A stretch of 64,000 nucleotides of DNA, taken from contig JAYWIR010000026.1 of NCBI GenBank assembly GCA_036172245.1, positions 806,001-870,000 of the forward strand, in the 5' to 3' direction. Source of the stretch: Raillietiella orientalis. Taxonomy: Eukaryota. The notes beneath the pieces were generated by a model, which searched no databases, was not told the origin of the DNA, and saw nothing but the letters and a program-made list of their open reading frames with translations. The position numbers were made by a program, and so were the translations under genes. Shown one piece after another: positions 1 through 64,000 of the stretch; positions within the stretch are counted from its first letter, which is position 1; each line of letters begins with the position of its first letter.

Positions 1-1140
1 GCGAGCTTTTTCTCCATCCTGCTCTCTTTCTTTGATTTTTTGGCCGTAGCCACCTGCCACCCAGGCTCCTGGCTTGTTCCCTCGACTTGTTCGGCGCTGT
101 TCGCCGGGGTCTCGGGTGCGGCGTGGGCCTTGGGCGCGGGTGGCACAGCCTTCGCGGCAGCTTTCGCCGCCAGCCTTTTCTGCAGAAGCCGATCACGTTT
201 TTTAAGGTTTCTCTTGGAAACCACCCGCACTGCTGCTTTAGGGCACACCTCCTTCGTGTGTCCCATGGTTCCGCATACTTGGCACTGCACATGGGGACAC
301 CTTTTTTTGACGTGGCCCGACGTATTGCAGAAGCCACAGTATTTCGGCTTCCCTACATACCAGAGGTCGACGGTTTCGCCCTCGACCACCAGTTTGTGGG
401 GAAGAGTGCAGCCCTCCCGAACGGTCACGCGCGCAGCAGTGAGGCCGTGTTGCAGCCCCGTGTAGTCCTCGAAAGGACTTACTTTCGTCCACTGCGCGTG
501 GACCGTTCCGAACTGTTCCAAAGCGGCGCGAACCTGTTCTTTGCGCATTCGCGCGGTTACGCCTAACAGGTGGATCACCATGCTGCGGTCCGCCGTAGTG
601 GGGAGGAGCCTGCGCGTCCCCATCACAACGGGGGTTTTAAGCAGTCGTTGGGCCAGCTCTGCATGTCTGCAGATGACCTCAACGTACTGACCCCCGCTGC
701 GGATGGTCATAGCGCTAAGCTCCTCCTCTTTCACATCGAGAGCGCGCATGCCCTTCGAGAAGGCGCGCGCGCTCTCTAAAGAATATAAATTGCCTACCTT
801 GTAGAACAATGAGGGGTTGTACCCCTCCTCCACATAGGCCGACAATTCCGCCGCGGCTGCAGGCGATGGCGCCGACACAACGGCGCTCCACGCCCGCGCT
901 GCAGCGGGGATCGATTGTGTGGGGGCGGATGCCCCCACCTCCATCGCCTCCGGGGGCGACGTTGCCGCCGCCCCCTGGCTCTCCATCGCCTCTGGGGGCG
1001 GCGTTGCCGCTGCCCCCTGGCCATCCCTGGTGTTCGCGTCAGGCATCGCTGCCTGATCGACCACCGAACCACACGACGCTTGCACTGGGGAAGACTTCCT
1101 GGCACGAGGAGCACCGAGAAAACACGTCCACCCTGGAGCA
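1..1140 (-). mobile_element. Tx1/L1-type element, family D, 5' UTR and ORF1 (runs off window start)
   Basis: Near-identical reverse complement of 46418-47550. 5' end GGACGTGTTTT, ATG at 1046, two CCHC knuckles (CGFCNTSGH.../CQVCGTMGH...). Abuts host RT codons CACAAGGCGTTCGAC at 1141. Confidence 0.9.
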
Positions 1141-3136
1141 CACAAGGCGTTCGACTGTGTTCACCAAGAACTCCTCTCAAAGCTGCAGGGTTGCATGGTC
1201 TTCCCACCCTCCTTGATTTCCTACTTGCGCTCTTCCTGGTGAAACGCGATTATTACTATCTCTTTCAGTGGACAAAAGGTGTATGGCGTGTGGGTGCCGC
1301 GGGGCATAAGGCGGGGAGACAGACTCAGTCCCCTGCTCTTTATCACCTACTTTGAGTTGGTTCTGAGAGCGTATAGGATTACTTTGGCCCCCTTGCCGAG
1401 GTCGCGCCCGGCACGCCCTTCGTAGCAGCGTATGCCGACGATCTTCTCTTCTTGTTGCCGATGTCCACCCCGGCGAAGGCGGTCGGGGATTTCTTCGATC
1501 TGCTTAGCCGCGGGACCGGACTACAGGTTTACAGGGCGGAATCGTCGGTTGTTCCAAGAGGTGCGGCGTGGGCAGGGCAGCAGGACTGGGTACGTTTGGA
1601 GATCTCCACAGCCAGGTGCTTGAAGTGCCTTGGTGTGCGGTTGGGGGACTATTCCCCTGCGGAAGCGTGGTCTAGCTGCCTCCAAAAAGTCGAGACGACG
1701 ATCGGCCCGTTCTTGGAAGGAAAGTTTCACTTGCCTGAACGGGCCGCGCTTTGGAACGCTTTCGCAGCTTCCATCCTCCGCCCCTTGCATTTTGTTTGCC
1801 CCGCCCCCGTGAAATACCAGGAGCGAAGGAAGGACCTCCTTTGCATTGCCCCTTGGGGCAAGGGGAGGCCCCGAGTCCCTCTGAAGGACTTGTGCGCTCC
1901 GCGTCGGGACGGCGGTCTTGGCCTCCTGACGCAGCAGCGCGTGGAGAAACAGCTGCGATGGCGCACCCTCGCCCTCGCAGCGAAGCTATGGTGCAACCCT
2001 TGCTGCATTTCGGCCCGCCTCCTCGCCAGCCGTGTTTCCAGGTGCGAGGAACTCGCATCTTTTCTTCTGTGCCCCGGCCGGAAGATCAGAAGATGCGGCC
2101 TACTGCTTGGGCGCATGACAAGCTTGGCCATGGAGAAATGGTGGATGGCTTGCAGCCCCTGCGATCTCCTCCGCCTGGCTAAAGGAGACTGCTGGCACAT
2201 GGTGGAAGATAAACCTGTGAAGCGAAGATAATGGGAACTGCCGTTGAAACAGCAATTACTGCTGCCGCACTCTGCGGGAAATTCTGAAGTTCTCCGCGAG
2301 TTGGTAGTGGGCGTAAAGGACACCCCTCGTCACGGCGAGGCCCTTACTTAGGCGGGCGCTTTACGGAAGCCGGACACCATGGTGGCAGGTCTCTTACCGT
2401 ATCAAAGGCACCGAAAATAATATGAGCGGATGGACCATCAACGAGCTGGCCAATTCCACGACTTCGAGCGTCCACCCGCGTGGAATATTCAGATGAGGCG
2501 AGCTGCTCACCATCCCCAGGGATGAGCTGAAGTGGCCCCGGTATTCAATGAATTTAGGATCCTGCCCATTAAGTGGCAAAAGTCGGCGTTGTTGGTATTG
2601 CACTGTGGTCTTCCCTGCAACGCACGCCGCATCCACTAGATAAAGGGTGCTGTGGATCCTGCTTGTGCCAGGTGTGGGGAGCGGGATTCGCTCTCCCACC
2701 TGATTGTGGACTATTCTGCCCTCCGACCCCTTTGAGAACGGTTCTGGATGACCCTCGGGCTCCCTGCAGGCATCACTTGCAGAAACGTGGGGACATGGAT
2801 GAGAGATAAGTCATCCTGTATGCTGTAGGCTTTATGCGGAGAGCTGAGAGATGGCCCAAAATGGGAAGCATGCAGACGGACCTAGAGTGCTTCCTTCGAA
2901 GGAAGGGCACTCCCCAAAGCGAACAGTGCTAACATCCCTACCCTCCAGCTTCATTTTGCTTGTATATTTTTTTTATTTTTCCTTTTGTTTTTCCACATCT
3001 TCATTCGCTGTCGGATGGTGCCACGCCGGGCTGCGTCCCGGTGTCCCGGCAGGTTCAGTGTTTCCAGACGTGGTGGGGCCTCGTACCACGCATGTAGAGT
3101 TTGATCAATGAACGTCCCTGGCCGAAGCAGGAGGGG
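1141..3136 (+). mobile_element. Degenerate ORF2 3' half (RT to 3' UTR), family C/E-like
   Basis: HKAFDCV, RGIRRGD, AYADD, PRRDGGLG and C-terminal CARCGERDSLSHLIVD, with stops and frameshifts. T-rich 3' UTR and degenerate AATGAACGTCCC end. Confidence 0.9.
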
Positions 3137-4285
3137 TTCAGCCACCTGCACTTCCTCCTCCATGAAAATTGCCAGGTGCACGGTGTCGAGGAATAAGAGA
3201 TTTCCACCCTCGCGTCCCACGCCGCCGGCTTCCACCTTGGGGGTCGGTTCATATGCCTCCTCCTTAATCGGAATGCGCCTCCTGCGTTTCTAAGAATTGC
3301 GTCCCGTCTTCTTTGGTGGCGCCTCCGCTGAAGAGGACGCACTTCTGAAGTCCGGATAGGCCTAAAATGCATCCGGAGCCTTCCTCGCAGCCAACGTTCG
3401 TAAGGCTTTTCGAGAGTTCTTCTAGCGGCCTTGCAGTTCAGCCGAGAGTTCTTCAACCGCCTCCTGGAAGGCGGCCTCCTCGAGCGTGTCGAGCGCGGCT
3501 CGCGGTTCTCCCCCTGCTTCCCCAGATGGTTCGCCACCGACCGTCGCGGCTTCGTCAGACACGATGGGGGGGATTGCTCCCCCGGTGGCGGCATCGAGTG
3601 CCTCCTCACGCTCTAATGTCACCGAACACGCGCAAAGATTTGCGCGGTACGGTTTTTGGAGCTGCGTTTTTGTTTTCACCGCGTTTTCTTTGGGACTCAA
3701 GGGTTTTCTTCTTGGCTGTACCTTCCGCGAGCCTTAGCCGTTACCAGCTTCATCGGGTGTGCTCTAACCGAAGTTTGCTCGAATCGCTTAGGGACTGGCA
3801 TCTGGCTTTTTTAAACCTGTTTCAGGTTACTCTCCTCTCCCGTGCGTTTCCCCTTTGCCTTTTTGGCAGCGCGTGGGTCAGGGATTTCTGTTTTTGGGCA
3901 CACCTTGAGGATGTGGCCCTTATAGACACATAAGTGGCATTGGATGTTGGGGCACCGTTCTTCTAAGTGCCCTGTAGCATAGCAATGGCCACAATACTGG
4001 GCTTTCCCACGTACCAAACATCGACCTTTTCCTAGCCGATATTTAGTTTGTGGGGAAGCCCACCATTCTCTGGTAGTGCGACGCGCTTCCGCCTTCACAC
4101 TGGATAGCCTTCCGTACGTTCGGAAGGCATTGGGTTTGGCCCAGTACGCGTGCACACTATAATGTTTTGACAACTCCTCATGGACGCTGGTTTTGTCCAT
4201 ACGGAGTGTTACTCCCGTGAGGTGGACCACGACGGTGCAGTCCTCCGTCACAGGGAAGATCCAGCGGCCGTTCACGGTGATGGGG
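3137..4285 (-). mobile_element. ORF1 fragment, family F-like
   Basis: CGHCYATGHLEERCP..CHLCVYKGHILKVCP knuckles; nearly identical to 24862-25330. Confidence 0.88.
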
Positions 4286-4441
4286 TTTTTTCCCCCTACC
4301 CCATCCGTTGACCTGAAGTGTCAAGGCGGTCTTCGTACCGACCAGCCGACAGCACAAGGGAACTATTGGCCGCAGTGGGGCCTTGTACCTCAAATACTGT
4401 AAGCCTTTTTAAATAAAAGCCCCGGAATAACCGTGTGAAAA
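4286..4441 (+). mobile_element. 3' UTR/terminus of family B element
   Basis: Matches the reverse complement of 22971-23125; ends AATAAAAGCCCCGG..CCGTGTGAAAA. Confidence 0.85.
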
Positions 4442-6330
4442 CGTCGAACTGTACAGTGCGCAATACATTAGAGACGGCTGGCTTCAGCGGGAAGGCCACT
4501 CCGCGGGAGTGTTCCCCACTTGATCGCCAAAGTTGCCTCCCTCCTGTGAGCCTCTCGATCTTCTGAACGTCCTTTCTGAAAGCGTGTACCTCTTGGAGAA
4601 GTGCCATGTCGAAAGGTTGCAGGGTGTCGGCCACGCAAAGCCTCTTGCCTTCGTTACGCAGCCCGTTGACATTCCAAAAGTCTATACGCAACTTGCGGCA
4701 AGAGGCGATTCCGCGTATCATACTAATGATTTGTGGTGGCGATTTTGTTGCCGCTTACTGTTCGGGAGACGGCTGGTCGATGTCCAGCTGCATTGTCGGC
4801 GTTTCGGCTAGGGGCGAAACGTCAGCAGCTGGACTCAGGTCGATCGGGAGATCGGACCCGATGCTTTCCACGGAGGGATCACGCGACCTGGCGGACATGG
4901 CCTCCTCGTGCCCGAACTCATTTCCTTTACCTCAGCCTCAGGGAAAACGACTGGCACAGGGTTGCGGGACTTCCGGATCGCCTTCCTCTTCGGGAGGGCG
5001 ACAGCGGGAGCGCATCCAGTTTCCGTTTCCGACTCGGAACTTTCCGATCTTATGGTTTCGTCTGGGCGTCTCACGGCCTTCTTTGCAGCCTTAGGCGCCT
5101 GCATTAAGGTGGCCGCGATTTCTTCCTAAGCTTTCGCAGAGCTCTTCTGTCGCTGCTGCTTCTGTCCTTGCCGCTGGTTTCCTGCGTCGGTTCCGCGGCT
5201 TCGGCGACGGTTGTGGGTTTCTCGTTCGACGATCGACGCTCGATTGAAGGAGGTCGATCAATTGTAACGCGGCGTTCCCTTAACTCCTAGCAGGGCGGGA
5301 TTTTCTTTTGCCTTTCGCGGGTTTCCTCGGAACGCTCGCGTTCCCATTTAATTATATTTGTTGGGGTTTCTTGGTTTTGGTTTTGGACTTCTTTTGATTT
5401 TTTATTGATGACCCTTTTCCAGCATTTTTCGTCCGCAGAAGGCTTATAAGTTTCCTTTTGAGAATTCTGGTCATTCTGCACGACTTCTTCTGAAGTTATC
5501 TGGAGATCGCGTTGTATTTTCTTTTCCGCCTTCTTCATCTCTCCCTGTATTTTAATGGTTTTCGGCCTTAGAGCTGCGTATTTCCGGAACACGACGCTAG
5601 TGTGACCCTTCCCGTTGCATAATGGACATTTGGGTTTGTAGAGAATTCCGATGCATTCGCGGAGAGTTACGCGAGCTTCAAGTCGCCCAATAAATGCACC
5701 TCGATATGTAAAGGCGTTGGAACTGCTTCACATCGCGTATATCTCCGCGAATTTGTTCATTTTGGTGCGGAAGACTTCCTCGCTCATCGGCATAGTTGTA
5801 CCTGTAAGGTGGATCACTACTGTGTGATTCACCGTGTGTGGGAGGAGATTGCGTCCTTCAAAAGGAACGGGTGCGCGGAGCAGTATGTTCGGGAGCGCTG
5901 GATCTCTGGAGATCAGCTCCGAGAACTGCCCACCGCTCCGAACCTAAAAGCACAAAATCTCCTCATCTGTGATACTCATTCTACTGATGGCGTTGCCGAA
6001 TCACCGCGTTTTAAACGGAGAATATGAATTACCTACCTTATAAAGGAGGGCAGAGTTGTTAGTCTCCTCAAAGTAGGCGTGTACTTCAGCAGCCACGTCC
6101 GGCGGCGCCGCCGCGGTTACTTTCTTCCATGGCTTCGCCGGGGCGGCGGAGGCAGATTTTGTGATGGGACTTGACCCCACCTCCATGGATTGGGGTAACC
6201 AGGGCCCCACACCCCTCGTCGCAGGTGCTGCGGCGTCTTCAGGCATTGCTGTCTTCCAATGGCCGCTCATCCACAACCAAGGAAACTGCTTTTTTGTTTT
6301 CGCTCTCAGGAGCCCAGGAAAAATGCGTGC
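4442..6330 (-). mobile_element. Old element, family H: 5' UTR, decayed ORF1, start of endonuclease
   Basis: LLYKVGN, CPLCNGKGH, WNVNG..LLQEVH..GVAF with several stops; interrupted at TTCGACG by family B. Confidence 0.85.
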
Positions 6331-8350
6331 GACCCTCAGCAAGTTGAGCTGCATATATTCGGATGATCATAAATCAGCCAGCGTCATGCTGCAGGAGGAA
6401 CTCGAACCCCTGACGCATTTTTCATCACTTGTTGTGGATTCTAGCCCAGTATTGAAACCTAAGTAGCTTGATATTGCTACACCCCCAAAATACCTTATCC
6501 ACGTGGCCGTGTGCGTAGGCACCGCAATTTCACATGATCGAGTTCTCTTCGTGTCATCCGATTATAATCCTTATGGACTAGGCACCTCTCAGTAAGAGCG
6601 AAGGAATCGCCGGATGAGAAGCGACGCCTTTCCGAGCTGCAACAGGTGCTACCCGTTTCTTCTATCAAGAGAACGTGGCCTCAAATCCAGCATACCACGC
6701 AGTCTCCTTCACGGCGCTCATCGAAAGCCCCAAGGCGCCAGTTTGTTTCAGGCAGCCAGCAGCGTTTTGAATCCGGTCAAGGAAGACGTGAGCCATATAC
6801 AGAGTGAGTGGTTCACGGAGAAGAATGGAGCCGAGATGAAGGTTAAACCCTTATGAAATGCTGATGTGCGTTTGCATCGAATGGGGAGATATAGATCTCC
6901 CTTTTGCTCATAAGTGCTACGGAATAGCCATCACGAATACACTCCTGTCCGTGGAAATTCAAGTGGCACACGAGTGCCCATTGTCCATGCAGTGGATGGA
7001 TGGTGGCTCGAGAGTCATGAGATGGAAGCCTTGCACTGGAAGCTCTGCGGAAACGGAAGAAAATGGAGTCTGTGTTTAGCAGACAAGGCTATAATTCCAC
7101 CTCGCTCGGTCCATCACGGTATCCAAGCTGCTCCTCTAATCTTTCAAGTCTCAATCTGCATCTAAGAGTGGCTGCCATGTATCAAATTCGTACAAGTACG
7201 AAAAAATATTCTTCTGCGCATCCTCTTCTGCCTACTTTATAGAAAAGGTAGGCGGCAGACGTCTCTACAGAATGGAAGAGCTTCAGGCTTTATGAGCTTA
7301 GTCGATGTGCTTGAGATTCGCCTGATTTCAAGTCTTCCAATCACAGCCTTTTGCCCACCTTTATTGCACCCTCGAATTTCGATAAAAGGAAAACACTGAG
7401 TGTACGGAAATCAAAGTGCGTTTGGCAATTAGCCCACACCGCTTCATACAGGTCGAAGAAATTGCGTGTTCACCGCTGCGGATGCTGAGCACGATTGCGA
7501 ATCACGAAAAAGATTTCTTCTCCTCTGCACGCACTAGGAATGGCGAAGCAAAGATGCAAACAAACCGCCATCTCATAGCATCCGATGAAGAAGTACAGTT
7601 GAAACAATGAATACCGTAAAAGCGCGAATTTCATTGCAAAAAAACACAGCGTGAGATGACAGCTTCTTCTTCTGTCACTGCTTCTGCTACAAAGTCGCAC
7701 TGCCGTTTCCGATCACTGAAAATAAATGTAAGAATATTCTTTGGAAGGGAAAGTCAACGTGTATGACTGACTGTGCACCTCATCCAGCGATTGATCCCTG
7801 AATCAATGGATGGTGGGGGAACGGTTTTGCAGGACACTGGATCATTGGGTCGACAACATATGCCAACAACCAAAGGCATCAGCGAATCGTGAATAGGGTG
7901 GTCAAAGATCCAAACGATTGACCGGCTTTGTCGTAAGGTGATCTTCAAGTAATGCTAGTATACTTATGAGAAAACATCAAGGCATCTTCGCAAAGTGACT
8001 CTAAATTGCTATTCACAAAAGGGTCCCATGGAACCGTCTAACTTCGAAAAGATGCTGTGTAACTACATCAGAGAAAATTCACTTTTACACCCTGACACAC
8101 CATTGTAACAGAAAAAGAGAAAAAAAGTGATGGCTGTATTTTTTCTCATCTGAAGAGCCGAAGAATAGCAACACTTTATTTCACGTCATATTGTCATTTG
8201 GACGCCTGAGTTTCTCTGAATGTAACCCAGCAGCTTACGTTGGAGGGAAACTCGCACGACAGTATGAGTGGTGTTTTTACTTCAATATCCTCATTCTCCA
8301 TTTGCAAATATCTGTAAAAATGTACAGATAAGAACGATGCATACTCCTAT

Positions 8351-9170
8351 TCAGAGGGGTAGCAGCAATCTCCAGAGTAGTTTAATTTCGGAAATGGACT
8401 GCAAAGAGCATTTAAGCAGCTTCCGTATCAACTCTGCATTCCAAGCACAAAGGGCCGTTGCTAGTAGAGCGGAAATCTCAATTGAGAGGCTGGACGAAGA
8501 TCTCTCTGAAGAGCACCAGGAAGAATAGATTTGACAAGACGTTTGCGCAGACACGATAAACCACACGCGATTACCGATCAGAAAAAGAGGATTGCTCAGA
8601 AGAACATTCAAAATTCAGATTGTGTTGCCGATTGTTCCCGATTGTGTGCACAGCCCGCTTGAGAGTAGGCACCAATGAACCAACTCAGGAAGAAGAAAAT
8701 GAAAAAATTCCTTACGTAGAAACAATTAGAGTGCACCCGCATTCCTTGTAGCCTCCAAAGAAGTGCAGCATCACAGAGCGTTCCCTTCCACTCAAAGTCT
8801 GAAAGAACCCAGAAGGCATATCCACAAGTTAATCGCTTCTCACCGTCGCAATTATAGAGCAGTTTACTTTTCCAGATACCAGAGTAGGCTTTGGACCCCA
8901 TCCTTCGCTACAATTAATCCTACGATGATCAGCCATTTCTCGAACGGCGGGATTCTCCAGGACGAGTAAACATTCTCCAGAAAGTTCAAGAAATGTCAGT
9001 AGATCCCAAGCAGAACGCACTAGCGAGTCAACCTCGAAAGTCTCGCCGTGCTTTGAAGGGAAACCAACCACAACCACTACCAGCAGCAGCCACTGAAACA
9101 AACGACACCACTAAATGGAAGTCTTGCAAAAGGGGGAGCGACTGGCCAACTCGACTTGCGACACCGCCAT
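8351..9170 (-). CDS. Predicted spliced small secreted Cys-containing protein, paralog 2 (possibly truncated or a pseudogene)
   Basis: Mirror of the 32342-33161 model: MA|WLLLVVVVVGFP..SGECLLVL..|TLSGRERSVMLHF..CGC|. Intron phases 0,0,2 match paralog 1. In-frame TGA at 8615-8617. Confidence 0.45.
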
Positions 9171-11226
9171 TGACCCGAAATTGCGGGATCTCTAAGAAAC
9201 TTCCATCCAATCGGAATAAAGTGGAAAACCGCGGGTCAAGCGCAACCTCGTGTCCTCCATACACCAATCGATTGCGCATTCTGAATAGCAAGAGGGATCC
9301 GAATTGAGACACCCGGCCTGTATGAAGGAGCAGTCGACAGCGCCAATGTTCTGGGGAGAAAGGAACGGCCACCCAATGGGCGCTCCTTCTCGCACGAGTC
9401 GCTTCTTTCGGAAAAGGGCACCCACAGCGCCGTGATCGCGGACCATCTCGGAAGAACCACCTCTGCAACTGCGTGCTAGGAGTAACGGAATGCGCAAACA
9501 TCCTCACCGTACGCGGGTTCGGGACGAGCATTCCGCCTGAAACCTTCTGCTTCGTGTCCCGGTGTTTCCTGGAGCCATCCATGCTGGACAAGATTCCGAA
9601 GAGACAAGGAAGAGAACTGAAGCTTGCTTTCCTATGCGCAGGTCTTCCAATTGCTGCAAGAAGTCTTGCCAGCTCACCGCCAACGGATGTTATGCGAGAT
9701 ATTCGAGCCACTTGTGTGCAAGTCGTCGATCAACAAGGCGTGCGTGACTTTCTGCTTCATGTGGTGCGGTCTACGATGGGATTCCTTGAGCTCGTGAGTG
9801 CGCGCAGCGAAAAAGGTATAAATTGAATCACAAGCGGCTGCAAATGTTCTCGACAGTCGCAGGTACGAAGGAAAGCAATTTTTAGGAAATGGGAAAATCA
9901 TAGCACAGCAATCGTTCGTGCCGTGTGCAGCAAAAAAATAAAGCGGCTCCCTTCTACAGAGGTGAGGACAGGTGATCCATATGTGTTTGCAACAAATCAC
10001 TAAGGCTGCCATCCGCCCTTTCTGCTGCGAACGATTGCAGTGGGCGCGCTGTCGGCACGGCGAAATCGGAGACTGCGAGTGGAAAGTCCGTTTGCTTGGA
10101 GTCTCAGCTTTGCTTTCCAGCAGAGAGAATACACAGCTTCCCTGCTCTTTCCCTTGCTGATGGCAAGTGGCCGTATGCGGACGCGTATTCAAAACTTAGT
10201 TTTCTTCTCTTCACCTCGGGAAAATAGCATTTGCGGGGTGTATGCTGAGGTTGTTGGTCGACACTCGGAGCAGGGAAGAGTGCTCGCGACGCTTTGACTT
10301 GCAATGACTGGAAGACGGTCAAGTTCTACTCAAAAATAAATCTTCTGCAGCACTGCTTACTCGAACGGATGGACCGTTGCACATTTCTTTTTTCAGGAAT
10401 CTCTCAAGCTCGATTTCAGGGCGCTTCTCCTTCTTCAAGCACGTTTTCCTCCTTGATCGCTGAGGAAGAGATTGTCATCTTTGATGAAATCGGGACACCG
10501 GAGATGCATACGGCTCCTCAGGTGCAGACCAGTGTCATAGGGCACCCTGTGAATCACGTGTCCCCTCATCGTTTGAACTTTACAGTAGGCATCCGGAAAT
10601 GTAAGAGCACGCAGTAGCTTGACGGCCGCAACAGTTTGCCTCGAGTTTCTCCTTCGTAACACTGAGCATTTTGCTACTGTGTGCTCAGGTCCTTCATGCA
10701 CATGGTATTGGCTCTATCAATACAGAATTTATAGCCTGTCACTGCGCTGATGAATTCGAACGTGATCTGAAGCCGGAAACAGATTGCTTAACGTTAGTGG
10801 AAGCCGAAGCTATTCTTACTGCCTGTAGTGCAGGCTGTCCCCCAGGTGTGACGTCCACTGGATGGACCCTCCCCTAGTGTTACCGGGCCCCACCTGCTGG
10901 CAAACTGTAAACTCCCGCAGCAAAGGCAAGATTGTGTACTCACCAAGCACTTCTTGTGCACACAACTGCTTTCTCGATCCCTGAAAGACTTTACTTCCCG
11001 TGAACAATTGAAACTTTCTTCTGCATTCCATCTCAACTCTCCTTCCGGATGACTGTTCTTTTATACATCAGCAAAACTCTTCGATTCGTGGATAGTCTGC
11101 CTCCTGTTCCCACTACGTCTTTGCTTGCTGCAGGGCTCTTCGGAATTTCAGGCATTGCAGTCCTGATTCGGGGCACCCTTTGAGCACTTAGGGTCCTCAC
11201 ACTGCCTCACTTGCATTCATCCTGCA

Positions 11227-11874
11227 CTATAACCGTTGCATTTTTGTGGAAGTCCTTTCATAAGTTCTCTTGTTATTCTTGTATGCGCCGTCAAACAGTC
11301 CGAAGTACACCATTGATGGCAAGCTTCCAATTGTGATCAATATTTCCCGTTTAGATGGAAAGCTCACATCAACATTATGTGACCTACAGTTTTTGTGCAT
11401 GAATGTCTTGAGAACACTTTCACTTCTCGGATAGGCATTCTCGACGATGAACATCCCTTTCAGTGAAATGGCGATGTCCATTCTGCCGGTTTGTCTGGCG
11501 TTATGCCAAGCATTTTCAATAATTTGGATCCTTTCTATCGAAAAGTGATTCTGAAAATCAGTATTTGAGATCAGATTTTCTCTTCGAAAGAAGTGCATCT
11601 GGGTGAGAATTCGGTGAAACACGTGCTCAGCATACCGTGACCTGAGGAAGCACGTAAGATCCTGACCTTCGAACAATGATATCACCGTATTGCTGCTCCC
11701 TCGCAAACAGTTCGTAGTTTGAGAAATACTTTTTTACTGATAACGGCGCTGAAGATATCCTGAGGATCTCCTCAGCATCGCGGATTGCTCTGAAACGGAG
11801 AAGGGAGGTGAACACAGATTCGCATTCTCCGTTCTCTCTGCGTCCGTATGCAATCGCTCTCCACGTTGGCGCTT
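11227..11874 (-). CDS. Putative exons of an unidentified gene or pseudogene
   Basis: Two overlapping ORFs (11627..12016, 11227..11706) can be joined in frame by a 91-nt GT..TTTTCAG intron (...SGSYVLPQ|NHFSIERIQ...). No family recognised. Confidence 0.33.
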
Positions 11875-13042
11875 CTGGTAAGAAACTGGAGATCATCGCC
11901 CGCATTGCTCGAGTTTCGCTCCGTCGTTTGTGGGTTGCAACCGGCACACCAGCTGACCTCAGATTGAAAAATTGAGTCGCACGCGGATTTCGTTCGGTGC
12001 CTGTCCAGCCTTCCAACTTCCATCAGCAAAATTGCGTCAATTTTTACATTTCCTTTGTACATTTCAAAAGAACGTCAACCTTTACATATTAGTCGTACAT
12101 TTCTTTTTGTCTTAACAGCTCGATAGGGATTTGCCGCCCAGCTGCTCATCTCTCTCTTTTGCAATCCTGATTTTCTTTTTTCATATTCAGCAATCTGCAT
12201 GCCTAATGGCGTGCATAAAAGTCGCCTCGTTGAATTGATCACTTTCTTCGCTTTCAGTTGCGAGTAGAAATACTATTGTTCTTCCCTTTTCCGACTTTTG
12301 AGCCAATTCAAGAAAGGTCGGTGCCTCCAATCCAAAGGAAGGCTGCAAAGTTCCTCCCGAGAAGATACCTTTCTTCGAATTGAACAAAAATGCTACCACG
12401 TAGGAGGGATGTTCTCGAAGGTTCTCTTCCACGGGTACAAAGCAGATTAAAGGAAAGGTGGTTGGAATCTGCAAAAATCACGCACGCCTTGTTGTTCGAC
12501 GACTTGCAGTCAAGTGGCTCAAACATCTCGCACAATATGCGTTGGCAGTGGGCTGGTAGCACCTCTTGCAGCAATTGGAAGATCTGCGCAGAGGAAAGAA
12601 AGCTTCAGTCTCCTACTTTGTCTCTTTGGCATTCTGTGCAGCATGGATGGACCCAGGAAACACCAGGACACGAAGCAGAAGGTTTCAGGCGGAATGCTCG
12701 TCCCGAACTTGCGTATGGTAAGGATTTTTGTGCTTTCTGTAACTTCAACCCCGCTGTTGGAGAGGAGGTTCTTCCGAGATGATCTGCATGACGACGGTGT
12801 GAGTGCCCTCTTCCGATAGAAGCGACTCGTGCGAGGAGGAACTCCAATAAATTCGCTGTTCCTTTCCCCCCGGAAAGTTGGCCAGTCGGCTGCAGGCCGC
12901 GTATCCCCAACCGAATGTCATTTGCTGTTTCGAATGTGCAATCGAATGGCGGATGAATTGGACGGATTTGCGATAGGCCCGCTGTTCCTCACTTTATTCC
13001 GGCGGGATGAAAGTTTTCCAGAGATCCCGAAATTTCGGGACA

Positions 13043-13734
13043 ATGGCGGTTTCGAGAATCCCGTGGGCATATCGCTCCCCCTTTTGGTTGAATCGCATTG
13101 TGTGTAGTCGTTTGTTTCAGTGGCTGCTACTCGTGGTGGCTGTTCCATTTTCAAACATGAGCTCCCTTGGGACGAATCTACAAACGTTACGCCAGTCATC
13201 TGATGACGTCGCATTTCATAATCACTCCGGAGAGTGCACTCTCACTCTTCTCCCTCAAGATCTTGCAGGTGGGACCACAGACATTTGCATGCAGATGTGG
13301 ACACCGATAGGTTTGTCCCAACACGAGGATCTAGATTGTTCTGTTTCTGTCACGGTAAGTTGCCAATTCACTGGAAGAAGTATCTGGAAACTTCCTTGGT
13401 TCAGACTTTTAGAGGGGCACCTAGGAACGTATCTGTCAGATTTGTGGGTCCTGAGTATGAGGTCGAACAAGTGTGTAGCTGCTCGCTGACGCCCTGTGAA
13501 GGGTAAGGAGCGCTTGCCTTCGTGCTTCGATGCTGTCTTCATGTGTTTGGATGAGCAACGCTGCCGCTCTCCTTCACAAGTGGAAGGTTTCCCCGAAGTA
13601 GAGTGTTCCTCGCTGATCTTCTTCATGATTTTAACGGGCGTATAACCTTTGTTTGCGCAAATGGAATTGCCGGAAATTGCAGATGCTTCCGTGCACTTCA
13701 CTTTCCAAGGTGCACGATGATACGTGCTGATTAA
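13043..13734 (+). CDS. Predicted 4-exon, about 163-aa secreted Cys-rich protein, paralog 1
   Basis: Exons 13043-13048, 13121-13354, 13405-13502, 13581-13734 joined by GT-AG introns (donors GTAAGT and GTAAGG; acceptors TTTCAG and TTCAG) give an open frame. Signal-peptide-like MAWLLLVVAVPFS; 10 Cys. Confidence 0.55.
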
Positions 13735-14579
13735 TTTTCATGTAATTTCTAATAGTAACCAAATTTCAAAGGTGGTCATTGCTCATCCGCGATTTGACGA
13801 TATCACTTGAAAATTGTGATTTTCTGTCACGCCTAATTGGTTTCGCGCGTCAAAACGCTACGATCTCCTGCATTATCATTATAGGCTTCCGAAATTCATT
13901 CCCTTATATAGTTTTTGGGCGATATAAAAACTCTAATCCACACCAAGATGAGTGTGGTGTTCTATTTGGAGAACTTTTTCAGTGAGAACACGAAAACGAG
14001 CGGTGCTATCGTGTTGAAAACACCATTTCACGTGGACTGCCATTTTCCGAATGGCACATATTGCGTTCTACTCTTCAACGGAGTATAGAAAGACACAATA
14101 GATAAGGAGAGTATTGCTCAAAACAAGGACAGTTTTCTGTTTTCTGATGACGCAATAAATTGATTGACATTTCCTTAATTTTTTCGTTGGCCGACCAACA
14201 CACTACATTTGAGTGACTACTTTATCAATACATCAAGGTGGCTTTAATTGATGACAACAAAATTTATCACCCCAAGTATTTGTGAAATCAGAAAATAGCA
14301 TGTCGTAATACTTGTGATGAGATCCTGAGCATTCTCTTCAACAAGGACTACTAGGAATTTCGGGATCTGGTGCGAGCAGCGTCTTCCATGGAATCCCATA
14401 GGAAGTCGGATGTCATTGTTCTGCAAATGAAACTCAATGCTCTGTTTTACAACTCCGCCAGGAAGAGATACGAAACTCAGATAATTTAAGAGGAGAGCCA
14501 CAAATGTGATCCAGAACACAGTCCATTCCAAGAACAGCAATTTGCCTGCATAAGCCGGCTCTGGAATCGACAACTCCCC

Positions 14580-14871
14580 CTCACGCTGAGGAGGAAATGC
14601 GCTCGGGTAGCAAAGAGGCGATGTTTGCGAGGTCGCGTGATCCCTCCGTGGAAAGCGTGCGGTCCCATCTTCCGATCGAACTGAAGTTCCGGTCGTTTCT
14701 GAAACGCAAACTATCTGCTGGACATCGACCAGCTGTCTCCCGAACAGTAAGCGGCAACACAATCGCCACCACCATCATTAATATGATGCGTGGAATGGCC
14801 TCTTTCCGGCAGCTGCGTATAGCCTGTTGGAATGTCAACGAACAGAGTAGCGAAAGCAAGAGGCGTAGCGT
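14580..14871 (+). mobile_element. Family H-like fragment: ORF1 end and ORF2 start
   Basis: TGATG at 14784-14788, then MRGMASFRQLRIACWNVN; cut at the inner duplication breakpoint. Confidence 0.85.
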
Positions 14872-15275
14872 TGGCAAATTCTGTGGCTTCTGCATGACGT
14901 CGGGACACCTCAAAAGGAGGTGCCCTAACGTACAGTGCAAAGTATGCGGGACAATGGGCCAAACGAGGGAGGTGTGCCCACAAGCAGCAATGCGCGTGGT
15001 ATCCGCCCGTGACGCGAAATTGGCGCCCGACATCTGCAAAAAAGGCCGGCGGAAGCTTTCGCGAAAGCTGTACCACCCTCGCCCAAGGTCCAGGATGCAC
15101 CCGAGACACTGGAAAACACCGCCGAGAAGGTCGAGGTTAACGGCCAGGTGCCTGGGCGGCAGGTGGTAACAGCCAAAAAAAGTAAGAAAGGAAGAAGGCT
15201 AGAGAAAAAAATCGCCTACCAACAAAAGGAGAAAGAGAAAGGTAGCGCGATCATCGAAGATTGCAGCGTCGTCGT
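14872..15275 (+). mobile_element. Family D-like ORF1 fragment
   Basis: CGFCMTSGHLKRRCPNVQCKVCGTMG and KKIAYQQK..CSVVV; homologous to 47215-47617. Confidence 0.88.
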
Positions 15276-16326
15276 TTATTACCCGGTTGCGCCAGGGCGT
15301 TTAATAATAAAATCATCTGGGAACTCTGTTCCCAGGCAAGGGGGACAGAAGATGGGGAGAAGCGTTTCCGGCACGCAGGCCGGGCACACTGAGAGTTCGG
15401 AACGTGAGGGAGGGGACAATAAATAAATAAACAGGGTGGGAGAGTGAGGATAGGCATCTGCATTTCAGCCGTTTCTATTTTGAGAACCGGCTGTGAATGC
15501 CGGCAATCTCCGTCCTCACTTCCGCTTCAAGATGTGGCCATCCGGCAGCCATTTGCAGGTTGCAGGCTGCAGTGTCGGGGACCGATGTTGGGACCGCTCG
15601 CATCTGCAATACTTGGTGGGCCCTAACAGTGGCGCGGACGCAGCACATGATTGCGACGACCGCTCCCAGAGATAGACAGCACCCCGTGAAGAAGCGGCGC
15701 ATCCAATCCTTTGCGGTGTGTCCGGGGTGCAAAAGCGCTCAATACAGCCGCAGCCACAGCACCTGAGGGCACCGCATCCAAACAGCAAATGCGGAAGCGA
15801 TACTCCCGCTCCGCATTTGGCACAGTTAGGGGATGCAACTCCCCCGGAAACCAGATGCGAGCGCTGGTTGCAGTACAAACCCCAATGCACCAGCAGAAAA
15901 GCGTCCTGTTTCCACCGAAGGGAGAAGACTCGCGTACAAACACGCAGAATGGACTACAAGTTCATCGATGGGCACCACGAGGAGTTCGCTCCACAGATAA
16001 AGTCCCATGGCAAGAAGGCAAGGTGTGTCAGCGTCTGCCACCTCGCAAGTTCTCCAGCCGCCCAGCAGTCGGGATTCGCCCACGATTTCGCAGGCGACCT
16101 CTTACCTCGCCGGTTGGTCACTGTCGACTCGAACCATCAGTGCAGACAGTGCTTCGGCGAGGAGCTAGAGGCTAGGCGCGTCCACCGGTCCTGCTCTTCA
16201 AGCACCTTCCCCACTGGACTCTATGGGGAAAGGTTCGCGCAACGGAGTTCCAAACGGGACACATCCTGTTGCGCTGCCAAGGACGATAAGGCTTCCTGCC
16301 TCCAGGCGTTAAAGTTTATCGGCTGC
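15276..16326 (-). mobile_element. Family G-like 3' end (ORF2 C-terminus and 3' UTR)
   Basis: HWGLYCN..CAKCGAGVSLPHLLFGC, similar to family A. Terminus ATTAAACGCCCTGGCGCAACCGGGTAATAAA. Confidence 0.85.
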
Positions 16327-16593
16327 ATCTTCTTATCTTCTTTCCTCGACATAAAAGAAGAGATGCAAGTCCTCTGATTCCGGCTGCACGTCAGGCGAGG
16401 AGGCGGGCAGGAATACAACAGGGTGTGCTTCATAACTTCGCTGCGATGGCCAAGGTTCGCCATCGAAGCTGAATTTCCATGCGCTGCAACGTCAGGAGGC
16501 CTAGACCACCATCACGACGCGGAGCGCACAAGTCCATCAAAGGGACTCGGGGCTTTCCCTTGCCCAAAGGGCGATGCAAAGGAGGTCCTTCGT
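16327..16593 (-). mobile_element. Short family C ORF2 fragment
   Basis: GKGKPRVPLMDLCAPRRDGGLGLLTL, homologous to 17800-18060 in the opposite orientation. Confidence 0.8.
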
Positions 16594-19218
16594 CCGTTAC
16601 CACCGGCGAAATCCTCGCTGGTATCAAAAGGCTCAACAGGCGTAATGCGCCAGGGGAGGACGGCCTGCCGGCGGAGTTCTTCCAGTGCTTCGCGGAAGAG
16701 CTGGCCCCCCTGGTCCTCGAGTTGACCAGGCTGATTCAAGACGAAAGCGATGTTCCCGCCTCCTTTCGGTCAGGCAGAGTAAAGCTCCTTCCGAAAGGAG
16801 GAGACCTCAGACAACTCAGCAGCTGGCGTCATACCACAATTGTGAACACAGACGCCAAGCTGATTGCCAAGCTGTGGGCTTCGCGTCTGGGACAGGTAGC
16901 CAACACCATAATTAGCTCGGAGAAGTCTTAAGCTGTTCCCGGGCGAAGTATGGAGGTGAAACTCTTCTTCGCGAGCACATGGTTTTACGTGCAGCGGATT
17001 CAGAAGAAGGGGAACAAGAAAATTTGCAAGCCCACTTTGGGGACTCCAGTGGGACAGGGAAGAGATTCCCGGGAGGGGAAGGGGTCCCTATCGCTCGCAG
17101 TAGATCTTCATAAGGCGTTCGACTGTGTTGACCAGGATCTTTTGTTGGAGCTCCTAGGTCGTATGGGCTTCCCACCCACCTTGATCACCTATTTGAGCTC
17201 CTGCTGGCGCCATGCGATGATTACCGTGTTTTTCAGTAGTCAGAAGGTGCATGGCGTGCCGGAGCGGCGGGGCATAAGGCAGGGAGACAGCCTCAGTCCC
17301 CTGCTCTTTAGCACCTACTTTGAGTTGGTGCTAAGAGCATATAGGGTCACATTGGCCCCCTTGCCGAGCTCGTGCCCTGGCACGCCCGCCGTAGCTGCTT
17401 ATGCCGACGATCTTCTGCTCTTGTTGCATATGTCCACCCCGGCGAAGGCGGCCGGGGATTTCTTCGACTTGCTCACCCGCGGGAGCGAACTACAGGTGAA
17501 CAGGGCGAAGTCGTCGGTGGTGCCAGTTGGTGAGACGTGGGCAGAGCAGCAGGACTGGATCCGTCTGGGGATCCCCACAGCGAGGTACCTCAAGTACCTG
17601 GGTGTGCTGCTGAGGGATTTTCCCTTTCGGAAGCGTGGTCCAGCTGCCTCCAGAAGGTTGAGACGGCTATTTGCCCGTTTCTGGAAGGCAAGTTTCACTT
17701 GCCGGAGCGGGCCGCGGTTTGGAACGCCTTTGCAGCCCCCATTCTCCACCCCTTGCTTTTTGTTTGCCCCGCCCCCGTAAAATGCAAGGAGCGGAGGAAG
17801 GACCTCCTTTGCATTGCCCTTTGGGGCAAGGGGAGGCCCCGAGTCCCTCTGAAGGACTTGTGCGCTCCGCGTCGGAACGGCGGTCTTGGCCTCCTGACGC
17901 TGAAACCCTGGAAGATCCAGCTGCGATGGCGAACCCTCACCTTCGCAACGAAGACGTGGAGCACCCCTTGGTGCGTTCCGGCTTTCCTCCTCGCCAGCCG
18001 TGTGTCCCGGTGCGAAAGACTCCCGTCTTTTCTTCTGTGCCCAAACTCGAAGATCAGAAGATACGGCCTACTGCTCGAACGCATGGCAACCCTGGCGAAG
18101 GAGAACAGCTGGATGGTTTGATGCTCCGCCAACTCCTCCGCCTGGATGGAGGAGACTTCTGGCACCTGGGTAAAGCTTAACCTGCGGAGCGAAGAATACT
18201 GTAACCGCCTGCGTTTCAGCAATTACGCCCGCCGCACTCTGCAGGAAATACAGGAGTTTCCTGCGAGCTGCACTTGTGCCGAAACGACACCCCTCGCTAA
18301 GACGATGCCCTACTTCCGGAGGGCGCTTTACAGAAGCCAGAAGCCGAGGTAACAAGTCTCCTGCCGAATCGCAGGCAGGGAGAAGAAGAGGAGCGGTTGG
18401 ACCATGGGAGTACTTGCAGACGCCACGATCCCGAGTGCCCTCGCGCGTGGACTTCTGAGATGGGGCGAGCTGCTCGGCATCCCGACGGATGACCTGATGT
18501 GGTCCCCAGTTCTCATCGGATCCAGACTTCTCCCCCTGAATTGGCAAGAGTCGGCGTTGCTGCTGTTGCATTGGGGTCTTCACTGCAACGCGCTCCGCTT
18601 CCACTAGACGCAGGGATGTGTAAGGCCTGAGTGTGCCCGGCGTGGGGAGCGGGAATAGCTCTCCACCTTCTTATGGACTGTTCTGCCCTCCGATCCTTAT
18701 GGAAATGGTTTGGGAAGACCCTCGCTCTCCAGGTGGGCAGCAATCCCAGGGACGTTCTTATGCTACTCTTCGTGCAAGACGCCCTGCAGCCCGCCGCTTC
18801 CCTAGCAGCCCTCTACTGTATCCGAGGAATCGTGGCGGCTTCGAGCGAAATGCGTTACGAAGATTGCCATTAGGAAAGGGTCGTCATCCCGTATGCTGCT
18901 CGTTTCATGAGATGTGCTGCAGGATGGCCCCAGCTGGGTGAAATCCGGATGGACCTCGAGGGTATCCTGCGAAGGATGGGACCTCCTTCTAGTGGACTGT
19001 GATCTCTTCCCCTCCCTCCTAACCATTTTTTTTCCTTATTTCTTTTATTTTTATTCTTATTTTGTCCCTTATCCACCTTTACTGCCGAGGAGCGTCCTGC
19101 CGGACTGCGTCCCAGCGTCCCGGCAGGTCCGGTGTTGTGTGGCCGTTAGGGGGGTCTTAAACCACGTTCTCTTTGTAGAGTTTTTTGAATAAACGCCCCA
19201 AGCGTACCTGAGTGGTAA
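16594..19218 (+). mobile_element. Family C ORF2 (RT through 3' end), 5'-truncated and degenerate
   Basis: APGEDG, LLPKGGD, DLHKAFD, QGDSLSP, YADD, KYLG, CPAWG..HLLMDC. End AATAAACGCCCC..GGTAA. Confidence 0.93.
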
Positions 19219-20680
19219 CCCCAAATCCCGCAGTTAGGCGATGCAAAGAGAACTGATCGCAGAACTCCTGGAACGACCGCTTGAAGCGGCCCCAGTCCTA
19301 AAACCTCCGCATCCTGAAGCTCCGTATAAACGCACGGAGATGTTTCGACGCGTCCGGGAGCTTCAGCGAGTTCCCTGGCAGACGCCACGCTGACGAGAAA
19401 GGCCCTTGTCGCTAGGATGCACTTCAAACACGATCCGACCATGGTCCAACAGCTCGGACGTAACTTGCTGCGCATGCCGACGCGAGAGCAAAGGTGCTGG
19501 ACAAGGAACACGTGATCGATGCTGCGTTCCATGGCCGTATCTCTGGCCAACAAGTTGCACGTGTGCATTTCTGCGCACAAATCGTTGACGCGGTCGTTGA
19601 GTGTATCCGGCGCACCTGTCAGCAGGCGCAGGTTGAAATCCCCTGCGATCAGGTGCGCTTTGCGAACGCCTGCTTCGGTCAGCCAATCGCGTCCGAGGGC
19701 AAGGTAGAATTCTCTTCTTGCCTTCGCCCTCAACGCGTCGTTACCGCTAGGAGCGTACAGGTTGGTGACGACCAGGTCGATAGAGTCGGACCAGCTGAGA
19801 GTCAGCTGATTGACGCGACCTGCGTCATCGAACCGAACGTCCTTTATTGCGGCCTCGATGGCTGGCCGGAGCAGGAAGACGACACCGCTTGATTTCACGG
19901 TGCCGCAGCGCCACAGCAGCCGTCCATCCGAGATCCGTTTGATCTGCTGGGCTTGATCTGCGGAGATCACGTGGATCTTCTGCAACAGTACCAGGTCGAA
20001 GGATGCCAGGGTGGCGGCCACGTCACGCCTCTTGCCGTCGTCGCTTAGCCCGTTGACGTTCCAGCAGGCGATCAGCAGACGACGAAAAGAGGCGATTCCC
20101 GGCATTATTGCTAGGAAAGTGGCGTTGCGGCACCTGCCGCGAAGCAGGTGTAGGGGATGTCCATGGGGACGAAGTCCTCTTCAGGCACCTGGGGCACCTG
20201 TTCTGCCTCCACCCTCTCGATCCCTTCCGTGTCGGAGCGTGGCATTCTCTCGGGTGACGGGTCCCGGAAGGTTCCCACGCTCATCGCACCCTCGCGACCG
20301 GAAGCCATCTCTTCCCCTTCGACGGGGAAGACGATCTTCCGGGGCTTTGTGGACTTGCGTCCAGCCTTTTTGCGGGGTGCGGTGGAGATGGAGGCTGTGC
20401 TTCCAGCCTCCACCTCAAGTCGGAAGTGGGAGACTCCTGAGGCAAAGTCGGACGCCTGACGACCTTCTTGCTATCCTTGGAGCCGGCCAGCTGCAGCGAG
20501 GCAGCCAGCTCCTCCGCGGCGCGCTCGAAGGCGACGTCATCGAGCGTGGGCTCGATGACGGACGCCGCCGCCTCGCTCCCCTCCTTGTTGACTTTGTCAA
20601 CGGAGGGTTGAGCACTGGCAGCAAAGAGTTCTTTTGCGCCTCATTCGTCGATGGCGGGAATCCGCTCCACAACGACGCCG
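19219..20680 (-). mobile_element. Family D-like ORF1 C-terminus and APE endonuclease
   Basis: TAATG at 20107-20103; WNVNG, NLYAP, AGDFN, SIDH motifs in ORF 19146..20105. Confidence 0.92.
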
Positions 20681-22970
20681 GACGGACGTGGACTGTGTTG
20701 TTCCTCGAGCGGGATTCCTTTCCGTCTTTGTGTTTGGTGTGCCCGAGTGCGTCCACTAGGAGTCCACGGCCCCCGTGCAGGAGAAGATGGATGTGGAGGC
20801 TGCAGCCGGCAATGGAGACTCCACTCCGCATGCCCTGCCCGCCTCTGATGCTTGTGTCTCGCCACCGGCGAGAAGCTTCGCCGCCGTCGTCAAGGCGACG
20901 GCAGCCAACGGACCACCGCCCGACAAAGCGGAGCTGCAGGCATATGCAGCCCATGGCTACAAGCCTGCGCTCTGCTATCCGGTGAGTGCTGCAATCTCCG
21001 ACGGGGTCGGAGAAAATCTATGGGACGAGCTTTTGCGCGTCGGGGTCCAACAGGACGACCTCCTGTCCGTCATGCCGGTTAACGCGCTCGGACACTGAAA
21101 AGTGCACTGCAAAGAGGCATCCCTAGTCCAGCGCCTTCTCCGCACCCCGCTAAACATGCGCGGGAAGGAGGTCGTCCCGTCGGCCATGGACCAGTCGTTC
21201 GTGGTCCGATTTTCCGCCATCCAGGTGGACACGCCCGATCGCGTGCTCGTCGCTGCACTTAGTGCATTCGCCACGGTGCACGTGCTGTGGAGAGCAGACA
21301 ATCCTATCAAAAAGACTGCATCTCTCCACAGCGGACTTGTAATGGCGCGTGTCACCGTGGCGGATAGGAGGCACTTGCAGTTGGGCGATGCGATGGTCCA
21401 CCTTAAATTTGCCGGTCAGCGACCGGCTTGCGGCATTTGCAGTGCAGAGGGCCACCGTCCGTGGACGTGCCCTTCACGCAACTGCCGCTATTGTAAACAG
21501 CTCGGCCACTCCATCAAAGAGTGCGCCGAGCTGAAGAGAAAGATGCAGGCGAAAAGCTGCCAACAATCGACCCCGTCCGCGCCGAAAAGATCCCCCGTTG
21601 TGCCACGGGAGAAATCGGGCGCGAAGGACGGGGCATCTTCGAGTGGCGGTCCTGCGAAAAAGGGCGCGGTCGCTTCAGGGAAGCCACCATCCCAGACAGC
21701 CGCGCAGACGGGAAAGATGCCACGTCGCCCTGGGGGCAAATCGCCCCCTTCGAAGCAGCCTAAGAGTGCAGGCACGCACTCAATCAAGGCTGCTGAACCG
21801 TCCGCGTCCGCTTGCGCGTCCAGCGGAGCACACGGGAAACCGTGCGCGGGTACCCTCGGAGCAGCCTCTGAACGGCGGTCTCCACCTACGGCGGTGGAGA
21901 TCACGTCTTCCACGCCGGAGGCACGAGCAGCGAAGGCTGCAATAGCGCCTCGCGAGACGACGGCAATGACCGCCGTTTCGCCCGCATCGGCTAAGGAGCA
22001 GGTGCAGTGCGTAACGGGGACGGAGCCGTCTCCCGCCGCGAGCGCGAAACGTGAGCCGGCATCTCCGGCCAAACAATTGAGGGAGGCGTCGGCCTCCCAG
22101 GAGGGCGTCCCCGACGCGGGCTGGACTCGCGTCTCCAGGACGCCCACAAAGGGGAAGAAAAAGGTTGACCCTTCAATATTCCCCATCCTTAAGGTGGGTG
22201 GGAGGCAAAAGAGAAGCACGCCGAAGAAGGTGCGCACCCAGGTACGCACTACGGCTGCGTGCTCTGTCTCTGTCGCTTCGCGCGAGAGGGCGGCTGCGGA
22301 AGCCAAAGCTCCGGAAGCTGCGTTGGCGACTGCGACGACCCCCGCGCGGGCAGGGCAAGCCTCCACCTGCCGAAACAAAAAGAGACTGGCAAAACGCCAG
22401 TCTCGCGCCAGGCACTCGGACTCCGAGGTGGAGTCCGAGTGCAAACAAATGGAGCGCGCACCCCGGGGTAAGCCGGTAGCGCGCCGGGCTAAAGTGCGAA
22501 AGCACGAGCCTGTTGCCGGAGGCGGTTCCGGCTCCTGCACGGAGACCGAGGCGATGATCCTCGGCTCCCAGGACTCAGCTGGGCGCGATGTGGCGGCGAA
22601 CGGGAACGATTCCGCTTCCCAATCCGCTCTCCTACCAGCTGACTTCTCGCCGGACGGGGCGAGGAGCACGCCGTCATGTCCGCAGCAGTGATGCGTGGAC
22701 TCGCGTCCGCTCGTCGCGTCAGCGTGGCCTGTTGGAATGTCAACGGGCTACGTGATGCTGACAAAAGGCGGACGGTAGCCAACGCTTTGCGCGCGTTCGA
22801 TCTGGTGCTGCTGCAGGAGATACATAGCATCTCCGTACGGCAGGCATCGGATCTGGAAGAGCGCGCGGGCGGGACGCTACACTGGCGGCAAGGCTCCGCG
22901 CACACGTGCGGAGTCGCGTTCCTCGTCCGAGGCAGGGCGGCCGAGGCGGTGCAGAACGTTTGTTTCGACG
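20681..22970 (+). mobile_element. Family G: 5' UTR, ORF1 (20787-22691, one internal TGA at 21096), start of endonuclease
   Basis: CGICSAEGH..CRYCKQLGH knuckles; TGATG overlap at 22689-22693; WNVNG..LLQEIH. Confidence 0.92.
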
Positions 22971-23445
22971 TTTTCACCCGGTCAAGCCGGGGCGTTTATT
23001 TAAAAACTAACAGTATTTGCGGTACTAGGCCCCGCTGCGGCCAATAGTTCTATGGAGCTGTCTGGTGGTCAGTGCACAGACCAACATAACACTCCACGTC
23101 AACGGATGGGGTTAGGGAAAAAACAAAAATAAAAAAAAATAAAAAGTAGAAACACTGGTCATTGGGAGGGACGGAAAGGGATCACTGTCCGTTGCGTGGA
23201 GCTTCAATTCTTTGCAGGATGCCGACAAGGTCCTGATACAGATTTCCCAGGTGGGGCCATCGGGATGCTATTCGCAGAAAGCGAGCTGCATACTTCATGG
23301 CATTCCTTCTGTTAACATCCTCTGCTTCGTCGAATCCACTCCAAGCTGCCACAATACCGAGTACGCAGCAGAGAGCTGCTATTACAGCAGCTGGCTGCAG
23401 GGCGTCCCGCACGAAGAGGAGCCGAAAAACGTCTCTGGGAAGTGG
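22971..23445 (-). mobile_element. Family B 3' end
   Basis: RDVFRLLFVRDALQPAA..SRWPHL; terminus AATAAACGCCCCGGCTTGACCGGGTGAAAA. Confidence 0.88.
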
Positions 23446-24071
23446 GGGGAAATAGAGACCTTCTCCCACTTAATCATCGAGTGTGTTGCCCTCCGTCATA
23501 GGTGGGATCGACTATTATCGATCCTGAACATCCCGGGGGGCGACCCCATGAACATTTTTAGGCGCCTCCTGATGCAGGACGCCATGAGAACCTCCGGGTG
23601 TGTAGCAGGGCTCTGTTTTGCATATGCGGAATCCTGGTTAAATGTACCGTGTTAAGGAGAGGCCGGACCAGTCGGAATGCCATTCACTGTGCAGTGATTT
23701 CCTTGAAGAAGGCCTGCCGTTAGTGCCGACTCACGAAACAATTAACGGCACTTGTTCGCATCCGGAACCGGATGCAGAGGCTTCACGGCGTACCATGATC
23801 CCCTCCCTTCCCCCCCTCCTCCGAAAGACCATTGCCCCCTCCAGGCATTTTTCTTTGTTTTTTTTTTTTTGTTTTTCCCGCCCCTGCGCCAATGTGAAAG
23901 ACCTCATCGGCCTGATGGTCGGTGAGGTCAAGTGCCGAAATACAGATAAAAACTTATGAAATGACGTAAAAAAGAAAAACATTTTTAACAAAAAAAAGAA
24001 TTTATACTGGAATTTTTTCTTTATGTAGAAAAATTTTAATAATAAAAACCTCTACTCACCAGGGTGAAAAA
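23446..24071 (+). mobile_element. 3' end of a further family (J)
   Basis: ETFSHLIIECVAL (end of the CCHC finger), A/T-rich UTR, AATAAAAACC..CCAGGGTGAAAAA. Confidence 0.75.
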
Positions 24072-25872
24072 GTCGGGTGAACTACCTGGTCGGGGGAGAC
24101 GCTAGGAAGAGGGGCTGCATCGAACACCGCTTCTTCCTCCTCCAAGGGGGCCGAATCGTCGTCAGGGCCGTTCAGATGAAAGGCGGGTTTACCCACCTGC
24201 ACTTTCTCCTCCATGGGGGTCGCCACCCGCACGGTGTCGAGGAATGAGAGATTCCCACCCTCGCGTCCCACGCAGCCGGCTTCCCATCGGAGGCCGATTC
24301 ATCCGCATCTTTCTTGATCCGGAAGCGCCTCCTGGGATTCAAAGACTTACGTCCCGTCTACTTTGGCGGCACCTCCGCAGAAGAAAACTCACTTCTGACG
24401 TCCGGGTCCGCCTCACCAGCATACGGAGCCTTCTTCGCGGCTGGCCTTCCTAAGGCTTTTCGCGATTCCTTCTCGCGGCCTTAGAGTTCAGCCGCGTGTT
24501 CTTCCACCGCCTCCTGGAAGGCGGCATCCTAGATCGCGTCGAGCGCGATGCGCGGTTCTCCTTCTGCTTCCCGAGACGGTTTGCCATCGACCGTCGCGGC
24601 TTTGGCGGACACGATGGGGGGGATTGCTCCCCCGGTGGCGGCATCGAGTGCCTCCTCACGCTCTAATATCACCGAACACGCGCGAAGATTTGGGCGGTAC
24701 GGTTTTTCGAGCTGCGTTTTTGTTTTCACCGCGTTTTCTTCGGGACTCAAGGGTTTTCTTCTTGGCTGTACCTTCCGCGAGCCTTAGCCGTCACCAGCTT
24801 CATCGGGTGTGCTCTCAACCGAAGTTTGCTGGAATTGCTTAGGGACTGGCATCTGGCTTTTTTAAACCTGTTTCAGGTTACTCGCCTCTCCCGTGCGTTT
24901 CCCCTTTGCCTTTTTGGCAGCGCGTGGGTCAGGGATTTCTGTTTTTGGGCACACCTTGAGGATGTGGCCCTTATTGACACATAAGTGGCATTGGATGTTG
25001 GGGCACCGTTTTTCTAAGTGCCCTGTAGCATAGCAATGGCCACAATACTGGGCTTTCCCACGTACCAAACATCTACCTTTTCCTAGCCCATATTTAGTTT
25101 GTGGGGAAGCCCACCATTCTCTGGTAGTGCGACGCGCTTTCGCCTTCACACTGGAAAGCCTTCCGTACGTTCGGAAGGCATTGGGTTTGGCCCAGTACGC
25201 GTGCACACTATAATGTTTTGACAACTCCTCATGGACGCTGGTTTTGTCCATACGGAGTGTTACTCCCGTGATCTGGACCACGACGGTGCGGTCCTCCGTC
25301 ACAGGGAAGATCCAGCAGCTGTTCACAATGATGGCGGTGTCTAGCAGGCGCTGCGCCAGACTCTCGTCTGGGCATATCAGCTGAACTCGCTGTGCCCCAC
25401 TAAGGACGGATAGGCCGTCGAGGTCTTCCTCCCTCCCATTCAGTCTTTGCTGCTCCATTTCAAAGGAGCGTGCAATTTTCTCGTCTAACACACTGCCTAC
25501 CTTATAGATCAGCGGCGATTTGTAGCCGCTGTCCTTGTAAACAGTCTTCTCCACTACTGCAGCCGGGGATGACGCATAGACAATGGCACTCCAGCTCCTC
25601 GCCTCTGACGAAGAGTGTCGATAAGGAGCGGTTGCAGCTGATTCGGATATGGCATGTGCCCCGGATTCCGTGGGGGCGGACGCCCCCAATTTCATGGGTG
25701 GAGGAGAGCAAGTCGCCTCTCCTCCTCCAATTTCCATCGCGGTGTCCTCAAGCATTTCTGCCATGGAACACCGGCGCTCCCACACACCAGACTAAACCAC
25801 CCAAAACCTACGCGCTTCCCAGACCGCTGTGCGATGCCACACCACTTCCGCTCCATAGAAGGAAACAGGTGT
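24072..25872 (-). mobile_element. Family F-like 5' UTR and ORF1 (frameshifted)
   Basis: MAEMLEDTAME..LIYKVG..two CCHC knuckles..PMEEKVQV..PSVSPDQV. Confidence 0.9.
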
Positions 25873-26457
25873 GAATCCCAATGAGCAAGAATCCCTCCTG
25901 CACCTTTTATTTGACTGTGCTGCCCTCCGGCCCCTTTGGAAACGCTTCGGTTCCACCTTAGGCTTCCTGGAAGGTAGTCTTCCCAGAGACATTTTCCGGT
26001 TTCTCTTCGTACCGGACTCCCTGCATCCAGCCGCTGTCGTAGTAGGTCTCAGCTGCGTGCGCGTTAGTGTGGCAGCTTGGAGTGGATCCGACGAAACAGA
26101 AGATGTTAACGGAAGCGATGTCACGTAGTCTGCAGCTCGCCTTCTGCGAATAGCAAGCCGATGTCCCCAACTAGGAAATCTGCACAAGGATTGCGTCGGC
26201 ATCCTGTAAAGGATGGAATGTATACGCAACGAACAGTGATTTCTTCCCACTTCTCCGAGGAACCGTGGCTTTTGCCTAAATTTGTCTTCACTTTTATTTT
26301 TGTTTCGTCCTTAACCTCATCCGCTGACGTAGTCTTTCAAGTCGGTCTGCGCATCGACCATCCTAGAAATCTATACACTCACTGGTCACAGAGGGGCCTT
26401 GTACCGCAAATACTGTAAGTCTTTTTAAATAAACGTCCCAGCTTGAGCAAGTGAAAA
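25873..26457 (+). mobile_element. Family B 3' end
   Basis: ESLLHLLFDCAAL..RDIFRFLFV; terminus AATAAACGTCCCAGCTTGAGCAAGTGAAAA. Confidence 0.87.
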
Positions 26458-26932
26458 CGTCGAACTGTATAGTTTGCGACTCCTGGCATCGGCTGAAAGG
26501 CCACTACGCAAGAGTGGTCTCCACCGGAACGCCAAAGTAGCTCCCACCCTGTGAGCCTCTCGATTTCTTGGACGTCTTCTCCCCTGAGTGCGTGAACCTC
26601 TTGGAGAAGTGCCATGTCGAAAGGTCGCAGGGTGTCGGCCACGCTACGCCTCTTGCTTTCGCTACTCAGTTCGTTGACATTCCAACAGGCTATACGCAGC
26701 TGCCGGAAAGAGGCCATTCCACGCATCATATTAATGATGGTGGTGGCGATTGTGTTGCCGCTTACTGTTCGGGAGACAGCTGGTCGACGTCCAGCAGATA
26801 GTTTGCGTTTCAGAAACGACCGGAACTTCAGTTCGATCGGAAGATGGGACCGCACGCTTTCCACGGAGGGATCACGCGACCTCGCAAACATCGCCTCTTT
26901 GCTACCCGAGCGCATTTCCTCCTCAGCGTGAG
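26458..26932 (-). mobile_element. Family H-like ORF1 end and endonuclease start
   Basis: WNVN..LLQEVH in ORF 26379..26915; interrupted at TTCGACG. Confidence 0.87.
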
Positions 26933-27777
26933 GGGGAGTTGTCGATTCCAGAGCCGGCTTATGCAGGCAAATTGCTGTTCTTGGAATGGACTGTGTTCTG
27001 GATCACATTTGTGGCTCTCCTCTTAAATTATCTGAGTTTCGTATCTCTTCCTGGCGGAGTTGTAAAACAGAGCATTGAGTTTCATTTGCAGAACAATGAC
27101 ATCCGACTTCCTATGGGATTCCATGGAAGACGCTGCTCGCACCAGATCCCGAAATTCCTAGTAGTCCTTGTTGAAGAGAATGCTCAGGATCTCATCACAA
27201 GTATTACGACATGCTATTTTCTGATTTCACAAATACTTGGGGTGATAAATTTTGTTGTCATCAATTAAAGCCACCTTGATGTATTGATAAAGTAGTCACT
27301 CAAATGTAGTGTGTTGGTCGGCCAACGAAAAAATTAAGGAAATGTCAATCAATTTATTGCGTCATCAGAAAACAGAAAACTGTCCTTGTTTTGAGCAATA
27401 CTCTCCTTATCTATTGTGTCTTTCTATACTCCGTTGAAGAGTAGAACGCAATATGTGCCATTCGGAAAATGGCAGTCCACGTGAAATGGTGTTTTCAACA
27501 CGATAGCACCGCTCGTTTTCGTGTTCTCACTGAAAAAGTTCTCCAAATAGAACACCACACTCATCTTGGTGTGGATTAGAGTTTTTATATCGCCCAAAAA
27601 CTATATAAGGGAATGAATTTCGGAAGCCTATAATGATAATGCAGGAGATCGTAGCGTTTTGACGCGCGAAACCAATTAGGCGTGACAGAAAATCACAATT
27701 TTCAAGTGATATCGTCAAATCGCGGATGAGCAATGACCACCTTTGAAATTTGGTTACTATTAGAAATTACATGAAAA

Positions 27778-28469
27778 TTAATCAGCACGTATCATCGTGC
27801 ACCTTGGAAAGTGAAGTGCACGGAAGCATCTGCAATTTCCGGCAATTCCATTTGCGCAAACAAAGGTTATACGCCCGTTAAAATCATGAAGAAGATCAGC
27901 GAGGAACACTCTACTTCGGGGAAACCTTCCACTTGTGAAGGAGAGCGGCAGCGTTGCTCATCCAAACACATGAAGACAGCATCGAAGCACGAAGGCAAGC
28001 GCTCCTTACCCTTCACAGGGCGTCAGCGAGCAGCTACACACTTGTTCGACCTCATACTCAGGACCCACAAATCTGACAGATACGTTCCTAGGTGCCCCTC
28101 TAAAAGTCTGAACCAAGGAAGTTTCCAGATACTTCTTCCAGTGAATTGGCAACTTACCGTGACAGAAACAGAACAATCTAGATCCTCGTGTTGGGACAAA
28201 CCTATCGGTGTCCACATCTGCATGCAAATGTCTGTGGTCCCACCTGCAAGATCTTGAGGGAGAAGAGTGAGAGTGCACTCTCCGGAGTGATTATGAAATG
28301 CGACGTCATCAGATGACTGGCGTAACGTTTGTAGATTCGTCCCAAGGGAGCTCATGTTTGAAAATGGAACAGCCACCACGAGTAGCAGCCACTGAAACAA
28401 ACGACTACACACAATGCGATTCAACCAAAAGGGGGAGCGATATGCCCACGGGATCCTCGAAACCGCCAT
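27778..28469 (-). CDS. Mirror copy of predicted secreted protein paralog 1
   Basis: Reverse complement of 13043-13734. Confidence 0.55.
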
Positions 28470-29637
28470 TGTCCCGAAATTTCGGGATCTCTGGAAAACT
28501 TTCATCCCGCCGGAATAAAGTGAGGAACAGCGGGCCTATCGCAAATCCGTCCAATTCATCCGCCATTCGATTGCACATTCGAAACAGCAAATGACATTCG
28601 GTTGGGGATACGCGGCCTGCAGCCGACTGGCCAACTTTCCGGGGGGAAAGGAACAGCGAATTTATTGGAGTTCCTCCTCGCACGAGTCGCTTCTATCGGA
28701 AGAGGGCACTCACACCGTCGTCATGCAGATCATCTCGGAAGAACCTCCTCTCCAACAGCGGGGTTGAAGTTACAGAAAGCACAAAAATCCTTACCATACG
28801 CAAGTTCGGGACGAGCATTCCGCCTGAAACCTTCTGCTTCGTGTCCTGGTGTTTCCTGGGTCCATCCATGCTGCACAGAATGCCAAAGAGACAAAGTAGG
28901 AGACTGAAGCTTTCTTTCCTCTGCGCAGATCTTCCAATTGCTGCAAGAGGTGCTACCAGCCCACTGCCAACGCATATTGTGCGAGATGTTTGAGCCACTT
29001 GACTGCAAGTCGTCGAACAACAAGGCGTGCGTGATTTTTGCAGATTCCAACCACCTTTCCTTTAATCTGCTTTGTACCCGTGGAAGAGAACCTTCGAGAA
29101 CATCCCTCCTACGTGGTAGCATTTTTGTTCAATTCGAAGAAAGGTATCTTCTCGGGAGGAACTTTGCAGCCTTCCTTTGGATTGGAGGCACCGACCTTTC
29201 TTGAATTGGCTCAAAAGTCGGAAAAGGGAAGAACAATAGTATTTCTACTCGCAACTGAAAGCGAAGAAAGTGATCAATTCAACGAGGCGACTTTTATGCA
29301 CGCCATTAGGCATGCAGATTGCTGAATATGAAAAAAGAAAATCAGGATTGCAAAAGAGAGAGATGAGCAGCTGGGCGGCAAATCCCTATCGAGCTGTTAA
29401 GACAAAAAGAAATGTACGACTAATATGTAAAGGTTGACGTTCTTTTGAAATGTACAAAGGAAATGTAAAAATTGACGCAATTTTGCTGATGGAAGTTGGA
29501 AGGCTGGACAGGCACCGAACGAAATCCGCGTGCGACTCAATTTTTCAATCTGAGGTCAGCTGGTGTGCCGGTTGCAACCCACAAACGACGGAGCGAAACT
29601 CGAGCAATGCGGGCGATGATCTCCAGTTTCTTACCAG

Positions 29638-30285
29638 AAGCGCCAACGTGGAGAGCAATTGCATACGGACGCAGAGAGAACGGAGAATGCGAATCTGTGT
29701 TCACCTCCCTTCTCCGTTTCAGAGCAATCCGCGATGCTGAGGAGATCCTCAGGATATCTTCAGCGCCGTTATCAGTAAAAAAGTATTTCTCAAACTACGA
29801 ACTGTTTGCGAGGGAGCAGCAATACGGTGATATCATTGTTCGAAGGTCAGGATCTTACGTGCTTCCTCAGGTCACGGTATGCTGAGCACGTGTTTCACCG
29901 AATTCTCACCCAGATGCACTTCTTTCGAAGAGAAAATCTGATCTCAAATACTGATTTTCAGAATCACTTTTCGATAGAAAGGATCCAAATTATTGAAAAT
30001 GCTTGGCATAACGCCAGACAAACCGGCAGAATGGACATCGCCATTTCACTGAAAGGGATGTTCATCGTCGAGAATGCCTATCCGAGAAGTGAAAGTGTTC
30101 TCAAGACATTCATGCACAAAAACTGTAGGTCACATAATGTTGATGTGAGCTTTCCATCTAAACGGGAAATATTGATCACAATTGGAAGCTTGCCATCAAT
30201 GGTGTACTTCGGACTGTTTGACGGCGCATACAAGAATAACAAGAGAACTTATGAAAGGACTTCCACAAAAATGCAACGGTTATAG
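29638..30285 (+). CDS. Mirror copy of putative unidentified exons
   Basis: Candidate exons 29638-29870 and 29962 onward; acceptors TTACCAG and TTTTCAG. Confidence 0.33.
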
Positions 30286-32341
30286 TGCAGGATGAATGCA
30301 AGTGAGGCAGTGTGAGGACCCTAAGTGCTCAAAGGGTGCCCCGAATCAGGACTGCAATGCCTGAAATTCCGAAGAGCCCTGCAGCAAGCAAAGACGTAGT
30401 GGGAACAGGAGGCAGACTATCCACGAATCGAAGAGTTTTGCTGATGTATAAAAGAACAGTCATCCGGAAGGAGAGTTGAGATGGAATGCAGAAGAAAGTT
30501 TCAATTGTTCACGGGAAGTAAAGTCTTTCAGGGATCGAGAAAGCAGTTGTGTGCACAAGAAGTGCTTGGTGAGTACACAATCTTGCCTTTGCTGCGGGAG
30601 TTTACAGTTTGCCAGCAGGTGGGGCCCGGTAACACTAGGGGAGGGTCCATCCAGTGGACGTCACACCTGGGGGACAGCCTGCACTACAGGCAGTAAGAAT
30701 AGCTTCGGCTTCCACTAACGTTAAGCAATCTGTTTCCGGCTTCAGATCACGTTCGAATTCATCAGCGCAGTGACAGGCTATAAATTCTGTATTGATAGAG
30801 CCAATACCATGTGCATGAAGGACCTGAGCACACAGTAGCAAAATGCTCAGTGTTACGAAGGAGAAACTCGAGGCAAACTGTTGCGGCCGTCAAGCTACTG
30901 CGTGCTCTTACATTTCCGGATGCCTACTGTAAAGTTCAAACGATGAGGGGACACGTGATTCACAGGGTGCCCTATGACACTGGTCTGCACCTGAGGAGCC
31001 GTATGCATCTCCGGTGTCCCGATTTCATCAAAGATGACAATCTCTTCCTCAGCGATCAAGGAGGAAAACGTGCTTGAAGAAGGAGAAGCGCCCTGAAATC
31101 GAGCTTGAGAGATTCCTGAAAAAAGAAATGTGCAACGGTCCATCCGTTCGAGTAAGCAGTGCTGCAGAAGATTTATTTTTGAGTAGAACTTGACCGTCTT
31201 CCAGTCATTGCAAGTCAAAGCGTCGCGAGCACTCTTCCCTGCTCCGAGTGTCGACCAACAACCTCAGCATACACCCCGCAAATGCTATTTTCCCGAGGTG
31301 AAGAGAAGAAAACTAAGTTTTGAATACGCGTCCGCATACGGCCACTTGCCATCAGCAAGGGAAAGAGCAGGGAAGCTGTGTATTCTCTCTGCTGGAAAGC
31401 AAAGCTGAGACTCCAAGCAAACGGACTTTCCACTCGCAGTCTCCGATTTCGCCGTGCCGACAGCGCGCCCACTGCAATCGTTCGCAGCAGAAAGGGCGGA
31501 TGGCAGCCTTAGTGATTTGTTGCAAACACATATGGATCACCTGTCCTCACCTCTGTAGAAGGGAGCCGCTTTATTTTTTTGCTGCACACGGCACGAACGA
31601 TTGCTGTGCTATGATTTTCCCATTTCCTAAAAATTGCTTTCCTTCGTACCTGCGACTGTCGAGAACATTTGCAGCCGCTTGTGATTCAATTTATACCTTT
31701 TTCGCTGCGCGCACTCACGAGCTCAAGGAATCCCATCGTAGACCGCACCACATGAAGCAGAAAGTCACGCACGCCTTGTTGATCGACGACTTGCACACAA
31801 GTGGCTCGAATATCTCGCATAACATCCGTTGGCGGTGAGCTGGCAAGACTTCTTGCAGCAATTGGAAGACCTGCGCATAGGAAAGCAAGCTTCAGTTCTC
31901 TTCCTTGTCTCTTCGGAATCTTGTCCAGCATGGATGGCTCCAGGAAACACCGGGACACGAAGCAGAAGGTTTCAGGCGGAATGCTCGTCCCGAACCCGCG
32001 TACGGTGAGGATGTTTGCGCATTCCGTTACTCCTAGCACGCAGTTGCAGAGGTGGTTCTTCCGAGATGGTCCGCGATCACGGCGCTGTGGGTGCCCTTTT
32101 CCGAAAGAAGCGACTCGTGCGAGAAGGAGCGCCCATTGGGTGGCCGTTCCTTTCTCCCCAGAACATTGGCGCTGTCGACTGCTCCTTCATACAGGCCGGG
32201 TGTCTCAATTCGGATCCCTCTTGCTATTCAGAATGCGCAATCGATTGGTGTATGGAGGACACGAGGTTGCGCTTGACCCGCGGTTTTCCACTTTATTCCG
32301 ATTGGATGGAAGTTTCTTAGAGATCCCGCAATTTCGGGTCA

Positions 32342-33161
32342 ATGGCGGTGTCGCAAGTCGAGTTGGCCAGTCGCTCCCCCTTTTGCAAGACTTCCATTTA
32401 GTGGTGTCGTTTGTTTCAGTGGCTGCTGCTGGTAGTGGTTGTGGTTGGTTTCCCTTCAAAGCACGGCGAGACTTTCGAGGTTGACTCGCTAGTGCGTTCT
32501 GCTTGGGATCTACTGACATTTCTTGAACTTTCTGGAGAATGTTTACTCGTCCTGGAGAATCCCGCCGTTCGAGAAATGGCTGATCATCGTAGGATTAATT
32601 GTAGCGAAGGATGGGGTCCAAAGCCTACTCTGGTATCTGGAAAAGTAAACTGCTCTATAATTGCGACGGTGAGAAGCGATTAACTTGTGGATATGCCTTC
32701 TGGGTTCTTTCAGACTTTGAGTGGAAGGGAACGCTCTGTGATGCTGCACTTCTTTGGAGGCTACAAGGAATGCGGGTGCACTCTAATTGTTTCTACGTAA
32801 GGAATTTTTTCATTTTCTTCTTCCTGAGTTGGTTCATTGGTGCCTACTCTCAAGCGGGCTGTGCACACAATCGGGAACAATCGGCAACACAATCTGAATT
32901 TTGAATGTTCTTCTGAGCAATCCTCTTTTTCTGATCGGTAATCGCGTGTGGTTTATCGTGTCTGCGCAAACTTCTTGTCAAATCTATTCTTCCTGGTGCT
33001 CTTCAGAGAGATCTTCGTCCAGCCTCTCAATTGAGATTTCCGCTCTACTAGCAACGGCCCTTTGTGCTTGGAATGCAGAGTTGATACGGAAGCTGCTTAA
33101 ATGCTCTTTGCAGTCCATTTCCGAAATTAAACTACTCTGGAGATTGCTGCTACCCCTCTGA
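32342..33161 (+). CDS. Mirror copy of predicted secreted protein paralog 2
   Basis: Exons 32342-32347, 32420-32644, 32714-32796, 32855 onward; in-frame TGA at 32895-32897, frame then open to 33161. Confidence 0.45.
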
Positions 33162-35181
33162 ATAGGAGTATGCATCGTTCTTATCTGTACATTTTTACAG
33201 ATATTTGCAAATGGAGAATGAGGATATTGAAGTAAAAACACCACTCATACTGTCGTGCGAGTTTCCCTCCAACGTAAGCTGCTGGGTTACATTCAGAGAA
33301 ACTCAGGCGTCCAAATGACAATATGACGTGAAATAAAGTGTTGCTATTCTTCGGCTCTTCAGATGAGAAAAAATACAGCCATCACTTTTTTTCTCTTTTT
33401 CTGTTACAATGGTGTGTCAGGGTGTAAAAGTGAATTTTCTCTGATGTAGTTACACAGCATCTTTTCGAAGTTAGACGGTTCCATGGGACCCTTTTGTGAA
33501 TAGCAATTTAGAGTCACTTTGCGAAGATGCCTTGATGTTTTCTTATAAGTATACTTGCATTACTTGAAGATCACCTTACGACAAAGCCGGTCAATCGTTT
33601 GGATCTTTGACCACCCTATTCACGATTCGCTGATGCCTTTGGTTGTTGGCATATGTTGTCGACCCAATGATCCAGTGTCCTGCAAAACCGTTCCCCCACC
33701 ATCCATTGATTCAGGGATCAATCGCTGGATGAGGTGCACAGTCAGTCATACACGTTGACTTTCCCTTCCAAAGAATATTCTTACATTTATTTTCAGTGAT
33801 CGGAAACGGCAGTGCGACTTTGTAGCAGAAGCAGTGACAGAAGAAGAAGCTGTCATCTCACGCTGTGTTTTTTTGCAATGAAATTCGCGCTTTTACGGTA
33901 TTCATTGTTTCAACTGTACTTCTTCATCGGATGCTATGAGATGGCGGTTTGTTTGCATCTTTGCTTCGCCATTCCTAGTGCGTGCAGAGGAGAAGAAATC
34001 TTTTTCGTGATTCGCAATCGTGCTCAGCATCCGCAGCGGTGAACACGCAATTTCTTCGACCTGTATGAAGCGGTGTGGGCTAATTGCCAAACGCACTTTG
34101 ATTTCCGTACACTCAGTGTTTTCCTTTTATCGAAATTCGAGGGTGCAATAAAGGTGGGCAAAAGGCTGTGATTGGAAGACTTGAAATCAGGCGAATCTCA
34201 AGCACATCGACTAAGCTCATAAAGCCTGAAGCTCTTCCATTCTGTAGAGACGTCTGCCGCCTACCTTTTCTATAAAGTAGGCAGACGAGGATGCGCAGAA
34301 GAATATTTTTTCGTACTTGTACGAATTTGATACATGGCAGCCACTCTTAGATGCAGATTGAGACTTGAAAGATTAGAGGAGCAGCTTGGATACCGTGATG
34401 GACCGAGCGAGGTGGAATTATAGCCTTGTCTGCTAAACACAGACTCCATTTTCTTCCGTTTCCGCAGAGCTTCCAGTGCAAGGCTTCCATCTCATGACTC
34501 TCGAGCCACCATCCATCCACTGCATGGACAATGGGCACTCGTGTGCCACTTGAATTTCCACGGACAGGAGTGTATTCGTGATGGCTATTCCGTAGCACTT
34601 ATGAGCAAAAGGGAGATCTACATCTCCCCATTCGATGCAAACGCACATCAGCATTTCATAAGGGTTTAACCTTCATCTGGGCTCCATTCTTCTCCGTGAA
34701 CCACTCACTCTGTATATGGCTCACGTCTTCCTTGACCGGATTCAAAACGCTGCTGGCTGCCTGAAACAAACTGGCGCCTTGGGGCTTTCGATGAGCGCCG
34801 TGAAGGAGACTGCGTGGTATGCTGGATTTGAGGCCACGTTCTCTTGATAGAAGAAACGGGTAGCACCTGTTGCAGCTCGGAAAGGCGTCGCTTCTCATCC
34901 GGCGATTCCTTCGCTCTTACTGAGAGGTGCCTAGTCCATAAGGATTATAATCGGATGACACGAAGAGAACTCGATCATGTGAAATTGCGGTGCCTACGCA
35001 CACGGCCACGTGGATAAGGTATTTTGGGGGTGTAGCAATATCAAGCTACTTAGGTTTCAATACTGGGCTAGAATCCACAACAAGTGATGAAAAATGCGTC
35101 AGGGGTTCGAGTTCCTCCTGCAGCATGACGCTGGCTGATTTATGATCATCCGAATATATGCAGCTCAACTTGCTGAGGGTC

Positions 35182-38100
35182 GCACGCATTTTTCCTGGGC
35201 TCCTGAGAGCGAAAACAAAAAAGCAGTTTCCTTGGTTGTGGATGAGCGGCCATTGGAAGACAGCAATGCCTGAAGACGCCGCAGCACCTGCGACGAGGGG
35301 TGTGGGGCCCTGGTTACCCCAATCCATGGAGGTGGGGTCAAGTCCCATCACAAAATCTGCCTCCGCCGCCTCGGCGAAGCCATGGAAGAAAGTAACCGCG
35401 GCGGCGCCGCCGGACGTGCCTGCTGAAGTACACGCCTACTTTGAGGAGACTAACAACTCTGCCCTCCTTTATAAGGTAGGTAATTCATATTCTCCGTTTA
35501 AAACGCGGTGATTCGGCAACGCCATTAGTAGAATGAGTATCACAGATGAGGAGATTTTGTGCTTTTAGGTTCGGAGCGGTGGGCAGTTCTCGGAGCTGAT
35601 CTCCAGAGATCCAGCGCTCCCGAACATACTGCTCCGCACACCCGTTCCTTTTGAAGGACGCAATCTCCTCCCACACACGGTGAATCACACAGCAGTGATC
35701 CACCTTACAGGTACAACTATGCCGATGAGCGAGGAAGTCTTCCGCACCAAAATGAACAAATTCGCGGAGATATACGCGATGTGAAGCAGTTCCAACGCCT
35801 TTACATATCGAGTTGCATTTATTGGGCGACTTGAAGCTCGCGTAACTCTCCGCGAAAGCATCGGAATTCTCTACAAACCCAAATGTCCATTATGCAACGG
35901 GAAGGGTCACACTAGCGTCGTGTTCCGGAAATACGCAGCTCTAAGGCCGAAAACCATTAAAATACAGGGAGAGATGAAGAAGGCGGAAAAGAAAATACAA
36001 CGCGATCTCCAGATAACTTCAGAAGAAGTCGTGCAGAATGACCAGAATTCTCAAAAGGAAACTTATAAGCCTTCTGCGGACGAAAAATGCTGGAAAAGGG
36101 TCATCAATAAAAAATCAAAAGAAGTCCAAAACCAAAACCAAGAAACCCCAACAAATATAATTAAATGGGAACGCGAGCGTTCCGAGGAAACCCGCGAAAG
36201 GCAAAAGAAAATCCCGATCTGCTAGGAGTTAAGGGAACGCCGCGTTACAATTGATCGACCTCCTTCAATCGAGCGTCGATCGGCGAACGAGAAACCCACA
36301 ACCGTCGCCGAAGCCGCGGAACCGACGCAGGAAACCAGCGGCAAGGACAGAAGCAGCAGCGACAGAAGAGCTCTGCGAAAGCTTAGGAAGAAATCGCGGC
36401 CACCTTAATGCAGGCGCCTAAGGCTGCAAAGAAGGCCGTGAGACGCCCAGACGAAACCATAAGATCGGAAAGTTCCGAGTCGGAAACGGAAACTGGATGC
36501 GCTTCCGCTGTCGCCCTCCCGAAGAGGAAGGCGATCCGGAAGTCCCGCAACCCTGTGCAAGTCGTTTTCCCTGAGGCTGAGGTAAAGGAAATGAGTTCGG
36601 GCACGAGGAGGCCATGTCCGCCAGGTCGCGTGATCCCTCCGTGGAAAGCATCGGGTCCGATCTCCCGATCGACCTGAGTCCAGCTGCTGACGTTTCGCCC
36701 CTAGCCGAAACGCCGACAATGCAGCTGGACATCGACCAGCCGTCTCCCGAACAGTAAGCGGCAACAAAATCGCCACCACAAATCATTAGTATGATACGCG
36801 GAATCGCCTCTTGCCGCAAGTTGCGTATAGACTGTTGGAATGTCAACGGGCTGCGTAACGAAGGCAAGAGGCTTTGCGTGGCCGACACCCTGCAACCTTT
36901 CGACATGGCACTTCTCCAAGAGGTACACGCTCTCAGAAAGGACGTTCAGAAGATCGAGAGGCTCACAGGAGGGAGGCAACTTTGGCGATCAAGTTTGGAA
37001 CACTCCCGCGGAGTGGCCTTCCCGCTGAAGCCAGCCGTCTCTAATGTATTGCGCACTGTACAGTTCGACGTTTTCACACGGTTATTCCGGGGCTTTTATT
37101 TAAAAAGGCTTACAGTATTTGAGGTACAAGGCCCCACTGCGGCCAATAGTTCCCTTGTGCTGTCGGCTGGTCGGTACGAAGACCGCCTTGACACTTCAGG
37201 CCAACGGATGGGGTAGGGGGAAAAAACCCCATCACCGTGAACGGCCGCTGGATCTTCCCTGTGAAAGAGGACTGCACCGTCGTGGTACACCTCACGGGAG
37301 TAACACTCCGTATGGACAAAACCAGCGTCCATGAGGAGTTGTCAAAACATTATAGTGTGCACGCGTACTGGGCCAAACCCAATGCCTTCCGAACGTACGG
37401 AAGGCTATCCAGTGTGAAGGCGGAGGCGCGTCGCACTACCAGAGAATGGTGGGCTTCCCCACAAACTAAATATCGGCTAGGAAAAGGTCGATGTTTGGTA
37501 CGTGGGAAAGCCCAGTATTGTGGCCATTGCTATGCTACAGGGCACTTAGAAGAACGGTGCCCCAACATCCAATGCCACTTATGTGTCTATAAGGGCCACA
37601 TCCTCAAGGTGTGCCCAAAAACAGAAATCCCTGACCCACGCGCTGCCAAAAAGGCAAAGGGGAAACGCACGGGAGAGGCGAGTAACCTGAAACAGGTTTA
37701 AAAAAGCCAGATGCCAGTCCCTAAGCGATTCGAGCAAACTTCGGTTAGAGCACACCCGATGAAGCTGGTGATGGCTAAGGCTCGCGGAAGGTACAGCCAA
37801 GAAGAAAACCCTTGAGTCCCGAAAGAAACGCGGTGAAAACAAAAACGCATCTCGAAAAACCGTACCGCGAAAATGTCCGCGCGTGTCCGTTGAAATTAGA
37901 GCGTGAGGAGGCACTCGATGCCGCCACCGGGGGAGCAATCCCCCCCATCGTGTCTGACGAAGCAGCGACGGTCAGTGGCGAACCATCTGGGGAAGCAGGG
38001 GGAGAACCGCGAGCCGCGCTCGACACGCTCGAGGAGGCCGCCTTCCAGGAGGCGGTTGAAGAACTCTCGGCTGAACTGCAAGGCCGCTAGAAGAACTCTC

Positions 38101-38375
38101 GAAGAGCCTTACGAAGGTTGGCTGCGAGGAAGGCTCCGGATGCATTTTAGGCCGATCCGAACTTCAGAAGTGCGTCCTCTGCAGCGGAGGAGCCACCAAA
38201 GTAGACGGGACGCAATTCTTAGAATCCCAGAAGGCGCATTCCGATTAAGAAGGAGGCATATGAACCGACCCCCAAGGTGGAAGCCGGCGGCGTGGGACGC
38301 GAGGGTGGAAATCTCTTATTCCTCGACACCGTGCACCTGGCAATTTTCATGGAGGAGGAAGTGCAGGTGGCTGAA
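35182..38375 (+). mobile_element. Mirror copy of the H / B / F-like nest
   Basis: Reverse complement of 3137-6330. Confidence 0.88.
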
Positions 38376-40627
38376 CCCCTCCTGCTTCGGCCAGGGACGT
38401 TCATTGATCAAACTCTACATGCGTGGTACGAGGCCCCACCACGTCTGGAAACACTGAACCTGCCGGGACACCGGGACGCAGCCCGGCGTGGCACCATCCG
38501 ACAGCGAATGAAGATGTGGAAAAACAAAAGGAAAAATAAAAAAAATATACAAGCAAAATGAAGCTGGAGGGTAGGGATGTTAGCACTGTTCGCTTTGGGG
38601 AGTGCCCTTCCTTCGAAGGAAGCACTCTAGGTCCGTCTGCATGCTTCCCATTTTGGGCCATCTCTCAGCTCTCCGCATAAAGCCTACAGCATACAGGATG
38701 ACTTATCTCTCATCCATGTCCCCACGTTTCTGCAAGTGATGCCTGCAGGGAGCCCGAGGGTCGTCCAGAACCGTTCTCAAAGGGGTCGGAGGGCAGAATA
38801 GTCCACAATCAGGTGGGAGAGCGAATCCCGCTCCCCACACCTGGCACAAGCAGGATCCACAGCACCCTTTATCTAGTGGATGCGGCGTGCGTTGCAGGGA
38901 AGACCACAGTGCAATACCAACAACGCCGACTTTTGCCACTTAATGGGCAGGATCCTAAATTCATTGAATACCGGGGCCACTTCAGCTCATCCCTGGGGAT
39001 GGTGAGCAGCTCGCCTCATCTGAATATTCCACGCGGGTGGACGCTCGAAGTCGTGGAATTGGCCAGCTCGTTGATGGTCCATCCGCTCATATTATTTTCG
39101 GTGCCTTTGATACGGTAAGAGACCTGCCACCATGGTGTCCGGCTTCCGTAAAGCGCCCGCCTAAGTAAGGGCCTCGCCGTGACGAGGGGTGTCCTTTACG
39201 CCCACTACCAACTCGCGGAGAACTTCAGAATTTCCCGCAGAGTGCGGCAGCAGTAATTGCTGTTTCAACGGCAGTTCCCATTATCTTCGCTTCACAGGTT
39301 TATCTTCCACCATGTGCCAGCAGTCTCCTTTAGCCAGGCGGAGGAGATCGCAGGGGCTGCAAGCCATCCACCATTTCTCCATGGCCAAGCTTGTCATGCG
39401 CCCAAGCAGTAGGCCGCATCTTCTGATCTTCCGGCCGGGGCACAGAAGAAAAGATGCTAGTCCCTCGCACCTGTAAACACGGCTTGCGAGGAGGCGGGCC
39501 GAAGCCCAACAAGGGTTGCACCATAGCTTCGCTGCGGGGGAGAGGGTGCGCCATCGCAGCTGTTTCTCCACGCGCTCCAGAGTCAGGATGCCAAGACCGC
39601 CGTCCCGACGCGGAGCGCACAAGTACTTCAGAGAGACTCAGGCCTCCCCTTGCCCCAAAGGGCGATGCAAAGGAGGTCCTTCCGACGCTCCTTGCATTTT
39701 ACGGGGTCGGGGCAAACAAAATGCAAGGGGCGGAGGATGGAAGCTGCGAAAGCGTTCCAAAGCGCGGCCCGTTCAGGCAAGTGAAACTTTCCTTCCAAGA
39801 ACGGGCTGATCGTCGTCTCGACTTTTTGGAGGCAGCTAGACCACGCTTCCGCAGGGGAATAGTCCCCCAGCCGCACAGCAAAGTAATTCAAGCACCTGGC
39901 CGTGGGGATCCCCAAACGTACCCAGTCCTGCTGCCATGCCCACGCCGCACCTCTTGGAACAACCGACGATTCCGCCCTGTAAACCTGTAGCCCGGTCTCG
40001 CGGCTAAACAGATCGAAGAAATCCCCGACCGCCTTCGCCGGGGTCGACATGGGCAACAAGAAGAGTAGATCGTCGGCATACGCTGCTACGGAGGGCGTGC
40101 CGGGGCACGACCTCGGCAAGGGGCCAAAGTAACCCTATGCGCTCTGAGCACCAACTCAAAGTAGGTGCCAAACAGCAGGGGACTGAGGCTGTCTCCCCGC
40201 CTTATGCCCCGCAGCACCGATACGCCATACACCTTTTGTTCACTGAAAGAGATGGTAATAATCGCGTTTCGCCAGGAAGAGCGCAAGTAGGAAATCAAGG
40301 AGGGTGGGAAGACCATGCAGCCCTGAAGCTTTAAGAGGAGTTCTTGGTGAACGCAGTCGAACGTCTTATGGAGATAGACTGCGAGCGCTAAGGCCCCCTT
40401 CCCCACCCGGGGATCCCTTCCCAGCCCGGCTGGCGGCCACTAAGTGGGGTTGCCGATTTTTCCATTCCCTTACATCTCTCTCCTCTGCAGGTGCACCCAA
40501 GTGCTTGCGAAGAAGAGGTGGGCATCCTTACTCCGCCCGGGAGCAGCATAATTCGGCTCCGGGCTAATTATGGATTCTGCCAACTGCCCCAGACGCGAAG
40601 CCCATAGCCCTGCTAGCAACTTGGCGT
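38376..40627 (-). mobile_element. Degenerate family C/E-like ORF2 (RT to 3' end)
   Basis: AKLLAGLWASRLG, LAVYLHKTFD, RGDSLSP, YADD. Counterpart of 1141-3136 but without the D insertion. Confidence 0.9.
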
Positions 40628-42895
40628 GCGGACGTGTTTTTTTCCCGCTCCGCTGCACCTGTTGTGAAGCGTTCTTTTTCGTCAGTGTGGAGCATCTGTG
40701 GTGTACAATGGCAGAAATGCCTGAAGACACCGCGATGAACACCGTAAGGGGAGAGGCTTGTTCCTCTCCCCAATTCATAGAGGTGGGGGCAATCGCCCCT
40801 TCGGAGGCAAGGGCAATTGCTCCCTTGAAAAAAAGGGCAACCGCCCCGTCGGTAACGAGGGCTGCCGCTCCTTGGAAAAGGAGGCAACCGCCCTTGTGCA
40901 AAAGGGTGCATCCGCCTCCTGGAAAAAGGGTACAAACGCCACACTGGAAAAAGGCGCAACCGCCCCTATGAAAAAGGGGACAATCGCACCCGTGTATGCG
41001 TCTTCTCCATCAACGAAGACGTGGTGCGCTGTGACTGCAGCGCCATCCCCTGAAGCCATGGCAGAACAACGTGCCTACCGGGATCAAGGAAATAAGCCAT
41101 CCTTGATCTATAAGGTAGACAATTGTATTTGTGGGGAACACCGCTAGTAACTTTGAGAGAGAGTTACAGCGGTTGAATGTGAACGAGGAAGACCTGGAAG
41201 GCCTCTCCGTCATGAGTGGGGGTCAGAGGGTGTAGCTCACTTGCAAAGATGCAAGCCTAGCTCAGCGCCTGCTGAACACCCCCATCACACTGGAAGGCCG
41301 ATAGGTCTTCCCTGTAACAGAGGATCGCTCGGTTGTAGCGCATCTCATCGCTGTAACTCTCAGTATGAGCAAAGCTGGTGTGCAGAAAGAGCTGACGAAA
41401 TATGGTACGGTTCACGCTCTGTGTACCAAGCCTAACGTCTTCCAAACATATAGAAAACTGTTCAGTGCCATGGCTGCAGCGCAAGTGACCGTACACGAAA
41501 ACGGTGGGCTACCCCACAAACTAGTAGTGGACAACGAGACGGTCGACGTCTGGTACGTGAGCAACCTCAGGTACTGTGGAAACTGTGATGCGACAGGGCA
41601 CCTGAAAAAACGGTGCCCTCACATACAGTGCTTTCACTGCAAGGAGAAGGGCCACCTCCGGAAAATGTGCCTAAAGCAAGAACCTGCAGCGGCCTCTGCC
41701 TTCAAAAAAGGTAAGGAGAAACGCTTGGAGAAAACAAGCAAGCCCACAGAAGCAAAGGAAAGGCCAAGCAAAAAGCCAGAGTCGGAATGCTCCTAGCAAA
41801 CGGCGGTCGAGAAAACTTTCGACGACGCTGGTGAGAAGGAAGTCTGGCGGACAGCGAAGCCGAAAATCAAAAAAATCCGAAAAACCGACAGCGGAACCCG
41901 CGACATCCCCTTTAAATGGGAGACAACGCCGCGCGTTGCTCCGCGAATGTTCGGTCGCCTTGGAGAGTGTGGAGGTCCCCGAGACCGCCACCGGGGGAGA
42001 TATCCCCCGCCTCGTTGTCGACGAAGTCGCGACCGCGAAAGGCGAACAGAGGAGGAGCCGAGCGACGCGCTCGCTGCAATCGAGGACTCTGCCTCCCAGC
42101 AGGCGGCGGAAGAGCTCGCCGCGGTACTTGCGTAAACTGACAACGGCGGGCGAAAGGACTTGCGAAGGCCGGCCGCGAGGAAGGCATCTCCGACAGGTGA
42201 CCAGGACCCGGATGCCGGAAGTGCGTCCTCCTCCGCGGAAGCGCCTCCGAAGAAGATTGGACGGAAGTCCTAGCATCCGAAGAGGCGCATCCCGACGAAG
42301 AATGAGGGGGACGCACCGGAAGCCGAGGGAGAAGCTGGCCGCGTGGGAACGGAAGAAGGGATTTTCCCACCCTCCGCTACCGAGCAGCTGGCTACCCCCA
42401 TGGAGGAGGGGGAGAAAGTAAGTGATTGCCGCCCCCTTCCAACGGTTGAACCTGCTGAGGAGATAACCATAGAGGAGGAAGAGCAGACAGTCGACAACCG
42501 CTCCCCTTCGCAGTCCAGCGCAGCCGACGTATCGGGATCCATCGAAGAGGAAGAGCAGGTGCGTGAAACCCGTTCCCTTCCACCGTTGCGGTCCGCCAAG
42601 GAATCGGCCCCCATGGAGGAGGGAGAACCGGTGCGCGGTGATCCCGTTCCTCCATCCGTCCCGCCCAACCAGGTGGCGGGAGCTCCATTGCAACTTTCCC
42701 AGGACTAACACCTGGGCTCGCTTGTCGTCGTCGATTACGCTTGGCCTGTTGGAACGTCAAGGGGCTGCGCGACGACGGCAACACATGTGACATGGCCGCC
42801 ATCCTGCGTGAATTCGACCTGGCGCTCCTGCAGGACATCCACGTGATCACCGCGGAGAACGACCAGGAGATCAAGAGGATCGCAGGGGGGTCTGA
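40628..42895 (+). mobile_element. Family F: 5' UTR, decayed ORF1, start of endonuclease
   Basis: GGACGTGTTTTTTT 5' end; CGNCDATGH..CFHCKEKGH; TAACA at 42706-42710, then PGLACRRRLRLACWNV. Confidence 0.92.
40780..40994 (+). repeat. About 9 degenerate 24-nt tandem repeats in ORF1 (EKGATAPx)
   Basis: Units such as GAAAAAGGCGCAACCGCCCCTATG and AAAAAGGGGACAATCGCACCCGTG. Confidence 0.85.
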
Positions 42896-43780
42896 TTATC
42901 ACCCTGGTGTACCGTAGCGTTTATTAAAAACTATCCGGGAACAGAGTTCCTGGACAAACGAAATACAAGAGAGTAAGAGGGTGGGATCCCCGACAAGCAG
43001 GTCGGTATCCCAAAAGTCCGAAAGCAAACCACGGAGTGGACCAAAGGTTGGCGCACAGGGCCAACACTCGAAGCTGCACCTGCAGCTCGATTGTCTCCAG
43101 CTTCAGGATGCCTAAGTCAGCATCCCAACGCGGAGCCGCCAAGTCTTTCAGGCGGATCCTGCACCTCGCAGGACCCCACAGAGCGTTCCTCAACAGGCTG
43201 TGCGCCTGGAGCTTCGCCGAGTAGGGGAGCAAGCAAACAAAAAACAGGGGGCGCAAGAGGGGGGCAACGAAGGTGTTCCATATCGCGGCCCGCTCCGACA
43301 GGAGGAACCTGCCATGCTGGAACGGGCTCAGCACACTCCTAGCCTTCCGAAGGCGGTTTGACCACACTTCCACTGGGCTGATGTTCCCCAGCGGAACGCT
43401 TAGATATTGGGTGGACGACGCGGTAGGGATCCCCAGGCGGATCCAGTCGGACTGCCCCTCCCACGCCGTACCAATGGGTACGACCACGCTCTTGCTCCTG
43501 TTTACGCTCATGCGCGCTCCCCGGCGGATCAGCTCGAAGAAATCCTCAAGACAGGACGCCGGGGTGGTCATATGTAAAAGAAGAACCAGGTCGTCAGCAT
43601 AGGCTGCCACGGACGGCGTTCCAGGACAAAACTCGGCAGGTTGGCCACCGTCAGCCTGTACGCCCTCAGCACCAACTCAAAGAAGATGCTGAAGAGCAAC
43701 GGGCTTAAACTGTCGCCCTGCCTGATGCCCCGCCACACCGGCACTCCGTACACGTGGCAGCCGCTGAAAGAGATGGAAAT
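42896..43780 (-). mobile_element. RT fragment plus 3' UTR of an A-related family (I), internally deleted
   Basis: QGDSLSP, YADD, APRWDADLG; terminus AATAAACGCTACGGTACACCAGGGTGATAA. Confidence 0.85.
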
Positions 43781-44214
43781 GAGCGGACCTTCGCCGAATA
43801 CGGGGGGCGGGCGATCCAAGGAAAACTGCTCGCAGAACTCTCGGACCGAGGCCTTTGAAAGGTCCCAATCCGGAAGACTCTGGAGCGTGATGCTACTCAG
43901 GAATTCGCGAAGGCGTTCGTTCGCACCTGAGAGTCGCGTCCAGTCCCCCGGCGGACGCCACTCCCTGAATGGCGGTCCCTTGTTGCGAGCCCGCATCTCG
44001 AAAATTAGCCGGGAATGGTCCGACAGCGTCGAGGCAATCTTCCCCCGTTTGCCGACCCGTGAACACAAGTCAGCGTCGAGGATGACGTGGTCAATGCTGC
44101 GGACCATTCCCCTCTCACCCGTTAACAAGTTGCGCGCACGCATGGCGGCGCACAACTCATTCATCGCGTTCACTTGTGTTTCAGGATCACCTGTTAGCAG
44201 GCAGAGATTGAAAT
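43781..44214 (-). mobile_element. Family E endonuclease C-terminal fragment (host of copy A3)
   Basis: FNLCLLTGDPETQVNAMNELC..SIDH..SDH, homologous to 61955-62385. Confidence 0.9.
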
Positions 44215-46417
44215 TTTTCACCCGGTCACGCCGGGGCGTTTATTGAAAATAAATCGGTCAAAGACAATGTCTTTAACCAAAGAAACGACAGGGAGAAAAG
44301 AGAAGTTACCGGCACACAGGTCTGGTTAACAAACCGCTTCCAACAACACTGAGGGAGTAGAGGGATAACAAACAAAAATCAAAATCTCGAGGGAGGGGTA
44401 ACATGTCTTTGGTGAAGCTCCGTACTCACGGGAATTCCAATAGAGAGCACCTAAAATGTTCCGGAGCCTAATAGGGCGAAAGTGGAAAGAAAAAAAAAAA
44501 AACATTTGAAGGGGGCGAGGGAAAAGGTTCACCGGGTGCGCTGTTGGGTATCGTCTGTAAACCGTCGACGTACGCTAGCGAGATCCCTTTTCGTATCCTC
44601 GGTCAATTGAGGCCATCTGGCGGCTCCTTCCATATAGAAAGATGCTTTGCTGATCACCTCTTGGTACTGCTTGGTGATTATCAGCGCCTGGCGGACGGAA
44701 ACTATCGCGCGTATGCAACCGATGATTGCAATCCTTGCGCTTAGTGACAGCCCGCTCGGCGTGAAGAATCGTCGCAGCAAATCTCTTGCGGTGTCCACGG
44801 GATGCATTAGTGCTGTTGCCAGCCTACGCCACAGTCCTTGTAGGACACCGCAGTCCAGAAGTAGGCGCGGAATCGACTCGGTCGATCCGCACCGAACGCA
44901 GTTCGCAGACGCAAGTCCCCCGGAGTCACGATGCCAACGCTCGTTGCACTGAAAACCCCAGTGAACGAAAAGCAGCACGGCTTGTTTCCAAGCAAGAAGG
45001 AGCAGCGAACTGTCGACACACTGTGGAGGGACTACAAGTTCTTCGGGGGTGACACCAAGTTCTTCTGCCCACCGGAGGAGTCCCTTTGCAGTAACACGAG
45101 GAGTGGCGGCGTCCGCCAGCTCACTCGTCTTCCAGGCGCCAAGGAGTTTGGTTTTTCCCACTATCGTGCAGGAAACCTCCCACCTCGCCGGTTGGTAACT
45201 GTCGTTTCTTGCCTCGAGGGCAGACAGCGCTGCGGCAAGAGGCGTGGCAGCCAGGGTAGAAAACTTCACCTCGTCCTGCAAAACTTCTTATAAGGATCAT
45301 GGAGAAAATTGGCGCAGGGGGCGAAGATCTTCAGGGCGTTTTCCTTGGAACGCCGCCCAGGATTCAACACACTCCTGCCAACAAGCTTCAAAGTTCATTG
45401 GGCGGCAGGAGATCCACGAGTAAGCTTCCAGAAGTGCGGTCAACTGCCGCAATGGAAACCCGAAACCCCGCTTCCTGTATTTAGTGCTTCGCAAAAGCGA
45501 GAGAAATCCTCCGCTGCCGGCGCATCTCCGCAGGAGAATGCGGGCTGGCACACACAGGGGGGATGTCCATAGCTGGGCACACAGTGCCAGCAGTCGGAAC
45601 TGCACCTGCAGTCCGATTCGCTCCATTGTCAGGATACCCAAACCAGCATCCCGACGCGGAGCAACCAAATCTTTAAGGCGGATCCTAAATCTCGCCGGAC
45701 CCTAGAGAACGTTCCTGAGCAGGCGTTTAGACCGCTGTTTCGCCCCATGGGGGGGTCCAAAACAAAAAACCAGGGACGGAAGAGGGGGGCCACAAAGGTG
45801 TTCCAAATAGTCGCCCGTTCCTGCAAGGTGAACTTGCCGTTAATGAACGGGCTGATGGCCAACTCTGCTTTCTAAAGACAGTCCGCCCACGCTTCGGCTG
45901 CGCCGACAGCGCCCAACGGAACGCCAAGGTACTTAAAGTACCCGCCCGTGGGGATCCTCAGACGGATAAAGTCGGACTGCCCCTCCCACGACGCACCCAC
46001 AGGAACGACCACGCTCTCCTCTCTGTTTACGCTCACGCCCGCTCCCCGACGAATCAGGTCGAAGAAATCCTCGACACTAGACGCCGGGGTGGACATGGGG
46101 AGCAGAAGAAGCAGGTCATCAGCGTAGGCGGCCACGGCAGGCGTACCCGGGGAGGAGCATGGCAAGTGAGACAGGGTCAGCCTGCACGCTCTCAGCACCA
46201 ACTCAAAGAAGATGCTAAAGAGCAACGGGCTCAAGCTGCCGCCCTGTGGGATGCCCCTACGCACGGGAATACCGTACACGCGGCAGCCGCTGAAAGTGAT
46301 GCAGGTTAGTGCGTGGCACCAGCAGGCGCGCAAATACAGCAGGAGTTCTGCCGGGAACCCAAGGCGTTCCATAAGCTCCAAGAGCAGCTTCTGGTTTACG
46401 CAGTCGAACGCCTTGTG
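44215..46417 (-). mobile_element. Family A copy A3, 3' part (RT to 3' end), degenerate
   Basis: Highly similar to 53838-56039 with a diverged 3' UTR; interrupted by D at HKAFD. Confidence 0.95.
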
Positions 46418-47823
46418 CGCTCTAGGGTGGACGTGTTTTCTCGGTGCTCCTCGTGCCAGGAAGTCTCCCCCAGTGCAAGCGTCGTGTGGTTCTGTGGTCG
46501 ATCAGCGAGCGATGCCTGACGCGACCACCAGGAATGGCCAGGGGGCAGCGGCAACGCCGCCCCCAGAGGCGATGGAGAGCCAGGGGGCGGCGGCAACGTC
46601 GCCCCCGGAGGCGATGGAGGTGGGGGCATCCACCCCCACAGAATCGGTCCCCGCTGCAGCGCGGGCGTGGAGCGCCGTTGTGTCGGCGCCATCGCCTGCA
46701 GCCGCGGTGGAATTGTCGGCCTATGTGGAGGAGGGGTACAACCCCTCATTGTTCTACAAGGTAGGCAATTTATATTCCTTAGAGAGCGCGCGCGCCTTCT
46801 CGAAGGGCATGCGCGCTCTCGATGTGAAAGAGGAGGAGCTTAGCGCTATGACCATCCGCAGCGGGGGTCAGTACGTTGAGGTCATCTGCAAACATGCAGA
46901 GCTGGCCCAACGACTGCTTAAAACCCCCGTTGTGATGGGGACGCGCAGGCTTCTCCCCACTACGGCGGACCGCAGCATGGTGGTCCACCTGTTAGGCGTG
47001 ACCGCGCGAATGCGCAAAGAACAGGTTCGCGCCGCTTTGGAACAGTTCGGAACGGTCCACGCGCAGTGGACGAAAGTAAGTCCTTTCGAGGACTACACGG
47101 GGCTGCAACACGGCCTCACTGCTGCGCGCGTGACCGTTCGGGAGGGCTGCACTCTTCCCCACAAACTGGTGGTCGAAGGCGAAACCGTCGACCTCTGGTA
47201 TGTGGGGAAGCCGAAATACTGCGGCTTCTGCAATACGTCGGGCCACCTCAAAAAGAGGTGTCCCAATGTGCAGTGCCAAGTATGCGGCACAATGGGCCAC
47301 ACGAGGAAGGTGTGCCCAAAAGCAGCAGTGCGGGTGGTTTCCAAGAGAAACCTTAAAAAACGCGCCCGGCTTCTGCAAAAAAGGCTGGCGGCGAAAGCTG
47401 CTGCGAAGGCTGTGCCCCCCGCGCCCAAGACCCAGGCCGCACCCGAGACCCCGCCGACAAACGCCGAAAAAGTTGAGGGAGCCGGCCAGGAGACTGGGTG
47501 GCAAGTGGCAACGGCCAAAAAATCAAAGAAGGAGAGGAGGATGGAAAAAAAAATCGCCTACCAACAGAAGAAGAAAGAGCAGGGTAGCGCGATAATTAAA
47601 GAGTGCAGCGTCGTTGTCGAACGCGTTCTCGATGTTGCCGAACGCTGCCGGAAAGAACTCGCCGCTACCGACAACCTCCCCTCTGTTGACACAGTCAACA
47701 GCGAGGGGAGCGAGCCGGCGGCGGCGTCCGTCATCGACACCACCATCGATGACGTAGCCTTCGCGCGAGCCGCGGAGGAGCTGGCAGCCTCCTTGCAGCC
47801 AGAACCCTCCACGGCCAGTAGGA
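46418..47823 (+). mobile_element. Family D copy: 5' UTR and ORF1 (ATG 46512), interrupted by E
   Basis: GGACGTGTTTT, 42-nt duplicated QGAAATxPPEAME unit, two CCHC knuckles. Confidence 0.93.
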
Positions 47824-50133
47824 GGACGTGTTTTTCCTTCACTCCCCAAAGAGTAGTAGGAAAGCGCTTTTTCTTCTGTGTGGTGTTTTGTGTACATCGT
47901 CGGTGTCCAATGGCCACGACGCCAGAGGACACCGCCATGGAGGTGGGAGTGGGGGAGGCTAGTTCGCCCCCACAGCCTACTGGAGCAGGGGCAGCCGCCC
48001 CGGAATCATCCCCGGCCACGCCGAGGACATGGAGCGCCATGGTGGCCGCGCCCAGCGCAGAAGCCATAGCGGAGATGGCCGCATACAAGGCCTCCGGGTA
48101 CAAGCCATCGCTTGTCTACCAGGTAGGCAACTTGTTCGACGGCCGGACAGCGCGCGCCTTCAGCAAAGCGTTGAAGGACGCGACTGTTAATGAGAAGGAT
48201 CTGGACGGCCTCTCCGTCCTCAGCGGCGGGCAGCGGGTCGAGGTGGTCTGCAAAGATGTCACCTTGGCTCACCGCCTAATCCATGCGCCGCTGAACGTAG
48301 ACGGCCGCAAGATCCTGCCAGTATCAATGGACCGCTCCGTGGTGGTCCACATGACTGGCATCACCAGCCGCATGACGCGGTCAGCGGTTGGTGAGGAATC
48401 GCGAAAGTACGGTGAGGTGCACGCACTGTGGCCGAAACCCTCCATTTTCGACGGCTTCGATAGCCTTTTTGGTGGGCAGGCTGCAGCGCGGGTCACCGTA
48501 CGGGAGAATTGTGGGCTTCCCCACAAACTACAGGTGGCGCAAGAAAACGTCGACCTGTGGTATGTAGGGAAGCCCCGGTATTGCGGGCATTGTGATACCG
48601 TGGGACACCTACGTAAAAGGTGTCTCAATATACAATGCCATTTGTGCGGGGAGCGGGGCCACGTTCGGCGCGTGTGCCCCAAACGCCCCACCCCGGTTCC
48701 CCCTGCCGCGAAAAAAGCGCAGGGGAAACGCGCTTCAAAGGTCTCTAGACCTAAAGTAGAAAAGGGCCAGCACAAGCCGCCAACACCTCAACCTCCGGAG
48801 CGTAAGGCGGAGGATAAACCTTCTGAAACGGTGGAAGGCGAAGAGGGATGGCAGCTTGTAGAGGCCAGAAAGCCGAGGAAACTCCCACCCGCGGAGAGCA
48901 AAGAGCGCAAGACGGCCGGCCGGTAAGCCGAAGAAACCCGGTCGGCGCTCTAAGACCATGCGGGAGTGTACGGTAGCACTGGAACGAATCGTCGTTCCCG
49001 AGATTGCCACCCGGAGCGTCGATCCTCCCCTTGCCGTTTCCGCTGCGCCCGAGGCTCGCGACAGCGAACCCTCTGTTTACACAGAGGGTGAGCCGCGCGA
49101 CATAGCGGCGGTCGAAGCCGCGGACGCCGCGTTCGCGCAAGCGGCGGAGGAGCTCGCGGTCACGCTGGCCGAGCGTGAGAACCCCTCGCGCAAGGCCGTG
49201 CGAAGGCCGGCTCCGGCGAAGAAGGCCCCCACAGGTGAGTTAGACCTGGGGGCCGGAAGCACATCCTCCTCCTCGGAGGCACCCCCCAGGAAGTGGGGAC
49301 GCAAGTCCCAGAAGCCCAGGAGGCGCCTCCCCTCCACCAGCGAGGAGGAGAAGACGGAAGCCGTCGCCAGCGTGGGAAATTCGGAGGAGGAATTCCCACG
49401 CTCGGAAGTCGTCGATGCGGCCACCCCCATGGAGGAGGGTGAACAGGGGGGTGAAGTCCCCCCTGCAGGCGCCGACCCTGAACATCCCGCCCCCATGGAG
49501 GAGGGCGAACAGGTAGGCGCGACTCCACCTGCGGGTGATCCGGCCGACGCGCCGGCACCGATGGAGGAGGGGGACCAGGTGCCTTCAGCACCTGACCCCC
49601 CTCCTCCACCTAGCGTCCCGCCCCAGCAGGTGGCGGACGCCGCACTGCCATCTTCCCAGGAGTAACACCTGGGCTCGCCAGTCGCCGTCGGATTCGCGCG
49701 GCCTGTTGGAATGTCAACGGGCTGCGCGACGACGGTAACAGGCGAGATACAGCCGACACCCTGCGTGAGCTCGACCTGGCCCTGCTGCAGGAGATCCACG
49801 TGATCACCGCGGCAGACGTCCAGGAGATCGAGACGATCGCGGGAGGTCGGCTGTACTGGCAATGCGGCATCCGCAACACCTGCGGGGTCGCGTTCTTCGT
49901 GAAGCCGGCCATCGACGCTGCCGTGAAGAACGTGCGCTTCGATGACGACGGTCGGGTCGGTCAGCTGACTCTCGGCTGGTCGGACTCGATCGATCTGATC
50001 GTCACGAATGTGTACGCCCCAACCGGTCAAAAGGGATACAGCAACCGTACCAGGCTGCTTGAATCCTTGAAGCGCGACTGGCTGGCGAAAACGAGCGTGC
50101 GGAAGGCTCACCTGATAGCGGGAGATTTCAATC
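47824..50133 (+). mobile_element. Family E 5' part: ORF1 (47910-49665, one frameshift near 48920) and endonuclease up to GDFN
   Basis: GGACGTGTTTTT, CCHC knuckles, PMEEG repeats, WNVNG, LLQEIH, NVYAP, AGDFN. Confidence 0.95.
50125..50133 (+). repeat. Target-site duplication ATTTCAATC (also 56040-56048, 61955-61963; minus strand 44206-44214)
   Basis: Exact 9-mer at each family A boundary. Confidence 0.95.
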
Positions 50134-50211
50134 GAGTGCGGACGTGTTTTTCTTCGCTCTCGTCTCCGTGCTTTCATCCGCTTCATCTTGGCGTCGTACA
50201 TTTTGACGACG

Positions 50212-52134
50212 ATGTCGACCCAACTTGAAGCTACTGAAGCTGGAGGAACAGCATCCGGATCTGCAATCGCGGAACCGACGGCCGCCTCCACTTCGTCTTT
50301 CTCGCCAATGGACAGGAGATTTGCTGACGTTGCTGCCACAGCAGCCGTCAAAGGGAAACCACTCGACGAGTCGGAGTTGCGGGCATACGTAGCCCAAGGC
50401 TATAGACCTGCTCTCCGATATAAGGTGAGTGGTTTTCTTTCTGCGCGCGACGGGAATCAGTTCAACGATGAACTGACGCGTGTTGGCGTGCGGGAGGAGG
50501 ACCTTCTCGCCATTATGCCCGTAAAAGACATGGGCTATTTCAAGGTGCGTTGCAAAGACGCTGCACTTGTGCAACGTTTGCTGCGCACCCCGTTGTCGAT
50601 CCGTGGCCAGAAGGTCTTCCCGGCCGCCATGGACGACTAATTTGTGGTGGAGATTTTCGACATCGAGTCGGAAATCTCCGATACTGATATTCGGAACGCG
50701 TGGGCAGAATTCGCCACAGTCCATACGCTGTGGAGGGTGCGTAGCAACCTCAAGGACTTCCCGTCCATACACAGCGGAGTCGCTGGAGTCCGGCTTACAA
50801 TGCCGGACCGCCGTCTGCTGCCCACGAAACTACAGGTGAAAGACACGGTCGTTCACCTGTGGTTCGTGGGCAAAGTAAAAACGTGCGAGCAATGCGGGAA
50901 GGAGGGGCATTGTTTGGATAAATGCCCCTCTGGAAAATGCCGTTATTGCAAACTATCCGGGCACCAATTGAAAAATTGCCCGGATCTTTTGCGAAAAAAG
51001 GCAGCCGCGGAGCTCCATTTTAAAAAACAAAGCGCGGATAAAAAGAAAAAATCTGCGAAAAAGCTGGAGACCCCACGGCAGAAATTCGGTAAAAACGCGA
51101 GGCGGAATGTCGCCCCAAAGCAGCAGGAAACCTCGCACGCGAAGCCCTGCGCACCCCCTCTCGCGGCAGGGGAGCCGCAAAAGAAAGGGTGCGGGGAATC
51201 CGGGGCAATGGTAAGTCCCCCTAGGCGCAATAGCTGTCCTTCCCAAGCACGCCCGGCTCTTTCGGAGTTCGAGCAACCGGCGGGGACGTCAATGGACAAC
51301 GGCGGTAAGGACACTTCCAGTACCGTCAGATCCATTCCCTCACCTCCTGCAGTGGCTGAGAAGCCCAAATCGGGTAAGAAGGGTTGTGCCGTGTCGACTT
51401 CGAAAGTTGGCAAAAAAAAATCCGCGTCGCGATCCAACACCGCGAAGGCGGAGAAGAATCTCACGCCGTCGCAGTCAGAGAGCAAGCTCTCGACTGGCGC
51501 GGATGCCATGCCAAAGAAGGGAGTAAAAGCCCTTCCGAAGGCAGCGTCCATGACGAGCGTGTCGAACCCATCGAAAGTGCTCCCGTTTAAAGACGCGGAT
51601 GGCTTCAAAGATGGCAATGGAGCACAATCTCCATTTACGGCGCCACGCGAAGTGAGGAACCGTAATGAAGTTAAGAAGACTTCAGCAAAGGTCCCTCGTG
51701 CAACTGCGCGTGAGCACGCTGAAAACGCGCGCGCCGGGAAAGCAGCCGTCACCAAAAGCGATGCCCTGGTGACGGAAAACGAAACCAGGACAGCTGTCAA
51801 TCCAGCAGAACCTGTCACTGCTTCGCGGAAGGCCGAAATCCGATCGAACATGCGCCGGTCGGACTCCGAAATGGATGCCGTTCCGATCACCGAGACGAGG
51901 ACAACTCGTTCGAAAGCGTGTGCGCGCCGATCAAAAGTAGGCAGCCAGGCAACGCTCGCCGCGAAGCAACGCGAAGTCTCCACGAAACCCGACGGGGTTC
52001 AGCCTGGCGTGGAGGCATTACATGCATGCAGCACGACAGAGGACGGTGGCGACCGTCCCCTCCAGCCAGTCGTGCTGCTCGCCGTCTGCTCGCCGGATAA
52101 AGCGAGCAAAAAGCCGCCACCTTCCCAGCAGTAA
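50212..52134 (+). pseudogene. A1 ORF1 (two CCHC knuckles) with a single nonsense codon
   Basis: TAA at 50638-50640 where A2 has TCA; CEQCGKEGH..CRYCKLSGH. Confidence 0.92.
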
Positions 52135-55100
52135 TGCGGGGAATCGCGTCTTCTCGTCGTCTGTCCGTAACGTGTTGGAACGTGAACGGAATACAGAACG
52201 ACGAGAAGAGGCGATTAGTAGCCAACGCCCTGCGCCCCTTCGACCTCGCGCTCCTGCAGGAGATTCACGTAATCTCCGACGAGCAGTCAGCCGAAATCGA
52301 GGATCGCGCAGGCGGAACGCTACATTGGCGGTGCGGCGGCGCACACACGTGCGGCGTCGCGTTCCTCGTAAGAGTAAAAATGGCGGAAGCGGTGCGTAGT
52401 GTTCGTTTCGATGACAACGGACGGATAGGCCAGCTTGTCATCAAGTGGTCCGAGTCCATCGATCTCGTCGTTACGAACGTCTACGCGCCGAGTGGCTCTC
52501 GCTACCTCGAAGAAAGAGTAGCTTTCTTTGGTGAGGTGCAGAGCCAGTGGCTCAACAACTCCGGTTTCCAAGTGGCGCACCTCGTCGCTGGGGACTTCAA
52601 CGTCCGCCTGCTCTCCGACGATTGGAGCCGCCCGAGGGAGCGCGCGCTGCCCATCGAGATGTGCGCGTCCGTGCACGCCGCCAACTTGATGGTCAGCGAA
52701 CCTGGAATGGAAAGATCGCTCGATCACGTTTTCCTCGATGAAAACCTGCATTCGCGTGTGGGCAGGAGAGGAAGATTGTTGACTAGGCTTTCTGACCACC
52801 ACAGGTTGGAGTTTGAGATCCTTCCGCCAGGCAGGGGGCCTCCGTTGCAAAACTGGAGGATGCAGGCGGATTGGCTTAGCCAACCGGAGGCTGCGGAGCA
52901 TCTACGTAGATACCTCCGAGGCTTTGCCATTCAAGAACTTGCGGACTGGGACGATCTCAAAAGATCTGTCCGCGAGTTCTGCTGCCAATTCCCCTTGCAC
53001 CGGCTTCCACGCGGTTTCGGAGAGGGCGTGGCCAACAGTAGAGACTTTCTGCAGGCCCGCACGTTTTCGAGACGCGCGGATGTCGGGCGTCTCGCGGAGT
53101 ACAAGGCGAGGGCCGAGCGCCAGGTCTGGGAGTCCGGAGCAGCATGCCTGTTGGACGACAAGGGCCAGGAATGTTCGGCCCCAGCCGAAGTACGCCGCAT
53201 TGTGGGACGCTACTACTCCTCGCTCTACGCGGATTCCCCGACGGAGGATATTCTTTCTGAGATACTCCTGTCTCAGGATGCTCGTGTTGTCGGCGAGGAG
53301 GAACGCGAACGTCTCGACGAGCCCTTCACGGCGGATGAATTTTCGTCCGCCATCGCTGGGCTGAAGAGACGAAAGGCGCCAGGCGAGGATGGGCTCCCTG
53401 CAGAGTTTTATCAGTGCTTTGCAGTGGAGCTCATTCCCTTGATGCTTAAACTCGCGAAGCTGATGAGTGAATCCGGGAATGTCCCTGATTCCTTCCGCTC
53501 AGCGAAGGTGCGTCTCCTGCCGAAAGGCGGAGACTTGCGCCAACTTAACAACTGGCGTCCGATCACCTTGGTGAACTCGGACGTCAAGTTGTTTTCCAAA
53601 CTGTGGGTCGCGCGGTTAGGAAGAATCGCGGAATCTGTGGTGAGCCCGGAACAAACCTACGCGGTTCCGGGACGATCCATGGAGGCGAACATCCTTTTCG
53701 CGCGTACATGGATGCAGCTGCAGGAAGTTGTGGCGCAGCAAAGCCAGGCTGCTGCGAACGTCACTGCCGCAGGCAAAAAGAACAGGCGCCGACGGCAGGA
53801 GGGAACGCCAGGTGCCTTGGCGGTCGCGGTCGATCTCCACAAGGCGTTCGACTGCGTAAACCAGAAGCTGCTTTTGGAGCTTATGGAACGCCTTGGGTTC
53901 CCGGCGCAACTCCTGCTGTATTGGCGCGCGTGCTGGCGCCACGCGCTAACCTGCATCACTTTTAGCGGCTGCCGCGTGTATGGTATTCCCGTTCGTAGGG
54001 GCATCCGACAGGGCGACAGCTTAAGCCCGTTGCTCTTCAGCATCTTCTTTGAGTTGGTGCTAAGAGCATACAGGCTGACGCTGTCTCACTTGCCAAGCTC
54101 CTGCCCGGGAACGCCTGCCGTGGCCGCCTACGCTGATGACCTGCTTCTTCTGCTTCCCATGTCCACCCCGGCGTCCAGTGTCGAGGATTTCTTCGACCTG
54201 ATTCGTCGGGGAGCGGGCGTGAGCGTGAACAGAGAGAAGAGCGTGGTCGTTCCTGTGGGTACGTCGTGGGAGGGGCAGTCCGACTGGATCCGCCTGGGGA
54301 TCCCCACGGGCGGGTACTTTAAGTACCTTGGCGTTCCGTTGGGCGCTTTCGGCGCAGCCGAAGCGTGGGCGGACTGTCTTCAGAAAGCAGAGTTGGCCAT
54401 CAGCCCGTTCTTTAACGGCAAGTTTACCTTGCAGGAACGGGCGACTATTTGGAACACCTTTGTGGCCCCTCTCCTCCGTCCCCTGTTTTTTGTTTTGGAC
54501 CCCCCCTATGCGGCAAAACAGCGGGCTAAGCGCCTGCTCAGGAACGCTCTCTGGGGTCCGGCGAGATCCAGGATCCGCCTTAAAGATTTGTCAGCTCCGC
54601 GTCGGGATGCTGGTTTGGGTATCCTGACAATGGAGCGAATCGGACTGCAGGTGCAGTTCCGACTGCTGGCACTGTGTGCCCAGCTATGGACATCCCCCCT
54701 GTGTGTGCCAGCTCGCATTCTCTTGCGGAGATGCGCCGGCAGCGGAGGATTTCTCTCGCTTTTGCCGGGCACTCAATACAGGAAGCGGGGTTTCGGGTTT
54801 CCATTGCGGCAGTTGACCGCACTTCTGGAAGCACACTCTTGGATCTCCTGCCGCCCAATGAACTTTGAAGCTTGGCGGCAGGAGTCTGTTGAATCCTGGG
54901 CGGCGTTCCAAGGAATACGCCCTGAAGATCTTCGCCCCCTGCGCCCATTTTTTCCACGATCCTTGGAAGAAGTACTGCAGGACGAGGTGAAGTTTTCTAC
55001 CCTGGCTGCCACGCCTCTTGCCGCAGCGCTGTCTGCCCTCAGGGCAAGAAACGACAGTTACCAACCGGCGAGGTGGGAGGTTTCCTGCACGATAGCGGGA

Positions 55101-55727
55101 AGAACCAAACTCCTTGGCACCTGGAAGACAAGTGAGTTGGCGGACGCCGCCACTCCTCGTGTTACTGCAAAGGGACTCCTCCGGTGGGCAGAAGAACTTG
55201 CTGTCATCCCCGAAGAACTTGTGGTCCCTCCACAGTGTATGGACAGTTCGCTGCTTCCCCTTGCTTGGAAACAAGCCGTGCTGCTTTTCGTTCACTGGGG
55301 TTTTCAGTGCAACGAGCGTTGGCATCGTGACTCCGGGGGACTTGCGTCTGCGAACTGCGTTCGGTGCGGATCGAGGGAGTCGATTCCGCACCTACTTCTG
55401 GACTGCGGTGTCCTACAAGGACTGTGGCGTAGGCTGGCAACAGCACTATTGCATCCCGTGGACACCGCAAGAGACTTGCTGCGACGATTCTTCACGCCGA
55501 GCGGGCTTTCACTAAGAGCAAGGATTGCAACCATCGGTTGCATACGCGCGATAGTTTCCGTCCGCCAGGCGTTGGTAATCAACGGACAGCACCAAGAGGT
55601 AATCAGCAAAGCATCCTTCTACATGGGAGCATCCGCTAGATGGCCTCATTTGACAGAGGAGACAAAGAGGAATCTCGCCGCAATACACCGCCGGTTTACA
55701 CACCCTCATCAGCGGCCAACCCGGTGA
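52134..55727 (+). CDS. A1 ORF2: intact APE endonuclease / reverse transcriptase / CCHC protein, 1197 aa
   Basis: WNVNG, LQE, NVYAP, GDFN, LDH, SDH; KAPGEDG, WRPITL, DLHKAFD, QGDSLSP, YADD, KYLG; CVRC..HLLLDC. Confidence 0.98.
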   Translation: MRGIASSRRLSVTCWNVNGIQNDEKRRLVANALRPFDLALLQEIHVISDEQSAEIEDRAGGTLHWRCGGAHTCGVAFLVRVKMAEAVRSVRFDDNGRIGQLVIKWSESIDLVVTNVYAPSGSRYLEERVAFFGEVQSQWLNNSGFQVAHLVAGDFNVRLLSDDWSRPRERALPIEMCASVHAANLMVSEPGMERSLDHVFLDENLHSRVGRRGRLLTRLSDHHRLEFEILPPGRGPPLQNWRMQADWLSQPEAAEHLRRYLRGFAIQELADWDDLKRSVREFCCQFPLHRLPRGFGEGVANSRDFLQARTFSRRADVGRLAEYKARAERQVWESGAACLLDDKGQECSAPAEVRRIVGRYYSSLYADSPTEDILSEILLSQDARVVGEEERERLDEPFTADEFSSAIAGLKRRKAPGEDGLPAEFYQCFAVELIPLMLKLAKLMSESGNVPDSFRSAKVRLLPKGGDLRQLNNWRPITLVNSDVKLFSKLWVARLGRIAESVVSPEQTYAVPGRSMEANILFARTWMQLQEVVAQQSQAAANVTAAGKKNRRRRQEGTPGALAVAVDLHKAFDCVNQKLLLELMERLGFPAQLLLYWRACWRHALTCITFSGCRVYGIPVRRGIRQGDSLSPLLFSIFFELVLRAYRLTLSHLPSSCPGTPAVAAYADDLLLLLPMSTPASSVEDFFDLIRRGAGVSVNREKSVVVPVGTSWEGQSDWIRLGIPTGGYFKYLGVPLGAFGAAEAWADCLQKAELAISPFFNGKFTLQERATIWNTFVAPLLRPLFFVLDPPYAAKQRAKRLLRNALWGPARSRIRLKDLSAPRRDAGLGILTMERIGLQVQFRLLALCAQLWTSPLCVPARILLRRCAGSGGFLSLLPGTQYRKRGFGFPLRQLTALLEAHSWISCRPMNFEAWRQESVESWAAFQGIRPEDLRPLRPFFPRSLEEVLQDEVKFSTLAATPLAAALSALRARNDSYQPARWEVSCTIAGRTKLLGTWKTSELADAATPRVTAKGLLRWAEELAVIPEELVVPPQCMDSSLLPLAWKQAVLLFVHWGFQCNERWHRDSGGLASANCVRCGSRESIPHLLLDCGVLQGLWRRLATALLHPVDTARDLLRRFFTPSGLSLRARIATIGCIRAIVSVRQALVINGQHQEVISKASFYMGASARWPHLTEETKRNLAAIHRRFTHPHQRPTR

Positions 55728-56048
55728 TCATTGCCCTACCCTCCATAAACTAAATTTGTATTTTCTTTTACACCCGCGTCCCCATAGGCTCCGGAACATT
55801 TGAGGTGCTCATCGTTTAAATCCCCGTGAGTACGGAGCCTAACCAAAAACCCTTTTCCCTTCCCTCCAGTTTTTGATTTTTGTTTGTTTCCCCTCATTCC
55901 CCCCACGCTGCGAGCGGTTTGTTTACCAGGCCTGCGTGCCGGTAATTTTTCTATGTTCTCCGTCGTTCTCTTGGTTGGGGACATTGTCCCTGACCAGTTT
56001 ATTATTATTAATAAACGCCCCGGCGTGACCGGGTGATAAATTTCAATC

Positions 56049-59000
56049 GAGTGCGGACGTGTTTTTCTTCGCTCTCGTCTCCGTGCTTTCATCCGCTTCA
56101 TCTTGGCGTTGTACATTTTGACGACGATGTCGACCCAACTTGAAGCTACTGAAGTTGGAGGAACAGCATCTGGATCTGCAATCGCGGAACCGACGGCCGC
56201 CTCCACTTCGTCTTTCTCGCCAATGGAGAGGAGTTTTGCTGACGTTGCTGCCACAGCAGCCGTCAAAGGGAAACCTCTCGACGAGTCGGAGTTGCGGGCA
56301 TACGTAGCCCAAGGCTATAGACCTGCTCTCCGATATAAGGTGAGTGGTTTTCTTTCTGCGCGAGACGGGAATCAGTTCAACGATGAACTGACCCGTGTTG
56401 GCGTGCAGGAGGAGGACCTTATCGCCATTATGCCCGTAAAAGACATGGGCTATTTCAAGGTGCGTTGCAAAGACGCTGCACTTGTGCAACGCTTGCTGCG
56501 CACCCCGTTGTCGATCCGTGGTTAGAAGGTCTTCCCGGCCGCCTTGGACGACTCATTTGTGGTGGAGATTTTCGACATCGAGTCGGAAATCTCCGATACT
56601 GATATTCGGAACGCGTTGGCGAAATTCGCCACGGTCCATGCGCTGTGGAGGGTGCGTAGCAACCTCAAGGACTTCCCGTCCATACACAGCGGAGTCGCTG
56701 GAGTCCGGCTTACAATACCGGACCGCCGTCTGCTGCCCACCAAAGTACAGGTGAAAGACACAATCGTTCACCTGTGGTTCGTGGGCAAAGTAAAAACGTG
56801 CGAGCAATGCGGGAAGGAGGGGCATTGTTTGGATAAATGCCCCTCTGGAAAATGCCGTTATTGCAAACTATCCGGGCACCAATTGAAAAATTGCCCGGAT
56901 CTTTTTCGAAAAAAGGCAGCCGCGGAGCTCCATTTTAAAAAACAAAGCGCGGATAAAAAGAAAAAATCTGCGAAAAACCTGGAGACCCCACGGCAGAAAT
57001 TCGGTAAAAACGCGAGGCGGAATGTCGCCCCAAAGCAGCAGGAAACCTCGCACGCAAAGCCCTGCGCACCCCCTCTCGCGGCAGGGGAGCCGCAAAAGAA
57101 CGGGTGCGGGGAATCCGGGGCAATGGTAAGTCCCCCTAGGCGCAATAGCTGTCCTTCCCAAGCACGCCCAGCTCTCTCGGAGTTCGAGCAACCGGCGGGG
57201 ACGCCAATGGACAACGGCGGTAAGGACACTTCCAGTACCGTCAGATCCATTCCTTCACCTCCTGCAGTGGCTGAGAAGCCCAAATCGGGTAAGAAGGGTT
57301 GTGCCGTGTCGACTTCGAAAGTCGGCAAAAAAAAATCCGCGTCGCGATCAAACACCGCGAAAGCGGAGAAAAATCTCACGCCGTCGCAGTCGGAGAGCAA
57401 GCTCTCGACTGGCGCGGATGCCATGCCAACGAAGGGATTAAAAGCCCTTCCGAAAGCAGCGTCCATGACGAGCGTGTCGGAGCCATCGACAGTGCTCCCG
57501 TCCAAAGACGCGGATGGCTTCAAAGATGGCCATGGAGCACAATCTCCATTTACAGCGCCACGCGAAGTGAGGAACCGTAATGAAGTAAAGAAGACTTCAG
57601 CAAAGGTCCCTCGTGCAACTGCGCGTGAGCACGCTGAAAACGCGCGCGCCGGGAAAGCAGCCGTCACCAAAAGCGATGCTCTGGTGACGGAAAACGAAAA
57701 CAGGACAGCTGTCAATCCAGCAGAACCTGTCACTGCTTCGCGGAAGGCCGAAACCCGATCGAATATGCGCCGGTCGGACTCCGAAATGGATGCCGTTCCG
57801 ATCACCGAGACGAGGACAACTCGTTCGAAAGCGTGTGCGCGCCGATCAAAAGTAGGCAGCCAGGCAACGCTCGCCGCGAAGCAACGGTAAGTCTCCACGA
57901 AACCCGACGGGATTAAGCCTGGCGTGGAGGCATTACATGCTTGCAGAACGACGGAGGACGGTGGCGACCGTCCCCTCCAGCCAGTCGTGCTGCTCGCCGT
58001 CTGCTCGCCGGATAAAGCGAGCAAAAAGCTGCCACCTTCCCAGCAGTAATGCGGGAAATCGCGTCTTCTCGTCGTCTGTCCGTAACGTGTTGGAACGTGA
58101 ACGGACTGCAGAACGACGAGAAGAGGCGATTAGTAGCCAACGCCCTGCGCCCCTTCGACCTCGCGCTCCTGCAGGAGATTCACGTAATCTCCGACGAGCA
58201 GGCAGCCGAAATCGAGGAGCGCGCAGGCGGAACGCGACATTGGCGGTGCGGCGGCGCACACACGTGCGGCGTCGCGTTCCTCGTAAGAGGAAAAATGGCG
58301 GAAGCGGTGCGTAGTGTTCGTTTCGATGACAACGGACGGATAGGCCAGCTTGTCATCAAGTGGTCCGAGTCCATCGATCTCGTCGTTACGAACGTCTACG
58401 CGCCGAGTGGCTCTCGCTACCTCGAAGAAAGAGTAGCTTTCTTTGGTAAGGTGCAGAGCCAGTGGCTCAACAACTCCGGCTTCCAAGTGGCGCACCTCGT
58501 CGCTGGGGACTTCAACGTCCGCCTGCTCTCCGACGATTGGAGCCGCCCGAGGGAGCGCGCGCTGCCCATCGAGATGTGCGCGTCCGTGCACGCCGCCAAC
58601 TTGATGGTCAGCGAACCTGGAATGGAAAGATCGCTCGATCACGTTTTCCTCGATGAAAACCTGCATTCGCGTGTGGGTAGGAGAGGAAGATTGTTGACTG
58701 AGCTTTCTGACCACCACAGGTTGGAGTTTGAGATCCTTCCGCCAGGCAGGGGGCCTCGGTTGCAAAGCTGGAGGATGCAGGCGGATTGGCTTAGCCAACC
58801 GGAGGCTGCGGAGCATCTACGTGGATACCTCCGGGGCTTTGCCATTCAAGAACTTGCGGACTGGGACGATCTCAAAAGATCTGTCCGCGAGTTCTGTTGC
58901 CAATTCCCCTTGCACCGGCTTCCACGCGGTTTCGGAAAGGGCGTGGCCAACAGCAGAGACTTTCTGCAGGCCCGCACGTTTTCGAGACGCGCGGATGTCG

Positions 59001-61954
59001 GGCGTCTCGCAGAGTACAAGGCGAGGACCGAGCGCCAGGTCTGGCAGTCCGAAGCAGCAGACCTGTTGGACGACAAGGGCCAGGAATGTTCGGCCCCAGC
59101 CGAAGTACGCCGCATTGTGAGACGCTACTACTCCTCGCTGCACGCGGAATCCCCGACGGAGGATATTCTTTCTGAGATACTCCTGTCTCAGGATGCTCGT
59201 GTTGTCGGCGAGGAGGAACGCGAACGTCTCGACGAGCCCTTCACGGCGGATGAATTTTCGTCCGCCATCGCTGGGCTGAAGAGACGAAAGGCGCCAGGCA
59301 AGGATGGGCTCCCTGCAGAGTTTTATCAGTGCTTTGCAGTGGAGCTCATTCCCTTGATGCTTAAACTCGCGACGCTGATGAGTGAATCCGGGAATGTCCC
59401 TGATTCCTTCCGCTCAGCGAAGGTGCGTCTCCTGCCGAAAGGCGGAGACTTGCGCCAACTTAACAACTGGCGTCCGATCACCTTGGTGAACTCGGACGTC
59501 AAGTTGTTTTCCAAGCTGTGGGTCGCGCGGTTAGGAAGAATCGCGGAATCTGTGGTGAGCCCGGAACAAACCTACGCGGTTCCGGGACGATCCATGGAAG
59601 CGAACATCCTTTTCGCGCGTACATGGATGCAGCTGCAGGAAGTTGTGGCGCAGCAAAGCCAGGCTGCTGCGAAAGTCACTGCCGCAGGCAAAAAGAACAG
59701 GCGCCGACGGCAGGAGGGAACGCCAGGTGCCTTGGCGGTCGCGGTCGATCTCCACAAGGCGTTCGACTGCATAAACCAGAAGCTGCTTTTGGAGCTTATG
59801 GAACGCCTTGGGTTCCCGGCGCAACTCCTGCTGTATTTGCGCGCGTGCTGGCGCCACGCGCTAACCTGCATCACTTTTAGCGGCTGCCGCGTGTATGGTA
59901 TTTCCGTTCGTAGGGGCATCCGACAGGGCGACAGCTTAAGCCCGTTGCTCTTCAGCATCTTCTTTGAGTTGGTGCTAAGAGCATACAGGCTGACGCTGTC
60001 TCACTTGCCAAGGTCCTGCCCGGGAACGCCTGCCGTGGCCGCCTACGCTGATGACCTGCTTCTTCTGCTCCCCATGTCCACCCCGGCGTCCAGTGTCGAG
60101 GATTTCTTCGACCTGATTCGTCGGGGAGCGGGCGTGAGCGTGAACAGAGAGAAGAGCGTGGTCGTTCCTGTGGGTACGTCGTGGGAGGGGCAGTCCGACT
60201 GGATCCGCCTGGGGATCCCCACGAACGGGTACTTTAAGTACCTTGGCGTTCCGTTGGGCGCTTTCGGCGCAGCCGAAGAGTGGGCGGACTGTCTTCAGAA
60301 ATCAGAGTTGGCCATCAGCCCGTTCTTTAACGGCAAGTTTACCTTGCAGGAACGGGCGACTATTTAGAACACCTTTGTGGCCCCCCTCCTGCGTCCCCTG
60401 TTTTTTGTTTTGGACCCCCCCTATGCGGCAAAACAGCGGGCTAAGCGCCTGCTCAGGAACGCTCTCTGGGGTCCGGCGAGATCCAGGATCCGCCTTAAAG
60501 ATTTGTCAGCTCCGCGTCGGGATGCTGGTTTAGGTATCCTGACAATGGAGCGAATCGGACTGCAGGTGCAGTTCCGACTGCTGGCACTGTGTGCCCAGCT
60601 ATGGACATCCCCCCGTGTGTGCCAGCTCGCATTCTCCTGCGGAGATGCGCCGGCAGCGGAGGATTTCTCTCGCTTTTGCCGGGCACTCAATACAGGAAGC
60701 GGGGTTTCGGTTTTCCATTGCGGCAGTTGACCGCACTTCTGGAAGCACTCTCTTGGATCTCCTGCCGCCCAAGGAACTTTGAAGCTTGGCGGCAGGAGTC
60801 TGTTGAATCCTGGGCGGCGTTCCACGGAATACGCCCTGAAGATCTTCGCCCCCTGCGCCAATTTTTTCCACGATCCTTGGAAGAAGTACTGCAGGACGAG
60901 GTGAAGTTTTCTACCATGGCTGCCACGCCTCTTGCCGCAGCGCTGTCTGCCCTCGAGGCAAGAAACGACAGTTACCAACCGGCAAGGTGGGAGGTTTCCT
61001 GCACGATAGCGGGAAGAACCAAACTCCTTGGCACCTGGAAGCCAAGTGAGTTGGCGGACCCCGCCACTCCTCGTGTTACTGCAAAGGGACTCCTCCGGTG
61101 GGCAGAAGAACTTGGTGTCACCCCCGAAGAACTAGTAGTCCCTCCACAGTGTATGGACAGTTCGCTGCTCCCCCTTGCTTGGAAACAAGCCGTGCTGCTT
61201 TTCGTTCACTGGGGTTTTCAGTGCAACGAGCGTTGGCATCGTGACTCCGGGGGACTTGCGTCTGCGAACTGCGTTGGGTGCGGATCGACGGAGTCGATTC
61301 CGCACCTACTTCTGGACTGCGGTGTCCTACAAGGACTGTGGCGTAGGCTGGCAACAGCACTATTGCATCCCGTGGACACCGCAAGAGACTTGCTGCGACG
61401 ATTCTTCACGCCGAGCGGGCTTTCACTAAGCGCAAGGATTGCAACCATCGGTTGCATGCGCGCGATAGTTTCCGTCCGCCAGGCGTTGGTACTCAACGGA
61501 CAGCACGAAGAGGTAATCAGCAAAGCATCCTTCTACATGGGAGCATCCGCTAGATGGCCTCAATTGACAGAGGAGACAAAGAGGAATCTCGCCGCAATAC
61601 ACCGCCGGTTTACACACCCTCATCAGCGGCCAACCCGGTGATCATTGCCCTACCCTCCATAAACTAAATTTGTATTTTCTTTTTACACCCGCGTCCCCAT
61701 AGGCTCCGGAACATTTTAGGTGCTCATCGTTTAAATCCCCGTGAGTACGGAGCCTAACCAAAAACCCGTTACCCTTCCCTCCAGTTTTTGATTTTTGTTT
61801 GTTTCCCCTCATTCCTCCCACGCTGCGAGCGGTTTGTTTACCAGGCCTGCGTGCCGGTAATTTTTCTATGTTCTCTGTCGTTCTGTTGGTTAAGGACATT
61901 GTCCCTGACCAGTTTATTATTATTAATAAACGCCCCGGCGTGACCGGGTGATAA
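56049..61954 (+). mobile_element. Full-length family A element A2 (5906 bp), inactivated
   Basis: Tandem with A1. ORF1 stops at 56523 and 57888; ORF2 TAG at 60365 and a frameshift near 60612. Confidence 0.97.
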
Positions 61955-64000
61955 ATTTCAATCTCCGCCTGCTAACAGGTGAGCCGGAAACACAAGTGAA
62001 CGCGATGAACGAGTTGTGCGCCGCCATGCGTGCGCGCAACTTGTTCTCGGGTGAGAGGGGAATGGTCCGCAGCATCGACCACGTCTTCCTCGACGCTGCC
62101 CTGTGTTCACGGGTCGGCAAACGGGGGAGGGTTGCGTCAACGTTGTCGGACCATTTCCGGTTAATTTTCGAGATGCGGCCTCGCGACAAAGGACCGCCAT
62201 TCAGAGACTGGCGTCTGCCGGGGGACTGGACGCGACTCTCAGGTGCGAAGGAACACCTTCGCGAATACCTGAGAGGCGTCACGCTCCGGAATCTCCAAGA
62301 CTGGGACCTTTTTAAGGAATCGGTCCGGGAATTCTGCGAGCAGTTCCCCCTGGACCGCCTGCCCTCCGGATTCGGCGAGGGTCCTCGCAACCATCGGGCC
62401 TATTTACAGGCCCGTAGGTACGAACGAACCCCTAATGTCCGTCGCCTGGCCGAGTACCGCGCCGGGGCCGAACGCCAAGCCTGGCAATCCGGGTCGGCCA
62501 GCTTGCTGGACGACCAGGGCCGGGAATGTTCGTCCCCGGCGTCGGTACGGCATCTCGTGCGGAGCTATTATTCCTCCCTTTACGCCAGGGCGCCCCCGGA
62601 TCAAGATGCCTCTCGGCTCTTGCTTCCGGATGGTGCCCCGGCAATAGGGGAGGAGGAGTCGTTAAGCCTCGATGAGCCTTTTACCACCGGCGAAATTCTC
62701 GCCGGTATCAAAAGGCTCAAGAGGCGGAAAGCTCCAGGGGAAGACGGCTTGCCCGCGGAGTTCTATCAGAGCTTCGCGGTAGAGCTGGCACCCCTGCTGC
62801 TTCAGCTGACAAGGCTGATCAGAGACGAAGGCGATGTTCCCGCCTCGTTTCGGTCAGCCAGAGTGAGGCTCCTGCCGAAAGGGGGAGACCTCAGGGATTT
62901 AAAGAACTGGCGTCCGATCACGATCGTGAATACGGACGCCAAGTTGATCGCAGGGTTATGGGCTTAGCGTCTGGGGCAGGTGGCAGAATCCGTAATTAGC
63001 CCGGAGCAGACTTATGCTGTTCCCGGGCGAAGTATGGATGCCAACCTCTTCTTCGCGAGCACGTGGATGCACGCGCAGAGGTGTCAAAAGGAAGGGAAAG
63101 GAAAAATCGGCAACCCCACTTTGGGGCCGCCAGCAGGGCAGGGAATGGATTCCCGGGCGGGGAAGGGGGCCTTAGCGCTCGCAGTCGATCTCCATAAGGC
63201 GTTCGACTGTGTTGACCAGGGGCTTTTGTTGGAGCTCCTGGGTCGCATGGGCTTCCCACCCTCCTTGATCAACTACCTGCGCTCCTGCTGGCGCCATGCG
63301 ATAGTTTCCGTCTCTTTCAGCGGTCAGAAGGTGCATGGCGTGCCGGTGCGGCGGGGCATCAGGCAGGGAGATAGCCTGAGTCCCCTGCTCTTCAGCACCT
63401 ACTTTGAGTTGGTGCTGAGAGCCTACAGGGTGACTTTGGCCTCCTTGCCTAGCTCGTGTCCCGGCACGCCCGCCGTAGCAGCCTATGCCGACGACCTTCT
63501 GCTCCTGTTACCTATGTCCACCCCGGCGAAGGCGGTCGGAGACTTCTTCGATCTCCTCAGCCGTGGGACCGGACTGCAGGTCAACAGGGCGAAGTCGTCG
63601 GTGGTGCCAGTAGGTGCGGCGTGGGCAGGGCAGCAGGACTGGGTCCGTCTGGGGATCCCCACGGCCAGGTGCCTCAAGTACCTTGGTGTGCCGTTGGGTG
63701 ACTACTCCCCTGCGGAAGCGTGGTCCAGCTGTCTTCCAAAAGTCGTGACGGCGATCGGCCCGTTCCTGGAAGGCAAGTTTCACTTGCCGGAACGGGCCGC
63801 GGTTTGGAACGCCTTCGCGGCCCCCATCCTCCGCCCCTTGCTTTTTGTTTGCCCCGCCCCCAGAGAATGCAAAAAGAGGACGAAGGACCTCCTCCGCATC
63901 GCCCTTTGGGGCAAGGGGAGGCCCCGAGTCCCTCTGCAGGACTTGTGCGCTCCGCGTCGGGACGGCGGCCTTGACCTCCTGACGCTGGAGCGCGTGGAAA
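61955..64000 (+). mobile_element. Family E ORF2 continuation (endonuclease end and RT), runs off window
   Basis: Resumes FNLRLLTGEPETQ exactly where 50133 stopped; TAG at 62965; DLHKAFD, QGDSLSP, YADD. Confidence 0.95.

Follow-up and report, generated by a model that had tools for sequence, protein, structure and literature searches.

Recurrent antisense joints between the 3′ terminus of one LINE family and the F-D endonuclease codons of sibling LINEs

The window analysed here, the whole of a 64-kb stretch of DNA, is a pile of LINE fragments, whose main features are collected in Table 1. The intact ORF2 of one family, family A (52101-55727, 1208 aa), served as the tblastn query. It carries an APE endonuclease domain (PF03372, residues 26-233, E 2e-12) and a reverse transcriptase domain (PF00078, residues 474-745, E 2.4e-21); among solved relatives, human L1 ORF2p is the closest (E 1.7e-44), and a protein search of a large collection returned relatives that all share 31% identity or less and bear no clade labels. 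Two full-length family-A copies stand in tandem (50125-56048 and 56040-61963, 97.6% identical). The host sequence around them covers residues 3-167 up to 50132 and resumes at residue 165 at 61954. Because this family-A insertion has host on both sides, precise targeting by this group of LINEs is directly visible.

A second family, B, occurs in the window only as 3′ pieces of approximately 156, 472, and approximately 590 nt, all anchored at ...GTGAAAA; this is the usual LINE pattern, in which copies have their 3′ terminus in common and are cut short to varying extents at the 5′ end. By its sequence, B appears to be the ORF2 C-terminus and 3′UTR of an APE-type LINE: the encoded peptide (...ESLLHLLFDC...LPRDIFRFLF...SRWPHL...) is 34% identical to ORF2 residues 1087-1153 (E 2e-6), and this C-terminus is all that the window has of B's ORF2. 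At the locus with host G, the B reading frame extends over 23182-23469 (-), and the piece is 5′-truncated or interrupted at 23442. The piece beside the host termed H-like has an uncertain 5′ limit, between 25765 and 25870, with its ORF2 match at 25871-26074. The B sequences at G and H-like match at 77.6% (22964-23442 vs 26464-25979), and those at H and G at 81.7% (4285-4448 vs 23124-22964). An exact-pattern scan for the conserved box of the B 3′UTR found no such stretch in metagenome contigs and none in prokaryote genome contigs.

Table 1. Features of the window that bear on the B joints (positions in the window).
Feature	Position	Strand	Details
Matches to the 14-mer GTGAAAACGTCGAA	4435-4448; 22964-22977; 26451-26464; 37064-37077	+; -; +; -	
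B at G locus	22971..23442	-	ORF2 C-terminus (stop near 23182) and ~210 nt of 3′UTR; ends ...CCGGGTGAAAA at 22971
B at H locus	4286..4441	+	Last ~156 nt of 3′UTR, ending GTGAAAA at 4441
Mirror of the H-locus B piece	37071..37226	-	Not independent; 13.7-kb inverted duplication
B at H-like locus	25870..26457	+	ORF2 C-terminus from CxxxC...ESLLHLLFDC and 3′UTR; ends GTGAAAA at 26457
Host G, ORF1 with CCHC knuckle	21099..22691	+	530-aa frame with CGICSAEGHRPWTCPSRNCRYCKQLGH
Host G, beginning of ORF2 with endonuclease residues 2-104	22661..22970	+	tblastn 67%, E 4e-37; ends ...TTCGACG at 22970
Host H, region upstream of ORF2 and endonuclease residues 2-104	4442..4943	-	tblastn 44%, E 2e-20
Host H, mirror copy	36569..37070	+	Residues 2-104 at 36749-37069; inverted duplication
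Host H-like, endonuclease N-terminus	26458..26934	-	Residues 5-88 at 26496-26747, 54%
Neighbour M, on the 5′ side of B at G locus	23443..24073	+	ORF2 C-terminus of another LINE (from WGEIETFSHLIIEC) and 3′UTR
Neighbour K, on the 5′ side of B at H locus	3134..4285	-	ORF1 residues 154-310 and ~680 nt downstream; 93% to K ORF1
Second K copy, beside B at H-like locus	24074 to ~25870	-	Its 5′ region meets B between 25765 and 25870
Unoccupied site in the intact family-A element	52407..52415	+	TTCGATGAC (F-D-D), by codon alignment
Further TTCGATGAC sites	58322-58330; 49938-49946; 19824-19832	+; +; -	
Family-A termini	56039, 61954, 44215		Flank ATTTCAAT, GDFN codons, sense
B terminus			Flank CGTCGAA, F-D codons, antisense
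Terminus	15276		Flank ACGACGACG
Terminus	42896		Flank TCAGACCCC, endonuclease IAGG codons, antisense
Terminus	24071		Flank GTCGGGTG, K spacer
Terminus	~19212		Flank CCCCAAATC

At the G locus, the window letters across the joint read ...cagaacgtttgtTTCGACG/TTTTCACccggtcaagccgggg... (the slash marks position 22970/22971), that is, the flagged bases ...GTTTGT TTCGACG/TTTTCACCCGGTCAAGCCGGGGCG... The initial annotation had placed the 3′ end of B (..GTGAAAA) directly against CGTCGAA here, at 4441/4442, and at 26457/26458, and all three joints are borne out by exact matches to the 14-mer GTGAAAA/CGTCGAA. The 14-mer occurs four times in the 64-kb window with 0 mismatches, against 0.02 expected, and a count of at least four was reached in 0 of 100 shuffles. 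The fourth joint, at 37070, had been taken as the mirror of 4441; self-comparison of the window agrees, since both lie within a 13.7-kb inverted duplication (1144-14875 vs 40367-26638, 99.09% identity over 13,734 columns), and for that reason we count the two as one event. The independent loci are therefore three, namely G (22970/22971), H (4441/4442), and H-like (26457/26458). The idea that the flanks of B are random does not hold, since all four B tails, representing 3/3 independent loci, have the same flank in the same orientation. According to Kojima 2015 (PMC4494074), a LINE is target-specific if one type of sequence makes up more than 20% of its family's flanks; in this window, CGTCGAA of an antisense endonuclease gene adjoins 3/3 independent B termini.

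The B pieces adjoin, in antisense, residue 104 of endonuclease N-termini, which is the F-D of the FDDxGR motif. The tblastn matches on the host side lie on the strand opposite to B and end at the joint, covering residues 2-104 (5-88 in the decayed H-like host), in keeping with the initial claim of antisense joints at the same base of FDDxGR. In host G, the ORF2 frame reads MSAAVMRGL...CWNVNGL...LLQEIH...CFD up to the joint (tblastn alignment, 22661-22969, +), and because ORF1 is contiguous with the start of this ORF2, we consider the flank a genuine LINE 5′ half. In host H, residues 2-104 run from 4763 down to 4443 (-) in a frame that reads MIRGIASCRKLRIDFWNVNGL...RTVQFD, with TTCGACG at the joint. 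The H-like host is frameshifted close to the joint and has TTCGACG at 26458-26464; its region matches that of H at 79% (26383-26934 vs 4367-4943).

The motif corresponds to FDDNGR at residues 103-108 of the intact family-A ORF2, a segment that falls on K90-R91-D92...G95 of the human L1 endonuclease in a pairwise alignment. When nine endonuclease N-termini were aligned as DNA, the four uninterrupted ones read TTC GAT GAC at this place, and the three interrupted ones read TTCGACG followed by B; in uninterrupted endonuclease genes, it is thus the F-D codons that line up with TTCGA(C/T)G. All four TTCGATGAC matches in the window are these F-D-D codons (0.49 expected). The alignment places the cut only to within 0-2 nt, as the uninterrupted relatives read TTCGATGAC, not TTCGACGAC. 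The C and G at the joint could therefore in principle be added bases, although the other termini in the window all end at the A-run.

Element B ends at ...GTGAAAA. Its last 30 nt at 22971 agree with the family-A terminal box, AATAAACGCCCCGGCGTGACCGGGTGA[A/T]AA, at all but 1/30 positions. This 30-nt box is common to the three family-A termini and is found in looser form at 15276, 42896, 24071, and ~19212, with flanks that differ by family (Table 1). The alignment with the F-D codons, together with a terminal box that has family-specific flanks, leads us to assign CGTCGAA to the host. RNAalifold applied to eight termini predicted five pairs for a 3′ hairpin, 0/5 of which have compensatory changes, and because covariation is lacking we call the box a conserved sequence, not a proven structure. 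No microhomology between the B tail and the uninterrupted target was seen in the alignment: after the site, uninterrupted hosts read ACAACGG, ACGACGG, or ACGCAGG, without a U-rich stretch that could pair with ...GTGAAAA. Since the termini of sister families are near-identical and their flanks are different, we hold a choice of site by a protein, the endonuclease, to be more likely than one made when the RNA tail pairs with the target.

Three joints at one base could also descend from a single ancestral B insertion, with the composite of B and host then spread by segmental or inverted duplication or by trans-mobilization and diverged. Such copying does exist in the window, as the 4441/37070 pair shows; the H and H-like loci have the common order K(-)-B(+)-host(-), and the G and H-like joints face one another across 3.5 kb. 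However, a copied composite predicts equal divergence of B and host, and the observed divergence is unequal, which therefore speaks for separate arrivals. Between H and G, B is identical at 126/154 positions (82%) and the host at 171/317 (54%; Fisher p=2e-9); between G and H-like, the values are 365/473 (77%) for B and 174/309 (56%) for the host (Fisher p=1e-9). The contrast is reversed between H and H-like, where B is identical at 109/156 (70%), the host at 256/308 (83%; Fisher p=0.0017), and K at 1047/1151 (91%). The groupings conflict as well: B at H is closer to B at G than to B at H-like (p=0.017), giving ((H,G),H-like), whereas host H is closest to H-like, giving ((H,H-like),G). In addition, G and H differ at the family level, as had been proposed: their DNA is 54% identical in an alignment of 317 columns, and at the protein level G is 67% and H 44% identical to family A. 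We therefore regard copying of one composite as quite improbable. These identities argue for three separate arrivals from diverged B sublineages, one more than the minimum of two independent hits initially claimed; on the same comparison, the independence of G and H is beyond doubt, and the contrast between H and H-like, with only 156 B columns, is the weakest link.

The 7-mer TTCGACG is not enriched in the window (13 matches vs 10.7 expected); the non-random part is its joint with the B tail. When mirrors are counted once, there are 11 independent TTCGACG sites. Endonuclease F-D codons account for three of these, and it is precisely these three that are occupied. The other eight are empty and lie outside endonuclease F-D codons; two of them are TTCGACGAC, and one is in B's own ORF2 (23334). 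If the 7-mer alone decided, this pattern would have a probability of 1/C(11,3) = 1/165 = 0.006. These counts bear on the explanation that B has a short, weak cleavage preference (e.g., CGAC/G) and that its recurrence at F-D reflects the abundance of the motif in a LINE-rich region. LINE sequence is dense in the window, the joints have no more than 7 host bases in common (the bases upstream differ between G and H), and two other tails lie at CG-rich cores, GTCGGG (24071) and ACGACGACG (15276), all of which such a preference would accommodate. It fits poorly with three joints at an identical base and strand and with the eight empty sites, including 23334 in B and the two TTCGACGAC (p ~0.006 under equal use), and we consider it unlikely. 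B probably recognizes more than the 7-mer, either in the upstream context or in the downstream half that is lost, to an extent that three events cannot define.

On their 5′ sides, the B pieces adjoin foreign LINE pieces and not target sequence. B at the G locus is head-to-head with M at 23442/23443, and the M tail ...CCAGGGTGAAAAA adjoins the K spacer; B at the H locus is head-to-head with K at 4285/4286. Neither a B 5′ junction nor a target-site duplication was found in the window, and 0/34 ORF2 tblastn matches in the window start at residues 100-110, where a downstream host half would begin. This one-sidedness lowers, but does not exclude, the claim of a specific target, and later insertions and deletions may be responsible for it. 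The neighbours fit a Russian-doll history of later antisense insertions into B plus deletions, and the recent 13.7-kb inverted duplication may have removed flanks.

We considered two other arrangements of these neighbours and rejected both. In the first, G and M form one element inside K, with K on both sides, an arrangement that would have provided B with host on either side and a 2.9-kb deletion; this nest fails because the (-) element at 19220-20540 and K share part of their range in family-E coordinates (1324-1522 vs 1387-1705), so that the former is not the continuation of K. In the second, K would be a further copy of H that follows it in tandem; against this, K ORF1 and the ORF1 lying upstream of H (5602-6246) have only 28% identity.

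The head-to-head neighbours also bring up a different origin, in which the host elements, while retrotransposing or under repair, acquired the joints through twin priming, template switching, or recombination. All B pieces are head-to-head with other truncated LINE pieces, which is reminiscent of twin-priming inversions, and the downstream half of the host is not seen. The joints in question, however, are not head-to-head: they bring the exact 3′ terminus of B to an internal host base, their partners are of different families and not adjacent parts of one RNA, and the site has no microhomology to ...GTGAAAA. Even a recurrent break at one base would still require a site-specific nick. Such an origin is, in our judgement, highly improbable.

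The best explanation of the joints is that B belongs with its neighbours in one L1-like group of non-LTR retrotransposons and has one fixed integration site. Most likely, it aims at the F-D spot in its relatives rather than landing at random, and we think it probable that B is a target-specific LINE, with an endonuclease that nicks the sense strand after TTCGACG and starts reverse transcription at this point. By this mechanism, the B endonuclease would nick the sense strand of the endonuclease genes of other LINEs right after TTCGACG, at residue 104, and the freed 3′-OH would serve as primer on B RNA, at its conserved terminus ...CCGGGTGAAAA, for target-primed reverse transcription. Copying would begin at ...GUGAAAA and give ...TTCGACG-TTTTCAC... 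on the host strand. The outcome would be a B copy antisense to its host, fixed in orientation and usually 5′-truncated. What the sequence itself shows is a precise joint of the B tail with a host codon that recurs at three loci of separate origin in two host families, a 7-mer that is host sequence, and a B terminus that sister families with other flanks have as well. Insertion of B at the site is an inference, and so are a cut by B's own endonuclease, recognition of more than the 7-mer, and the way in which the 5′ end would be resolved. The evidence base is three events in a single 64-kb window, in which B is present without its endonuclease.

A more speculative extension, which we hold to be rather doubtful, is that B belongs to a guild of sibling L1-like LINEs that share a 3′ RNA terminus and have endonucleases with different long sites in conserved coding motifs of their rivals, with TTCGATGAC as resistance in an arms race. 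If this were true, a B insertion at the sense strand of FDDxGR would destroy the endonuclease of a rival, the synonymous TTCGATGAC, seen in every family that is not hit, would confer resistance to B, and the arms race between retrotransposons would be fought at synonymous sites.

In nature, gene insertion that is protein-guided and RNA-templated is rare, and site-specific LINEs are examples of it; elements of the R2 type are under development for such use. A set of closely related APE endonucleases whose long targets differ would offer a natural experiment on how this fold reads DNA. If the proposed targeting by B is true, retrotransposons find a safe place to land in one another's conserved coding sequence, which would explain how Russian-doll islands of LINEs build themselves; the finding also makes one ask how genomic parasites compete and escape.

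Among known systems, the Tx1 group as described by Kojima 2015 (PMC4494074) offers several likenesses. The target-specific LINEs listed in that report include Tx1 in the piggyBac/DNA transposon Tx1D, Keno in U2 genes, Kibi and Koshi in microsatellites, and Tx1-8_Crp and Tx1-4_AMi in LTR retrotransposons; the crocodilian Tx1-Mar elements lie at two fixed regions of Mariner-N4_AMi, one of them (at approximately position 240) in the opposite direction. As proposed for B, those of the Tx1 group are APE LINEs at a fixed position and in a fixed orientation inside another transposon family. As in family A here, tandem copies sandwich a target duplication. The choice of target is ascribed in that report to the endonuclease, as we propose for B. 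Unlike the targets given there, that of B is a protein-coding motif, in the endonuclease gene of sibling LINEs, and here several sister families share one array, each with its own site; the comparison is one of likeness and not of clade placement.

LINEs that enter LINEs are known from Zepp and ZeppL of green algae, L1-type elements that insert into LINE copies and form GC-rich nests made up mostly of 5′-truncated 3′ ends (PMC3446292, PMC8226300). The window resembles them in having GC-rich nests of LINEs within LINEs, chiefly as 5′-truncated 3′ ends. Zepp, however, is one family that targets its own copies and forms tandem arrays, and the portions of these reports drawn on here mention neither a fixed codon-level site nor an antisense orientation (PMC8226300, PMC3446292), whereas B is antisense, at one base, and in other families. 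Self-nesting of the Zepp kind is not what we found: every B copy stands antisense to its host, and G and H represent two different host families, in a comparison from which the 5′ half of B is absent. Cnl1 of Cryptococcus, a LINE that prefers LINE copies and inserts into itself to form nested, tandem arrays near telomeres (PMC9942834), is likewise a LINE inserting in LINEs, as B is; unlike B, it is not described, in the portion of the report used here, as entering a coding motif of other families in antisense (PMC9942834).

The proposed mechanism is also akin to that of R1Bm and other rDNA- or repeat-specific APE LINEs of the R1 clade, whose endonuclease cuts a defined sequence and whose target-primed reverse transcription gives precise 3′ joints (PMC1919474). 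Our reading of B has the defined target and the precise 3′ joints in common with them. The target of R1 is a multicopy gene of the host (28S rDNA), whereas that of B is a gene of another retrotransposon (PMC1919474). A full-text literature search, with the Kojima 2015 supplements and the further transposon targets they may hold lying outside its scope, found no LINE with a fixed antisense target in a coding motif of other LINE families. Target-specific APE LINEs and the nesting of LINEs within LINEs are both already known, and we class B as a variant of Tx1/R1-type targeting.

At the site where the B family of LINEs, known here as 3' pieces, has joined endonuclease genes in antisense (F-D codons, residue 104), all uninterrupted endonuclease copies, from three families in the window, carry TTCGATGAC, whereas all hit copies carry TTCGACG (one-sided p about 0.05 for the split between unhit and hit; 3 vs 3 families). 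This split may reflect escape through synonymous change, CpG decay or chance.

Two copies of K, an ORF1-bearing LINE element, are 91% identical to each other, and each lies head-to-head with the 5' side of one B copy; the point of contact on B differs, being about -156 from the end of B in one case and about -590 in the other. K itself may prefer B-like ORF2 C-termini, or one locus may have been shaped by deletions. A 13.7-kb inverted duplication of 99.09% identity (1144-14875 vs 26638-40367) encloses an 11.8-kb spacer that contains the B joints in hosts G and H-like, and its boundary at 26638 (mirror 14875) falls within the H-like endonuclease fragment. The 3'UTR of another element, A1, is alignable to that of B across about 200 nt, with the boxes GGGGCCTNGTACC and AATAAACG.CCC common to both; A1 ends without an A-run, abutting the K spacer at about 3131-3134. 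A1 is a cousin of B with a different landing site.

Endonuclease genes also hold other LINE joints. The terminus ...CCAGGGTGATAA at 42896 (-) abuts the endonuclease gene at 42690-42893 (+) in antisense at about residue 73 (...IAGG codons), which is a fixed site distinct from that of B. Two full-length elements of family A, a sister LINE family, stand in tandem (50125-61963; 97.6% identical) in sense orientation in a family-E endonuclease, within its GDFN codons; the host flanks the pair on both sides (49638-50132 and 61954-63996), and ATTTCAATC is repeated at every joint.

Different LINE families have in common a 3' terminal box of ~30 nt (AATAAACGCCCCGG.....CCGGGTGA[A/T]AA), outside which their 3'UTRs are unrelated; the flank that follows it differs family by family. 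For a hairpin in this box, covariation was found in 0/5 pairs, giving none in support. Finally, a 918-aa open frame without a Pfam match holds two consecutive ORF1-like segments (46569-47330 and 47898-48755), and is probably two elements joined in frame via nesting.

Coordinates of LINE features in the window
Feature	Positions	Strand
Uninterrupted B site, TTCGATGAC	19824-19832	-
Uninterrupted B site, TTCGATGAC	49938-49946, 52407-52415, 58322-58330	
Hit B site, TTCGACG	22964-22970, 4442-4448, 26458-26464	
K copies	3134-4285; 24074 to about 25870	-
Element A1	1117-3133	+
Terminal box, 3' termini	56010-56039, 61925-61954	
Terminal box, 3' termini	44215-44244, 22971-23000, 15276, 42896	-
Terminal box, 3' termini	24071, about 19185-19212	+
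Open frame, 918 aa	46170-48926	+

Follow-up and report, generated by a model that had tools for sequence, protein, structure and literature searches.

Recurrent nucleotide-exact junctions between sibling LINE families in a nested retrotransposon locus of Raillietiella orientalis

Introduction

The targets known for site-specific LINEs are multicopy genes of the host, microsatellites and, in a few cases, unrelated transposons, and nicking of the target by an APE endonuclease followed by target-primed reverse transcription is the accepted mechanism for Tx1- and R1-type elements. For nested LINE islands such as those formed by Zepp, whose elements carry a poly(A) tail and whose clusters lie at centromeres, one to a chromosome, we know of no sequence rule. 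Among Tx1-type elements, Tx1L inserts into the piggyBac element Tx1D, Tx1-Mar into Mariner-N4_AMi, and Tx1-8_Crp and Tx1-4_AMi into LTR retrotransposons (PMC4494074, PMC6719617), and tandem insertions of the Tx1-mobilised SINEU-3 sandwich a target duplication (PMC4494074). Zepp in Chlorella and Coccomyxa and ZeppL in Chlamydomonas form clusters of L1-type LINEs; the sections available to us describe one family inserting into itself (a single ZeppL in C. reinhardtii), mostly as 5'-truncated 3' ends, and report no fixed nucleotide for these clusters (PMC8226300, PMC3446292). Here, we describe a 64-kb stretch of the R. orientalis genome (contig JAYWIR010000026.1, positions 806,001 to 870,000, forward strand; hereafter the window), in which sibling LINE families are joined at recurring, nucleotide-exact junctions.

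Results

The window holds a nest of related two-ORF LINEs

Related two-ORF non-LTR elements of at least six to eight families form a nest that takes up about two thirds of the window; the elements have putative CCHC knuckles in ORF1 and a predicted APE endonuclease and reverse transcriptase in ORF2. The ORF2 of family A matched the Pfam profiles Exo_endo_phos (PF03372, aa 26-233, E 2e-12) and RVT_1 (PF00078, aa 474-745, E 2.4e-21); family E carries both domains too, split by an A insertion, and fragments with this architecture were found by tblastn throughout the window. Judged by these predicted domains, the elements are APE- and reverse transcriptase-encoding non-LTR retrotransposons (LINEs) of L1/Tx1-like architecture. 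The RNA-binding module of ORF1 in plant-L1/Tx1-like elements consists of an RRM and CCHC knuckles. The ORF1 frame of D and E scored 18.8 bits against zf-CCHC in Pfam, under the cut-off of 20.8, and the ORF1 of A had no Pfam match; CX2CX4HX4C strings are visible in the translations. Similarly, PF13966 (zf-RVT-type) had no match in A ORF2 at E<=0.01, a CX2C...HX4C string lies near the ORF2 C-terminus, and the profile is present in many of the 64 distant relatives returned by a protein search, which are mostly unnamed and none of them close (22-29% identity among the best, 28% for the top hit). The Atlas search returned generic LINE clusters only, and metagenome scans yielded one distant locus for A ORF2 (24% identity) and no locus with the exact A 3' end.

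The 5'-complete copies in the window include D, D2, E, H and N, and A1 and A2 are full-length. The 5' motif GGACGTGTTTTT, found at 47824 in E, also marks the 5' ends of A1, A2, D, D2 and H. At the other end, the families share a 3' motif, stop at ...GTGA(A/T)AA and have no poly(A); A1 terminates in ...CCGGGTGATAA. RNAalifold predicted no pairs on ten 3' ends, and we therefore limit our claim to a conserved 3' sequence motif. The ORF2 of A1 is open across 1208 aa, and a single in-frame stop interrupts its ORF1. LINE sequence adjoins each of the 11 distinct 3' ends found in the window (ten directly, that of A1 through a 9-mer and A2), and none of them lies in the low-GC non-LINE DNA, which amounts to about 8 kb in each arm of the inverted repeat described below.

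A first-pass annotation had read the nesting order at the right-hand end of the window as E > A3 > D > E > A1+A2. Self-BLAST, tblastn with the A ORFs and reading of the junctions confirmed this order and its coordinates and gave the components listed here (letters other than A, D and E are labels given in this analysis).

1-1140, minus: D2, second D copy; 5' end at 1140 against E-like F
1141-3133, plus: F, E-like, from the HKAFD codons to the 3' end; target of D2
4287-4441, plus: Z1, 3' end from an A-related family; antisense to X (4442-4943, minus), at its F-D-D codons
22971-23450, minus: Z2, 3' part of Z; antisense to X' (22661-22970, plus), at its F-D-D codons
25978-26457, plus: Z3, 3' part of Z; antisense to X'' (26458-26934, minus), at its F-D-D codons
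37071-37225: twin of Z1, copy within the inverted repeat
38749-40622, minus: F', inverted-repeat twin of F; HKAFD site uninterrupted
40620-42893, plus: H, full-length 5' end, ORF1 and the first 73 ORF2 codons
43032-43783: G, A-related, 5'-truncated; adjoins the far side of the E fragment
43781-44205, minus: E fragment, part of E ORF2 (about aa 165-309 in the numbering of A); A3 is inserted here (tblastn, junction reading)
44206-44214, minus: 9-mer ATTTCAATC at the A3/E junction, copy of the target site
44215-46417, minus: A3, A copy from the HKAFD codons to the 3' end; several stops; upstream part replaced by D
46418-47814, plus: D, full-length 5' end, 5' UTR and ORF1 (start 46512); ORF1 tail cut by E
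47815-50124, plus: left part of E, 5' end, ORF1 (start 47910) and endonuclease codons as far as G-D
50125-50133, plus: left copy of the 9-mer, D-F-N codons of E
50134-56039, plus: A1, full-length A, 5906 nt
56040-56048, plus: 9-mer separating A1 and A2
56049-61954, plus: A2, full-length A in tandem; ORF1 with one stop, ORF2 frameshifted
61955-61963, plus: right copy of the 9-mer
61964-64000, plus: right part of E, remaining endonuclease and reverse transcriptase; continues past the window edge

The right part of E contains one in-frame stop (62965-62967). True nesting predicts right-hand remainders of D and A3 beyond position 64000, outside the window. The 5' end of H abuts F' (minus) at the reverse transcriptase T-D/A-K codons, a junction seen in one case only.

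Self-BLAST also revealed a 13.7-kb inverted duplication (99.1% identity), whose arms show patchy divergence confined to the LINE parts; gene conversion or polishing error could account for this pattern. Several arrangements do not fit simple nesting: G has H on one side and the E fragment on the other, about 1.5 kb is missing where K and M surround E3, and two D-like halves are found on opposite strands. Because of these junctions, we conclude that rearrangement contributed to the nest as well. Within the G-F-G-E-G-P codons, M and the E fragment have breakpoints 8-9 nt apart and not at one base; we take their proximity as chance.

Family A lies at one nucleotide within the G-D-F-N codons of E

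Three A 3' ends are each followed by the 9-mer ATTTCAATC and then by the same E sequence (TCCGCCTGCTAACAGG / TCTGCCTGCTAACAGG). The 9-mer is also found between the left part of E and A1 and between A1 and A2, which gives five junctions in total, and the site in E-type elements can be written GGAG/ATTTCAAT/CTCC. The E frame left of A1 (49614-50228) matches positions 3-157 of the 225 in the Exo_endo_phos profile, and the E ORF2 resumes at 61954, indicating that A1 and A2 interrupt E within its G-D-F-N codons. A1 and A2 are 97.6% identical (5765/5905 aligned bases), and A3 is 91.7-91.8% identical to both. The A-type 3' end pattern had 4 matches in the window vs 0 expected from 100 shuffles, and chance is excluded as the source of the repeated exact junctions. 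It had been claimed that A entered E again at the same nucleotide; two A-in-E sites and a tandem re-insertion, with shared 9-mer and E flanks, bear this out.

The two A-in-E sites could nevertheless descend from one event. The E fragment next to A3 is 88.0% identical (374/425) to positions 61964-62388, and divergence is greater in these E flanks (51/425) than in the A parts (181/2178; Fisher p=0.0196), the pattern that separate entries of younger A copies into older E copies would produce. This lends weak support to the independence of the two sites, as the p value of 0.02 ignores rate differences between regions. The remaining G-D-F-N sites of the window, those of A1 and A2 themselves and that of M, carry no insertion and depart from the E site at 3-4 of 15 bases. 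In the reconstituted E site, the duplicated bases form the centre of an imperfect palindrome (DNA MFE -19.8 kcal/mol, z -5.6), and DNA folding gave z -0.6 for A's own G-D-F-N site; within E, the palindrome ranks only 20-40 of 860 windows. Taken together, A is probably a sequence-specific family.

Contigs from the single public sequencing run with matching sequence, a short-read run that contains 0.39 of the words and may derive from the same sample as the assembly, bear on these junctions. At least one contig joins 50124 to 61955 and thus represents the empty E site (shorter side 21 nt), and a contig piece covering 50104-53858 carries the junction between the left part of E and A. In at least two contigs, an A-like 3' end is found at another endonuclease site, after ...VISAEQTQE, so that either this 3' end is common to families with other sites or the specificity is looser than stated above. 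No RNA runs with sequence from the window were listed, and X2 and X3 matched sequencing runs only in chance pieces of 18-32 nt.

One might ask whether the nest order is a chimera of mis-joined reads from a highly repeated family. The patchy divergence between the inverted-repeat arms, restricted to LINE parts, would fit such an artefact, as would the best contig across A1 among the pieces listed, which differs from A1 at 49 of 3755 positions. We nevertheless consider it extremely unlikely, since the exact junctions recur in different contexts, the target duplication is clean, and the junction of E with A, the empty E site and a D/HKAFD junction (see below) are all carried by short-read contigs.

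Families D and Z recur at HKAFD and F-D-D codons

D begins at 46418 (CGCTCTAGGGTGGACGTG...), head to head against the CAC of the HKAFD codons of A3, and the 5' end of D2 abuts the same CAC of HKAFD in the E-like element F. D and D2 are 95.4% identical (1082/1134), whereas their flanks, A3 and F, are only 71-74% identical, which shows that the insertions were independent. A contig from the public run provides a third D junction, in which 46415 on one strand meets 63196 on the other (61 nt on the shorter side, 14 letters in common), and by its sequence represents a D 5' end on an E-type HKAFD site; E's own HKAFD site in the window (63193) is unoccupied. The D site is common to A, E and E-like elements and is occupied in A3, in F and in the E-type contig sequence. 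No palindrome was found at the D site, whose HKAFD window came 468th of 860. An origin of the head-to-head D/A3 junction by twin priming or template switching was considered and rejected, because D does not consist of A sequence (34% identity in ORF1) and three different partners carry the same D end. The insertion of D into A that had been read from the sequence is therefore a site-specific event, recurring with an independent D copy in another target and in the run contig, and these junctions support D as a sequence-specific family.

Similarly, three Z 3' ends follow TTCGACG in the APE F-D-D codons of X, X' and X'', which represent two target families, X' differing from X. Z1 and Z2 are 82% identical and their flanks, X and X', 69.5%, and these values support independent Z events and sequence specificity of the Z family. 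The Z1 and Z3 inserts are 80% identical and their flanks, X and X'', 85%; here, X/Z1 and X''/Z3 may be one event that was copied. A target duplication is seen for A; the 3' junctions of D and the 5' junctions of Z were never seen.

A Zepp/ZeppL-like process would be regional, with insertions drawn to LINE DNA in general or to one chromosomal compartment such as a centromere, and the exact junctions multiplied by segmental duplication, inversion or gene conversion. We regard this as unlikely, although the inverted duplication with its mosaic LINE divergence and the junctions beyond simple nesting are in keeping with it, as are the close insert and flank identities of A3+E vs A2+E and of Z1+X vs Z3+X'' and the absence of a common site among E-like elements. 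Zepp clusters are likewise described as nested insertions into existing copies (PMC8226300, PMC3446292). However, copies of one junction would diverge equally on both sides, and the gap between insert and flank identity in the D/D2 and Z1/Z2 comparisons therefore counts against copying. In addition, the site-A1-site-A2-site array and the contig with the empty E site fit repeated cutting of one sequence.

E-like elements end at different places

The 5' end of E, whose first base is uncertain (about 47805-47824), lies inside the D ORF1 tail, and a D-like relative (20676 to 20129, minus) extends about 350 nt beyond the E insertion point, into ORF2. The five 3' junctions readable for E-like and other non-A, non-Z elements (F, K, E3, W and an element with its end at 42896) are at five separate positions and share no motif; those of F, K and E3 are in Y ORF1, D-like ORF1 and M ORF2, respectively, at unrelated sequences. 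The proposed insertion of E into D was thus seen in one case, without a recurrent site among E-like 3' junctions.

The first-pass annotation had gone further and proposed a self-sustaining rock-paper-scissors cycle; as a closed rule, A would insert only into E, D only into A and E only into D. The nest order is real, A-in-E and D-in-A are found at fixed nucleotides, and the G-D-F-N sites of A itself and of M are unlike the E site and empty, as such a rule would have it. However, D hits both A and E: it lies in E-like F at the same nucleotide, and a contig places its 5' end on an E-type HKAFD site. E-into-D is a single case, with the F, K and E3 ends at unrelated sequences, and further families (Z, H, N, W and G) are involved, which makes the arrangement a web. 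With few families in the nest, the E>A>D>E>A repeat follows largely from the specificity of A for E and needs no cyclic rule. We therefore abandon the closed non-transitive cycle, which we consider very unlikely.

Discussion

We propose, as the probable explanation, that the nest is a web of sibling LINEs landing in the conserved ORF2 motif codons of their siblings, and that at least two families, D and Z, and probably a third, A, are sequence-specific. This upholds the broader claim that sibling non-LTR families enter one another's coding regions at fixed nucleotides, thereby disrupting the ORF they hit. It is drawn from small numbers in one 64-kb window. A would insert in sense orientation into the G-D-F-N codons of the E endonuclease with an 8-9 bp target duplication, D antisense into the reverse transcriptase H-K-A-F-D codons of A, E and E-like elements, and Z antisense into the endonuclease F-D-D codons of X-type elements. 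In each case, the APE domain of the family would nick its own site and target-primed reverse transcription would follow. Insertion with duplication would restore the site and so allow another A to land next to the first, giving site-A1-site-A2-site. Motif codons are abundant, slow-changing and harmless to the host, so that relatives might serve as safe harbours. We infer from the junctions that the endonuclease would determine specificity, and the order in which the families were active and any benefit of these sites are to be read in the same conditional way.

The window resembles Tx1-type systems in that APE LINEs insert at a fixed sequence in another transposon and tandem copies surround a target duplication (PMC4494074), and in that close relatives differ in specificity (PMC4494074, PMC6719617). 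Sequence-specific insertion with a short target duplication, typical of Tx1, is found here in the A 9-mer at five junctions and in the fixed sites of D and Z, a likeness of behaviour. Unlike in Tx1-type systems, the targets are sibling LINEs of the same architecture, hit in conserved catalytic codons (G-D-F-N, F-D-D, H-K-A-F-D), and several families target one another inside one nest. As in the accounts of Zepp and ZeppL, L1-like LINEs are piled into LINE copies and form GC-rich nests in a lower-GC genome (PMC8226300, PMC3446292), and the nested clustering in existing LINE copies is matched by the 11 of 11 distinct 3' ends that adjoin LINE sequence. Self-targeting by a single family with mostly 5'-truncated 3' ends was not found in the window; unlike Zepp, it contains several families with nucleotide-exact sites, some copies are full-length, and poly(A) is absent.

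R1 and R2 in 28S rDNA likewise use a conserved multicopy safe harbour and an exact site cut by their own endonuclease, with a host gene conserved by host function as the target (PMC1919474, PMC5035012). The target described here differs in being conserved only by the need of the target element for a working enzyme. A preference for relatives is also known from Tourist MITEs inserted in Tourist and from self-nesting maize transposon families; these are DNA transposons or LTR elements with a preference and not LINEs with exact coding-motif sites (PMC6719617).

Our preferred reading could be extended to a self-sustaining LINE guild, in which the catalytic-motif codons of the members are their only landing sites; we think this improbable. 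In such a guild, each family would need active relatives for fresh targets and would kill relatives on arrival, and synonymous changes by which a cut site escapes would force endonuclease specificity to switch rapidly. Candidates for such changes would be GAT vs GAC in F-D-D and GGA GAT..AAT CTC vs GGG GAC..AAC GTC in G-D-F-N. One possible outcome would be closed loops (A>E>D>A, for example), and the nest could double as a centromere-like LINE island.

In the openly available full-text literature, we found no description of LINEs targeting motifs of sibling LINEs. The web that we favour links site-specific LINEs with nested LINE islands, as a variant of Tx1-type specificity combined with Zepp-type nesting, in which several families, with different sites and orientations, enter the endonuclease and reverse transcriptase codons of their siblings with nucleotide precision. 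If this holds true genome-wide, it would offer a concrete mechanism by which LINE-only islands build themselves and a natural series of related APE endonucleases with different long recognition sites, which could help to understand and re-aim LINE targeting, as well as a test bed for parasite-on-parasite transposon dynamics.

A nest of sibling LINEs

Fragments of related two-ORF non-LTR retrotransposons fill approximately 1-6.5 kb, 14.6-27 kb and 35-64 kb of the window, in which the GC content is high, at 47-64% (2-kb bins), and no N occurs. The LINE map was built from self-comparison, stop-to-stop ORFs, Pfam and tblastn searches that used the best copy's ORFs as queries. Exo_endo_phos endonuclease and RVT_1 reverse transcriptase domains were found in ORF2 (Pfam), CCHC-type strings are present in ORF1 with a Pfam score slightly under the cut-off, and the closest relative in the protein collection is 28% identical (64 matches). 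A, D and E are sibling families; other letters are our labels for related elements or fragments.

The first-pass annotation mapped a nest in the order E > A3 > D > E > A1+A2 and, when the junctions were re-read, the coordinates agreed.

A copies and E fragment of the nest
50134-56039, A1, full-length
56049-61954, A2, full-length
44215-46417, minus strand, A3, ending in A 3' sequence, the 9-mer ATTTCAATC and an E flank matching that of A1/A2
43781-44205, E fragment flanking A3

A1 and A2 are 97.6% identical and are bordered by the 9-mer, a portion of the G-D-F-N codons of the E endonuclease, giving E-left / 9-mer / A1 / 9-mer / A2 / 9-mer / E-right. The E endonuclease is thereby split, with profile positions 3-157 left of A1 (Pfam) and the frame picking up at 61954. 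D and A3 meet head to head: D begins at 46418, precisely at the CAC of the H-K-A-F-D reverse-transcriptase codons of A3. The 5' end of E lies within the D ORF1 tail (about 47815-47824) and is marked by the start motif GGACGTGTTTTT, also present at the 5' ends of A1, A2, D, D2 (a second D copy) and H (seven matches in total versus 3.5 expected). A D-like relative reads on for approximately 350 nt past the E entry point, reaching its own ORF2, which shows that E genuinely interrupts D. The extent of decay agrees with the nested order: ORF2 of A1 is open over 1208 aa and its ORF1 contains a single stop, A2 carries both a stop and a frameshift, E one stop and A3 several stops. The right-hand remainders of A3 and D predicted by the nesting would fall beyond the window end (64000).

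The form GGACGTGTTTT of the start motif occurs six times in four families (A, D, E and H; 1117, 40630, 46429, 47824, 50140 and 56055), 5-18 nt inside the element 5' ends, and N carries the variant GGACGTGGACTGTG at about 20684. This common motif may act as a conserved initiator or as a signal in the 5' UTR.

Insertion sites of D and Z

D2 (1-1140, minus) shares 95.4% identity with D (1082/1134) and abuts F, an E-like element (from 1141), at the CAC that D meets in A3; the A3 and F flanks are only 71-74% identical. If one junction had been copied, its two sides should have diverged to the same degree; these are therefore two separate D events, which argues against regional targeting combined with duplication. 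Contigs of a public sequencing run, which may be the assembled sample itself, contain a third junction (46415 joined to 63196, opposite strands; one among the contigs listed), with a shorter side of 61 nt and 14 letters that fit both sides; it reads as a D 5' end on E-type HKAFD sequence. The exact AAGGCGTTCGAC sequence occurs six times in the window, occupied in A3 and F and empty in A1, A2, E and E3; the HKAFD site is also uninterrupted in F', the twin of F in an inverted duplication. Judged from these junctions, D targeting is sequence-specific.

Z is an A-related family with a 3' end almost the same as that of A. Three Z 3' ends (4441, 22971 and 26457) each meet the target directly after TTCGACG, the endonuclease F-D-(D) codons, and the copies lie antisense in their targets X, X' and X''. 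Z1 and Z2 are 82% identical, and their targets X and X' 69.5%. X and X'' are 85% identical, and their junctions may be one event copied, as regional targeting plus duplication would have it, an explanation of the nest that we consider unlikely. All three occupied sites (4454, 22958, 26458) read TTCGACG, whereas the four empty ones in A1, A2, E and M (49932, 52401, 58316, 19838) read TTCGATG. This difference may mark specificity, as a one-base determinant or an escape change, but the CG could equally belong to the inserted Z end. Z targeting is likewise sequence-specific.

Insertion of A into a palindromic E site

Both A-occupied E sites are identical. Tandem copies separated by a target-site copy are described, in the available part of the source, for Tx1-mobilised SINEU-3 (PMC4494074), and the A1/A2 tandem is what would arise if a regenerated site were cut repeatedly. 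An empty E site was present among the contigs listed (50124 joined to 61955; shorter side just 21 nt). The remaining G-D-F-N sites (A's own, M) are empty and differ from the E site at 3-4 of 15 bases. On the minus strand at 19220-20676, a D-like ORF1 tail continues into the ORF2 fragment M, from which it follows that the D-type family possesses an E-like endonuclease (KAHLIAGDFNLRLLTG); the G-D-F-N site of this endonuclease is three bases off the A target and empty. The E flanks have diverged more than the A parts (12.0% versus 8.3%; Fisher p=0.0196), which weakly favours separate A insertions into older E copies. A targeting is probably sequence-specific.

Palindromic A target
50095-50133 and 61964-62000, target in E
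19600-19675, minus strand, M homologue

In the rebuilt E site, the duplicated bases are the centre of an imperfect palindrome, GGCTCACCTG..GGAGATT TC AATCTCC..CAGGTGAGCC. If both strands were nicked at GGAG^AT, the result would be an 8-bp duplication and one ambiguous C. The E-site DNA has an MFE of -19.8 kcal/mol (z -5.6). In M, the outer 9-10 bp stem is retained through a paired substitution of T:A by G:C (GCT..AGC to GCG..CGC; z -2.8; 2/200 shuffles fold as well), and A's own site has no palindrome (z -0.6). As the E-site hairpin ranks just 20-40 of 860 windows within E, we regard it as a mechanistic lead.

Duplication and rearrangement

In an inverted duplication (1144-14875 versus 40367-26638), 13.7-kb arms that are 99.1% identical flank a spacer of 11.7 kb. 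These arms are nearly identical in the low-GC middle and differ in LINE parts (66 positions in 1100-2100, 35 in 3100-4600), a patchiness that could stem from gene conversion or polishing error; that the nest itself is an assembly artefact is extremely unlikely. Arm 1 stops exactly at the D2 insertion, and arm 2 continues through the uninterrupted site. The low-GC, ORF-poor stretch separating the LINE nests contains a 0.68-kb inverted repeat of 78.5% identity (9070-9755 / 12471-13143; twins 28369-29041 / 31757-32442).

Some junctions need deletion or inversion. Two D-like ORF1 pieces on opposite strands, 14876-15276 (+, aa 235-369) and 20491-20676 (-, aa 367-429), have a 9-nt overlap (CGTCGTCGT / CGTCGTTGT); one meets the K 3' end and the other the N 5' end, reflecting either an inversion after a single insertion or hits on one site in two separate copies. 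K and M lie to either side of E3, with approximately 1.5 kb missing, and G is placed between H and the E fragment. In both M (19219/19220) and the E fragment (43781), the break falls in G-F-G-E-G-P codons, at positions that differ by 8-9 nt; M is interrupted by an antisense 3' end and the E fragment by a sense 5'-truncated copy. The coincidence may well be chance.

A web of insertions

From the nest, the first-pass annotation had proposed a rock-paper-scissors cycle among A, E and D. D was found in A, in an E-like element and in E-type sequence and hence beats both, and E-into-D was seen once. The readable 3' ends in the window other than those of A and Z, E-like ones included, share no site, the five lying in five unrelated sequences.

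Readable 3' ends
3133, F, in Y ORF1
15276, K, in D-like ORF1
19218, E3, in M ORF2
24070, W, in Y2 ORF1
42896, unlettered element, in H endonuclease

Further edges are the H 5' end, which meets F' at T-D|A-K codons, and the N 5' end, which adjoins D-like ORF1. At least two public-run contigs (matched at 44213) join an A-like 3' end to antisense endonuclease sequence coding for ...VISAEQTQE, an extra LINE-in-LINE site absent from the window. With D on both types, a single E-into-D insertion, scattered ends and these extra edges, the insertion graph is a web, in which the E > A step recurs because A would need the E site. The nest is confirmed as observed and its proposed interpretation upheld in part, a strict cycle being very improbable.

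We found no description of sibling-LINE targeting at conserved motif codons in the full-text literature searched, outside which lie Repbase reports and subscription journals. Tx1-type elements have, in the parts of the reports available, fixed sites in unrelated transposons, namely Tx1D, Mariner-N4_AMi and LTR elements (PMC4494074; PMC6719617), whereas here sibling LINEs are the targets. Zepp/ZeppL LINEs nest in their own copies to form GC-rich islands, and the available text of these reports gives no fixed site (PMC8226300, PMC3446292); here, the sites are conserved catalytic-motif codons, and several families with differing sites and orientations share one nest. We consider the best reading to be that these sibling LINEs probably form a guild, each other's ORF2 motifs serving as nucleotide-exact targets.

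Follow-up and report, generated by a model that had tools for sequence, protein, structure and literature searches.

Results

The window is a nest of LINEs within LINEs

We analyzed a 64,000-nt window of the Raillietiella orientalis assembly GCA_036172245.1 (contig JAYWIR010000026.1, positions 806,001-870,000 of the forward strand), and copy and site counts throughout are those within this 64-kb window. Nearly all of it consists of nested repeats, which form a nest of LINE-in-LINE junctions; it also contains a long inverted duplication, and its GC peaks coincide with LINEs. No Pfam family was found for the 12 ORFs in a low-GC stretch at 8918-14774. The features on either side of the two junctions studied here, and the LINE that follows one of them, are:

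46418..46511, + strand: 5'UTR (94 nt) of D-a copy 1; its first base is the junction, and the 5'-terminal motif GGACGTGTTTT lies at 46429-46439
46512..47821, + strand: ORF1 of D-a copy 1, with its ATG at 46512 and CCHC knuckles, open up to the 5' end of D-b at about 47815-47823
1..1140, - strand: D-a copy 2, with 5'UTR 1140-1047 and ORF1 1046-3, leaving the window at its left end
44215..46417, - strand: host A1, the part of an A-family ORF2 that begins with H-K-A-F-D (aa 580) and runs to the stop, with 3'UTR, cut at the junction; its ORF2 is 93-96% identical to that of A2
1141..3137, + strand: host C1, a C-family ORF2 from H-K-A-F-D to the 3' end, cut at the junction
47822..50133, + strand: D-b, another LINE, oriented like D-a copy 1 and comprising a 5'UTR, ORF1 (47911-48926) and the APE domain of ORF2 up to G-D-F-N; it resumes at 61955-64000

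Judged by its sequence, the element that an initial annotation of this DNA had called family D is the full-length 5' end (5'UTR and ORF1) of an L1-type LINE, which we named D-a. Both copies begin with a 94-nt leader followed by an intact ORF1, and they are identical at 1086 of 1140 positions (95.3%); the 54 differences are all substitutions, and neither an indel nor a stop occurs. Each ORF1 shows two C-x2-C-x4-H-x4-C strings, with a zf-CCHC profile score of 18.8 bits, under the cut-off of 20.8. An apparent 918-aa ORF at 46170-48926 is in fact two ORF1s read through. The motif GGACGTGTTTT lies 0-12 nt inside five LINE 5' ends and occurs once more within D at 47824, where it marks the 5' end of D-b (6 matches observed vs 1.42 expected). 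It is thus common to D-a and other LINE 5' ends, including those of A3 and A2, whose 5' end is defined by a target-site duplication (TSD). A MAFFT placement had suggested that the D-a 5'UTR was diverged antisense RT sequence; we rejected this reading, as only about 7 of 9 bases match.

Two D-a copies join the reverse transcriptase motif of different hosts at the same base

A 33-base junction, GTCGAACGCCTTGTG followed directly by YGCTCYAGGGTGGACGTG, is present twice in the window, at 46403-46435 on the + strand (GTCGAACGCCTTGTG joined to CGCTCTAGGGTGGACGTG) and at 1155-1123 on the - strand (GTCGAACGCCTTGTG joined to TGCTCCAGGGTGGACGTG). When the window was searched for this 33-mer with Y at two variable places and at most 2 mismatches tolerated, these were the two matches found, against none in 100 dinucleotide-preserving shuffles (0 expected by chance). 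The same-base junction in two host families, first proposed in the initial annotation, was thereby confirmed: both D-a 5' ends in the window sit at the identical base. D-a and the host RT motif meet head-to-head, and reading the hosts in the RT sense across both junction sequences bears out the proposal that the insert is antisense to RT. In that sense both hosts begin at the junction with CACAAGGCGTTCGAC (H-K-A-F-D) and then split into A-type and C-type sequences that are 62-64% identical (191/299 positions over 300 nt and 555/899 over 900 nt), in agreement with the earlier statement that they differ past the joint. A1 clusters together with A2 and A3; the partner of C1 is the C copy at 40370.

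The earlier assignment of the motif to RT was likewise upheld, both by the motif sites and by Pfam RVT_1 alignments of A1 and A3. The intact A3 spans profile positions 2-203, whereas the truncated A1 frame aligns from position 76 of 205; therefore, the junction takes away the upstream part of the RT domain, which presumably holds the first catalytic Asp (RT motif A). A spliceosomal intron boundary at the joint was ruled out, since AG/GT is absent there and the opposite strand carries an ORF1 that belongs to D-a.

The RT motif CAYAAGRCGTTCGAC occurs seven times in the window. Two occurrences are filled (1141 and 46417) and five, all preceded by ...GAT/TAT CTC/CTT (D/Y-L), are empty:

17109..17123, + strand: a further D-b-like ORF2
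40356..40370, - strand: C copy, which continues to 40630 and there adjoins another LINE 5' end (D2)
53838..53852, + strand: A3
59753..59767, + strand: A2
63193..63207, + strand: ORF2 of D-b itself

Empty homologues of both hosts thus exist in the window, among them the C copy near 40370, where the motif runs on uninterrupted as the initial annotation had noted. A target-specific LINE should have independent copies at the same nucleotide and should leave empty target sites. D-a appears to show the former (n = 2), and five of the seven motif sites are uninterrupted.

The D-a 3' end, a TSD and the displaced 5' half of the host were all absent from the 64-kb window, so insertion is read from the 5' side only at both loci (n = 2). 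The earlier claim of an insertion at the RT motif accordingly stood for the shared base, the antisense orientation and the empty homologues, and found no TSD within the window. The head-to-head geometry is also that of L1 5' inversions, in which twin priming connects two segments from a single element, at positions that vary, and leaves two LINE segments with their 5' sides together. In a twin-priming-like integration, both strands of a single break would have served as primers, one for the cDNA of an A or C element and one for that of D-a, and the 3' ends of the two cDNAs would have been joined; D-a would then not be inserted in an RT gene at all. Head-to-head pairs of LINE 5' sides do recur in the window (C/D2 at 40630, J/F at about 4285 and about 25900, G/x17109 at about 16580, and K/host_a element at 20678), D-a copy 1 has no 3' part inside the window, and a GTG microhomology is possible at the joint if D-a RNA begins with GTG, as the A and D2 5' ends suggest. 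However, these other joints all lie at different positions, and such a process does not account for a shared base when two host families were involved in two events. D-a meets other families (A or C) rather than a segment of its own kind, at one identical base in both loci, which is not the hallmark of twin priming. The missing 3' part of copy 1 is more simply explained by the D-b 5' end, which interrupts D-a, and the C element once reached 260 bp further, as is evident from the C copy at 40370. We therefore consider this explanation improbable.

The two D-a copies appear to be separate retrotransposition events

The two copies of D-a are 95.3% identical and their hosts only 62-64%, an unequal divergence that supports independent events, as the initial annotation had supposed. 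Synonymous excess was assessed by a permutation matched for composition, type and CpG, with A3/A2 ORF2 as the neutral control; this replaced plain dN/dS as an independence test, which had also given 0.32-0.46 for C1 against the C copy at 40370. Among the coding differences of D-a, 24 of 48 are synonymous vs 12.5±3.0 expected (P=0.0004), compared with 13 of 47 vs 12.8 expected in the control (P=0.53); the Nei-Gojobori ratios are 0.32 and 0.80, respectively. The D-a differences thus carry a signature of purifying selection, which argues for copies that diverged mostly while functional and, hence, points to two retrotransposition events. The comparison of C1 with the C copy at 40370, chosen as a further control, showed an excess too (19/45 synonymous vs 12.6 expected, P=0.024), so that the selection test is less clean than the A3/A2 ORF2 control suggests.

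A less likely alternative is that a single original junction between D-a and RT was duplicated as DNA, for instance in the form of the outer parts of an old palindrome, and that the second host was acquired by microhomology-mediated deletion or crossover, within the shared CACAAGGCGTTCGACTG, between two RT genes in direct orientation, A1 and the C copy at 40370, which are direct repeats 6 kb apart. The two loci lie as mirror images around an inverted duplication of 13.7 kb that begins exactly at 1141 and 40370, beside A1 and the C copy, and the C1 junction is its end point. The host side is identical for 17 nt at both loci, the longest in-register identity between A1 and C1, and within it C1 carries the CAC of the A family; CAT stands there in 3/3 C/D-type relatives (the two D-b-like copies and the C copy at 40370). 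Such a pattern is expected of a crossover product. C1 is about 93% identical to the C copy over 1141-2054, and this interval holds 66 of the 125 differences between the duplication arms, with 26 more within 3262-3742; from this patchy divergence, recombination or gene conversion has evidently been active in the region. We rejected a frameshift shared by C1 and the C copy at 40370, because their 1-nt deletions, as judged against outgroups, differ (1388 in one copy, 1406 in the other).

A single junction would nevertheless require that, in a homologous stretch of about 2.2 kb with no more than 62-64% identity, the crossover hit just the final 17 nt. Comparison with the C copy at 40370 gives further in-register runs of 15, 14, 13 and 12 nt. 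Moreover, the differences between the D-a copies are unlike those of DNA-level duplicates, with no indel in 1140 nt and a synonymous excess that the neutral control lacks. Together, these results support that the two D-a copies derive from separate retrotransposition events (n = 2). Independence of the events is thus backed by the unequal divergence and the selection signature, and the 17 shared bases and the A-type CAC of C1 leave room for the crossover.

Families A and F also recur at fixed sites

Other LINE families in the same nest, F and A, also use fixed sites in conserved ORF2 motifs. The relevant features are:

50134..61954, + strand: A3 and A2, a tandem pair of full-length A elements that interrupts D-b within its G-D-F-N codons
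44206..44214, - strand: ATTTCAATC adjoining A1 at its 3' end, with D-type ORF2 continuing beyond it from aa 165; A1 thus occupies the G-D-F-N site that A2 and A3 also use
22964..22997, + strand: host_a ORF2 ending in ...TTCGAC (between R-F-D and D of APE, aa 104), joined to the antisense 3' end of family F
4415..4448, + strand: junction between the F 3' end and host_b (- strand), again at the TTCGAC site, with a twin in the inverted duplication at 37064-37097
26430..26464, + strand: junction between the F 3' end and host_c (- strand), likewise at the TTCGAC site

A3 and A2 are preceded, separated and followed by the 9-bp ATTTCAATC (50125-50133, 56040-56048 and 61955-61963), and all three copies of family A lie at this sequence in APE G-D-F-N codons, in sense orientation. 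The identity of A1 to A2 is 93-96% across ORF2, 71-80% across the 3'UTR and 86-92% across the flank; between A1 and A3, as aligned, 55 of 130 differences are synonymous vs 37.9 expected (P=0.0007). Family F 3' ends follow ...TTCGAC in three loci, plus the one twin, and four homologues are empty. At loci a vs b/c the hosts are 55-57% identical and F 76-82%, and at loci b vs c the host is 82% identical and F 71%, with only 6 nt in common at the F junctions. Recombination from a single junction cannot explain the recurrent sites of F and A, at which only 6-9 bases are shared and insert and host have diverged unequally.

Not every family in the window is site-specific, since joints of D2 (at RT aa ~496) and the 3' ends of elements G, H and x17109 lie at other positions. 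Priming of family G at a GTTCGAC motif was rejected, as its host K is without that motif. No poly(A) tails were found at LINE 3' ends in the window.

The A3 ORF2 (1208 aa) contains Exo_endo_phos (2e-12) and RVT_1 (2.4e-21), and the D-b frame at 49614-50228 contains Exo_endo_phos (6e-10), with the D-b ORF2 picking up again at 61954-63996. This combination of endonuclease and RT in relatives of D-a indicates APE-type non-LTR retrotransposons of the L1 group; the ORF2 of D-a itself falls outside the window. The zf-RVT domain, carried by most distant relatives, was not found in the A3 ORF2 at E ≤ 0.01.

Searches beyond the window

An atlas search and a protein search returned only distant, L1-type relatives, the nearest proteins being 22-29% identical. 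With D-a ORF1 plus the upstream frame as the query, the protein search gave nothing at E ≤ 1e-10, and metagenome scans with the D-a ORF1 protein and with a 21-base D-a 5' pattern gave zero matches. One public read run contains 40% of the words sampled from the window, and over 45600-47800 it yielded 69 short contigs, mostly <95% alike (3/69 at >=99%). In these contigs of a related sequence, the loose end GAGATCGACTGCG behind 46417 is an uninterrupted RT site, and none of those listed bridges 46417/46418; being short and mostly <95% alike, they are no test of this assembly or of the junction. The lack of a bridging contig and the setting, almost all nested repeats with a long inverted duplication, would suit chimeric joins made during assembly. 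We regard such an artefact as highly improbable, given that a mis-join would not produce the same position with 4.7% divergence in D-a and 36-38% in the hosts.

Discussion

On balance, we favor the interpretation that D-a integrates site-specifically, in antisense, into the codons of RT motif A. D-a would be an active-type LINE of the L1 group, whose relatives have an APE endonuclease, RT and a CCHC ORF1, and its target would be the RT motif A codons (...GAT CTC / CAY AAG GCG TTC GAC..., the slash marking the junction) in resident LINE copies of any family. Integration would proceed by target-primed reverse transcription (TPRT) at this one defined sequence. The RT-sense strand may be nicked 10-15 nt downstream of the junction, a candidate position being just after TTCGAC, the hexamer where family F is primed. 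The freed 3'-OH would then prime cDNA synthesis, the second strand would be cut between CTTGTG and GAGATC, and the finished cDNA would be joined there, giving a predicted TSD of about 10-15 bp that begins with CACAAGGCG. With such homing, most full-length D-a 5' ends should follow ...GAACGCCTTRTG, and behind the D-a 3' end the upstream half of RT should lie in antisense, reading ...GAGATCGAC... on the D-a strand. Each insertion would split the RT domain of its host.

R2 and R1 maintain themselves in 28S rDNA by targeting a single conserved site within a multicopy sequence, a site that they disrupt. D-a would share this concept, but the R2 endonuclease is of another type, the target is another one, and no rDNA is involved in the window. 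Site-specific homing of R2 is also treated in PMC4640811, which has on record the homing of a target-specific LINE into another transposon. Target-specific APE-type non-LTR retrotransposons of the Tx1 and R1 groups target rRNA, snRNA and tRNA genes, microsatellites, telomeric repeats and transposons; more generally, the known targets of site-specific LINEs are rDNA, small RNA genes, telomeres, microsatellites and one DNA transposon family. D-a resembles the Tx1/R1-type LINEs in being an L1-group element, with an APE endonuclease in its relatives, that shows base-precise, recurrent junctions in a multicopy, dispensable target; the likeness is one of target behavior, the nearest proteins found being only 22-29% identical. 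The tandem A3-A2 array, with a TSD between the units, is likewise what repeated use of a regenerated site would give. Unlike those elements, D-a would have as its target protein-coding sequence, the catalytic RT motif A in other LINEs, entered in antisense in families that are only 62-64% identical.

Zepp and ZeppL, L1-type LINEs of green algae, form nested clusters and putative centromeres; the clusters are GC-rich islands (PMC3446292), and Zepp elements nest in their own copies (PMC4640811, PMC8226300). Our window is also a nest of LINEs within LINEs with GC peaks at the LINEs, as in such nested clusters, and it is by these cluster features that we liken it to Zepp, the best database relatives being 22-29% identical. 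Zepp arrays are described as holding mostly 3' ends, with frequent 5' truncation. The window differs in that it has several distinct families and full-length 5' ends, poly(A) tails are absent, and the fixed sites lie in conserved motifs of ORF2. PMC8226300 and PMC3446292 leave unexplained what leads L1-type LINEs such as Zepp to nest in one another and to build up islands that resemble centromeres.

More tentatively, we raise the possibility that LINE families preying on other LINEs form a guild in which each homes base-precisely to its own conserved catalytic-motif codons in ORF2, so that nested LINE islands would be built by mutual homing and not by chromatin targeting. The assignments would be D-a to RT motif A (between D-L and H-K-A-F-D, antisense), F to R-F-D/D of APE (antisense) and A to G-D-F-N of APE (sense). 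If such a guild exists, any family that keeps the motif is hit, and an arms race would follow in which an element disables the enzymes of its competitors and its target can never disappear. Homing of D-a to RT motif A, if true, would be a form of transposon-on-transposon parasitism that inactivates the polymerase of the host element. Because its target is a conserved motif in every LINE, nested LINE islands would accumulate such elements, and a LINE that targets the catalytic-motif codons of other LINEs would provide a simple, sequence-level mechanism for nesting.

D-a is joined to two RT genes at the same base

D-a, an L1-type LINE 5' end present in two copies, adjoins the cut ORF2 genes of two other LINE families, hosts A1 and C1 (slashes mark joints).

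Features at the D-a joints
46418 to ~47821, + strand: D-a copy 1, with 5' end, leader and ORF1
1140 down to 1, - strand: D-a copy 2, which exits the window after 1140 nt
46417 down to 44215, - strand: host A1, grouping with the full-length elements A2 and A3 (ORF2 identity 93-96%)
1141-3137, + strand: host C1, grouping with the C copy at 40370
49638-50132: APE domain of D-b, a further LINE, interrupted in its G-D-F-N codons by A3 and A2

The initial annotation held that the insert D was joined antisense at one RT-motif base in two host families, and the joints, read directly, bear this out: …GTCGAACGCCTTGTG/CGCTCTAGGGTGGACGTG… on the + strand at 46417/46418 and …GTCGAACGCCTTGTG/TGCTCCAGGGTGGACGTG… on the - strand at 1141/1140. 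The junction 33-mer occurs twice in the window, and 0 of 100 shuffles contained a match. On the opposite strand, both flanks start with H-K-A-F-D of the motif-A codons D-L/H-K-A-F-D and run on into the C-terminal two thirds of ORF2; against the Pfam family RVT_1, the cut A1 frame begins at profile position 76 of 205, where intact A3 spans 2-203. A1 and C1 are identical at 191 of 299 and 555 of 899 positions. The motif CAYAAGRCGTTCGAC occurs seven times in the window, twice joined to D-a and five times uninterrupted; the uninterrupted sites include the RT of D-b itself and the C copy at 40370, which is empty as first described.

In copy 1, a 94-nt leader lies right of 46418 and is followed by the ATG at 46512 that opens ORF1. 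No ORF of the region is longer than the 918-aa one at 46170-48926, which comprises 82 antisense-RT codons, the D-a leader, a stop-free D-a ORF1, the D-b leader and the D-b ORF1. We rejected it as one gene because it reads through two ORF1s, with a second LINE 5' end, that of D-b, inside it at ~47815-47823 (GGACGTGTTTT at 47824, a leader, and an ATG at 47911). After its interruption D-b picks up again at 61955 and continues to the window end. GGACGTGTTTT occurs six times (1.42 expected), every time at or within ~12 nt of a LINE 5' end: D-a twice, D-b, D2 (40630), A3 and A2. Since all occurrences mark 5' ends, and those of A3 and A2 are fixed independently by the TSD, both D-a copies start at a true 5' end.

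One D-a event or two

The further claim, that the two joints were independent events, stands in part. A 13.7-kb inverted duplication (1141-14871 versus 40370-26641, 99.1% identical, 11.8-kb spacer) ends at the C1 junction. The main rival explanation, which we consider unlikely, is that a single D-a joint was copied and then recombined within a 17-mer shared by the hosts, the longest in-register identity of A1 and C1. A1 shares its orientation with the C copy at 40370, 6 kb away, and a deletion between them in a mirror copy, with its crossover in the 17-mer, would yield exactly the C1 joint. In addition, C1 carries CAC, the A family state; CAT stands at this place in the C copy at 40370 and in both D-b-like copies.

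However, the duplication arms are mosaic. Of their 125 differences, 66 fall in 1141-2054, 26 in 3262-3742 and 33 in the other ~12.3 kb (~0.3% divergence), and both divergent patches hold derived states in each arm (28 versus 21; 19 versus 11). This pattern points to an older palindrome, since homogenised over most of its length, or to exchange with other copies by recombination. The D-a copies themselves differ by 54 substitutions and no indels, unevenly spread (7 in nt 300-800, 35 in nt 800-1140), and 24 of 48 coding differences are synonymous, against 12.5±3.0 in a permutation test that preserves the type, base and CpG context of every change (P=0.0004; other direction, 0.0006). The same permutation applied to A3 versus A2 ORF2 as a control gave 13 of 47 synonymous against 12.8 (P=0.53), and therefore the D-a signal was not created by the method. 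C1 and the C copy at 40370 show a weaker excess (19/45 versus 12.6, P=0.024); either a C insertion of its own gave C1 its first 900 nt, or the test errs slightly on the liberal side. Divergence of the D-a copies under purifying selection implies different functional source elements, each of which needed its own new 5' joint. The selection signature and the mosaic arms thus argue for two events, and the 17-mer, the CAC of C1 and the position of its joint argue against them.

Families F and A recur at APE codons

Three ORF2 N-terminal fragments stop at …TTCGAC, in the R-F-D/D codons (aa 104) of the APE domain, and each such end is followed by the reverse complement of the 3' end of another LINE family, F (…GGGTGAAAAC).

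Host fragments joined to F
22969, + strand
4443, - strand, with a twin in the inverted duplication
26459, - strand

Four homologues (A3, A2, D-b and the element K) are uninterrupted and read TTCGAT/GAC. Judged from sequence, the F joints have the geometry of target-primed reverse transcription, in which the host sense-strand 3'-OH would be extended by antisense cDNA. Because the three loci have only TTCGAC in common at the joint, recombination is no credible source of them.

Identity between F loci
a versus b: host 55%, F 82%
a versus c: host 57%, F 76%
b versus c: host 82%, F 71%

A D-type ORF2 hosts each of the three A copies, always at ATTTCAATC in its G-D-F-N codons. A3 and A2 are full-length, 5906 bp, 97.6% identical and arranged head to tail inside those codons of D-b (50125-61963); the 9-bp ATTTCAATC flanks the pair on both sides and also separates its two members. 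A1 and A2 are 93-96% identical in ORF2, 71-80% in the 3'UTR and 86-92% in the flank, and 55 of 130 differences between A1 and A3 are synonymous (37.9 expected, P=0.0007). These comparisons indicate that the A copies are separate insertions at one site. A3 and A2 differ in a neutral-looking manner in ORF2 (the 13/47 of the control) but not in ORF1 (22/46 synonymous, P=0.003; dS ~3x that of ORF2); this reflects either two hits on the site or conversion of ORF1.

Other joints in the LINE nest

The joint of D2, at RT aa ~496, and those at the 3' ends of the families G, H and x17109 fall at other positions, and site fidelity is therefore family-specific, not general. The D2 5' end (GCGGACGTGTTTTTTT, 40620-40640) adjoins the antisense C copy (…AACTTGGCGT/), head-to-head like D-a but at another position and in a single case. 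A D-a-like fragment (14876-15276) ends in …GCGTCGTCGT (15263-15276, +) beside the antisense 3' end of G, and K (- strand) starts with GCGTCGTTGT (20665-20678, +) beside an antisense LINE 5' end at 20679. The two joints look like the opposite ends of a single antisense insertion that left a 10-bp TSD; the host halves at 15276 and 20678 are now in opposite orientations, probably separated by an inversion.

A six-frame map, with A3 ORF2, A3 ORF1 and the 'D' ORF as queries, plus Pfam, depicts the window as a GC-rich nest of non-LTR retrotransposons (55-64% GC) with 46-49% GC stretches between. Its many LINE copies carry an APE endonuclease and RT in ORF2 and CCHC knuckles in ORF1; the nearest database proteins were L1-type (RVT_1, Exo_endo_phos and zf-RVT; 22-29% identity). 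As we read the map, joints antisense to the host are F in host_a, host_b and host_c, J in F, C in J, D-a in C1 and A1, D2 in C, x17109 and the host_a element in K, G in the D-a-like copy, and H in D2; the few sense joints are A in D-type and D-b in D-a. By this reading most nested joints are antisense, in a count that includes some mutual duplicates.

Several families share LINE 3' ends of the form AAACGCCCCGG-N5-CCGGGTGA(A/T)AA, which predicts a 5-bp stem closed by a loop of 5 nt; these ends lack a poly(A) tail. The pattern has 8 matches (0.17 expected) and is probably the RT recognition hairpin of a 'stringent' LINE group.

LINE 3' ends with the putative stem-loop
56013-56039
61928-61954
44215-44241
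22970-22997
4415-4442
15276-15302
42896-42922

A low-GC non-LINE stretch contains a 690-bp inverted repeat (7930-8615 versus 12002-11330, 78.5% identical). Twelve ORFs of this stretch matched no Pfam family, and a mobile element of a different type may be present.

A possible mechanism and known systems

On balance, we favor the view that D-a is a site-specific LINE homing antisense into the RT motif-A codons of other LINEs. The sequence itself shows 5' joints at one base, unfilled target sites, and D-a copies that are retrocopies in their own right; the steps beyond these are conjectural. The D-a endonuclease would nick the RT-sense strand downstream of the D-a joint. TTCGAC, the F priming hexamer, lies 10-15 nt downstream of that joint on the same strand (CACAAGGCGTTCGAC/TG), and a nick there with a second-strand cut at CTTGTG/GAGATC would give a 15-bp TSD. 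More speculatively, pairing of the read-through RNA 3' end with the nicked target could aid site fidelity.

Target-specific APE-type LINEs are established, with transposons among their targets (PMC4640811). In the literature available to our search, which did not include the two primary Zepp papers, no LINE was described as homing to codons of RT or APE motifs. If D-a does home in this way, it would add a new variant to the target-specific LINEs, as one instance of a broader pattern within the nest.

What the first reader, a model, noticed from the sequence alone, without database searches (positions are those of the whole stretch)
50125..61963. Family A inserts site-specifically into the endonuclease catalytic GDFN codons of family E
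Seen: host GGA GAT TTC AAT C is interrupted by two full-length 5906-bp A copies, with ATTTCAATC before, between and after them. Deleting 50134-61963 restores AGDFNLRLLTG. A third copy with a clearly different 3' UTR ends at the same 9-mer in another E copy on the minus strand (44206-44214). Established: GDFN contains a catalytic Asp of APE endonucleases. Inference: sequential insertion into a regenerated target that is constrained by protein function.
Basis: partly seen in the sequence, partly recalled or inferred. Interest (0 to 1): 0.9.

Follow-up and report, generated by a model that had tools for sequence, protein, structure and literature searches.

The report
Jumping gene targeting another's endonuclease codons
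A LINE-type jumping gene has landed at least twice at exactly the same nucleotide inside the catalytic GDFN codons of a related LINE, and two sister families in the same window hit other coding sites of their relatives just as precisely, which could explain how nested LINE islands build themselves.

Summary
ATTTCAATC stands before, between and after two 5906-bp copies of element A (A1 50134-56039, A2 56049-61954; 97.6% alike). Removing them restores AGDFNLRLLTG in the endonuclease of element E. A third, 5'-truncated copy (A3, 44215-46417, minus strand) ends on the same 9-mer in a second E copy.

A is an L1-like LINE (endonuclease plus reverse transcriptase, CCHC ORF1, no poly(A), hairpin 3' end). 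A3 and A1/A2 are separate insertions. A3 carries G1, G1 carries E1, and E1 carries A1/A2. A3-A1 and E2-E1 divergence is biased to synonymous changes (ratio about 0.4). The 3' UTR differs by 25% but keeps a hairpin through compensatory changes.

Whether the tandem arose by a second insertion into the regenerated site or by duplication is not resolved. Both copies are now broken.

Two sister families show the same precision. G sits antisense at CAC|AAGGCGTTCGAC (reverse-transcriptase motif A) in two unrelated hosts. K sits antisense at endonuclease codons FD| in at least two host families.

No genome was held, so a genome-wide count of A ends was not possible. Verdict: a target-specific LINE with an unusual target, a new variant of a known kind.

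The parts
47820..50124 (+). E1, 5' part: conserved 5' end (AGGAGGACGTGTTTTT), ORF1 with CCHC knuckle, and the start of ORF2 with the endonuclease up to ...LIAG. The 5' boundary is uncertain by a few bases.
50125..50133 (+). ATTTCAATC, first copy of the 9-bp target-site duplication (codons D-F-N of E1)
50134..56039 (+). A1, full-length 5906 bp. ORF1 runs from about 50212 to 52134 with an in-frame stop at 50638. ORF2 52134-55727 is open (endonuclease + reverse transcriptase). The 3' UTR has two hairpins and ends GGGTGATAA.
56040..56048 (+). ATTTCAATC, second copy, between A1 and A2
56049..61954 (+). A2, full-length 5906 bp, 142 differences from A1. It has stops in ORF1, a stop at ORF2 codon 773, and a 1-bp deletion at A position 4567.
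61955..61963 (+). ATTTCAATC, third copy
61964..64000 (+). E1, 3' part: the rest of the endonuclease (RLLTG...SIDHVF) and the reverse transcriptase (one stop). It runs off the window.
43785..44205 (-). E2: 421 bp of a second E copy downstream of the GDFN site, 88.4% identical to E1 61964-62384. It breaks off at 43784/5 against an unrelated reverse-transcriptase fragment.
44206..44214 (-). ATTTCAATC at the A3/E2 junction
44215..46417 (-). A3: an older A subfamily copy covering A positions about 3714-5906, cut at reverse-transcriptase codons H|KAFD by G1
46418..47819 (+). G1: the 5' part of family G (5' end CGCTCTAGGGTGGACGTGTTTT, ORF1), inserted antisense into A3 and itself interrupted by E1 just after the ORF1 motif AAEELAASLQ
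1..1142 (-). G2: a second G copy (95% identical to G1) whose 5' end abuts the same reverse-transcriptase site in a different host (E'a, 1143-3133, +). The site is empty in the near-duplicate E'b at about 40367.
22970..23442 (-). K-a: 3' end of family K (...CCGGGTGAAAAC) abutting endonuclease codons ...CFD| of host Q (22691-22969, +), antisense
4285..4442 (+). K'': 3' end of K abutting endonuclease codons ...QFD| of host P1 (4443-4718, -). There is a 99% duplicate at about 37070. A third K end at 26458 abuts host R (26459-26726, -).

Best explanation
A is a target-specific, L1-like non-LTR retrotransposon whose only landing site seen here is one position inside the GDFN codons of the endonuclease gene of a related LINE family, E.

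Inferred mechanism, by analogy with endonuclease-bearing site-specific LINEs. The A endonuclease nicks the bottom strand of E between GGGAG and ATTTCAATC. The freed 3' OH primes reverse transcription of A RNA, which is recognised through its structured 3' end ending GGGTGA(T/A)AA. The top strand is cut 9 bp further on, which gives the ATTTCAATC duplication and precise full-length 5' ends.

Shown: identical junctions at three copies in two E copies, and independence of the A3 and A1/A2 events. A's own GDFN DNA (GGGGACTTCAACGTC) differs from the target. One other family (F, GGGGATTTCAACCTG) is unoccupied.

Inferred: cleavage positions, the role of the 3' hairpins, and the idea that A1 and A2 arose by a second hit on the 9-mer regenerated by the first. 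A belongs to a guild of sister families with a shared 5' end (GGACGTGTTTT) and a shared 3' end (AATAAACGCCC, hairpin, TGA(T/A)AA). At least G and K also integrate at one exact point in coding sequence of their relatives, so the elements pile into one another.
For: 3 of 3 A copies in the window end on the same 9-mer plus E sequence, and 2 of 2 full-length 5' ends follow the 9-mer. No other A-family sequence is in the window.

Domains: PF03372 1.9e-12 and PF00078 2.3e-21. The best solved relative is human L1 ORF2p at 1.7e-44, against R2 at about 1e-14. ORF1 has two CCHC knuckles.

Independence of events. Nesting order is E2, then A3, then G1, then E1, then A1/A2. The non-synonymous to synonymous ratio is 0.41 for A1-A3 (p=5e-6) and 0.43 for E1-E2 (p=0.007). 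ORF2 is 93% identical, the 3' UTR 74-76% and the E flank 88%, which is uneven and unlike uniform neutral decay. Two compensatory pairs are kept in the 3' UTR hairpin.

Guild precedent. G sits at the same reverse-transcriptase site in A3 and in E'a, with empty sites in A1, A2, E1 and E'b. K sits at the same endonuclease codon in hosts Q, P1 and R.
Against: Only one 64-kb window was examined. No genome is held, so A ends with other flanks elsewhere cannot be excluded.

The two independent events rest on a nesting order whose far sides (the rest of A3, G1 and E2) lie off the window.

The selection tests use a simple Nei-Gojobori count that ignores transition bias. The E1-E2 test has only 49 differences.

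E2 is only a 421-bp fragment ending at a breakpoint that no simple insertion explains.

For the tandem, A1-A2 ORF2 differences look neutral (ratio 0.84, p=0.26). Private changes are equal (21 against 25). Both copies are broken. A duplication therefore fits as well as a second insertion.

No biochemical evidence exists for the nick.
Confidence: 0.8

Rival explanations
1. A inserted into E only once, by chance. The composite then spread by segmental duplication, by retrotransposition of E RNA carrying A, or by gene conversion between E copies. The shared junctions would then reflect common descent and not target choice.
For: A3+E2 and A2+E1 align as one block of 2648 columns at 90.1%. The window carries large duplications, including 13.7 kb at 99.1%. 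E2 is a short fragment with an unexplained breakpoint.
Against: E1 lies, through G1, inside A3, so the E1 copy arrived after A3. Divergence is uneven (ORF2 7%, UTR 25%, E flank 12%) and biased to synonymous changes in both A and E. A dead passenger and a broken host gene would not show that. Compensatory changes keep a UTR hairpin. Moving E1 with both A copies as one RNA would need a template of more than 17 kb.
Confidence: 0.08
2. A is site-specific, but the tandem A1-A2 comes from a single insertion followed by a tandem duplication, or from one reverse-transcription event that jumped onto a second A RNA. It would not come from two separate insertions into a regenerated site.
For: With A3 as outgroup, private changes are equal (A1 21, A2 25, 1 ambiguous). 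The A1-A2 ORF2 ratio of 0.84 does not differ from neutral (p=0.26). Both copies carry disabling changes. Differences are evenly spread.
Against: The 9-mer/A/9-mer/A/9-mer layout is exactly what a second hit on either copy of the duplication predicts. A 9-bp repeat is a poor substrate for unequal crossing-over. ORF1 differences are biased to synonymous changes (20 and 20, ratio 0.31, p=4e-4), which hints at two slightly different source elements. A template jump would need the second RNA to end exactly 9 nt past the element.
Confidence: 0.35
3. The tandem is an assembly artefact, for example two haplotypes of one insertion laid head to tail.
For: Contigs of the one public run that holds the region did not visibly bridge the A1/A2 junction in the rows shown. 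The long contig that starts at 56040 has 21 other letters before it and carries A1-type letters.
Against: The junction is clean to the base (3' end, 9-mer, 5' end) and the window has no N. The 142 differences are spread over the whole length. The site-specific reading does not depend on the tandem, because A3/E2 gives the second event.
Confidence: 0.03

Closest known systems
Target-specific endonuclease-bearing LINEs of the Tx1 and R1 clades (Tx1L in the transposon Tx1D; Keno, Mutsu, Kibi and Koshi; R1, TRAS and SART)
   Same: Endonuclease plus reverse transcriptase in ORF2, one exact integration point in a multicopy sequence, precise junctions, and no dependence on poly(A). Transposons are listed among known targets (PMC4640811, introduction passages read). 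The element names are recalled.
   Different: The target is the coding sequence, at catalytic-motif codons, of a closely related LINE (A and E ORF2 are about 61% identical). It is not an RNA gene, a microsatellite, a telomere or a DNA transposon. Several sister families target one another. Clade membership was not tested. The nearest database proteins are 59% identical (an unnamed metagenome protein) and then 37% or less, from mixed animals, algae and plants.
Zepp / ZeppL L1 LINE clusters of green algae (Chlorella, Coccomyxa, Chlamydomonas)
   Same: L1-type LINEs that insert into existing copies and form nested clusters. The clusters are richer in GC than their surroundings: 61% against 53% in Coccomyxa, and about 55-64% against about 47% here (PMC8226300 and PMC3446292, passages read).
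   Different: Zepp arrays are described as mostly 5'-truncated 3' ends. Poly(A) tails are recalled from Higashiyama 1997, which is not held. Here many insertions are full length, there is no poly(A), several families are involved, and the insertion points are exact to the base. I found no statement of base-exact targets for Zepp in the passages read. Relatedness to Zepp was not tested because no Zepp sequence was at hand.
Homing endonuclease genes, introns and inteins that sit in conserved active-site codons of their host genes
   Same: The logic is the same: the landing site lies in sequence the host cannot easily change (GDFN; reverse-transcriptase motif A).
   Different: The mechanism is entirely different, retrotransposition instead of homing by repair. 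The insertion is not spliced out, so the host element is killed. This comparison is recalled and comes from no call.
Human LINE-1 ORF2p
   Same: It is the best solved relative (8sxt, E=1.7e-44). The endonuclease GDFN and the reverse-transcriptase motif A (..D..KAFD) align.
   Different: L1 integrates at loose TTTT/AA sites and uses poly(A) (recalled). A shows one site, a 9-bp duplication and a hairpin 3' end.

Membership tests
Endonuclease-bearing non-LTR retrotransposon, L1 superfamily | ORF2 with an N-terminal AP-like endonuclease followed by a reverse transcriptase | tested here: met
   PF03372 at residues 15-222 (1.9e-12) and PF00078 at 463-734 (2.3e-21). L1 ORF2p is the best solved match.
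Endonuclease-bearing non-LTR retrotransposon, L1 superfamily | Target-site duplication, no terminal repeats, 5' truncated copies | tested here: met
   9-bp duplication at A1 and A2. A3 lacks its 5' 3.7 kb, although here through a later insertion.
Endonuclease-bearing non-LTR retrotransposon, L1 superfamily | 3' poly(A) or A-rich tail, as in classical L1 | tested here: not met
   The element ends ...CCCCGGCGTGACCGGGTGA(T/A)AA directly on the target.
Target-specific LINE | Independent copies at the identical nucleotide of a repeated target | tested here: met
   3 copies in 2 E copies. Independence follows from nesting order and selection signatures.
Target-specific LINE | Few or no copies outside the target, genome-wide | not testable with these tools
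   No genome is held. In the window, 3 of 3 copies are at the target. Contigs of one public run were uninformative.
Target-specific LINE | Sequence-specific nicking by the element's endonuclease | not testable with these tools
   This needs a biochemical assay.
Tx1 clade | Reverse-transcriptase phylogeny places the element inside Tx1 | not tested
   No named Tx1 reference sequences were available. The nearest named hits are mixed: a turtle at 37%, Closterium at 30%, a fish and a pseudoscorpion.
Zepp / ZeppL | Nested insertion into existing LINE copies, forming a GC-rich cluster | tested here: met
   Two chains are seen: E2, A3, G1, E1, A1/A2 and P1, K, S, E'a, G2. GC is 55-64% against about 47%.
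Zepp / ZeppL | Reverse transcriptase groups with Zepp; poly(A) tails; arrays mostly of 3' ends | tested here: inconclusive
   No poly(A). There are six full-length 5' ends in the window. The phylogeny against Zepp was not run.

The most novel reading that the evidence does not exclude
The window shows a guild of sister LINE families that live on one another. Each family's endonuclease would recognise one exact site in coding sequence of other members: A at endonuclease GDFN, G antisense at reverse-transcriptase motif A (H|KAFD), K antisense at endonuclease FD|D. At least the first two sites lie in catalytic motifs that the victim cannot change. The chain E2, A3, G1, E1, A1/A2 suggests a closed cycle in which A hits E, E hits G and G hits A. 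Such mutual, base-exact hyperparasitism would confine all members to one self-growing island. It would give a simple sequence-level explanation for nested LINE clusters of the Zepp type, including one cluster per chromosome.
Probability: 0.4. Interest if true: 0.85.

Novelty: new variant of a known kind. Interest (0 to 1): 0.7.

Why it matters
Target-specific LINEs are valued as models of how a retrotransposon endonuclease reads DNA and as leads for targeted gene insertion. Known targets are RNA genes, simple repeats, telomeres and a few DNA transposons. Here the target is the catalytic-motif codons of a sister LINE, and sister families do the same to each other. If this holds genome-wide, it shows parasites of parasites among LINEs choosing sites that their victims cannot mutate away. 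It also offers a set of closely related endonucleases (about 60% identical) with different exact specificities, which suits mapping of specificity determinants. Finally it gives a testable mechanism for why some LINEs accumulate only in nested islands. My five searches and the passages I read turned up no report of a LINE targeting coding motifs of another LINE. The library lacks most subscription journals and Repbase reports, so prior description cannot be excluded.

Tried and rejected

Metagenome scan with A ORF2: 1 locus at 24% identity, of no use.

Junction pattern ACCGGGTGAWAAATTTCAATC: 1 match in genome contigs, in a Bacillaceae genome, taken as chance. There were 0 matches in viral contigs.

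Public runs: 3 runs were listed and only X1 holds the stretch (0.42 of the sampled words). No RNA holder was listed.

Contigs of X1-X3 laid on 55990-64000: 219 X1 contigs were laid, 106 of them under 90% alike. One contig ends at 61973, 10 nt past the 9-mer. One starts 21 letters before 56040. Only 16 loose ends were printed, with 142 more not shown. This says nothing for or against other flanks or the tandem junction.

Rfam: 0 matches at gathering score over the window, and nothing relevant on the A1 5' UTR at E up to 1. No self-cleaving ribozyme was found at the 5' end. There are no tRNA genes.

Earlier findings of the scan: nothing on this genome or sequence.

Pfam on 13 frames of the low-GC stretch at 6-14.8 kb: 0 families.

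Polarising A1/A2 changes with A3: 5 synonymous and 9 non-synonymous for A1, 5 and 18 for A2. The numbers are too few to date the copies.

Higashiyama 1997 and Yamamoto 2003 on Zepp are not held.

The idea that the 904-aa ORF at 46212-48926 is E's ORF1 was rejected. It reads through A3 antisense, G1 and E1.
Full report
**What is there**

In the plus-strand host the sequence GGGAG ATTTCAATC is followed by GAGTGCGGACGTG..., the 5' end of element A. After 5906 bp, A ends ...CCCCGGCGTGACCGGGTGATAA. Then come ATTTCAATC, a second 5906-bp A, ATTTCAATC again, and the host sequence TCCGCCTGCTAACAGG. BLAST of the first unit against the window gives a period of 5915 bp and 97.6% identity between A1 (50134-56039) and A2 (56049-61954). 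It also finds a third, partial copy on the minus strand (A3, 44215-46417, A positions about 3714-5906, 90.7%). A3 ends on the same 9-mer (44214-44206), followed by TCTGCCTGCTAACAGG.

Translating the two host sides separately gives ...KAHLIAGDFN and (L)RLLTGEPETQ...SIDHVF. The insertion therefore splits the GDFN motif of an AP-type endonuclease.

The 9-mer occurs four times in the window on both strands, each time at an A boundary. Shuffles expect 0.70, and 2 of 100 shuffles reach four. The argument rests on position, not on the count.

**What A and E are**

A has an ORF2 of 1197 codons with Exo_endo_phos (1.9e-12) and RVT_1 (2.3e-21) domains. Its best solved relative is human LINE-1 ORF2p (8sxt, 1.7e-44), with R2 proteins far behind at about 1e-14. 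In that alignment A's AGDFN lies on L1 G144-D145-F146-N147, and A's AVDLHKAFD lies on L1 SIDAEKAFD, with D600 counted from the printed alignment. That D145, N147 and D600 are catalytic is recalled knowledge.

ORF1 carries two CCHC knuckles. There is no poly(A). The 3' UTR folds into an 11-bp hairpin and a terminal CCCGG/CCGGG hairpin (z-scores -3.6 for A1 and -2.9 for A3).

E has an ORF1 with a weak zinc-knuckle match (0.0016, below the Pfam cut-off) and an endonuclease plus reverse-transcriptase ORF2 about 61% identical to that of A.

An exhaustive protein search finds one 59%-identical relative, an unnamed metagenome protein. The next hits are at 37% or less, from a turtle, Closterium, a fish, a pseudoscorpion and unnamed contigs. 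A is therefore L1-like in the broad sense. I did not place it in a named clade, and I do not know the organism.

First, neither tandem copy is intact. The real ORF1 starts near 50212. A1 has an in-frame stop at 50638. A2 has two other ORF1 stops, a stop at ORF2 codon 773 and a 1-bp deletion.

Second, the 904-codon frame at 46212-48926 is not E's ORF1. It runs through A3 antisense, then through a separate element G1 (46418 to about 47819), then through E1 (from about 47820). The 5' end of E1 carries the same GGACGTGTTTT motif as A1, A2, G1, G2 and H. G1 breaks off a few codons after the motif AAEELAASLQ, where the uninterrupted relatives F and E1 continue.

**Are the A3 and A1/A2 insertions one event or two?**

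1. Order of nesting. A3 sits in E2. G1's intact 5' end abuts A3 exactly at reverse-transcriptase codons CAC|AAGGCGTTCGAC. E1's intact 5' end abuts G1. A1 and A2 sit in E1. E1 therefore arrived at this locus after A3 was already there.
2. Uneven divergence. A3 against A1 is 93% identical in ORF2 but only 74-76% in the 3' UTR. E2 against E1 is 88.4% over 421 bp. Neutral decay of one copied composite should be even.
3. Selection. By Nei-Gojobori counts, A1-A3 has 55 synonymous and 71 non-synonymous differences (ratio 0.41; binomial p=5e-6 against the site proportions). E1-E2 has 20 and 29 (ratio 0.43; p=0.007). Part of both divergences therefore arose while the genes were working. For E that means before A broke it. 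The test ignores transition bias, and the E sample is small.
4. Structure kept. The 11-bp UTR hairpin differs between A1 and A3 by two fully compensatory pair changes (G-C to A-U) and one single change.

Copying of a dead composite by duplication, by E retrotransposition or by gene conversion is thus unlikely. I give it 0.08.

**The tandem**

The layout of 9-mer, A, 9-mer, A, 9-mer is what a second hit on a regenerated site predicts, but I could not prove it.

- A1 and A2 differ at 142 of 5906 positions, evenly spread, with 76 transitions and 64 transversions.
- With A3 as outgroup, 21 changes are private to A1 and 25 to A2, with 1 ambiguous.
- ORF2 differences look neutral (ratio 0.84, p=0.26), while ORF1 differences are biased to synonymous changes (20 and 20, ratio 0.31, p=4e-4).
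- Polarised counts are too small to help: 5 and 9 for A1, 5 and 18 for A2.

A tandem duplication or a template jump remains possible (0.35). An assembly artefact is unlikely (0.03), and the main claim does not depend on the tandem.

**The wider pattern**

This is the most interesting result. The window is a dense nest of related LINE families. They share a 5' end (GGACGTGTTTT at six 5' ends) and a 3' end (AATAAACGCCC, a short hairpin, then TGA(T/A)AA). Two more families show base-exact targets.

Family G. G1 in A3 and G2 (1-1142, minus strand, 95% identical to G1) in an unrelated host E'a both lie antisense at H|KAFD of reverse-transcriptase motif A. The same site is empty in A1, A2, E1 and E'b. 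E'b is the near-duplicate of E'a in a 13.7-kb inverted duplication of 99.1% identity.

Family K. Its 3' end ...GTGAAAAC abuts antisense the endonuclease codons ...FD| in host Q (22969), host P1 (4443, with a 99% duplicate near 37070) and host R (26459). Q belongs to a different family from P1 and R. P1 and R are 81.5% alike and may share ancestry, so I count at least two independent K events.

Single cases with the same clean junctions are H in E'b, N in H, M in a G-like ORF1, S in K, and E'a in S. One instance each cannot show specificity.

A's own GDFN DNA (GGGGACTTCAACGTC) and that of family F (GGGGATTTCAACCTG, 19640-19632) differ from the target and are unoccupied.

**Mechanism**

I infer target-primed reverse transcription. 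The bottom strand would be nicked between GGGAG and ATTTCAATC and the top strand 9 bp downstream, with recognition of A RNA through its structured 3' end. Nothing here shows the nick itself. No ribozyme was found at the 5' end. Because A lies in the sense orientation in E while G and K lie antisense in their hosts, co-transcription with the host cannot be a general rule for the guild.

**Comparison with what is known**

Endonuclease-bearing LINEs with exact targets are well known, and "transposons" are listed among their targets (PMC4640811, introduction passages read). Zepp and ZeppL L1 elements of green algae insert into existing copies and form nested, GC-rich clusters (PMC8226300, PMC3446292 and PMC9940879, passages read; 10.1101/2025.03.28.645958, passages read).

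What differs here is the nature of the target: exact positions in coding sequence of sister LINEs, two of them in catalytic motifs. Several families also prey on each other. My five literature searches and the passages I read turned up no report of this. The library lacks most subscription journals and Repbase reports, and the original Zepp papers are not held. I file it as a new variant of a known kind.

**Limits**

One window was examined, with no genome and no close relatives in the searchable DNA collections. One public run gave contigs that neither confirm nor deny other flanks. The far sides of the nest lie off the window.

**Verdict**

Site-specific insertion is supported at 0.8. Sequential insertion for the tandem stays open. 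Interest is 0.7.

Noticed in passing
window 1-1142 (-), 1143-3133 (+), 40367, 46417/46418: Family G inserts antisense at the same reverse-transcriptase motif A codons (CAC|AAGGCGTTCGAC) in two unrelated hosts, A3 and E'a. The site is empty in A1, A2, E1 and E'b.
   Followed up: yes
window 4442/4443, 22969/22970, 26458/26459 (and about 37070): Family K 3' ends (...GTGAAAAC) abut antisense the endonuclease codons ...FD| in three hosts from at least two families.
   Followed up: yes
window 1144-14875 and 40367-26638: A 13.7-kb inverted duplication at 99.1% identity. One end coincides with the G2 insertion point, so G2 probably inserted after the duplication.
   Followed up: partly
window 1129, 40630, 46429, 47824, 50140, 56055: The motif GGACGTGTTTT lies 7-13 nt from six element 5' ends of four families. 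It may be an internal promoter element. It fits the recalled downstream-promoter-element consensus RGWCGTG of insect LINEs, but sits much closer to the end.
   Followed up: no
window 46212-48926: A 904-codon open frame is a chance read-through of three different elements (A3 antisense, G1, E1). It would mislead gene callers.
   Followed up: yes
window 6500-14500 and 26900-35000: A low-GC stretch (about 47%) inside the duplication with no Pfam match in 13 frames tested. It has internal inverted repeats (9070-9755 against 13143-12471, 78.5%). Its nature is unknown.
   Followed up: partly
window 43784/43785 and 43031/43032: These breakpoints do not fit simple nested insertion. E2 stops at ORF2-downstream residue 140 against a reverse-transcriptase fragment that starts at residue 605. 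That fragment joins a 130-bp 3' end piece with about 1.2 kb missing.
   Followed up: no
window 24070: A further LINE 3' end (...CACCAGGGTGAAAA) with an AT-rich UTR, from another family, abuts an ORF1 on the opposite strand.
   Followed up: no
P0028: An unnamed metagenome protein of 619 residues is 59% identical to the A reverse transcriptase. A member of this guild therefore exists in an environmental sample. Its DNA context could not be fetched.
   Followed up: partly
window 939-1021 and 46537-46619: A 42-bp unit is repeated twice in the 5' region of both G copies.
   Followed up: no

Follow-up and report, generated by a model that had tools for sequence, protein, structure and literature searches.

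Introduction

Target-specific LINEs that land in other transposons, those of the Tx1 clade, and the self-nesting clusters formed by Zepp elements are already known. R1/R2-type LINEs are specific to rDNA, and TRAS1 carries a sequence-specific endonuclease of the APE type, whereas the endonuclease of R2 is restriction-like. A sequence-specific APE endonuclease is also described for R1Bm, in an excerpt of PMC1919474. Within the Tx1 group of the L1 lineage, which is presented as an animal group, the extracts available from PMC4494074 place Tx1 in the piggyBac element Tx1D, Tx1-Mar in Mariner-N4_AMi, Tx1-8_Crp and Tx1-4_AMi in LTR retrotransposons, and Tx1-9_AMi about 300 bp into Harbinger elements. 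The L1 elements Zepp and ZeppL of Chlorella, Coccomyxa and Chlamydomonas, as portrayed in extracts of PMC8226300, PMC3446292 and PMC9940879, form nested clusters by targeting existing copies, and these clusters are thought to be centromeric.

The locus analysed here is a 64-kb stretch of eukaryote-type DNA, hereafter the window, that is packed with nested, related L1-like non-LTR retrotransposons. The bases flagged in a preliminary description (52593-52602) are GDFN codons in the ORF2 endonuclease of an intact copy, A1, and it had been proposed that the wobble positions of such codons act as marks of self and non-self. The explanation that we favor, and regard as probable, is that these GDFN codons belong to an intact L1-like LINE within a nest of target-specific families, and that the wobble differences are ordinary divergence.

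Structure of the nested elements

At least eight related LINE families make up the nest. On the right-hand side the insertions reach up to seven levels (C2, element X1, E2, A3, D2, E1 and A1/A2, from the outermost inwards), and the order is reciprocal, in that E contains A, which contains D, which contains E, which contains A. Existing copies have been entered by nested insertion, and the result is a localized cluster.

The full-length L1-like element A1 occupies 50134..56039 (+), with the 5′ end GAGTGCGGACGTGTTT and the 3′ end ...CCCCGGCGTGACCGGGTGATAA. Its ORF1 (50644-52134, +) encodes 496 aa, from whose translation two CX2CX4HX4C (CCHC) knuckles can be read, and matched no Pfam family at E<=0.001. 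ORF2 (52134-55727, +) is intact at 1197 aa and contains the Pfam domains Exo_endo_phos (1.9e-12, aa 15-222) and RVT_1 (2.3e-21, aa 463-734). Sequence matches to PDB entries linked the A1 endonuclease to the human L1 endonuclease (8.5e-06 to 9.4e-05) and the A1 RT to that of human L1 ORF2p (4.6e-17). In alignments with chains 2v0s and 8sp5 of the human L1 endonuclease, GDFN of A1 falls on GDFN, and VDLHKAFD lies opposite IDAEKAFD in the RT alignment to human L1 ORF2p. A second tandem copy, A2 (56049..61954, +), follows with a period of 5915; it is 97.6-98% identical to A1, and its ORF2 is broken past aa 772.

At eight junctions the 3′ ends read GTGAWAA or GTAATAA with host sequence directly after, and the B copies are present as 5′-truncated tails. 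With ORF1 upstream of ORF2, no LTRs, a defined 3′ end and variable 5′ truncation, the elements can be classified from their sequences as L1-type non-LTR retrotransposons with an APE endonuclease and an RT. The closest protein matches were L1-like, with RVT_1, Exo_endo_phos and zf-RVT, at 20-29% identity; the closest of those named came from plants and one charophyte alga, and no protein of Chlorella, Coccomyxa or Chlamydomonas was among the 27 matches. The nearest Atlas clusters were L1-like too and had the same domain set with zf-RVT. RNA folding of five 3′ ends predicted a small terminal hairpin; only the two A ends folded better than shuffled sequences (z -3.9 and -3.5), while the B and Z ends scored no better (z 0.2, 0.8 and -1.2).

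The nest is partly rearranged. A 13.7-kb inverted duplication (99%) relates 1141-14871 to 40370-26641, and many of the host halves expected from the insertions are missing, so that not every junction represents a clean insertion. The stretch between 22970 and 26460 does not resolve into a clean nest: it has a head-to-head meeting of F, W and the two B tails at 23442/23446 and is without the host halves that were expected. H1 and B_b were considered as the two ends of one element and rejected as such, since the left flank (D-like) and the right flank (H2) form no single host site and the B tails have no blastn similarity to the Z or A tails.

Insertion sites of the element families

The insertions of family A lie in sense orientation at the word ATTTCAATC, which is part of the GDFN codons of family E, and make a 9-bp duplication. 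The 5′ part of host E1 spans 47815..50133 (+), with its 5′ end at about 47815-47823, ORF1 at about 48342-48680 and the ORF2 start at 49665. At the 5′ junction of A1 this host reads GGA GAT TTC AAT C (50121-50133), of which 50125..50133 (+) is the target-site duplication ATTTCAATC. Further copies of the word lie at 56040-56048 and 61955-61963 (+), the first being the single word between A1 and A2, and after the second the 3′ part of E1 (61964..64000, +) resumes with TCC GCC TGC... (N LRLLTGE). Both junctions of A in E1 were recovered in this way, and the target word is verified because ATTTCAATC is duplicated on both sides of the insert. The third copy, A3 (44215..46417, -), runs from the HKAFD motif to the 3′ end and is about 91% identical to A1/A2. 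The word at 44206-44214 follows its 3′ end and is succeeded by host E2 (43785-44205), so that ATTTCAATC flanks A1, A2 and A3; in E2 the target word is known from the 3′ copy alone and could be element-borne. To these three junctions in the window, at least two contigs of sequencing run X1 add an A 3′ end that leads through ATTTCAATC into a third E-like flank, differing from E1 at 5/30 bases and from E2 at 4/30 (manual count). A contig starting at 50104, with 30 host bases ahead of the A1 junction, was left out as bridging evidence. The putative endonuclease substrate is GGAGATTTCAATCTCCGC, GATTTCAATCTC, and A's own counterpart is GGGGACTTCAACGTCCGC.

Family B inserts directly after TTCGACG, in the RFDD codons, in antisense orientation. 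The junction TTCGACG/TTTTCAC was present in 4/4 cases, with the last host bases at 4442(-), 37070(+), 22970(+) and 26458(-); three of the four are distinct, and their hosts are 61-83% identical. Host H1 (20679-22970, +) ends in TTCGACG and is followed by the 3′ tail of B_a (22971..23442, -; ...CCGGGTGAAAA). Host H_a (4442-4943, -) ends in the same word beside the B 3′ tail of locus 1 (4287..4441, +), a junction that recurs at 37070/37071 through the inverted duplication. Host H2 (26458-26934, -), also ending in TTCGACG, carries the 3′ part of B_b (25876..26457, +), which comprises the ORF2 C-terminus and the tail. All three tails are antisense to their hosts. H1 is 61-64% identical to H_a and H2, and H_a is 83% identical to H2, while the tail of locus 1 is 82% identical to B_a and 73% to B_b; that this tail is nearer to B_a argues for separate B events.

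Family D inserts in antisense orientation between L and HKAFD of the RT, in motif A. D1 (1..1140, -) and D2 (46418..47814, +; the 5′ part of a D element) are 95% identical and share one insertion base, their hosts C1 (1141-3133, +) and A3 being of different families. The 5′ end of D1 adjoins CACAAG at 1141, and that of D2 adjoins CACAAG of A3, whose 5′ side it cuts at L/HKAFD. The 5′ terminal base of D varies, being A in D1 and G in D2. One junction base is common to hosts of different families in the case of B, and likewise in that of D, each event being represented in the window by one junction.

A fourth fixed site lies in ORF1 of D, at GCGTCGTYGT, where the 3′ junction of Z and the 5′ junction of H1, in separate D copies, fall on one position with an overlap of a 10-bp word, in antisense orientation; these are its two junctions in the window, and together they allow the pre-insertion site to be rebuilt. 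Z (15276..16564, -; ...CCGGGTAATAA) is the 3′ part of an A-like element and lies antisense in host D3 (14876-15275, +), right after GCGTCGTCGT. In the D-like copy H1 occupies the site GCGTCGTTGT (20678-20669), and in D2 the same site (47608-47617) is empty. This D-like element (19219..20678, -) consists of the end of ORF1 and ORF2 aa 1-296, and is interrupted by the 3′ end of C3 at about aa 296 (19218) and upstream by the 5′ end of H1 (20679).

Within each of A, B, D and Z/H1, independent copies are flanked by one and the same target at one position. No common site was found for the insertions of C (C1 in F, 3133/3134; C3 in the D-like element, 19218/19219) and W (24075/24076), or for E1 (in D2 ORF1) and E2/Y (in the endonuclease of element X1). 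C3 occupies 16597..19218 (+) and ends in ...GAGTGGTAA; C2 occupies 38749..40627 (-) and element X1, with its 5′ end at 40622-40630 (+), interrupts it near aa 485.

Codons at occupied and empty sites

The codons on which the preliminary description relied are present. The GDFN(V) codons of A1, in the APE domain of ORF2, read GAC TTC AAC GTC (52593..52604, +), and those of A2 at 58508 are identical to them over GAC TTC AAC G; the word that A targets reads GAT TTC AAT C at the E1 junction; and the uninserted D-like copy reads GAT TTC AAC C (19631-19640, minus), within the empty site GAT TTC AAC CTG (19640-19629, -). The hosts hit by B read TTC GAC G at all four junctions, and the four empty RFDD sites read TTC GAT GAC: 19832-19824(-) in the D-like element, 49938 in E1, which A has cut at the GDFN codons, 52407 and 58322. 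The pattern TTYGAYGAY has 13 matches in the window, and the nine beyond these four sites lie in unrelated contexts. Both hosts hit by D read CAC AAG (1141 and 46417(-)). The uninserted C and E copies do read CAT AAG, at 63193 (+) in E1 as reported; the positions 17108 and 40366 given for the others are each one base out and are to be corrected to 17109 in C3 and 40370-40365(-) in C2, where the full site is CAT AAG ACG (40370-40362). A1 and A2 carry CAC AAG at 53838 and 59753 and yet are empty, as had been stated.

The premise of the wobble proposal is supported: elements enter at fixed words in the conserved motifs of others, where variation is confined to synonymous positions. The further step, that the wobble bases are evolved marks, found no support. 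Occupancy was not tied to codon variant beyond chance at the sites in the window: after duplicates were merged (4442/37070 as one junction, being in the 99% inverted duplication, and A1/A2 as 98% tandem copies), Fisher tests gave p values of 0.10 for B (3 v 3), 0.10-0.33 for A and 0.40-0.43 for D, on two to three independent events per site, a number with insufficient power to exclude a codon effect in the window. At the Z/H1 site the occupied copies have both GTC (D3) and GTT (D-like), and the empty D2 reads GTT. Self-avoidance could be examined for A alone, because the window contains no empty E copy and none of its B and D copies includes an RFDD or HKAFD motif of its own.

The background divergence between families was high. 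Codon identity at conserved residues was 0.44-0.58 between families, so that synonymous mismatches are the default, and the probability that the D, F and N codons are all identical is 0.085-0.195 per family pair. A and E1 agree at 1/3 of the D/F/N codons, where the background is 0.44-0.46; by this comparison, A's own motif was not found to be more diverged from its target than background. A uses its majority codons here (GAC 30/51, AAC 29/31), and host E its minority codons (GAT 15/51, AAT 6/21). Among the six distinct RFDD sequences, 6/10 of the possible 3:3 splits have one or more columns within 27 nt that separate the two groups perfectly. The codon pattern, striking as it is, is what default divergence predicts. 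In summary, the codon differences are real and, on these sequences, look like ordinary divergence between families.

We consider it unlikely that the pattern represents an adaptive wobble code, in which motif codons have been selected for self-avoidance and for the escape of victims, the protein itself being unable to change. All the contrasts listed run in the direction that such a code predicts: the separation of GAC at B-occupied sites from GAT at the empty ones is complete, A's own word and its target disagree at 3/9 bases, and C1 (CAC) is hit while C2, C3 and E1 (CAT) are empty, C1 and C2 being 92% identical with 8% of synonymous codons differing overall. A match to its own word would be crippling for a family, and the reciprocal E/A/D nest suggests that several families were mutually active over the same period. 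Against this stand the lack of significance and the default mismatch between families described above, and the observation that A's codons are simply its usual ones. In addition, the victim E shows no escape, with 2/2 window copies hit; A1 and A2 have the hit-type CAC and are empty; the Z/H1 site is occupied with both variants; and selection to dodge hits would probably be weak if most LINE copies are dead on arrival. Counting for the code, the bases that separate the variants are situated 2 nt away from the inferred nick of B and at the 5′ junction of D, and a sequence-specific nuclease could well be sensitive there.

An extended form of this proposal sees a reciprocal, hyperparasitic network of LINEs, whose endonucleases evolved for the words of about 10 bp of their rivals and for which selected synonymous choice is the sole axis of escape and self-avoidance; we judge it improbable. 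In that reading the nest of E, A, D, E and A would record continuing mutual attack on these words, which lie in the codons of endonuclease GDFN, endonuclease RFDD and RT motif A or in ORF1.

Origin of the recurrent junctions

Under ordinary divergence between target-specific families, the recurrence of junctions reflects repeated site-specific integration. It is quite improbable that the junctions are instead a few old composite blocks that were copied or recombined. In its favor, the inverted duplication repeats one B junction; the alignment of E2+A3 with E1+A2 continues over the junction, host (88%) and insert (91%) being equally diverged; loci 1 and 2 have the common order F, B tail, H; and many of the expected host halves are missing. 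However, the hosts of D1 and D2 belong to different families, the B host H1 is a distant relative of the other two at the identities given above, and the similarities of B tails and of hosts are discordant between loci. Furthermore, Z and H1 contribute opposite ends (3′ and 5′) to one site, and the single word between A1 and A2 is what re-insertion into a regenerated target is expected to leave.

The least probable reading is that the C beside the B and D junctions is a product of insertion, derived from element RNA with a flank co-transcribed as in rDNA-specific LINEs, from untemplated bases or from repair, the contrast with empty sites then following from insertion instead of causing it; it would fit the one junction per B or D event, from which the pre-insertion sequence is not rebuildable, the variable 5′ terminal base of D as a sign of sloppy 5′ joining, and the 3/18 differences between C1 and C2 in the first bases past the junction (about 8% overall), but the 5′ ATTTCAATC of A in E1 is host-derived and equals the 3′ copy, the tails at the eight junctions end directly before the host and so place CGTCGAA on the host side, and the relatives of A3, A1 and A2, read CAC too.

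Searches beyond the window

The conserved 3′-end word CCCCGGCNTGACCGGGTGA was found in public contigs at 68 metagenome and 73 prokaryote-genome loci, all of them chance matches, as none of the 141 loci had a tblastn match to A ORF1 or ORF2 or matched the extended 3′ end. In sequencing run X1 (DNA), 0.69 of the query words were present, and no RNA run with query words was among the runs listed. When sequencing runs X2 and X3 were compared with 36500-56100, the matches listed were only short AT-rich pieces. Cover by sequencing runs was low at 36500-38400.

Discussion

The arrangement of the nest is best explained by target specificity combined with ordinary divergence. Several families appear to be target-specific, each with an endonuclease that would make its nick in one fixed word, about 9-10 bp long, from which reverse transcription would then be primed (target-primed reverse transcription, TPRT). 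For A this would occur in sense orientation in the GDFN codons of E, with the 9-bp duplication restoring the target, and a regenerated target would explain the A1-A2 tandem. For B, in antisense orientation, the tail may be primed from the host strand just after TTCGACG in the RFDD codons; D would enter antisense at L/HKAFD in RT motif A, and Z/H1 antisense at GCGTCGTYGT in ORF1 of D. Landing on words that are conserved in multicopy elements would amount to the safe-haven strategy known for other target-specific LINEs. Synonymous differences would decide which family matches a given word, and the wobble bases would be under no selection.

If this plain reading is true, LINE-into-LINE targeting at conserved coding words joins the catalogue of target-specific retrotransposons, and the window supplies natural pairs of endonuclease and target, with words of 9-10 bp (ATTTCAATC, the TTCGACG nick site and GCGTCGTYGT), for studying the specificity of APE-type enzymes. 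The arms-race reading, if true, would be new, since selfish elements would then compete through the synonymous codons of their own catalytic motifs. Full-text searches of a limited library without Repbase reports found no paper on LINEs that aim at codons for the catalytic motifs of other LINEs.

Introns and inteins have homing endonucleases that recognize the codons of conserved protein motifs. They resemble the present case in that a selfish element aims at DNA of an invariant motif, which is hard to mutate away, but neither the enzymes nor the mechanism of mobility is related, and homing enzymes are usually tolerant of wobble changes, contrary to the discrimination that was proposed. Like R1/R2-type LINEs, the elements have a target word that is fixed and a 3′ junction that is precise, and their cleavage would likewise depend on the bases around the nick; the target of those LINEs is a host gene, however, and not another retrotransposon.

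Zepp, as far as the extracts cited in the Introduction describe it, is similar in that L1-type LINEs are stacked, among members of other LINE families, in GC-rich clusters that measure tens of kb. Those clusters are described as one self-inserting family, mostly 3′ ends in tandem, whereas the window holds at least eight families with distinct fixed words and full-length copies, the comparison being one of descriptions.

A close counterpart in mode of insertion is Tx1, an APE LINE with an L1-type ORF2 whose insertions fall on a single fixed position of some other multicopy transposon, which serves as a harmless pad. According to the same partial source, Tx1 is an animal group, whereas the closest named proteins here are those of plants and a charophyte alga, and the likeness to Tx1 is by description only. 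In contrast to the transposons targeted by Tx1, the targets in the window are LINEs of the same broad group, they are hit reciprocally between families, and the words that are hit include the coding words of catalytic motifs, GDFN and RT motif A.

Organization of the elements

Related non-LTR retrotransposons, in fragments or as whole copies, take up the window, in which no prokaryotic character was found. The best-preserved copy, A1 of the L1-like family A (50134-56039, plus strand), has a defined 3′ terminus (...AATAAACGCCCCGGCGTGACCGGGTGATAA) and two intact reading frames; at 52134 the stop of ORF1 and the start of ORF2 overlap. The 496-aa ORF1 product contains two CCHC knuckles, seen in the translation, and a Pfam search with it returned no family at E<=0.001, while the 1197-aa ORF2 product matched Exo_endo_phos (1.9e-12) and RVT_1 (2.3e-21) in Pfam. 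The endonuclease aligns to solved human L1 endonuclease chains with GDFN (codons at 52593-52602) on GDFN, and the reverse transcriptase aligns to human L1 ORF2p with VDLHKAFD on IDAEKAFD. The closest proteins in a large protein collection, which are L1-like and in many cases carry zf-RVT, are only 20-29% identical; the few that are named belong to plants or to a charophyte alga, and this domain set recurs in the Atlas neighbours. In the tandem partner A2, ORF1 is shortened (448 aa) and ORF2 is broken (772 aa + 350 aa), the two copies together spanning 50134-61954.

Families with widely differing ORFs share a 3′ terminus, AATAAACGCCCC..GG..GGGTGA(A/T)AA, made up of a small hairpin and a short A-rich tail (4287-4441, 15276-15297, 22971-22992, 42894-42920, 44215-44236, 56018-56039, 61933-61954 and 19190-19218). 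Several elements have a 5′ start in common as well, with GGACGTGTTT in it (1129, 40630, 46429, 47824, 50140 and 56055).

Insertion at fixed sites

The insertions proved real, and those of several families are site-specific. At the 5′ junction of A1, host GGA G is followed by ATTTCAATC and then by the A1 start, GAGTGCGG. After the A1 end (...GTGATAA) come ATTTCAATC, A2, ATTTCAATC again, and then TCCGCCTGCTAACAGG, which resumes the host frame of E (N L R L L T G). The ATTTCAATC flanking A is a 9-bp target duplication, and in the A1-A2 tandem (period 5915, identity 97.6-98%) the second element inserted into the regenerated ATTTCAATC word. A3, a minus-strand copy about 91% identical, ends as A1 and A2 do, against a second E-like host, E2. 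The pairs E2+A3 and E1+A2 could be a single old event; host and insert have diverged equally, at 88% and 91%. The one public sequencing run with A in it, run X1, contained two contigs in which the A 3′ end and ATTTCAATC lead into a third, different E-like flank. Runs X2 and X3 of the same study matched only 38516-38552 and 44366-44508, where depth was very high and the flanks were foreign and AT-rich; these are probably chance matches to DNA of another organism and not the element.

For family B, all four junctions, in the endonuclease motif RFDD, read TTCGACG/TTTTCAC, with the last host bases at 4442 (-), 37070 (+), 22970 (+) and 26458 (-). The B tails are antisense to their hosts and end in ...GTGAAAA, and the host sense strand runs ...TTCGACG and then the complement of the B tail. 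Under the TPRT model, reverse transcription would be primed from a nick after the final G of TTCGACG. Two of the four, 4442 and 37070, are copies of a single junction made by an inverted duplication. The three B events that remain seem, from their sequences, to be separate: host identity is 61-83%, and at locus 1 the tail resembles B_a (82%) more than B_b (73%), whereas the host is closer to H2. Elements D1 and D2, 95% identical and both antisense, have 5′ ends adjoining CACAAG in the reverse transcriptase motif HKAFD of two different host families, C1 and A3.

A fourth fixed site, absent from the preliminary description, is used by Z and H1, which are inserted antisense at GCGTCGTYGT in ORF1 of D-type elements. 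The 3′ end of Z (15276-16564) lies at 15276 on the minus strand, after GCGTCGTCGT of the D-ORF1 fragment D3 (14876-15275), and the 5′ end of H1, at 20679 on the plus strand, adjoins GCGTCGTTGT of a D-like copy (20678-20669). The two overlap by 10 bp at a single site, compatible with a target-site duplication. The same word is uninterrupted in D2 (47608-47617). Chance would not be expected to bring two independent hits to one base of a 1.5-3.6-kb gene, the odds by hand arithmetic being roughly 1 in 10^3 per pair.

A shared site was absent for C1, C3, W, E1 and E2/Y, each of which lies at a different place. The 3′ end of Y/E2 (...CCAGGGTGATAA) cuts the endonuclease of element X1 at about aa 62 (42893-42896), and in run X1 a contig passes from E1-like sequence at 49854 directly to 42896, within 2-3 nt of the equivalent position. 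This contig, a single one aligned at 85% likeness, weakly hints at a fifth fixed site at 42893-42896/49854.

Nesting and rearrangement

The nest on the right side is ordered C2(-) > X1(+) > E2/Y(-) > A3(-) > D2(+) > E1(+) > A1, A2(+), with the other halves of the hosts outside the window. A has therefore hit E, D has hit A and E has hit D, which makes the hits reciprocal; the nesting E2 > A3 > D2 > E1 > A1/A2 (43785-64000) shows that the families inserted into each other in turn. A 904-aa ORF at 46212-48926 was rejected as a single gene, because the frame of D2 ORF1 runs on through the 5′ UTR and ORF1 of the E1 insertion (ORF1-like segments at 46980-47318 and 48342-48680; E1 5′ end at about 47815).

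The inverted duplication that copied one B junction is 13.7 kb long (1141-14871 versus 40370-26641) and 99.08% identical. Over its outermost 700 nt (1141-1850 versus 40370-39661) identity is only about 92%, and it then jumps to about 99.9%, which suggests either an assembly fold-back or a breakpoint, through recombination or conversion, within two different C-family copies. Around 23442-25876 the arrangement, in which two B tails meet an ORF1-bearing element (F) and a further tail (W), needs deletions or recombination. The stretch 6400-14500 (mirror 27000-35100) is low in GC (46-48%, against 55-64% elsewhere), is without long ORFs and contains an internal inverted repeat (9070-9751 versus 13143-12474, 78%); LINE derivation was not recognisable in it.

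Synonymous codons and occupancy

All codons quoted in the preliminary description were found, two of its coordinates being one base off. GAYTTYAAY has six matches in the window, four in endonuclease context: E1 at 50124 (GATTTCAAT), A1 and A2 at 52593 and 58508 (GACTTCAAC), and the D-like copy at 19640-19632, minus strand (GATTTCAAC). The remaining two are unrelated HDFN in duplicated arms. Among the 13 matches to TTYGAYGAY, the four in RFDD context all read TTC GAT GAC. HKAFD is spelled CAC AAG at 1141 and 46417(-), with foreign sequence directly before both, and also at 53838 and 59753, which are uninterrupted; CAT AAG occurs at 17109, 63193 and 40370(-).

Ordinary family divergence is sufficient to explain these wobble differences. 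Codon identity between families at conserved amino acids is only 44-58%, and a match of all three codons, D, F and N, would therefore be expected in no more than 8.5-19.5% of family pairs; A and E differ in two of the three, as much as the background predicts. Asn is AAC in 29/31 and Asp GAC in 30/51 codons of A, and E uses GAT in 15/51 and AAT in 6/21. Thus A spells its motif as it usually does, and it is the victim, E, whose spelling is unusual.

That wobble bases act as self/non-self marks, as had been proposed, is attractive but unsupported. The contrasts all run in the proposed direction, most strikingly between C1 (CAC, hit) and the 92%-identical C2 (CAT, empty), which differ in only 8% of synonymous codons. 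For B the bases that discriminate are no more than 2-3 nt from the inferred nick, and for D they are right at the junction; an APE nuclease with sequence specificity could be sensitive at such positions. However, a single junction is visible per B or D event in the window, so the base beside it might be a product of the insertion process. The window also has no empty E copy, and no B or D copy carrying its own RFDD or HKAFD motif, so self-avoidance can be examined for A alone.

In the window the codon pattern is not beyond chance, but an effect of the wobble bases may exist all the same. For B, p fell to 0.029 only when all eight copies were counted and was 0.10 at 3 v 3; A gave p=0.10-0.33, A1 and A2 being near-identical tandem copies, and D gave p=0.40-0.43. 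When the six distinct RFDD sequences were split 3:3, in 6/10 splits the last 27 bases up to the junction included one or more columns with perfect discrimination, and the true split had just one. At the Z/H1 site the variants do not track occupancy, as GTC (D3) and GTT (the D-like copy) are both occupied and the empty D2 is GTT. Occupancy of both variants is the outcome that the preliminary description had named as refuting its inference, here seen at a site which it did not list. The codon observation was right, and the site-specific nesting is real and somewhat richer than had been seen; with duplicates merged, p is at least 0.10 for each association of codon variant with occupancy.

Relation to known target-specific LINEs

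LINEs of the Tx1 group occupy a fixed place within other transposons, their targets including, in the account cited, piggyBac, Mariner, Harbinger and LTR elements (PMC4494074), and the L1-type Zepp/ZeppL are described in the passages cited as forming nested clusters through targeting of existing copies (PMC8226300, PMC3446292, PMC9940879). A full-text literature search, with most subscription journals and Repbase outside its scope, returned no description of LINE families targeting one another's coding words. The families in the window add to a known kind, the target-specific LINEs. They are like the Tx1 group and Zepp/ZeppL in mode of working, and unlike both in that several related LINE families here target one another's conserved coding words.
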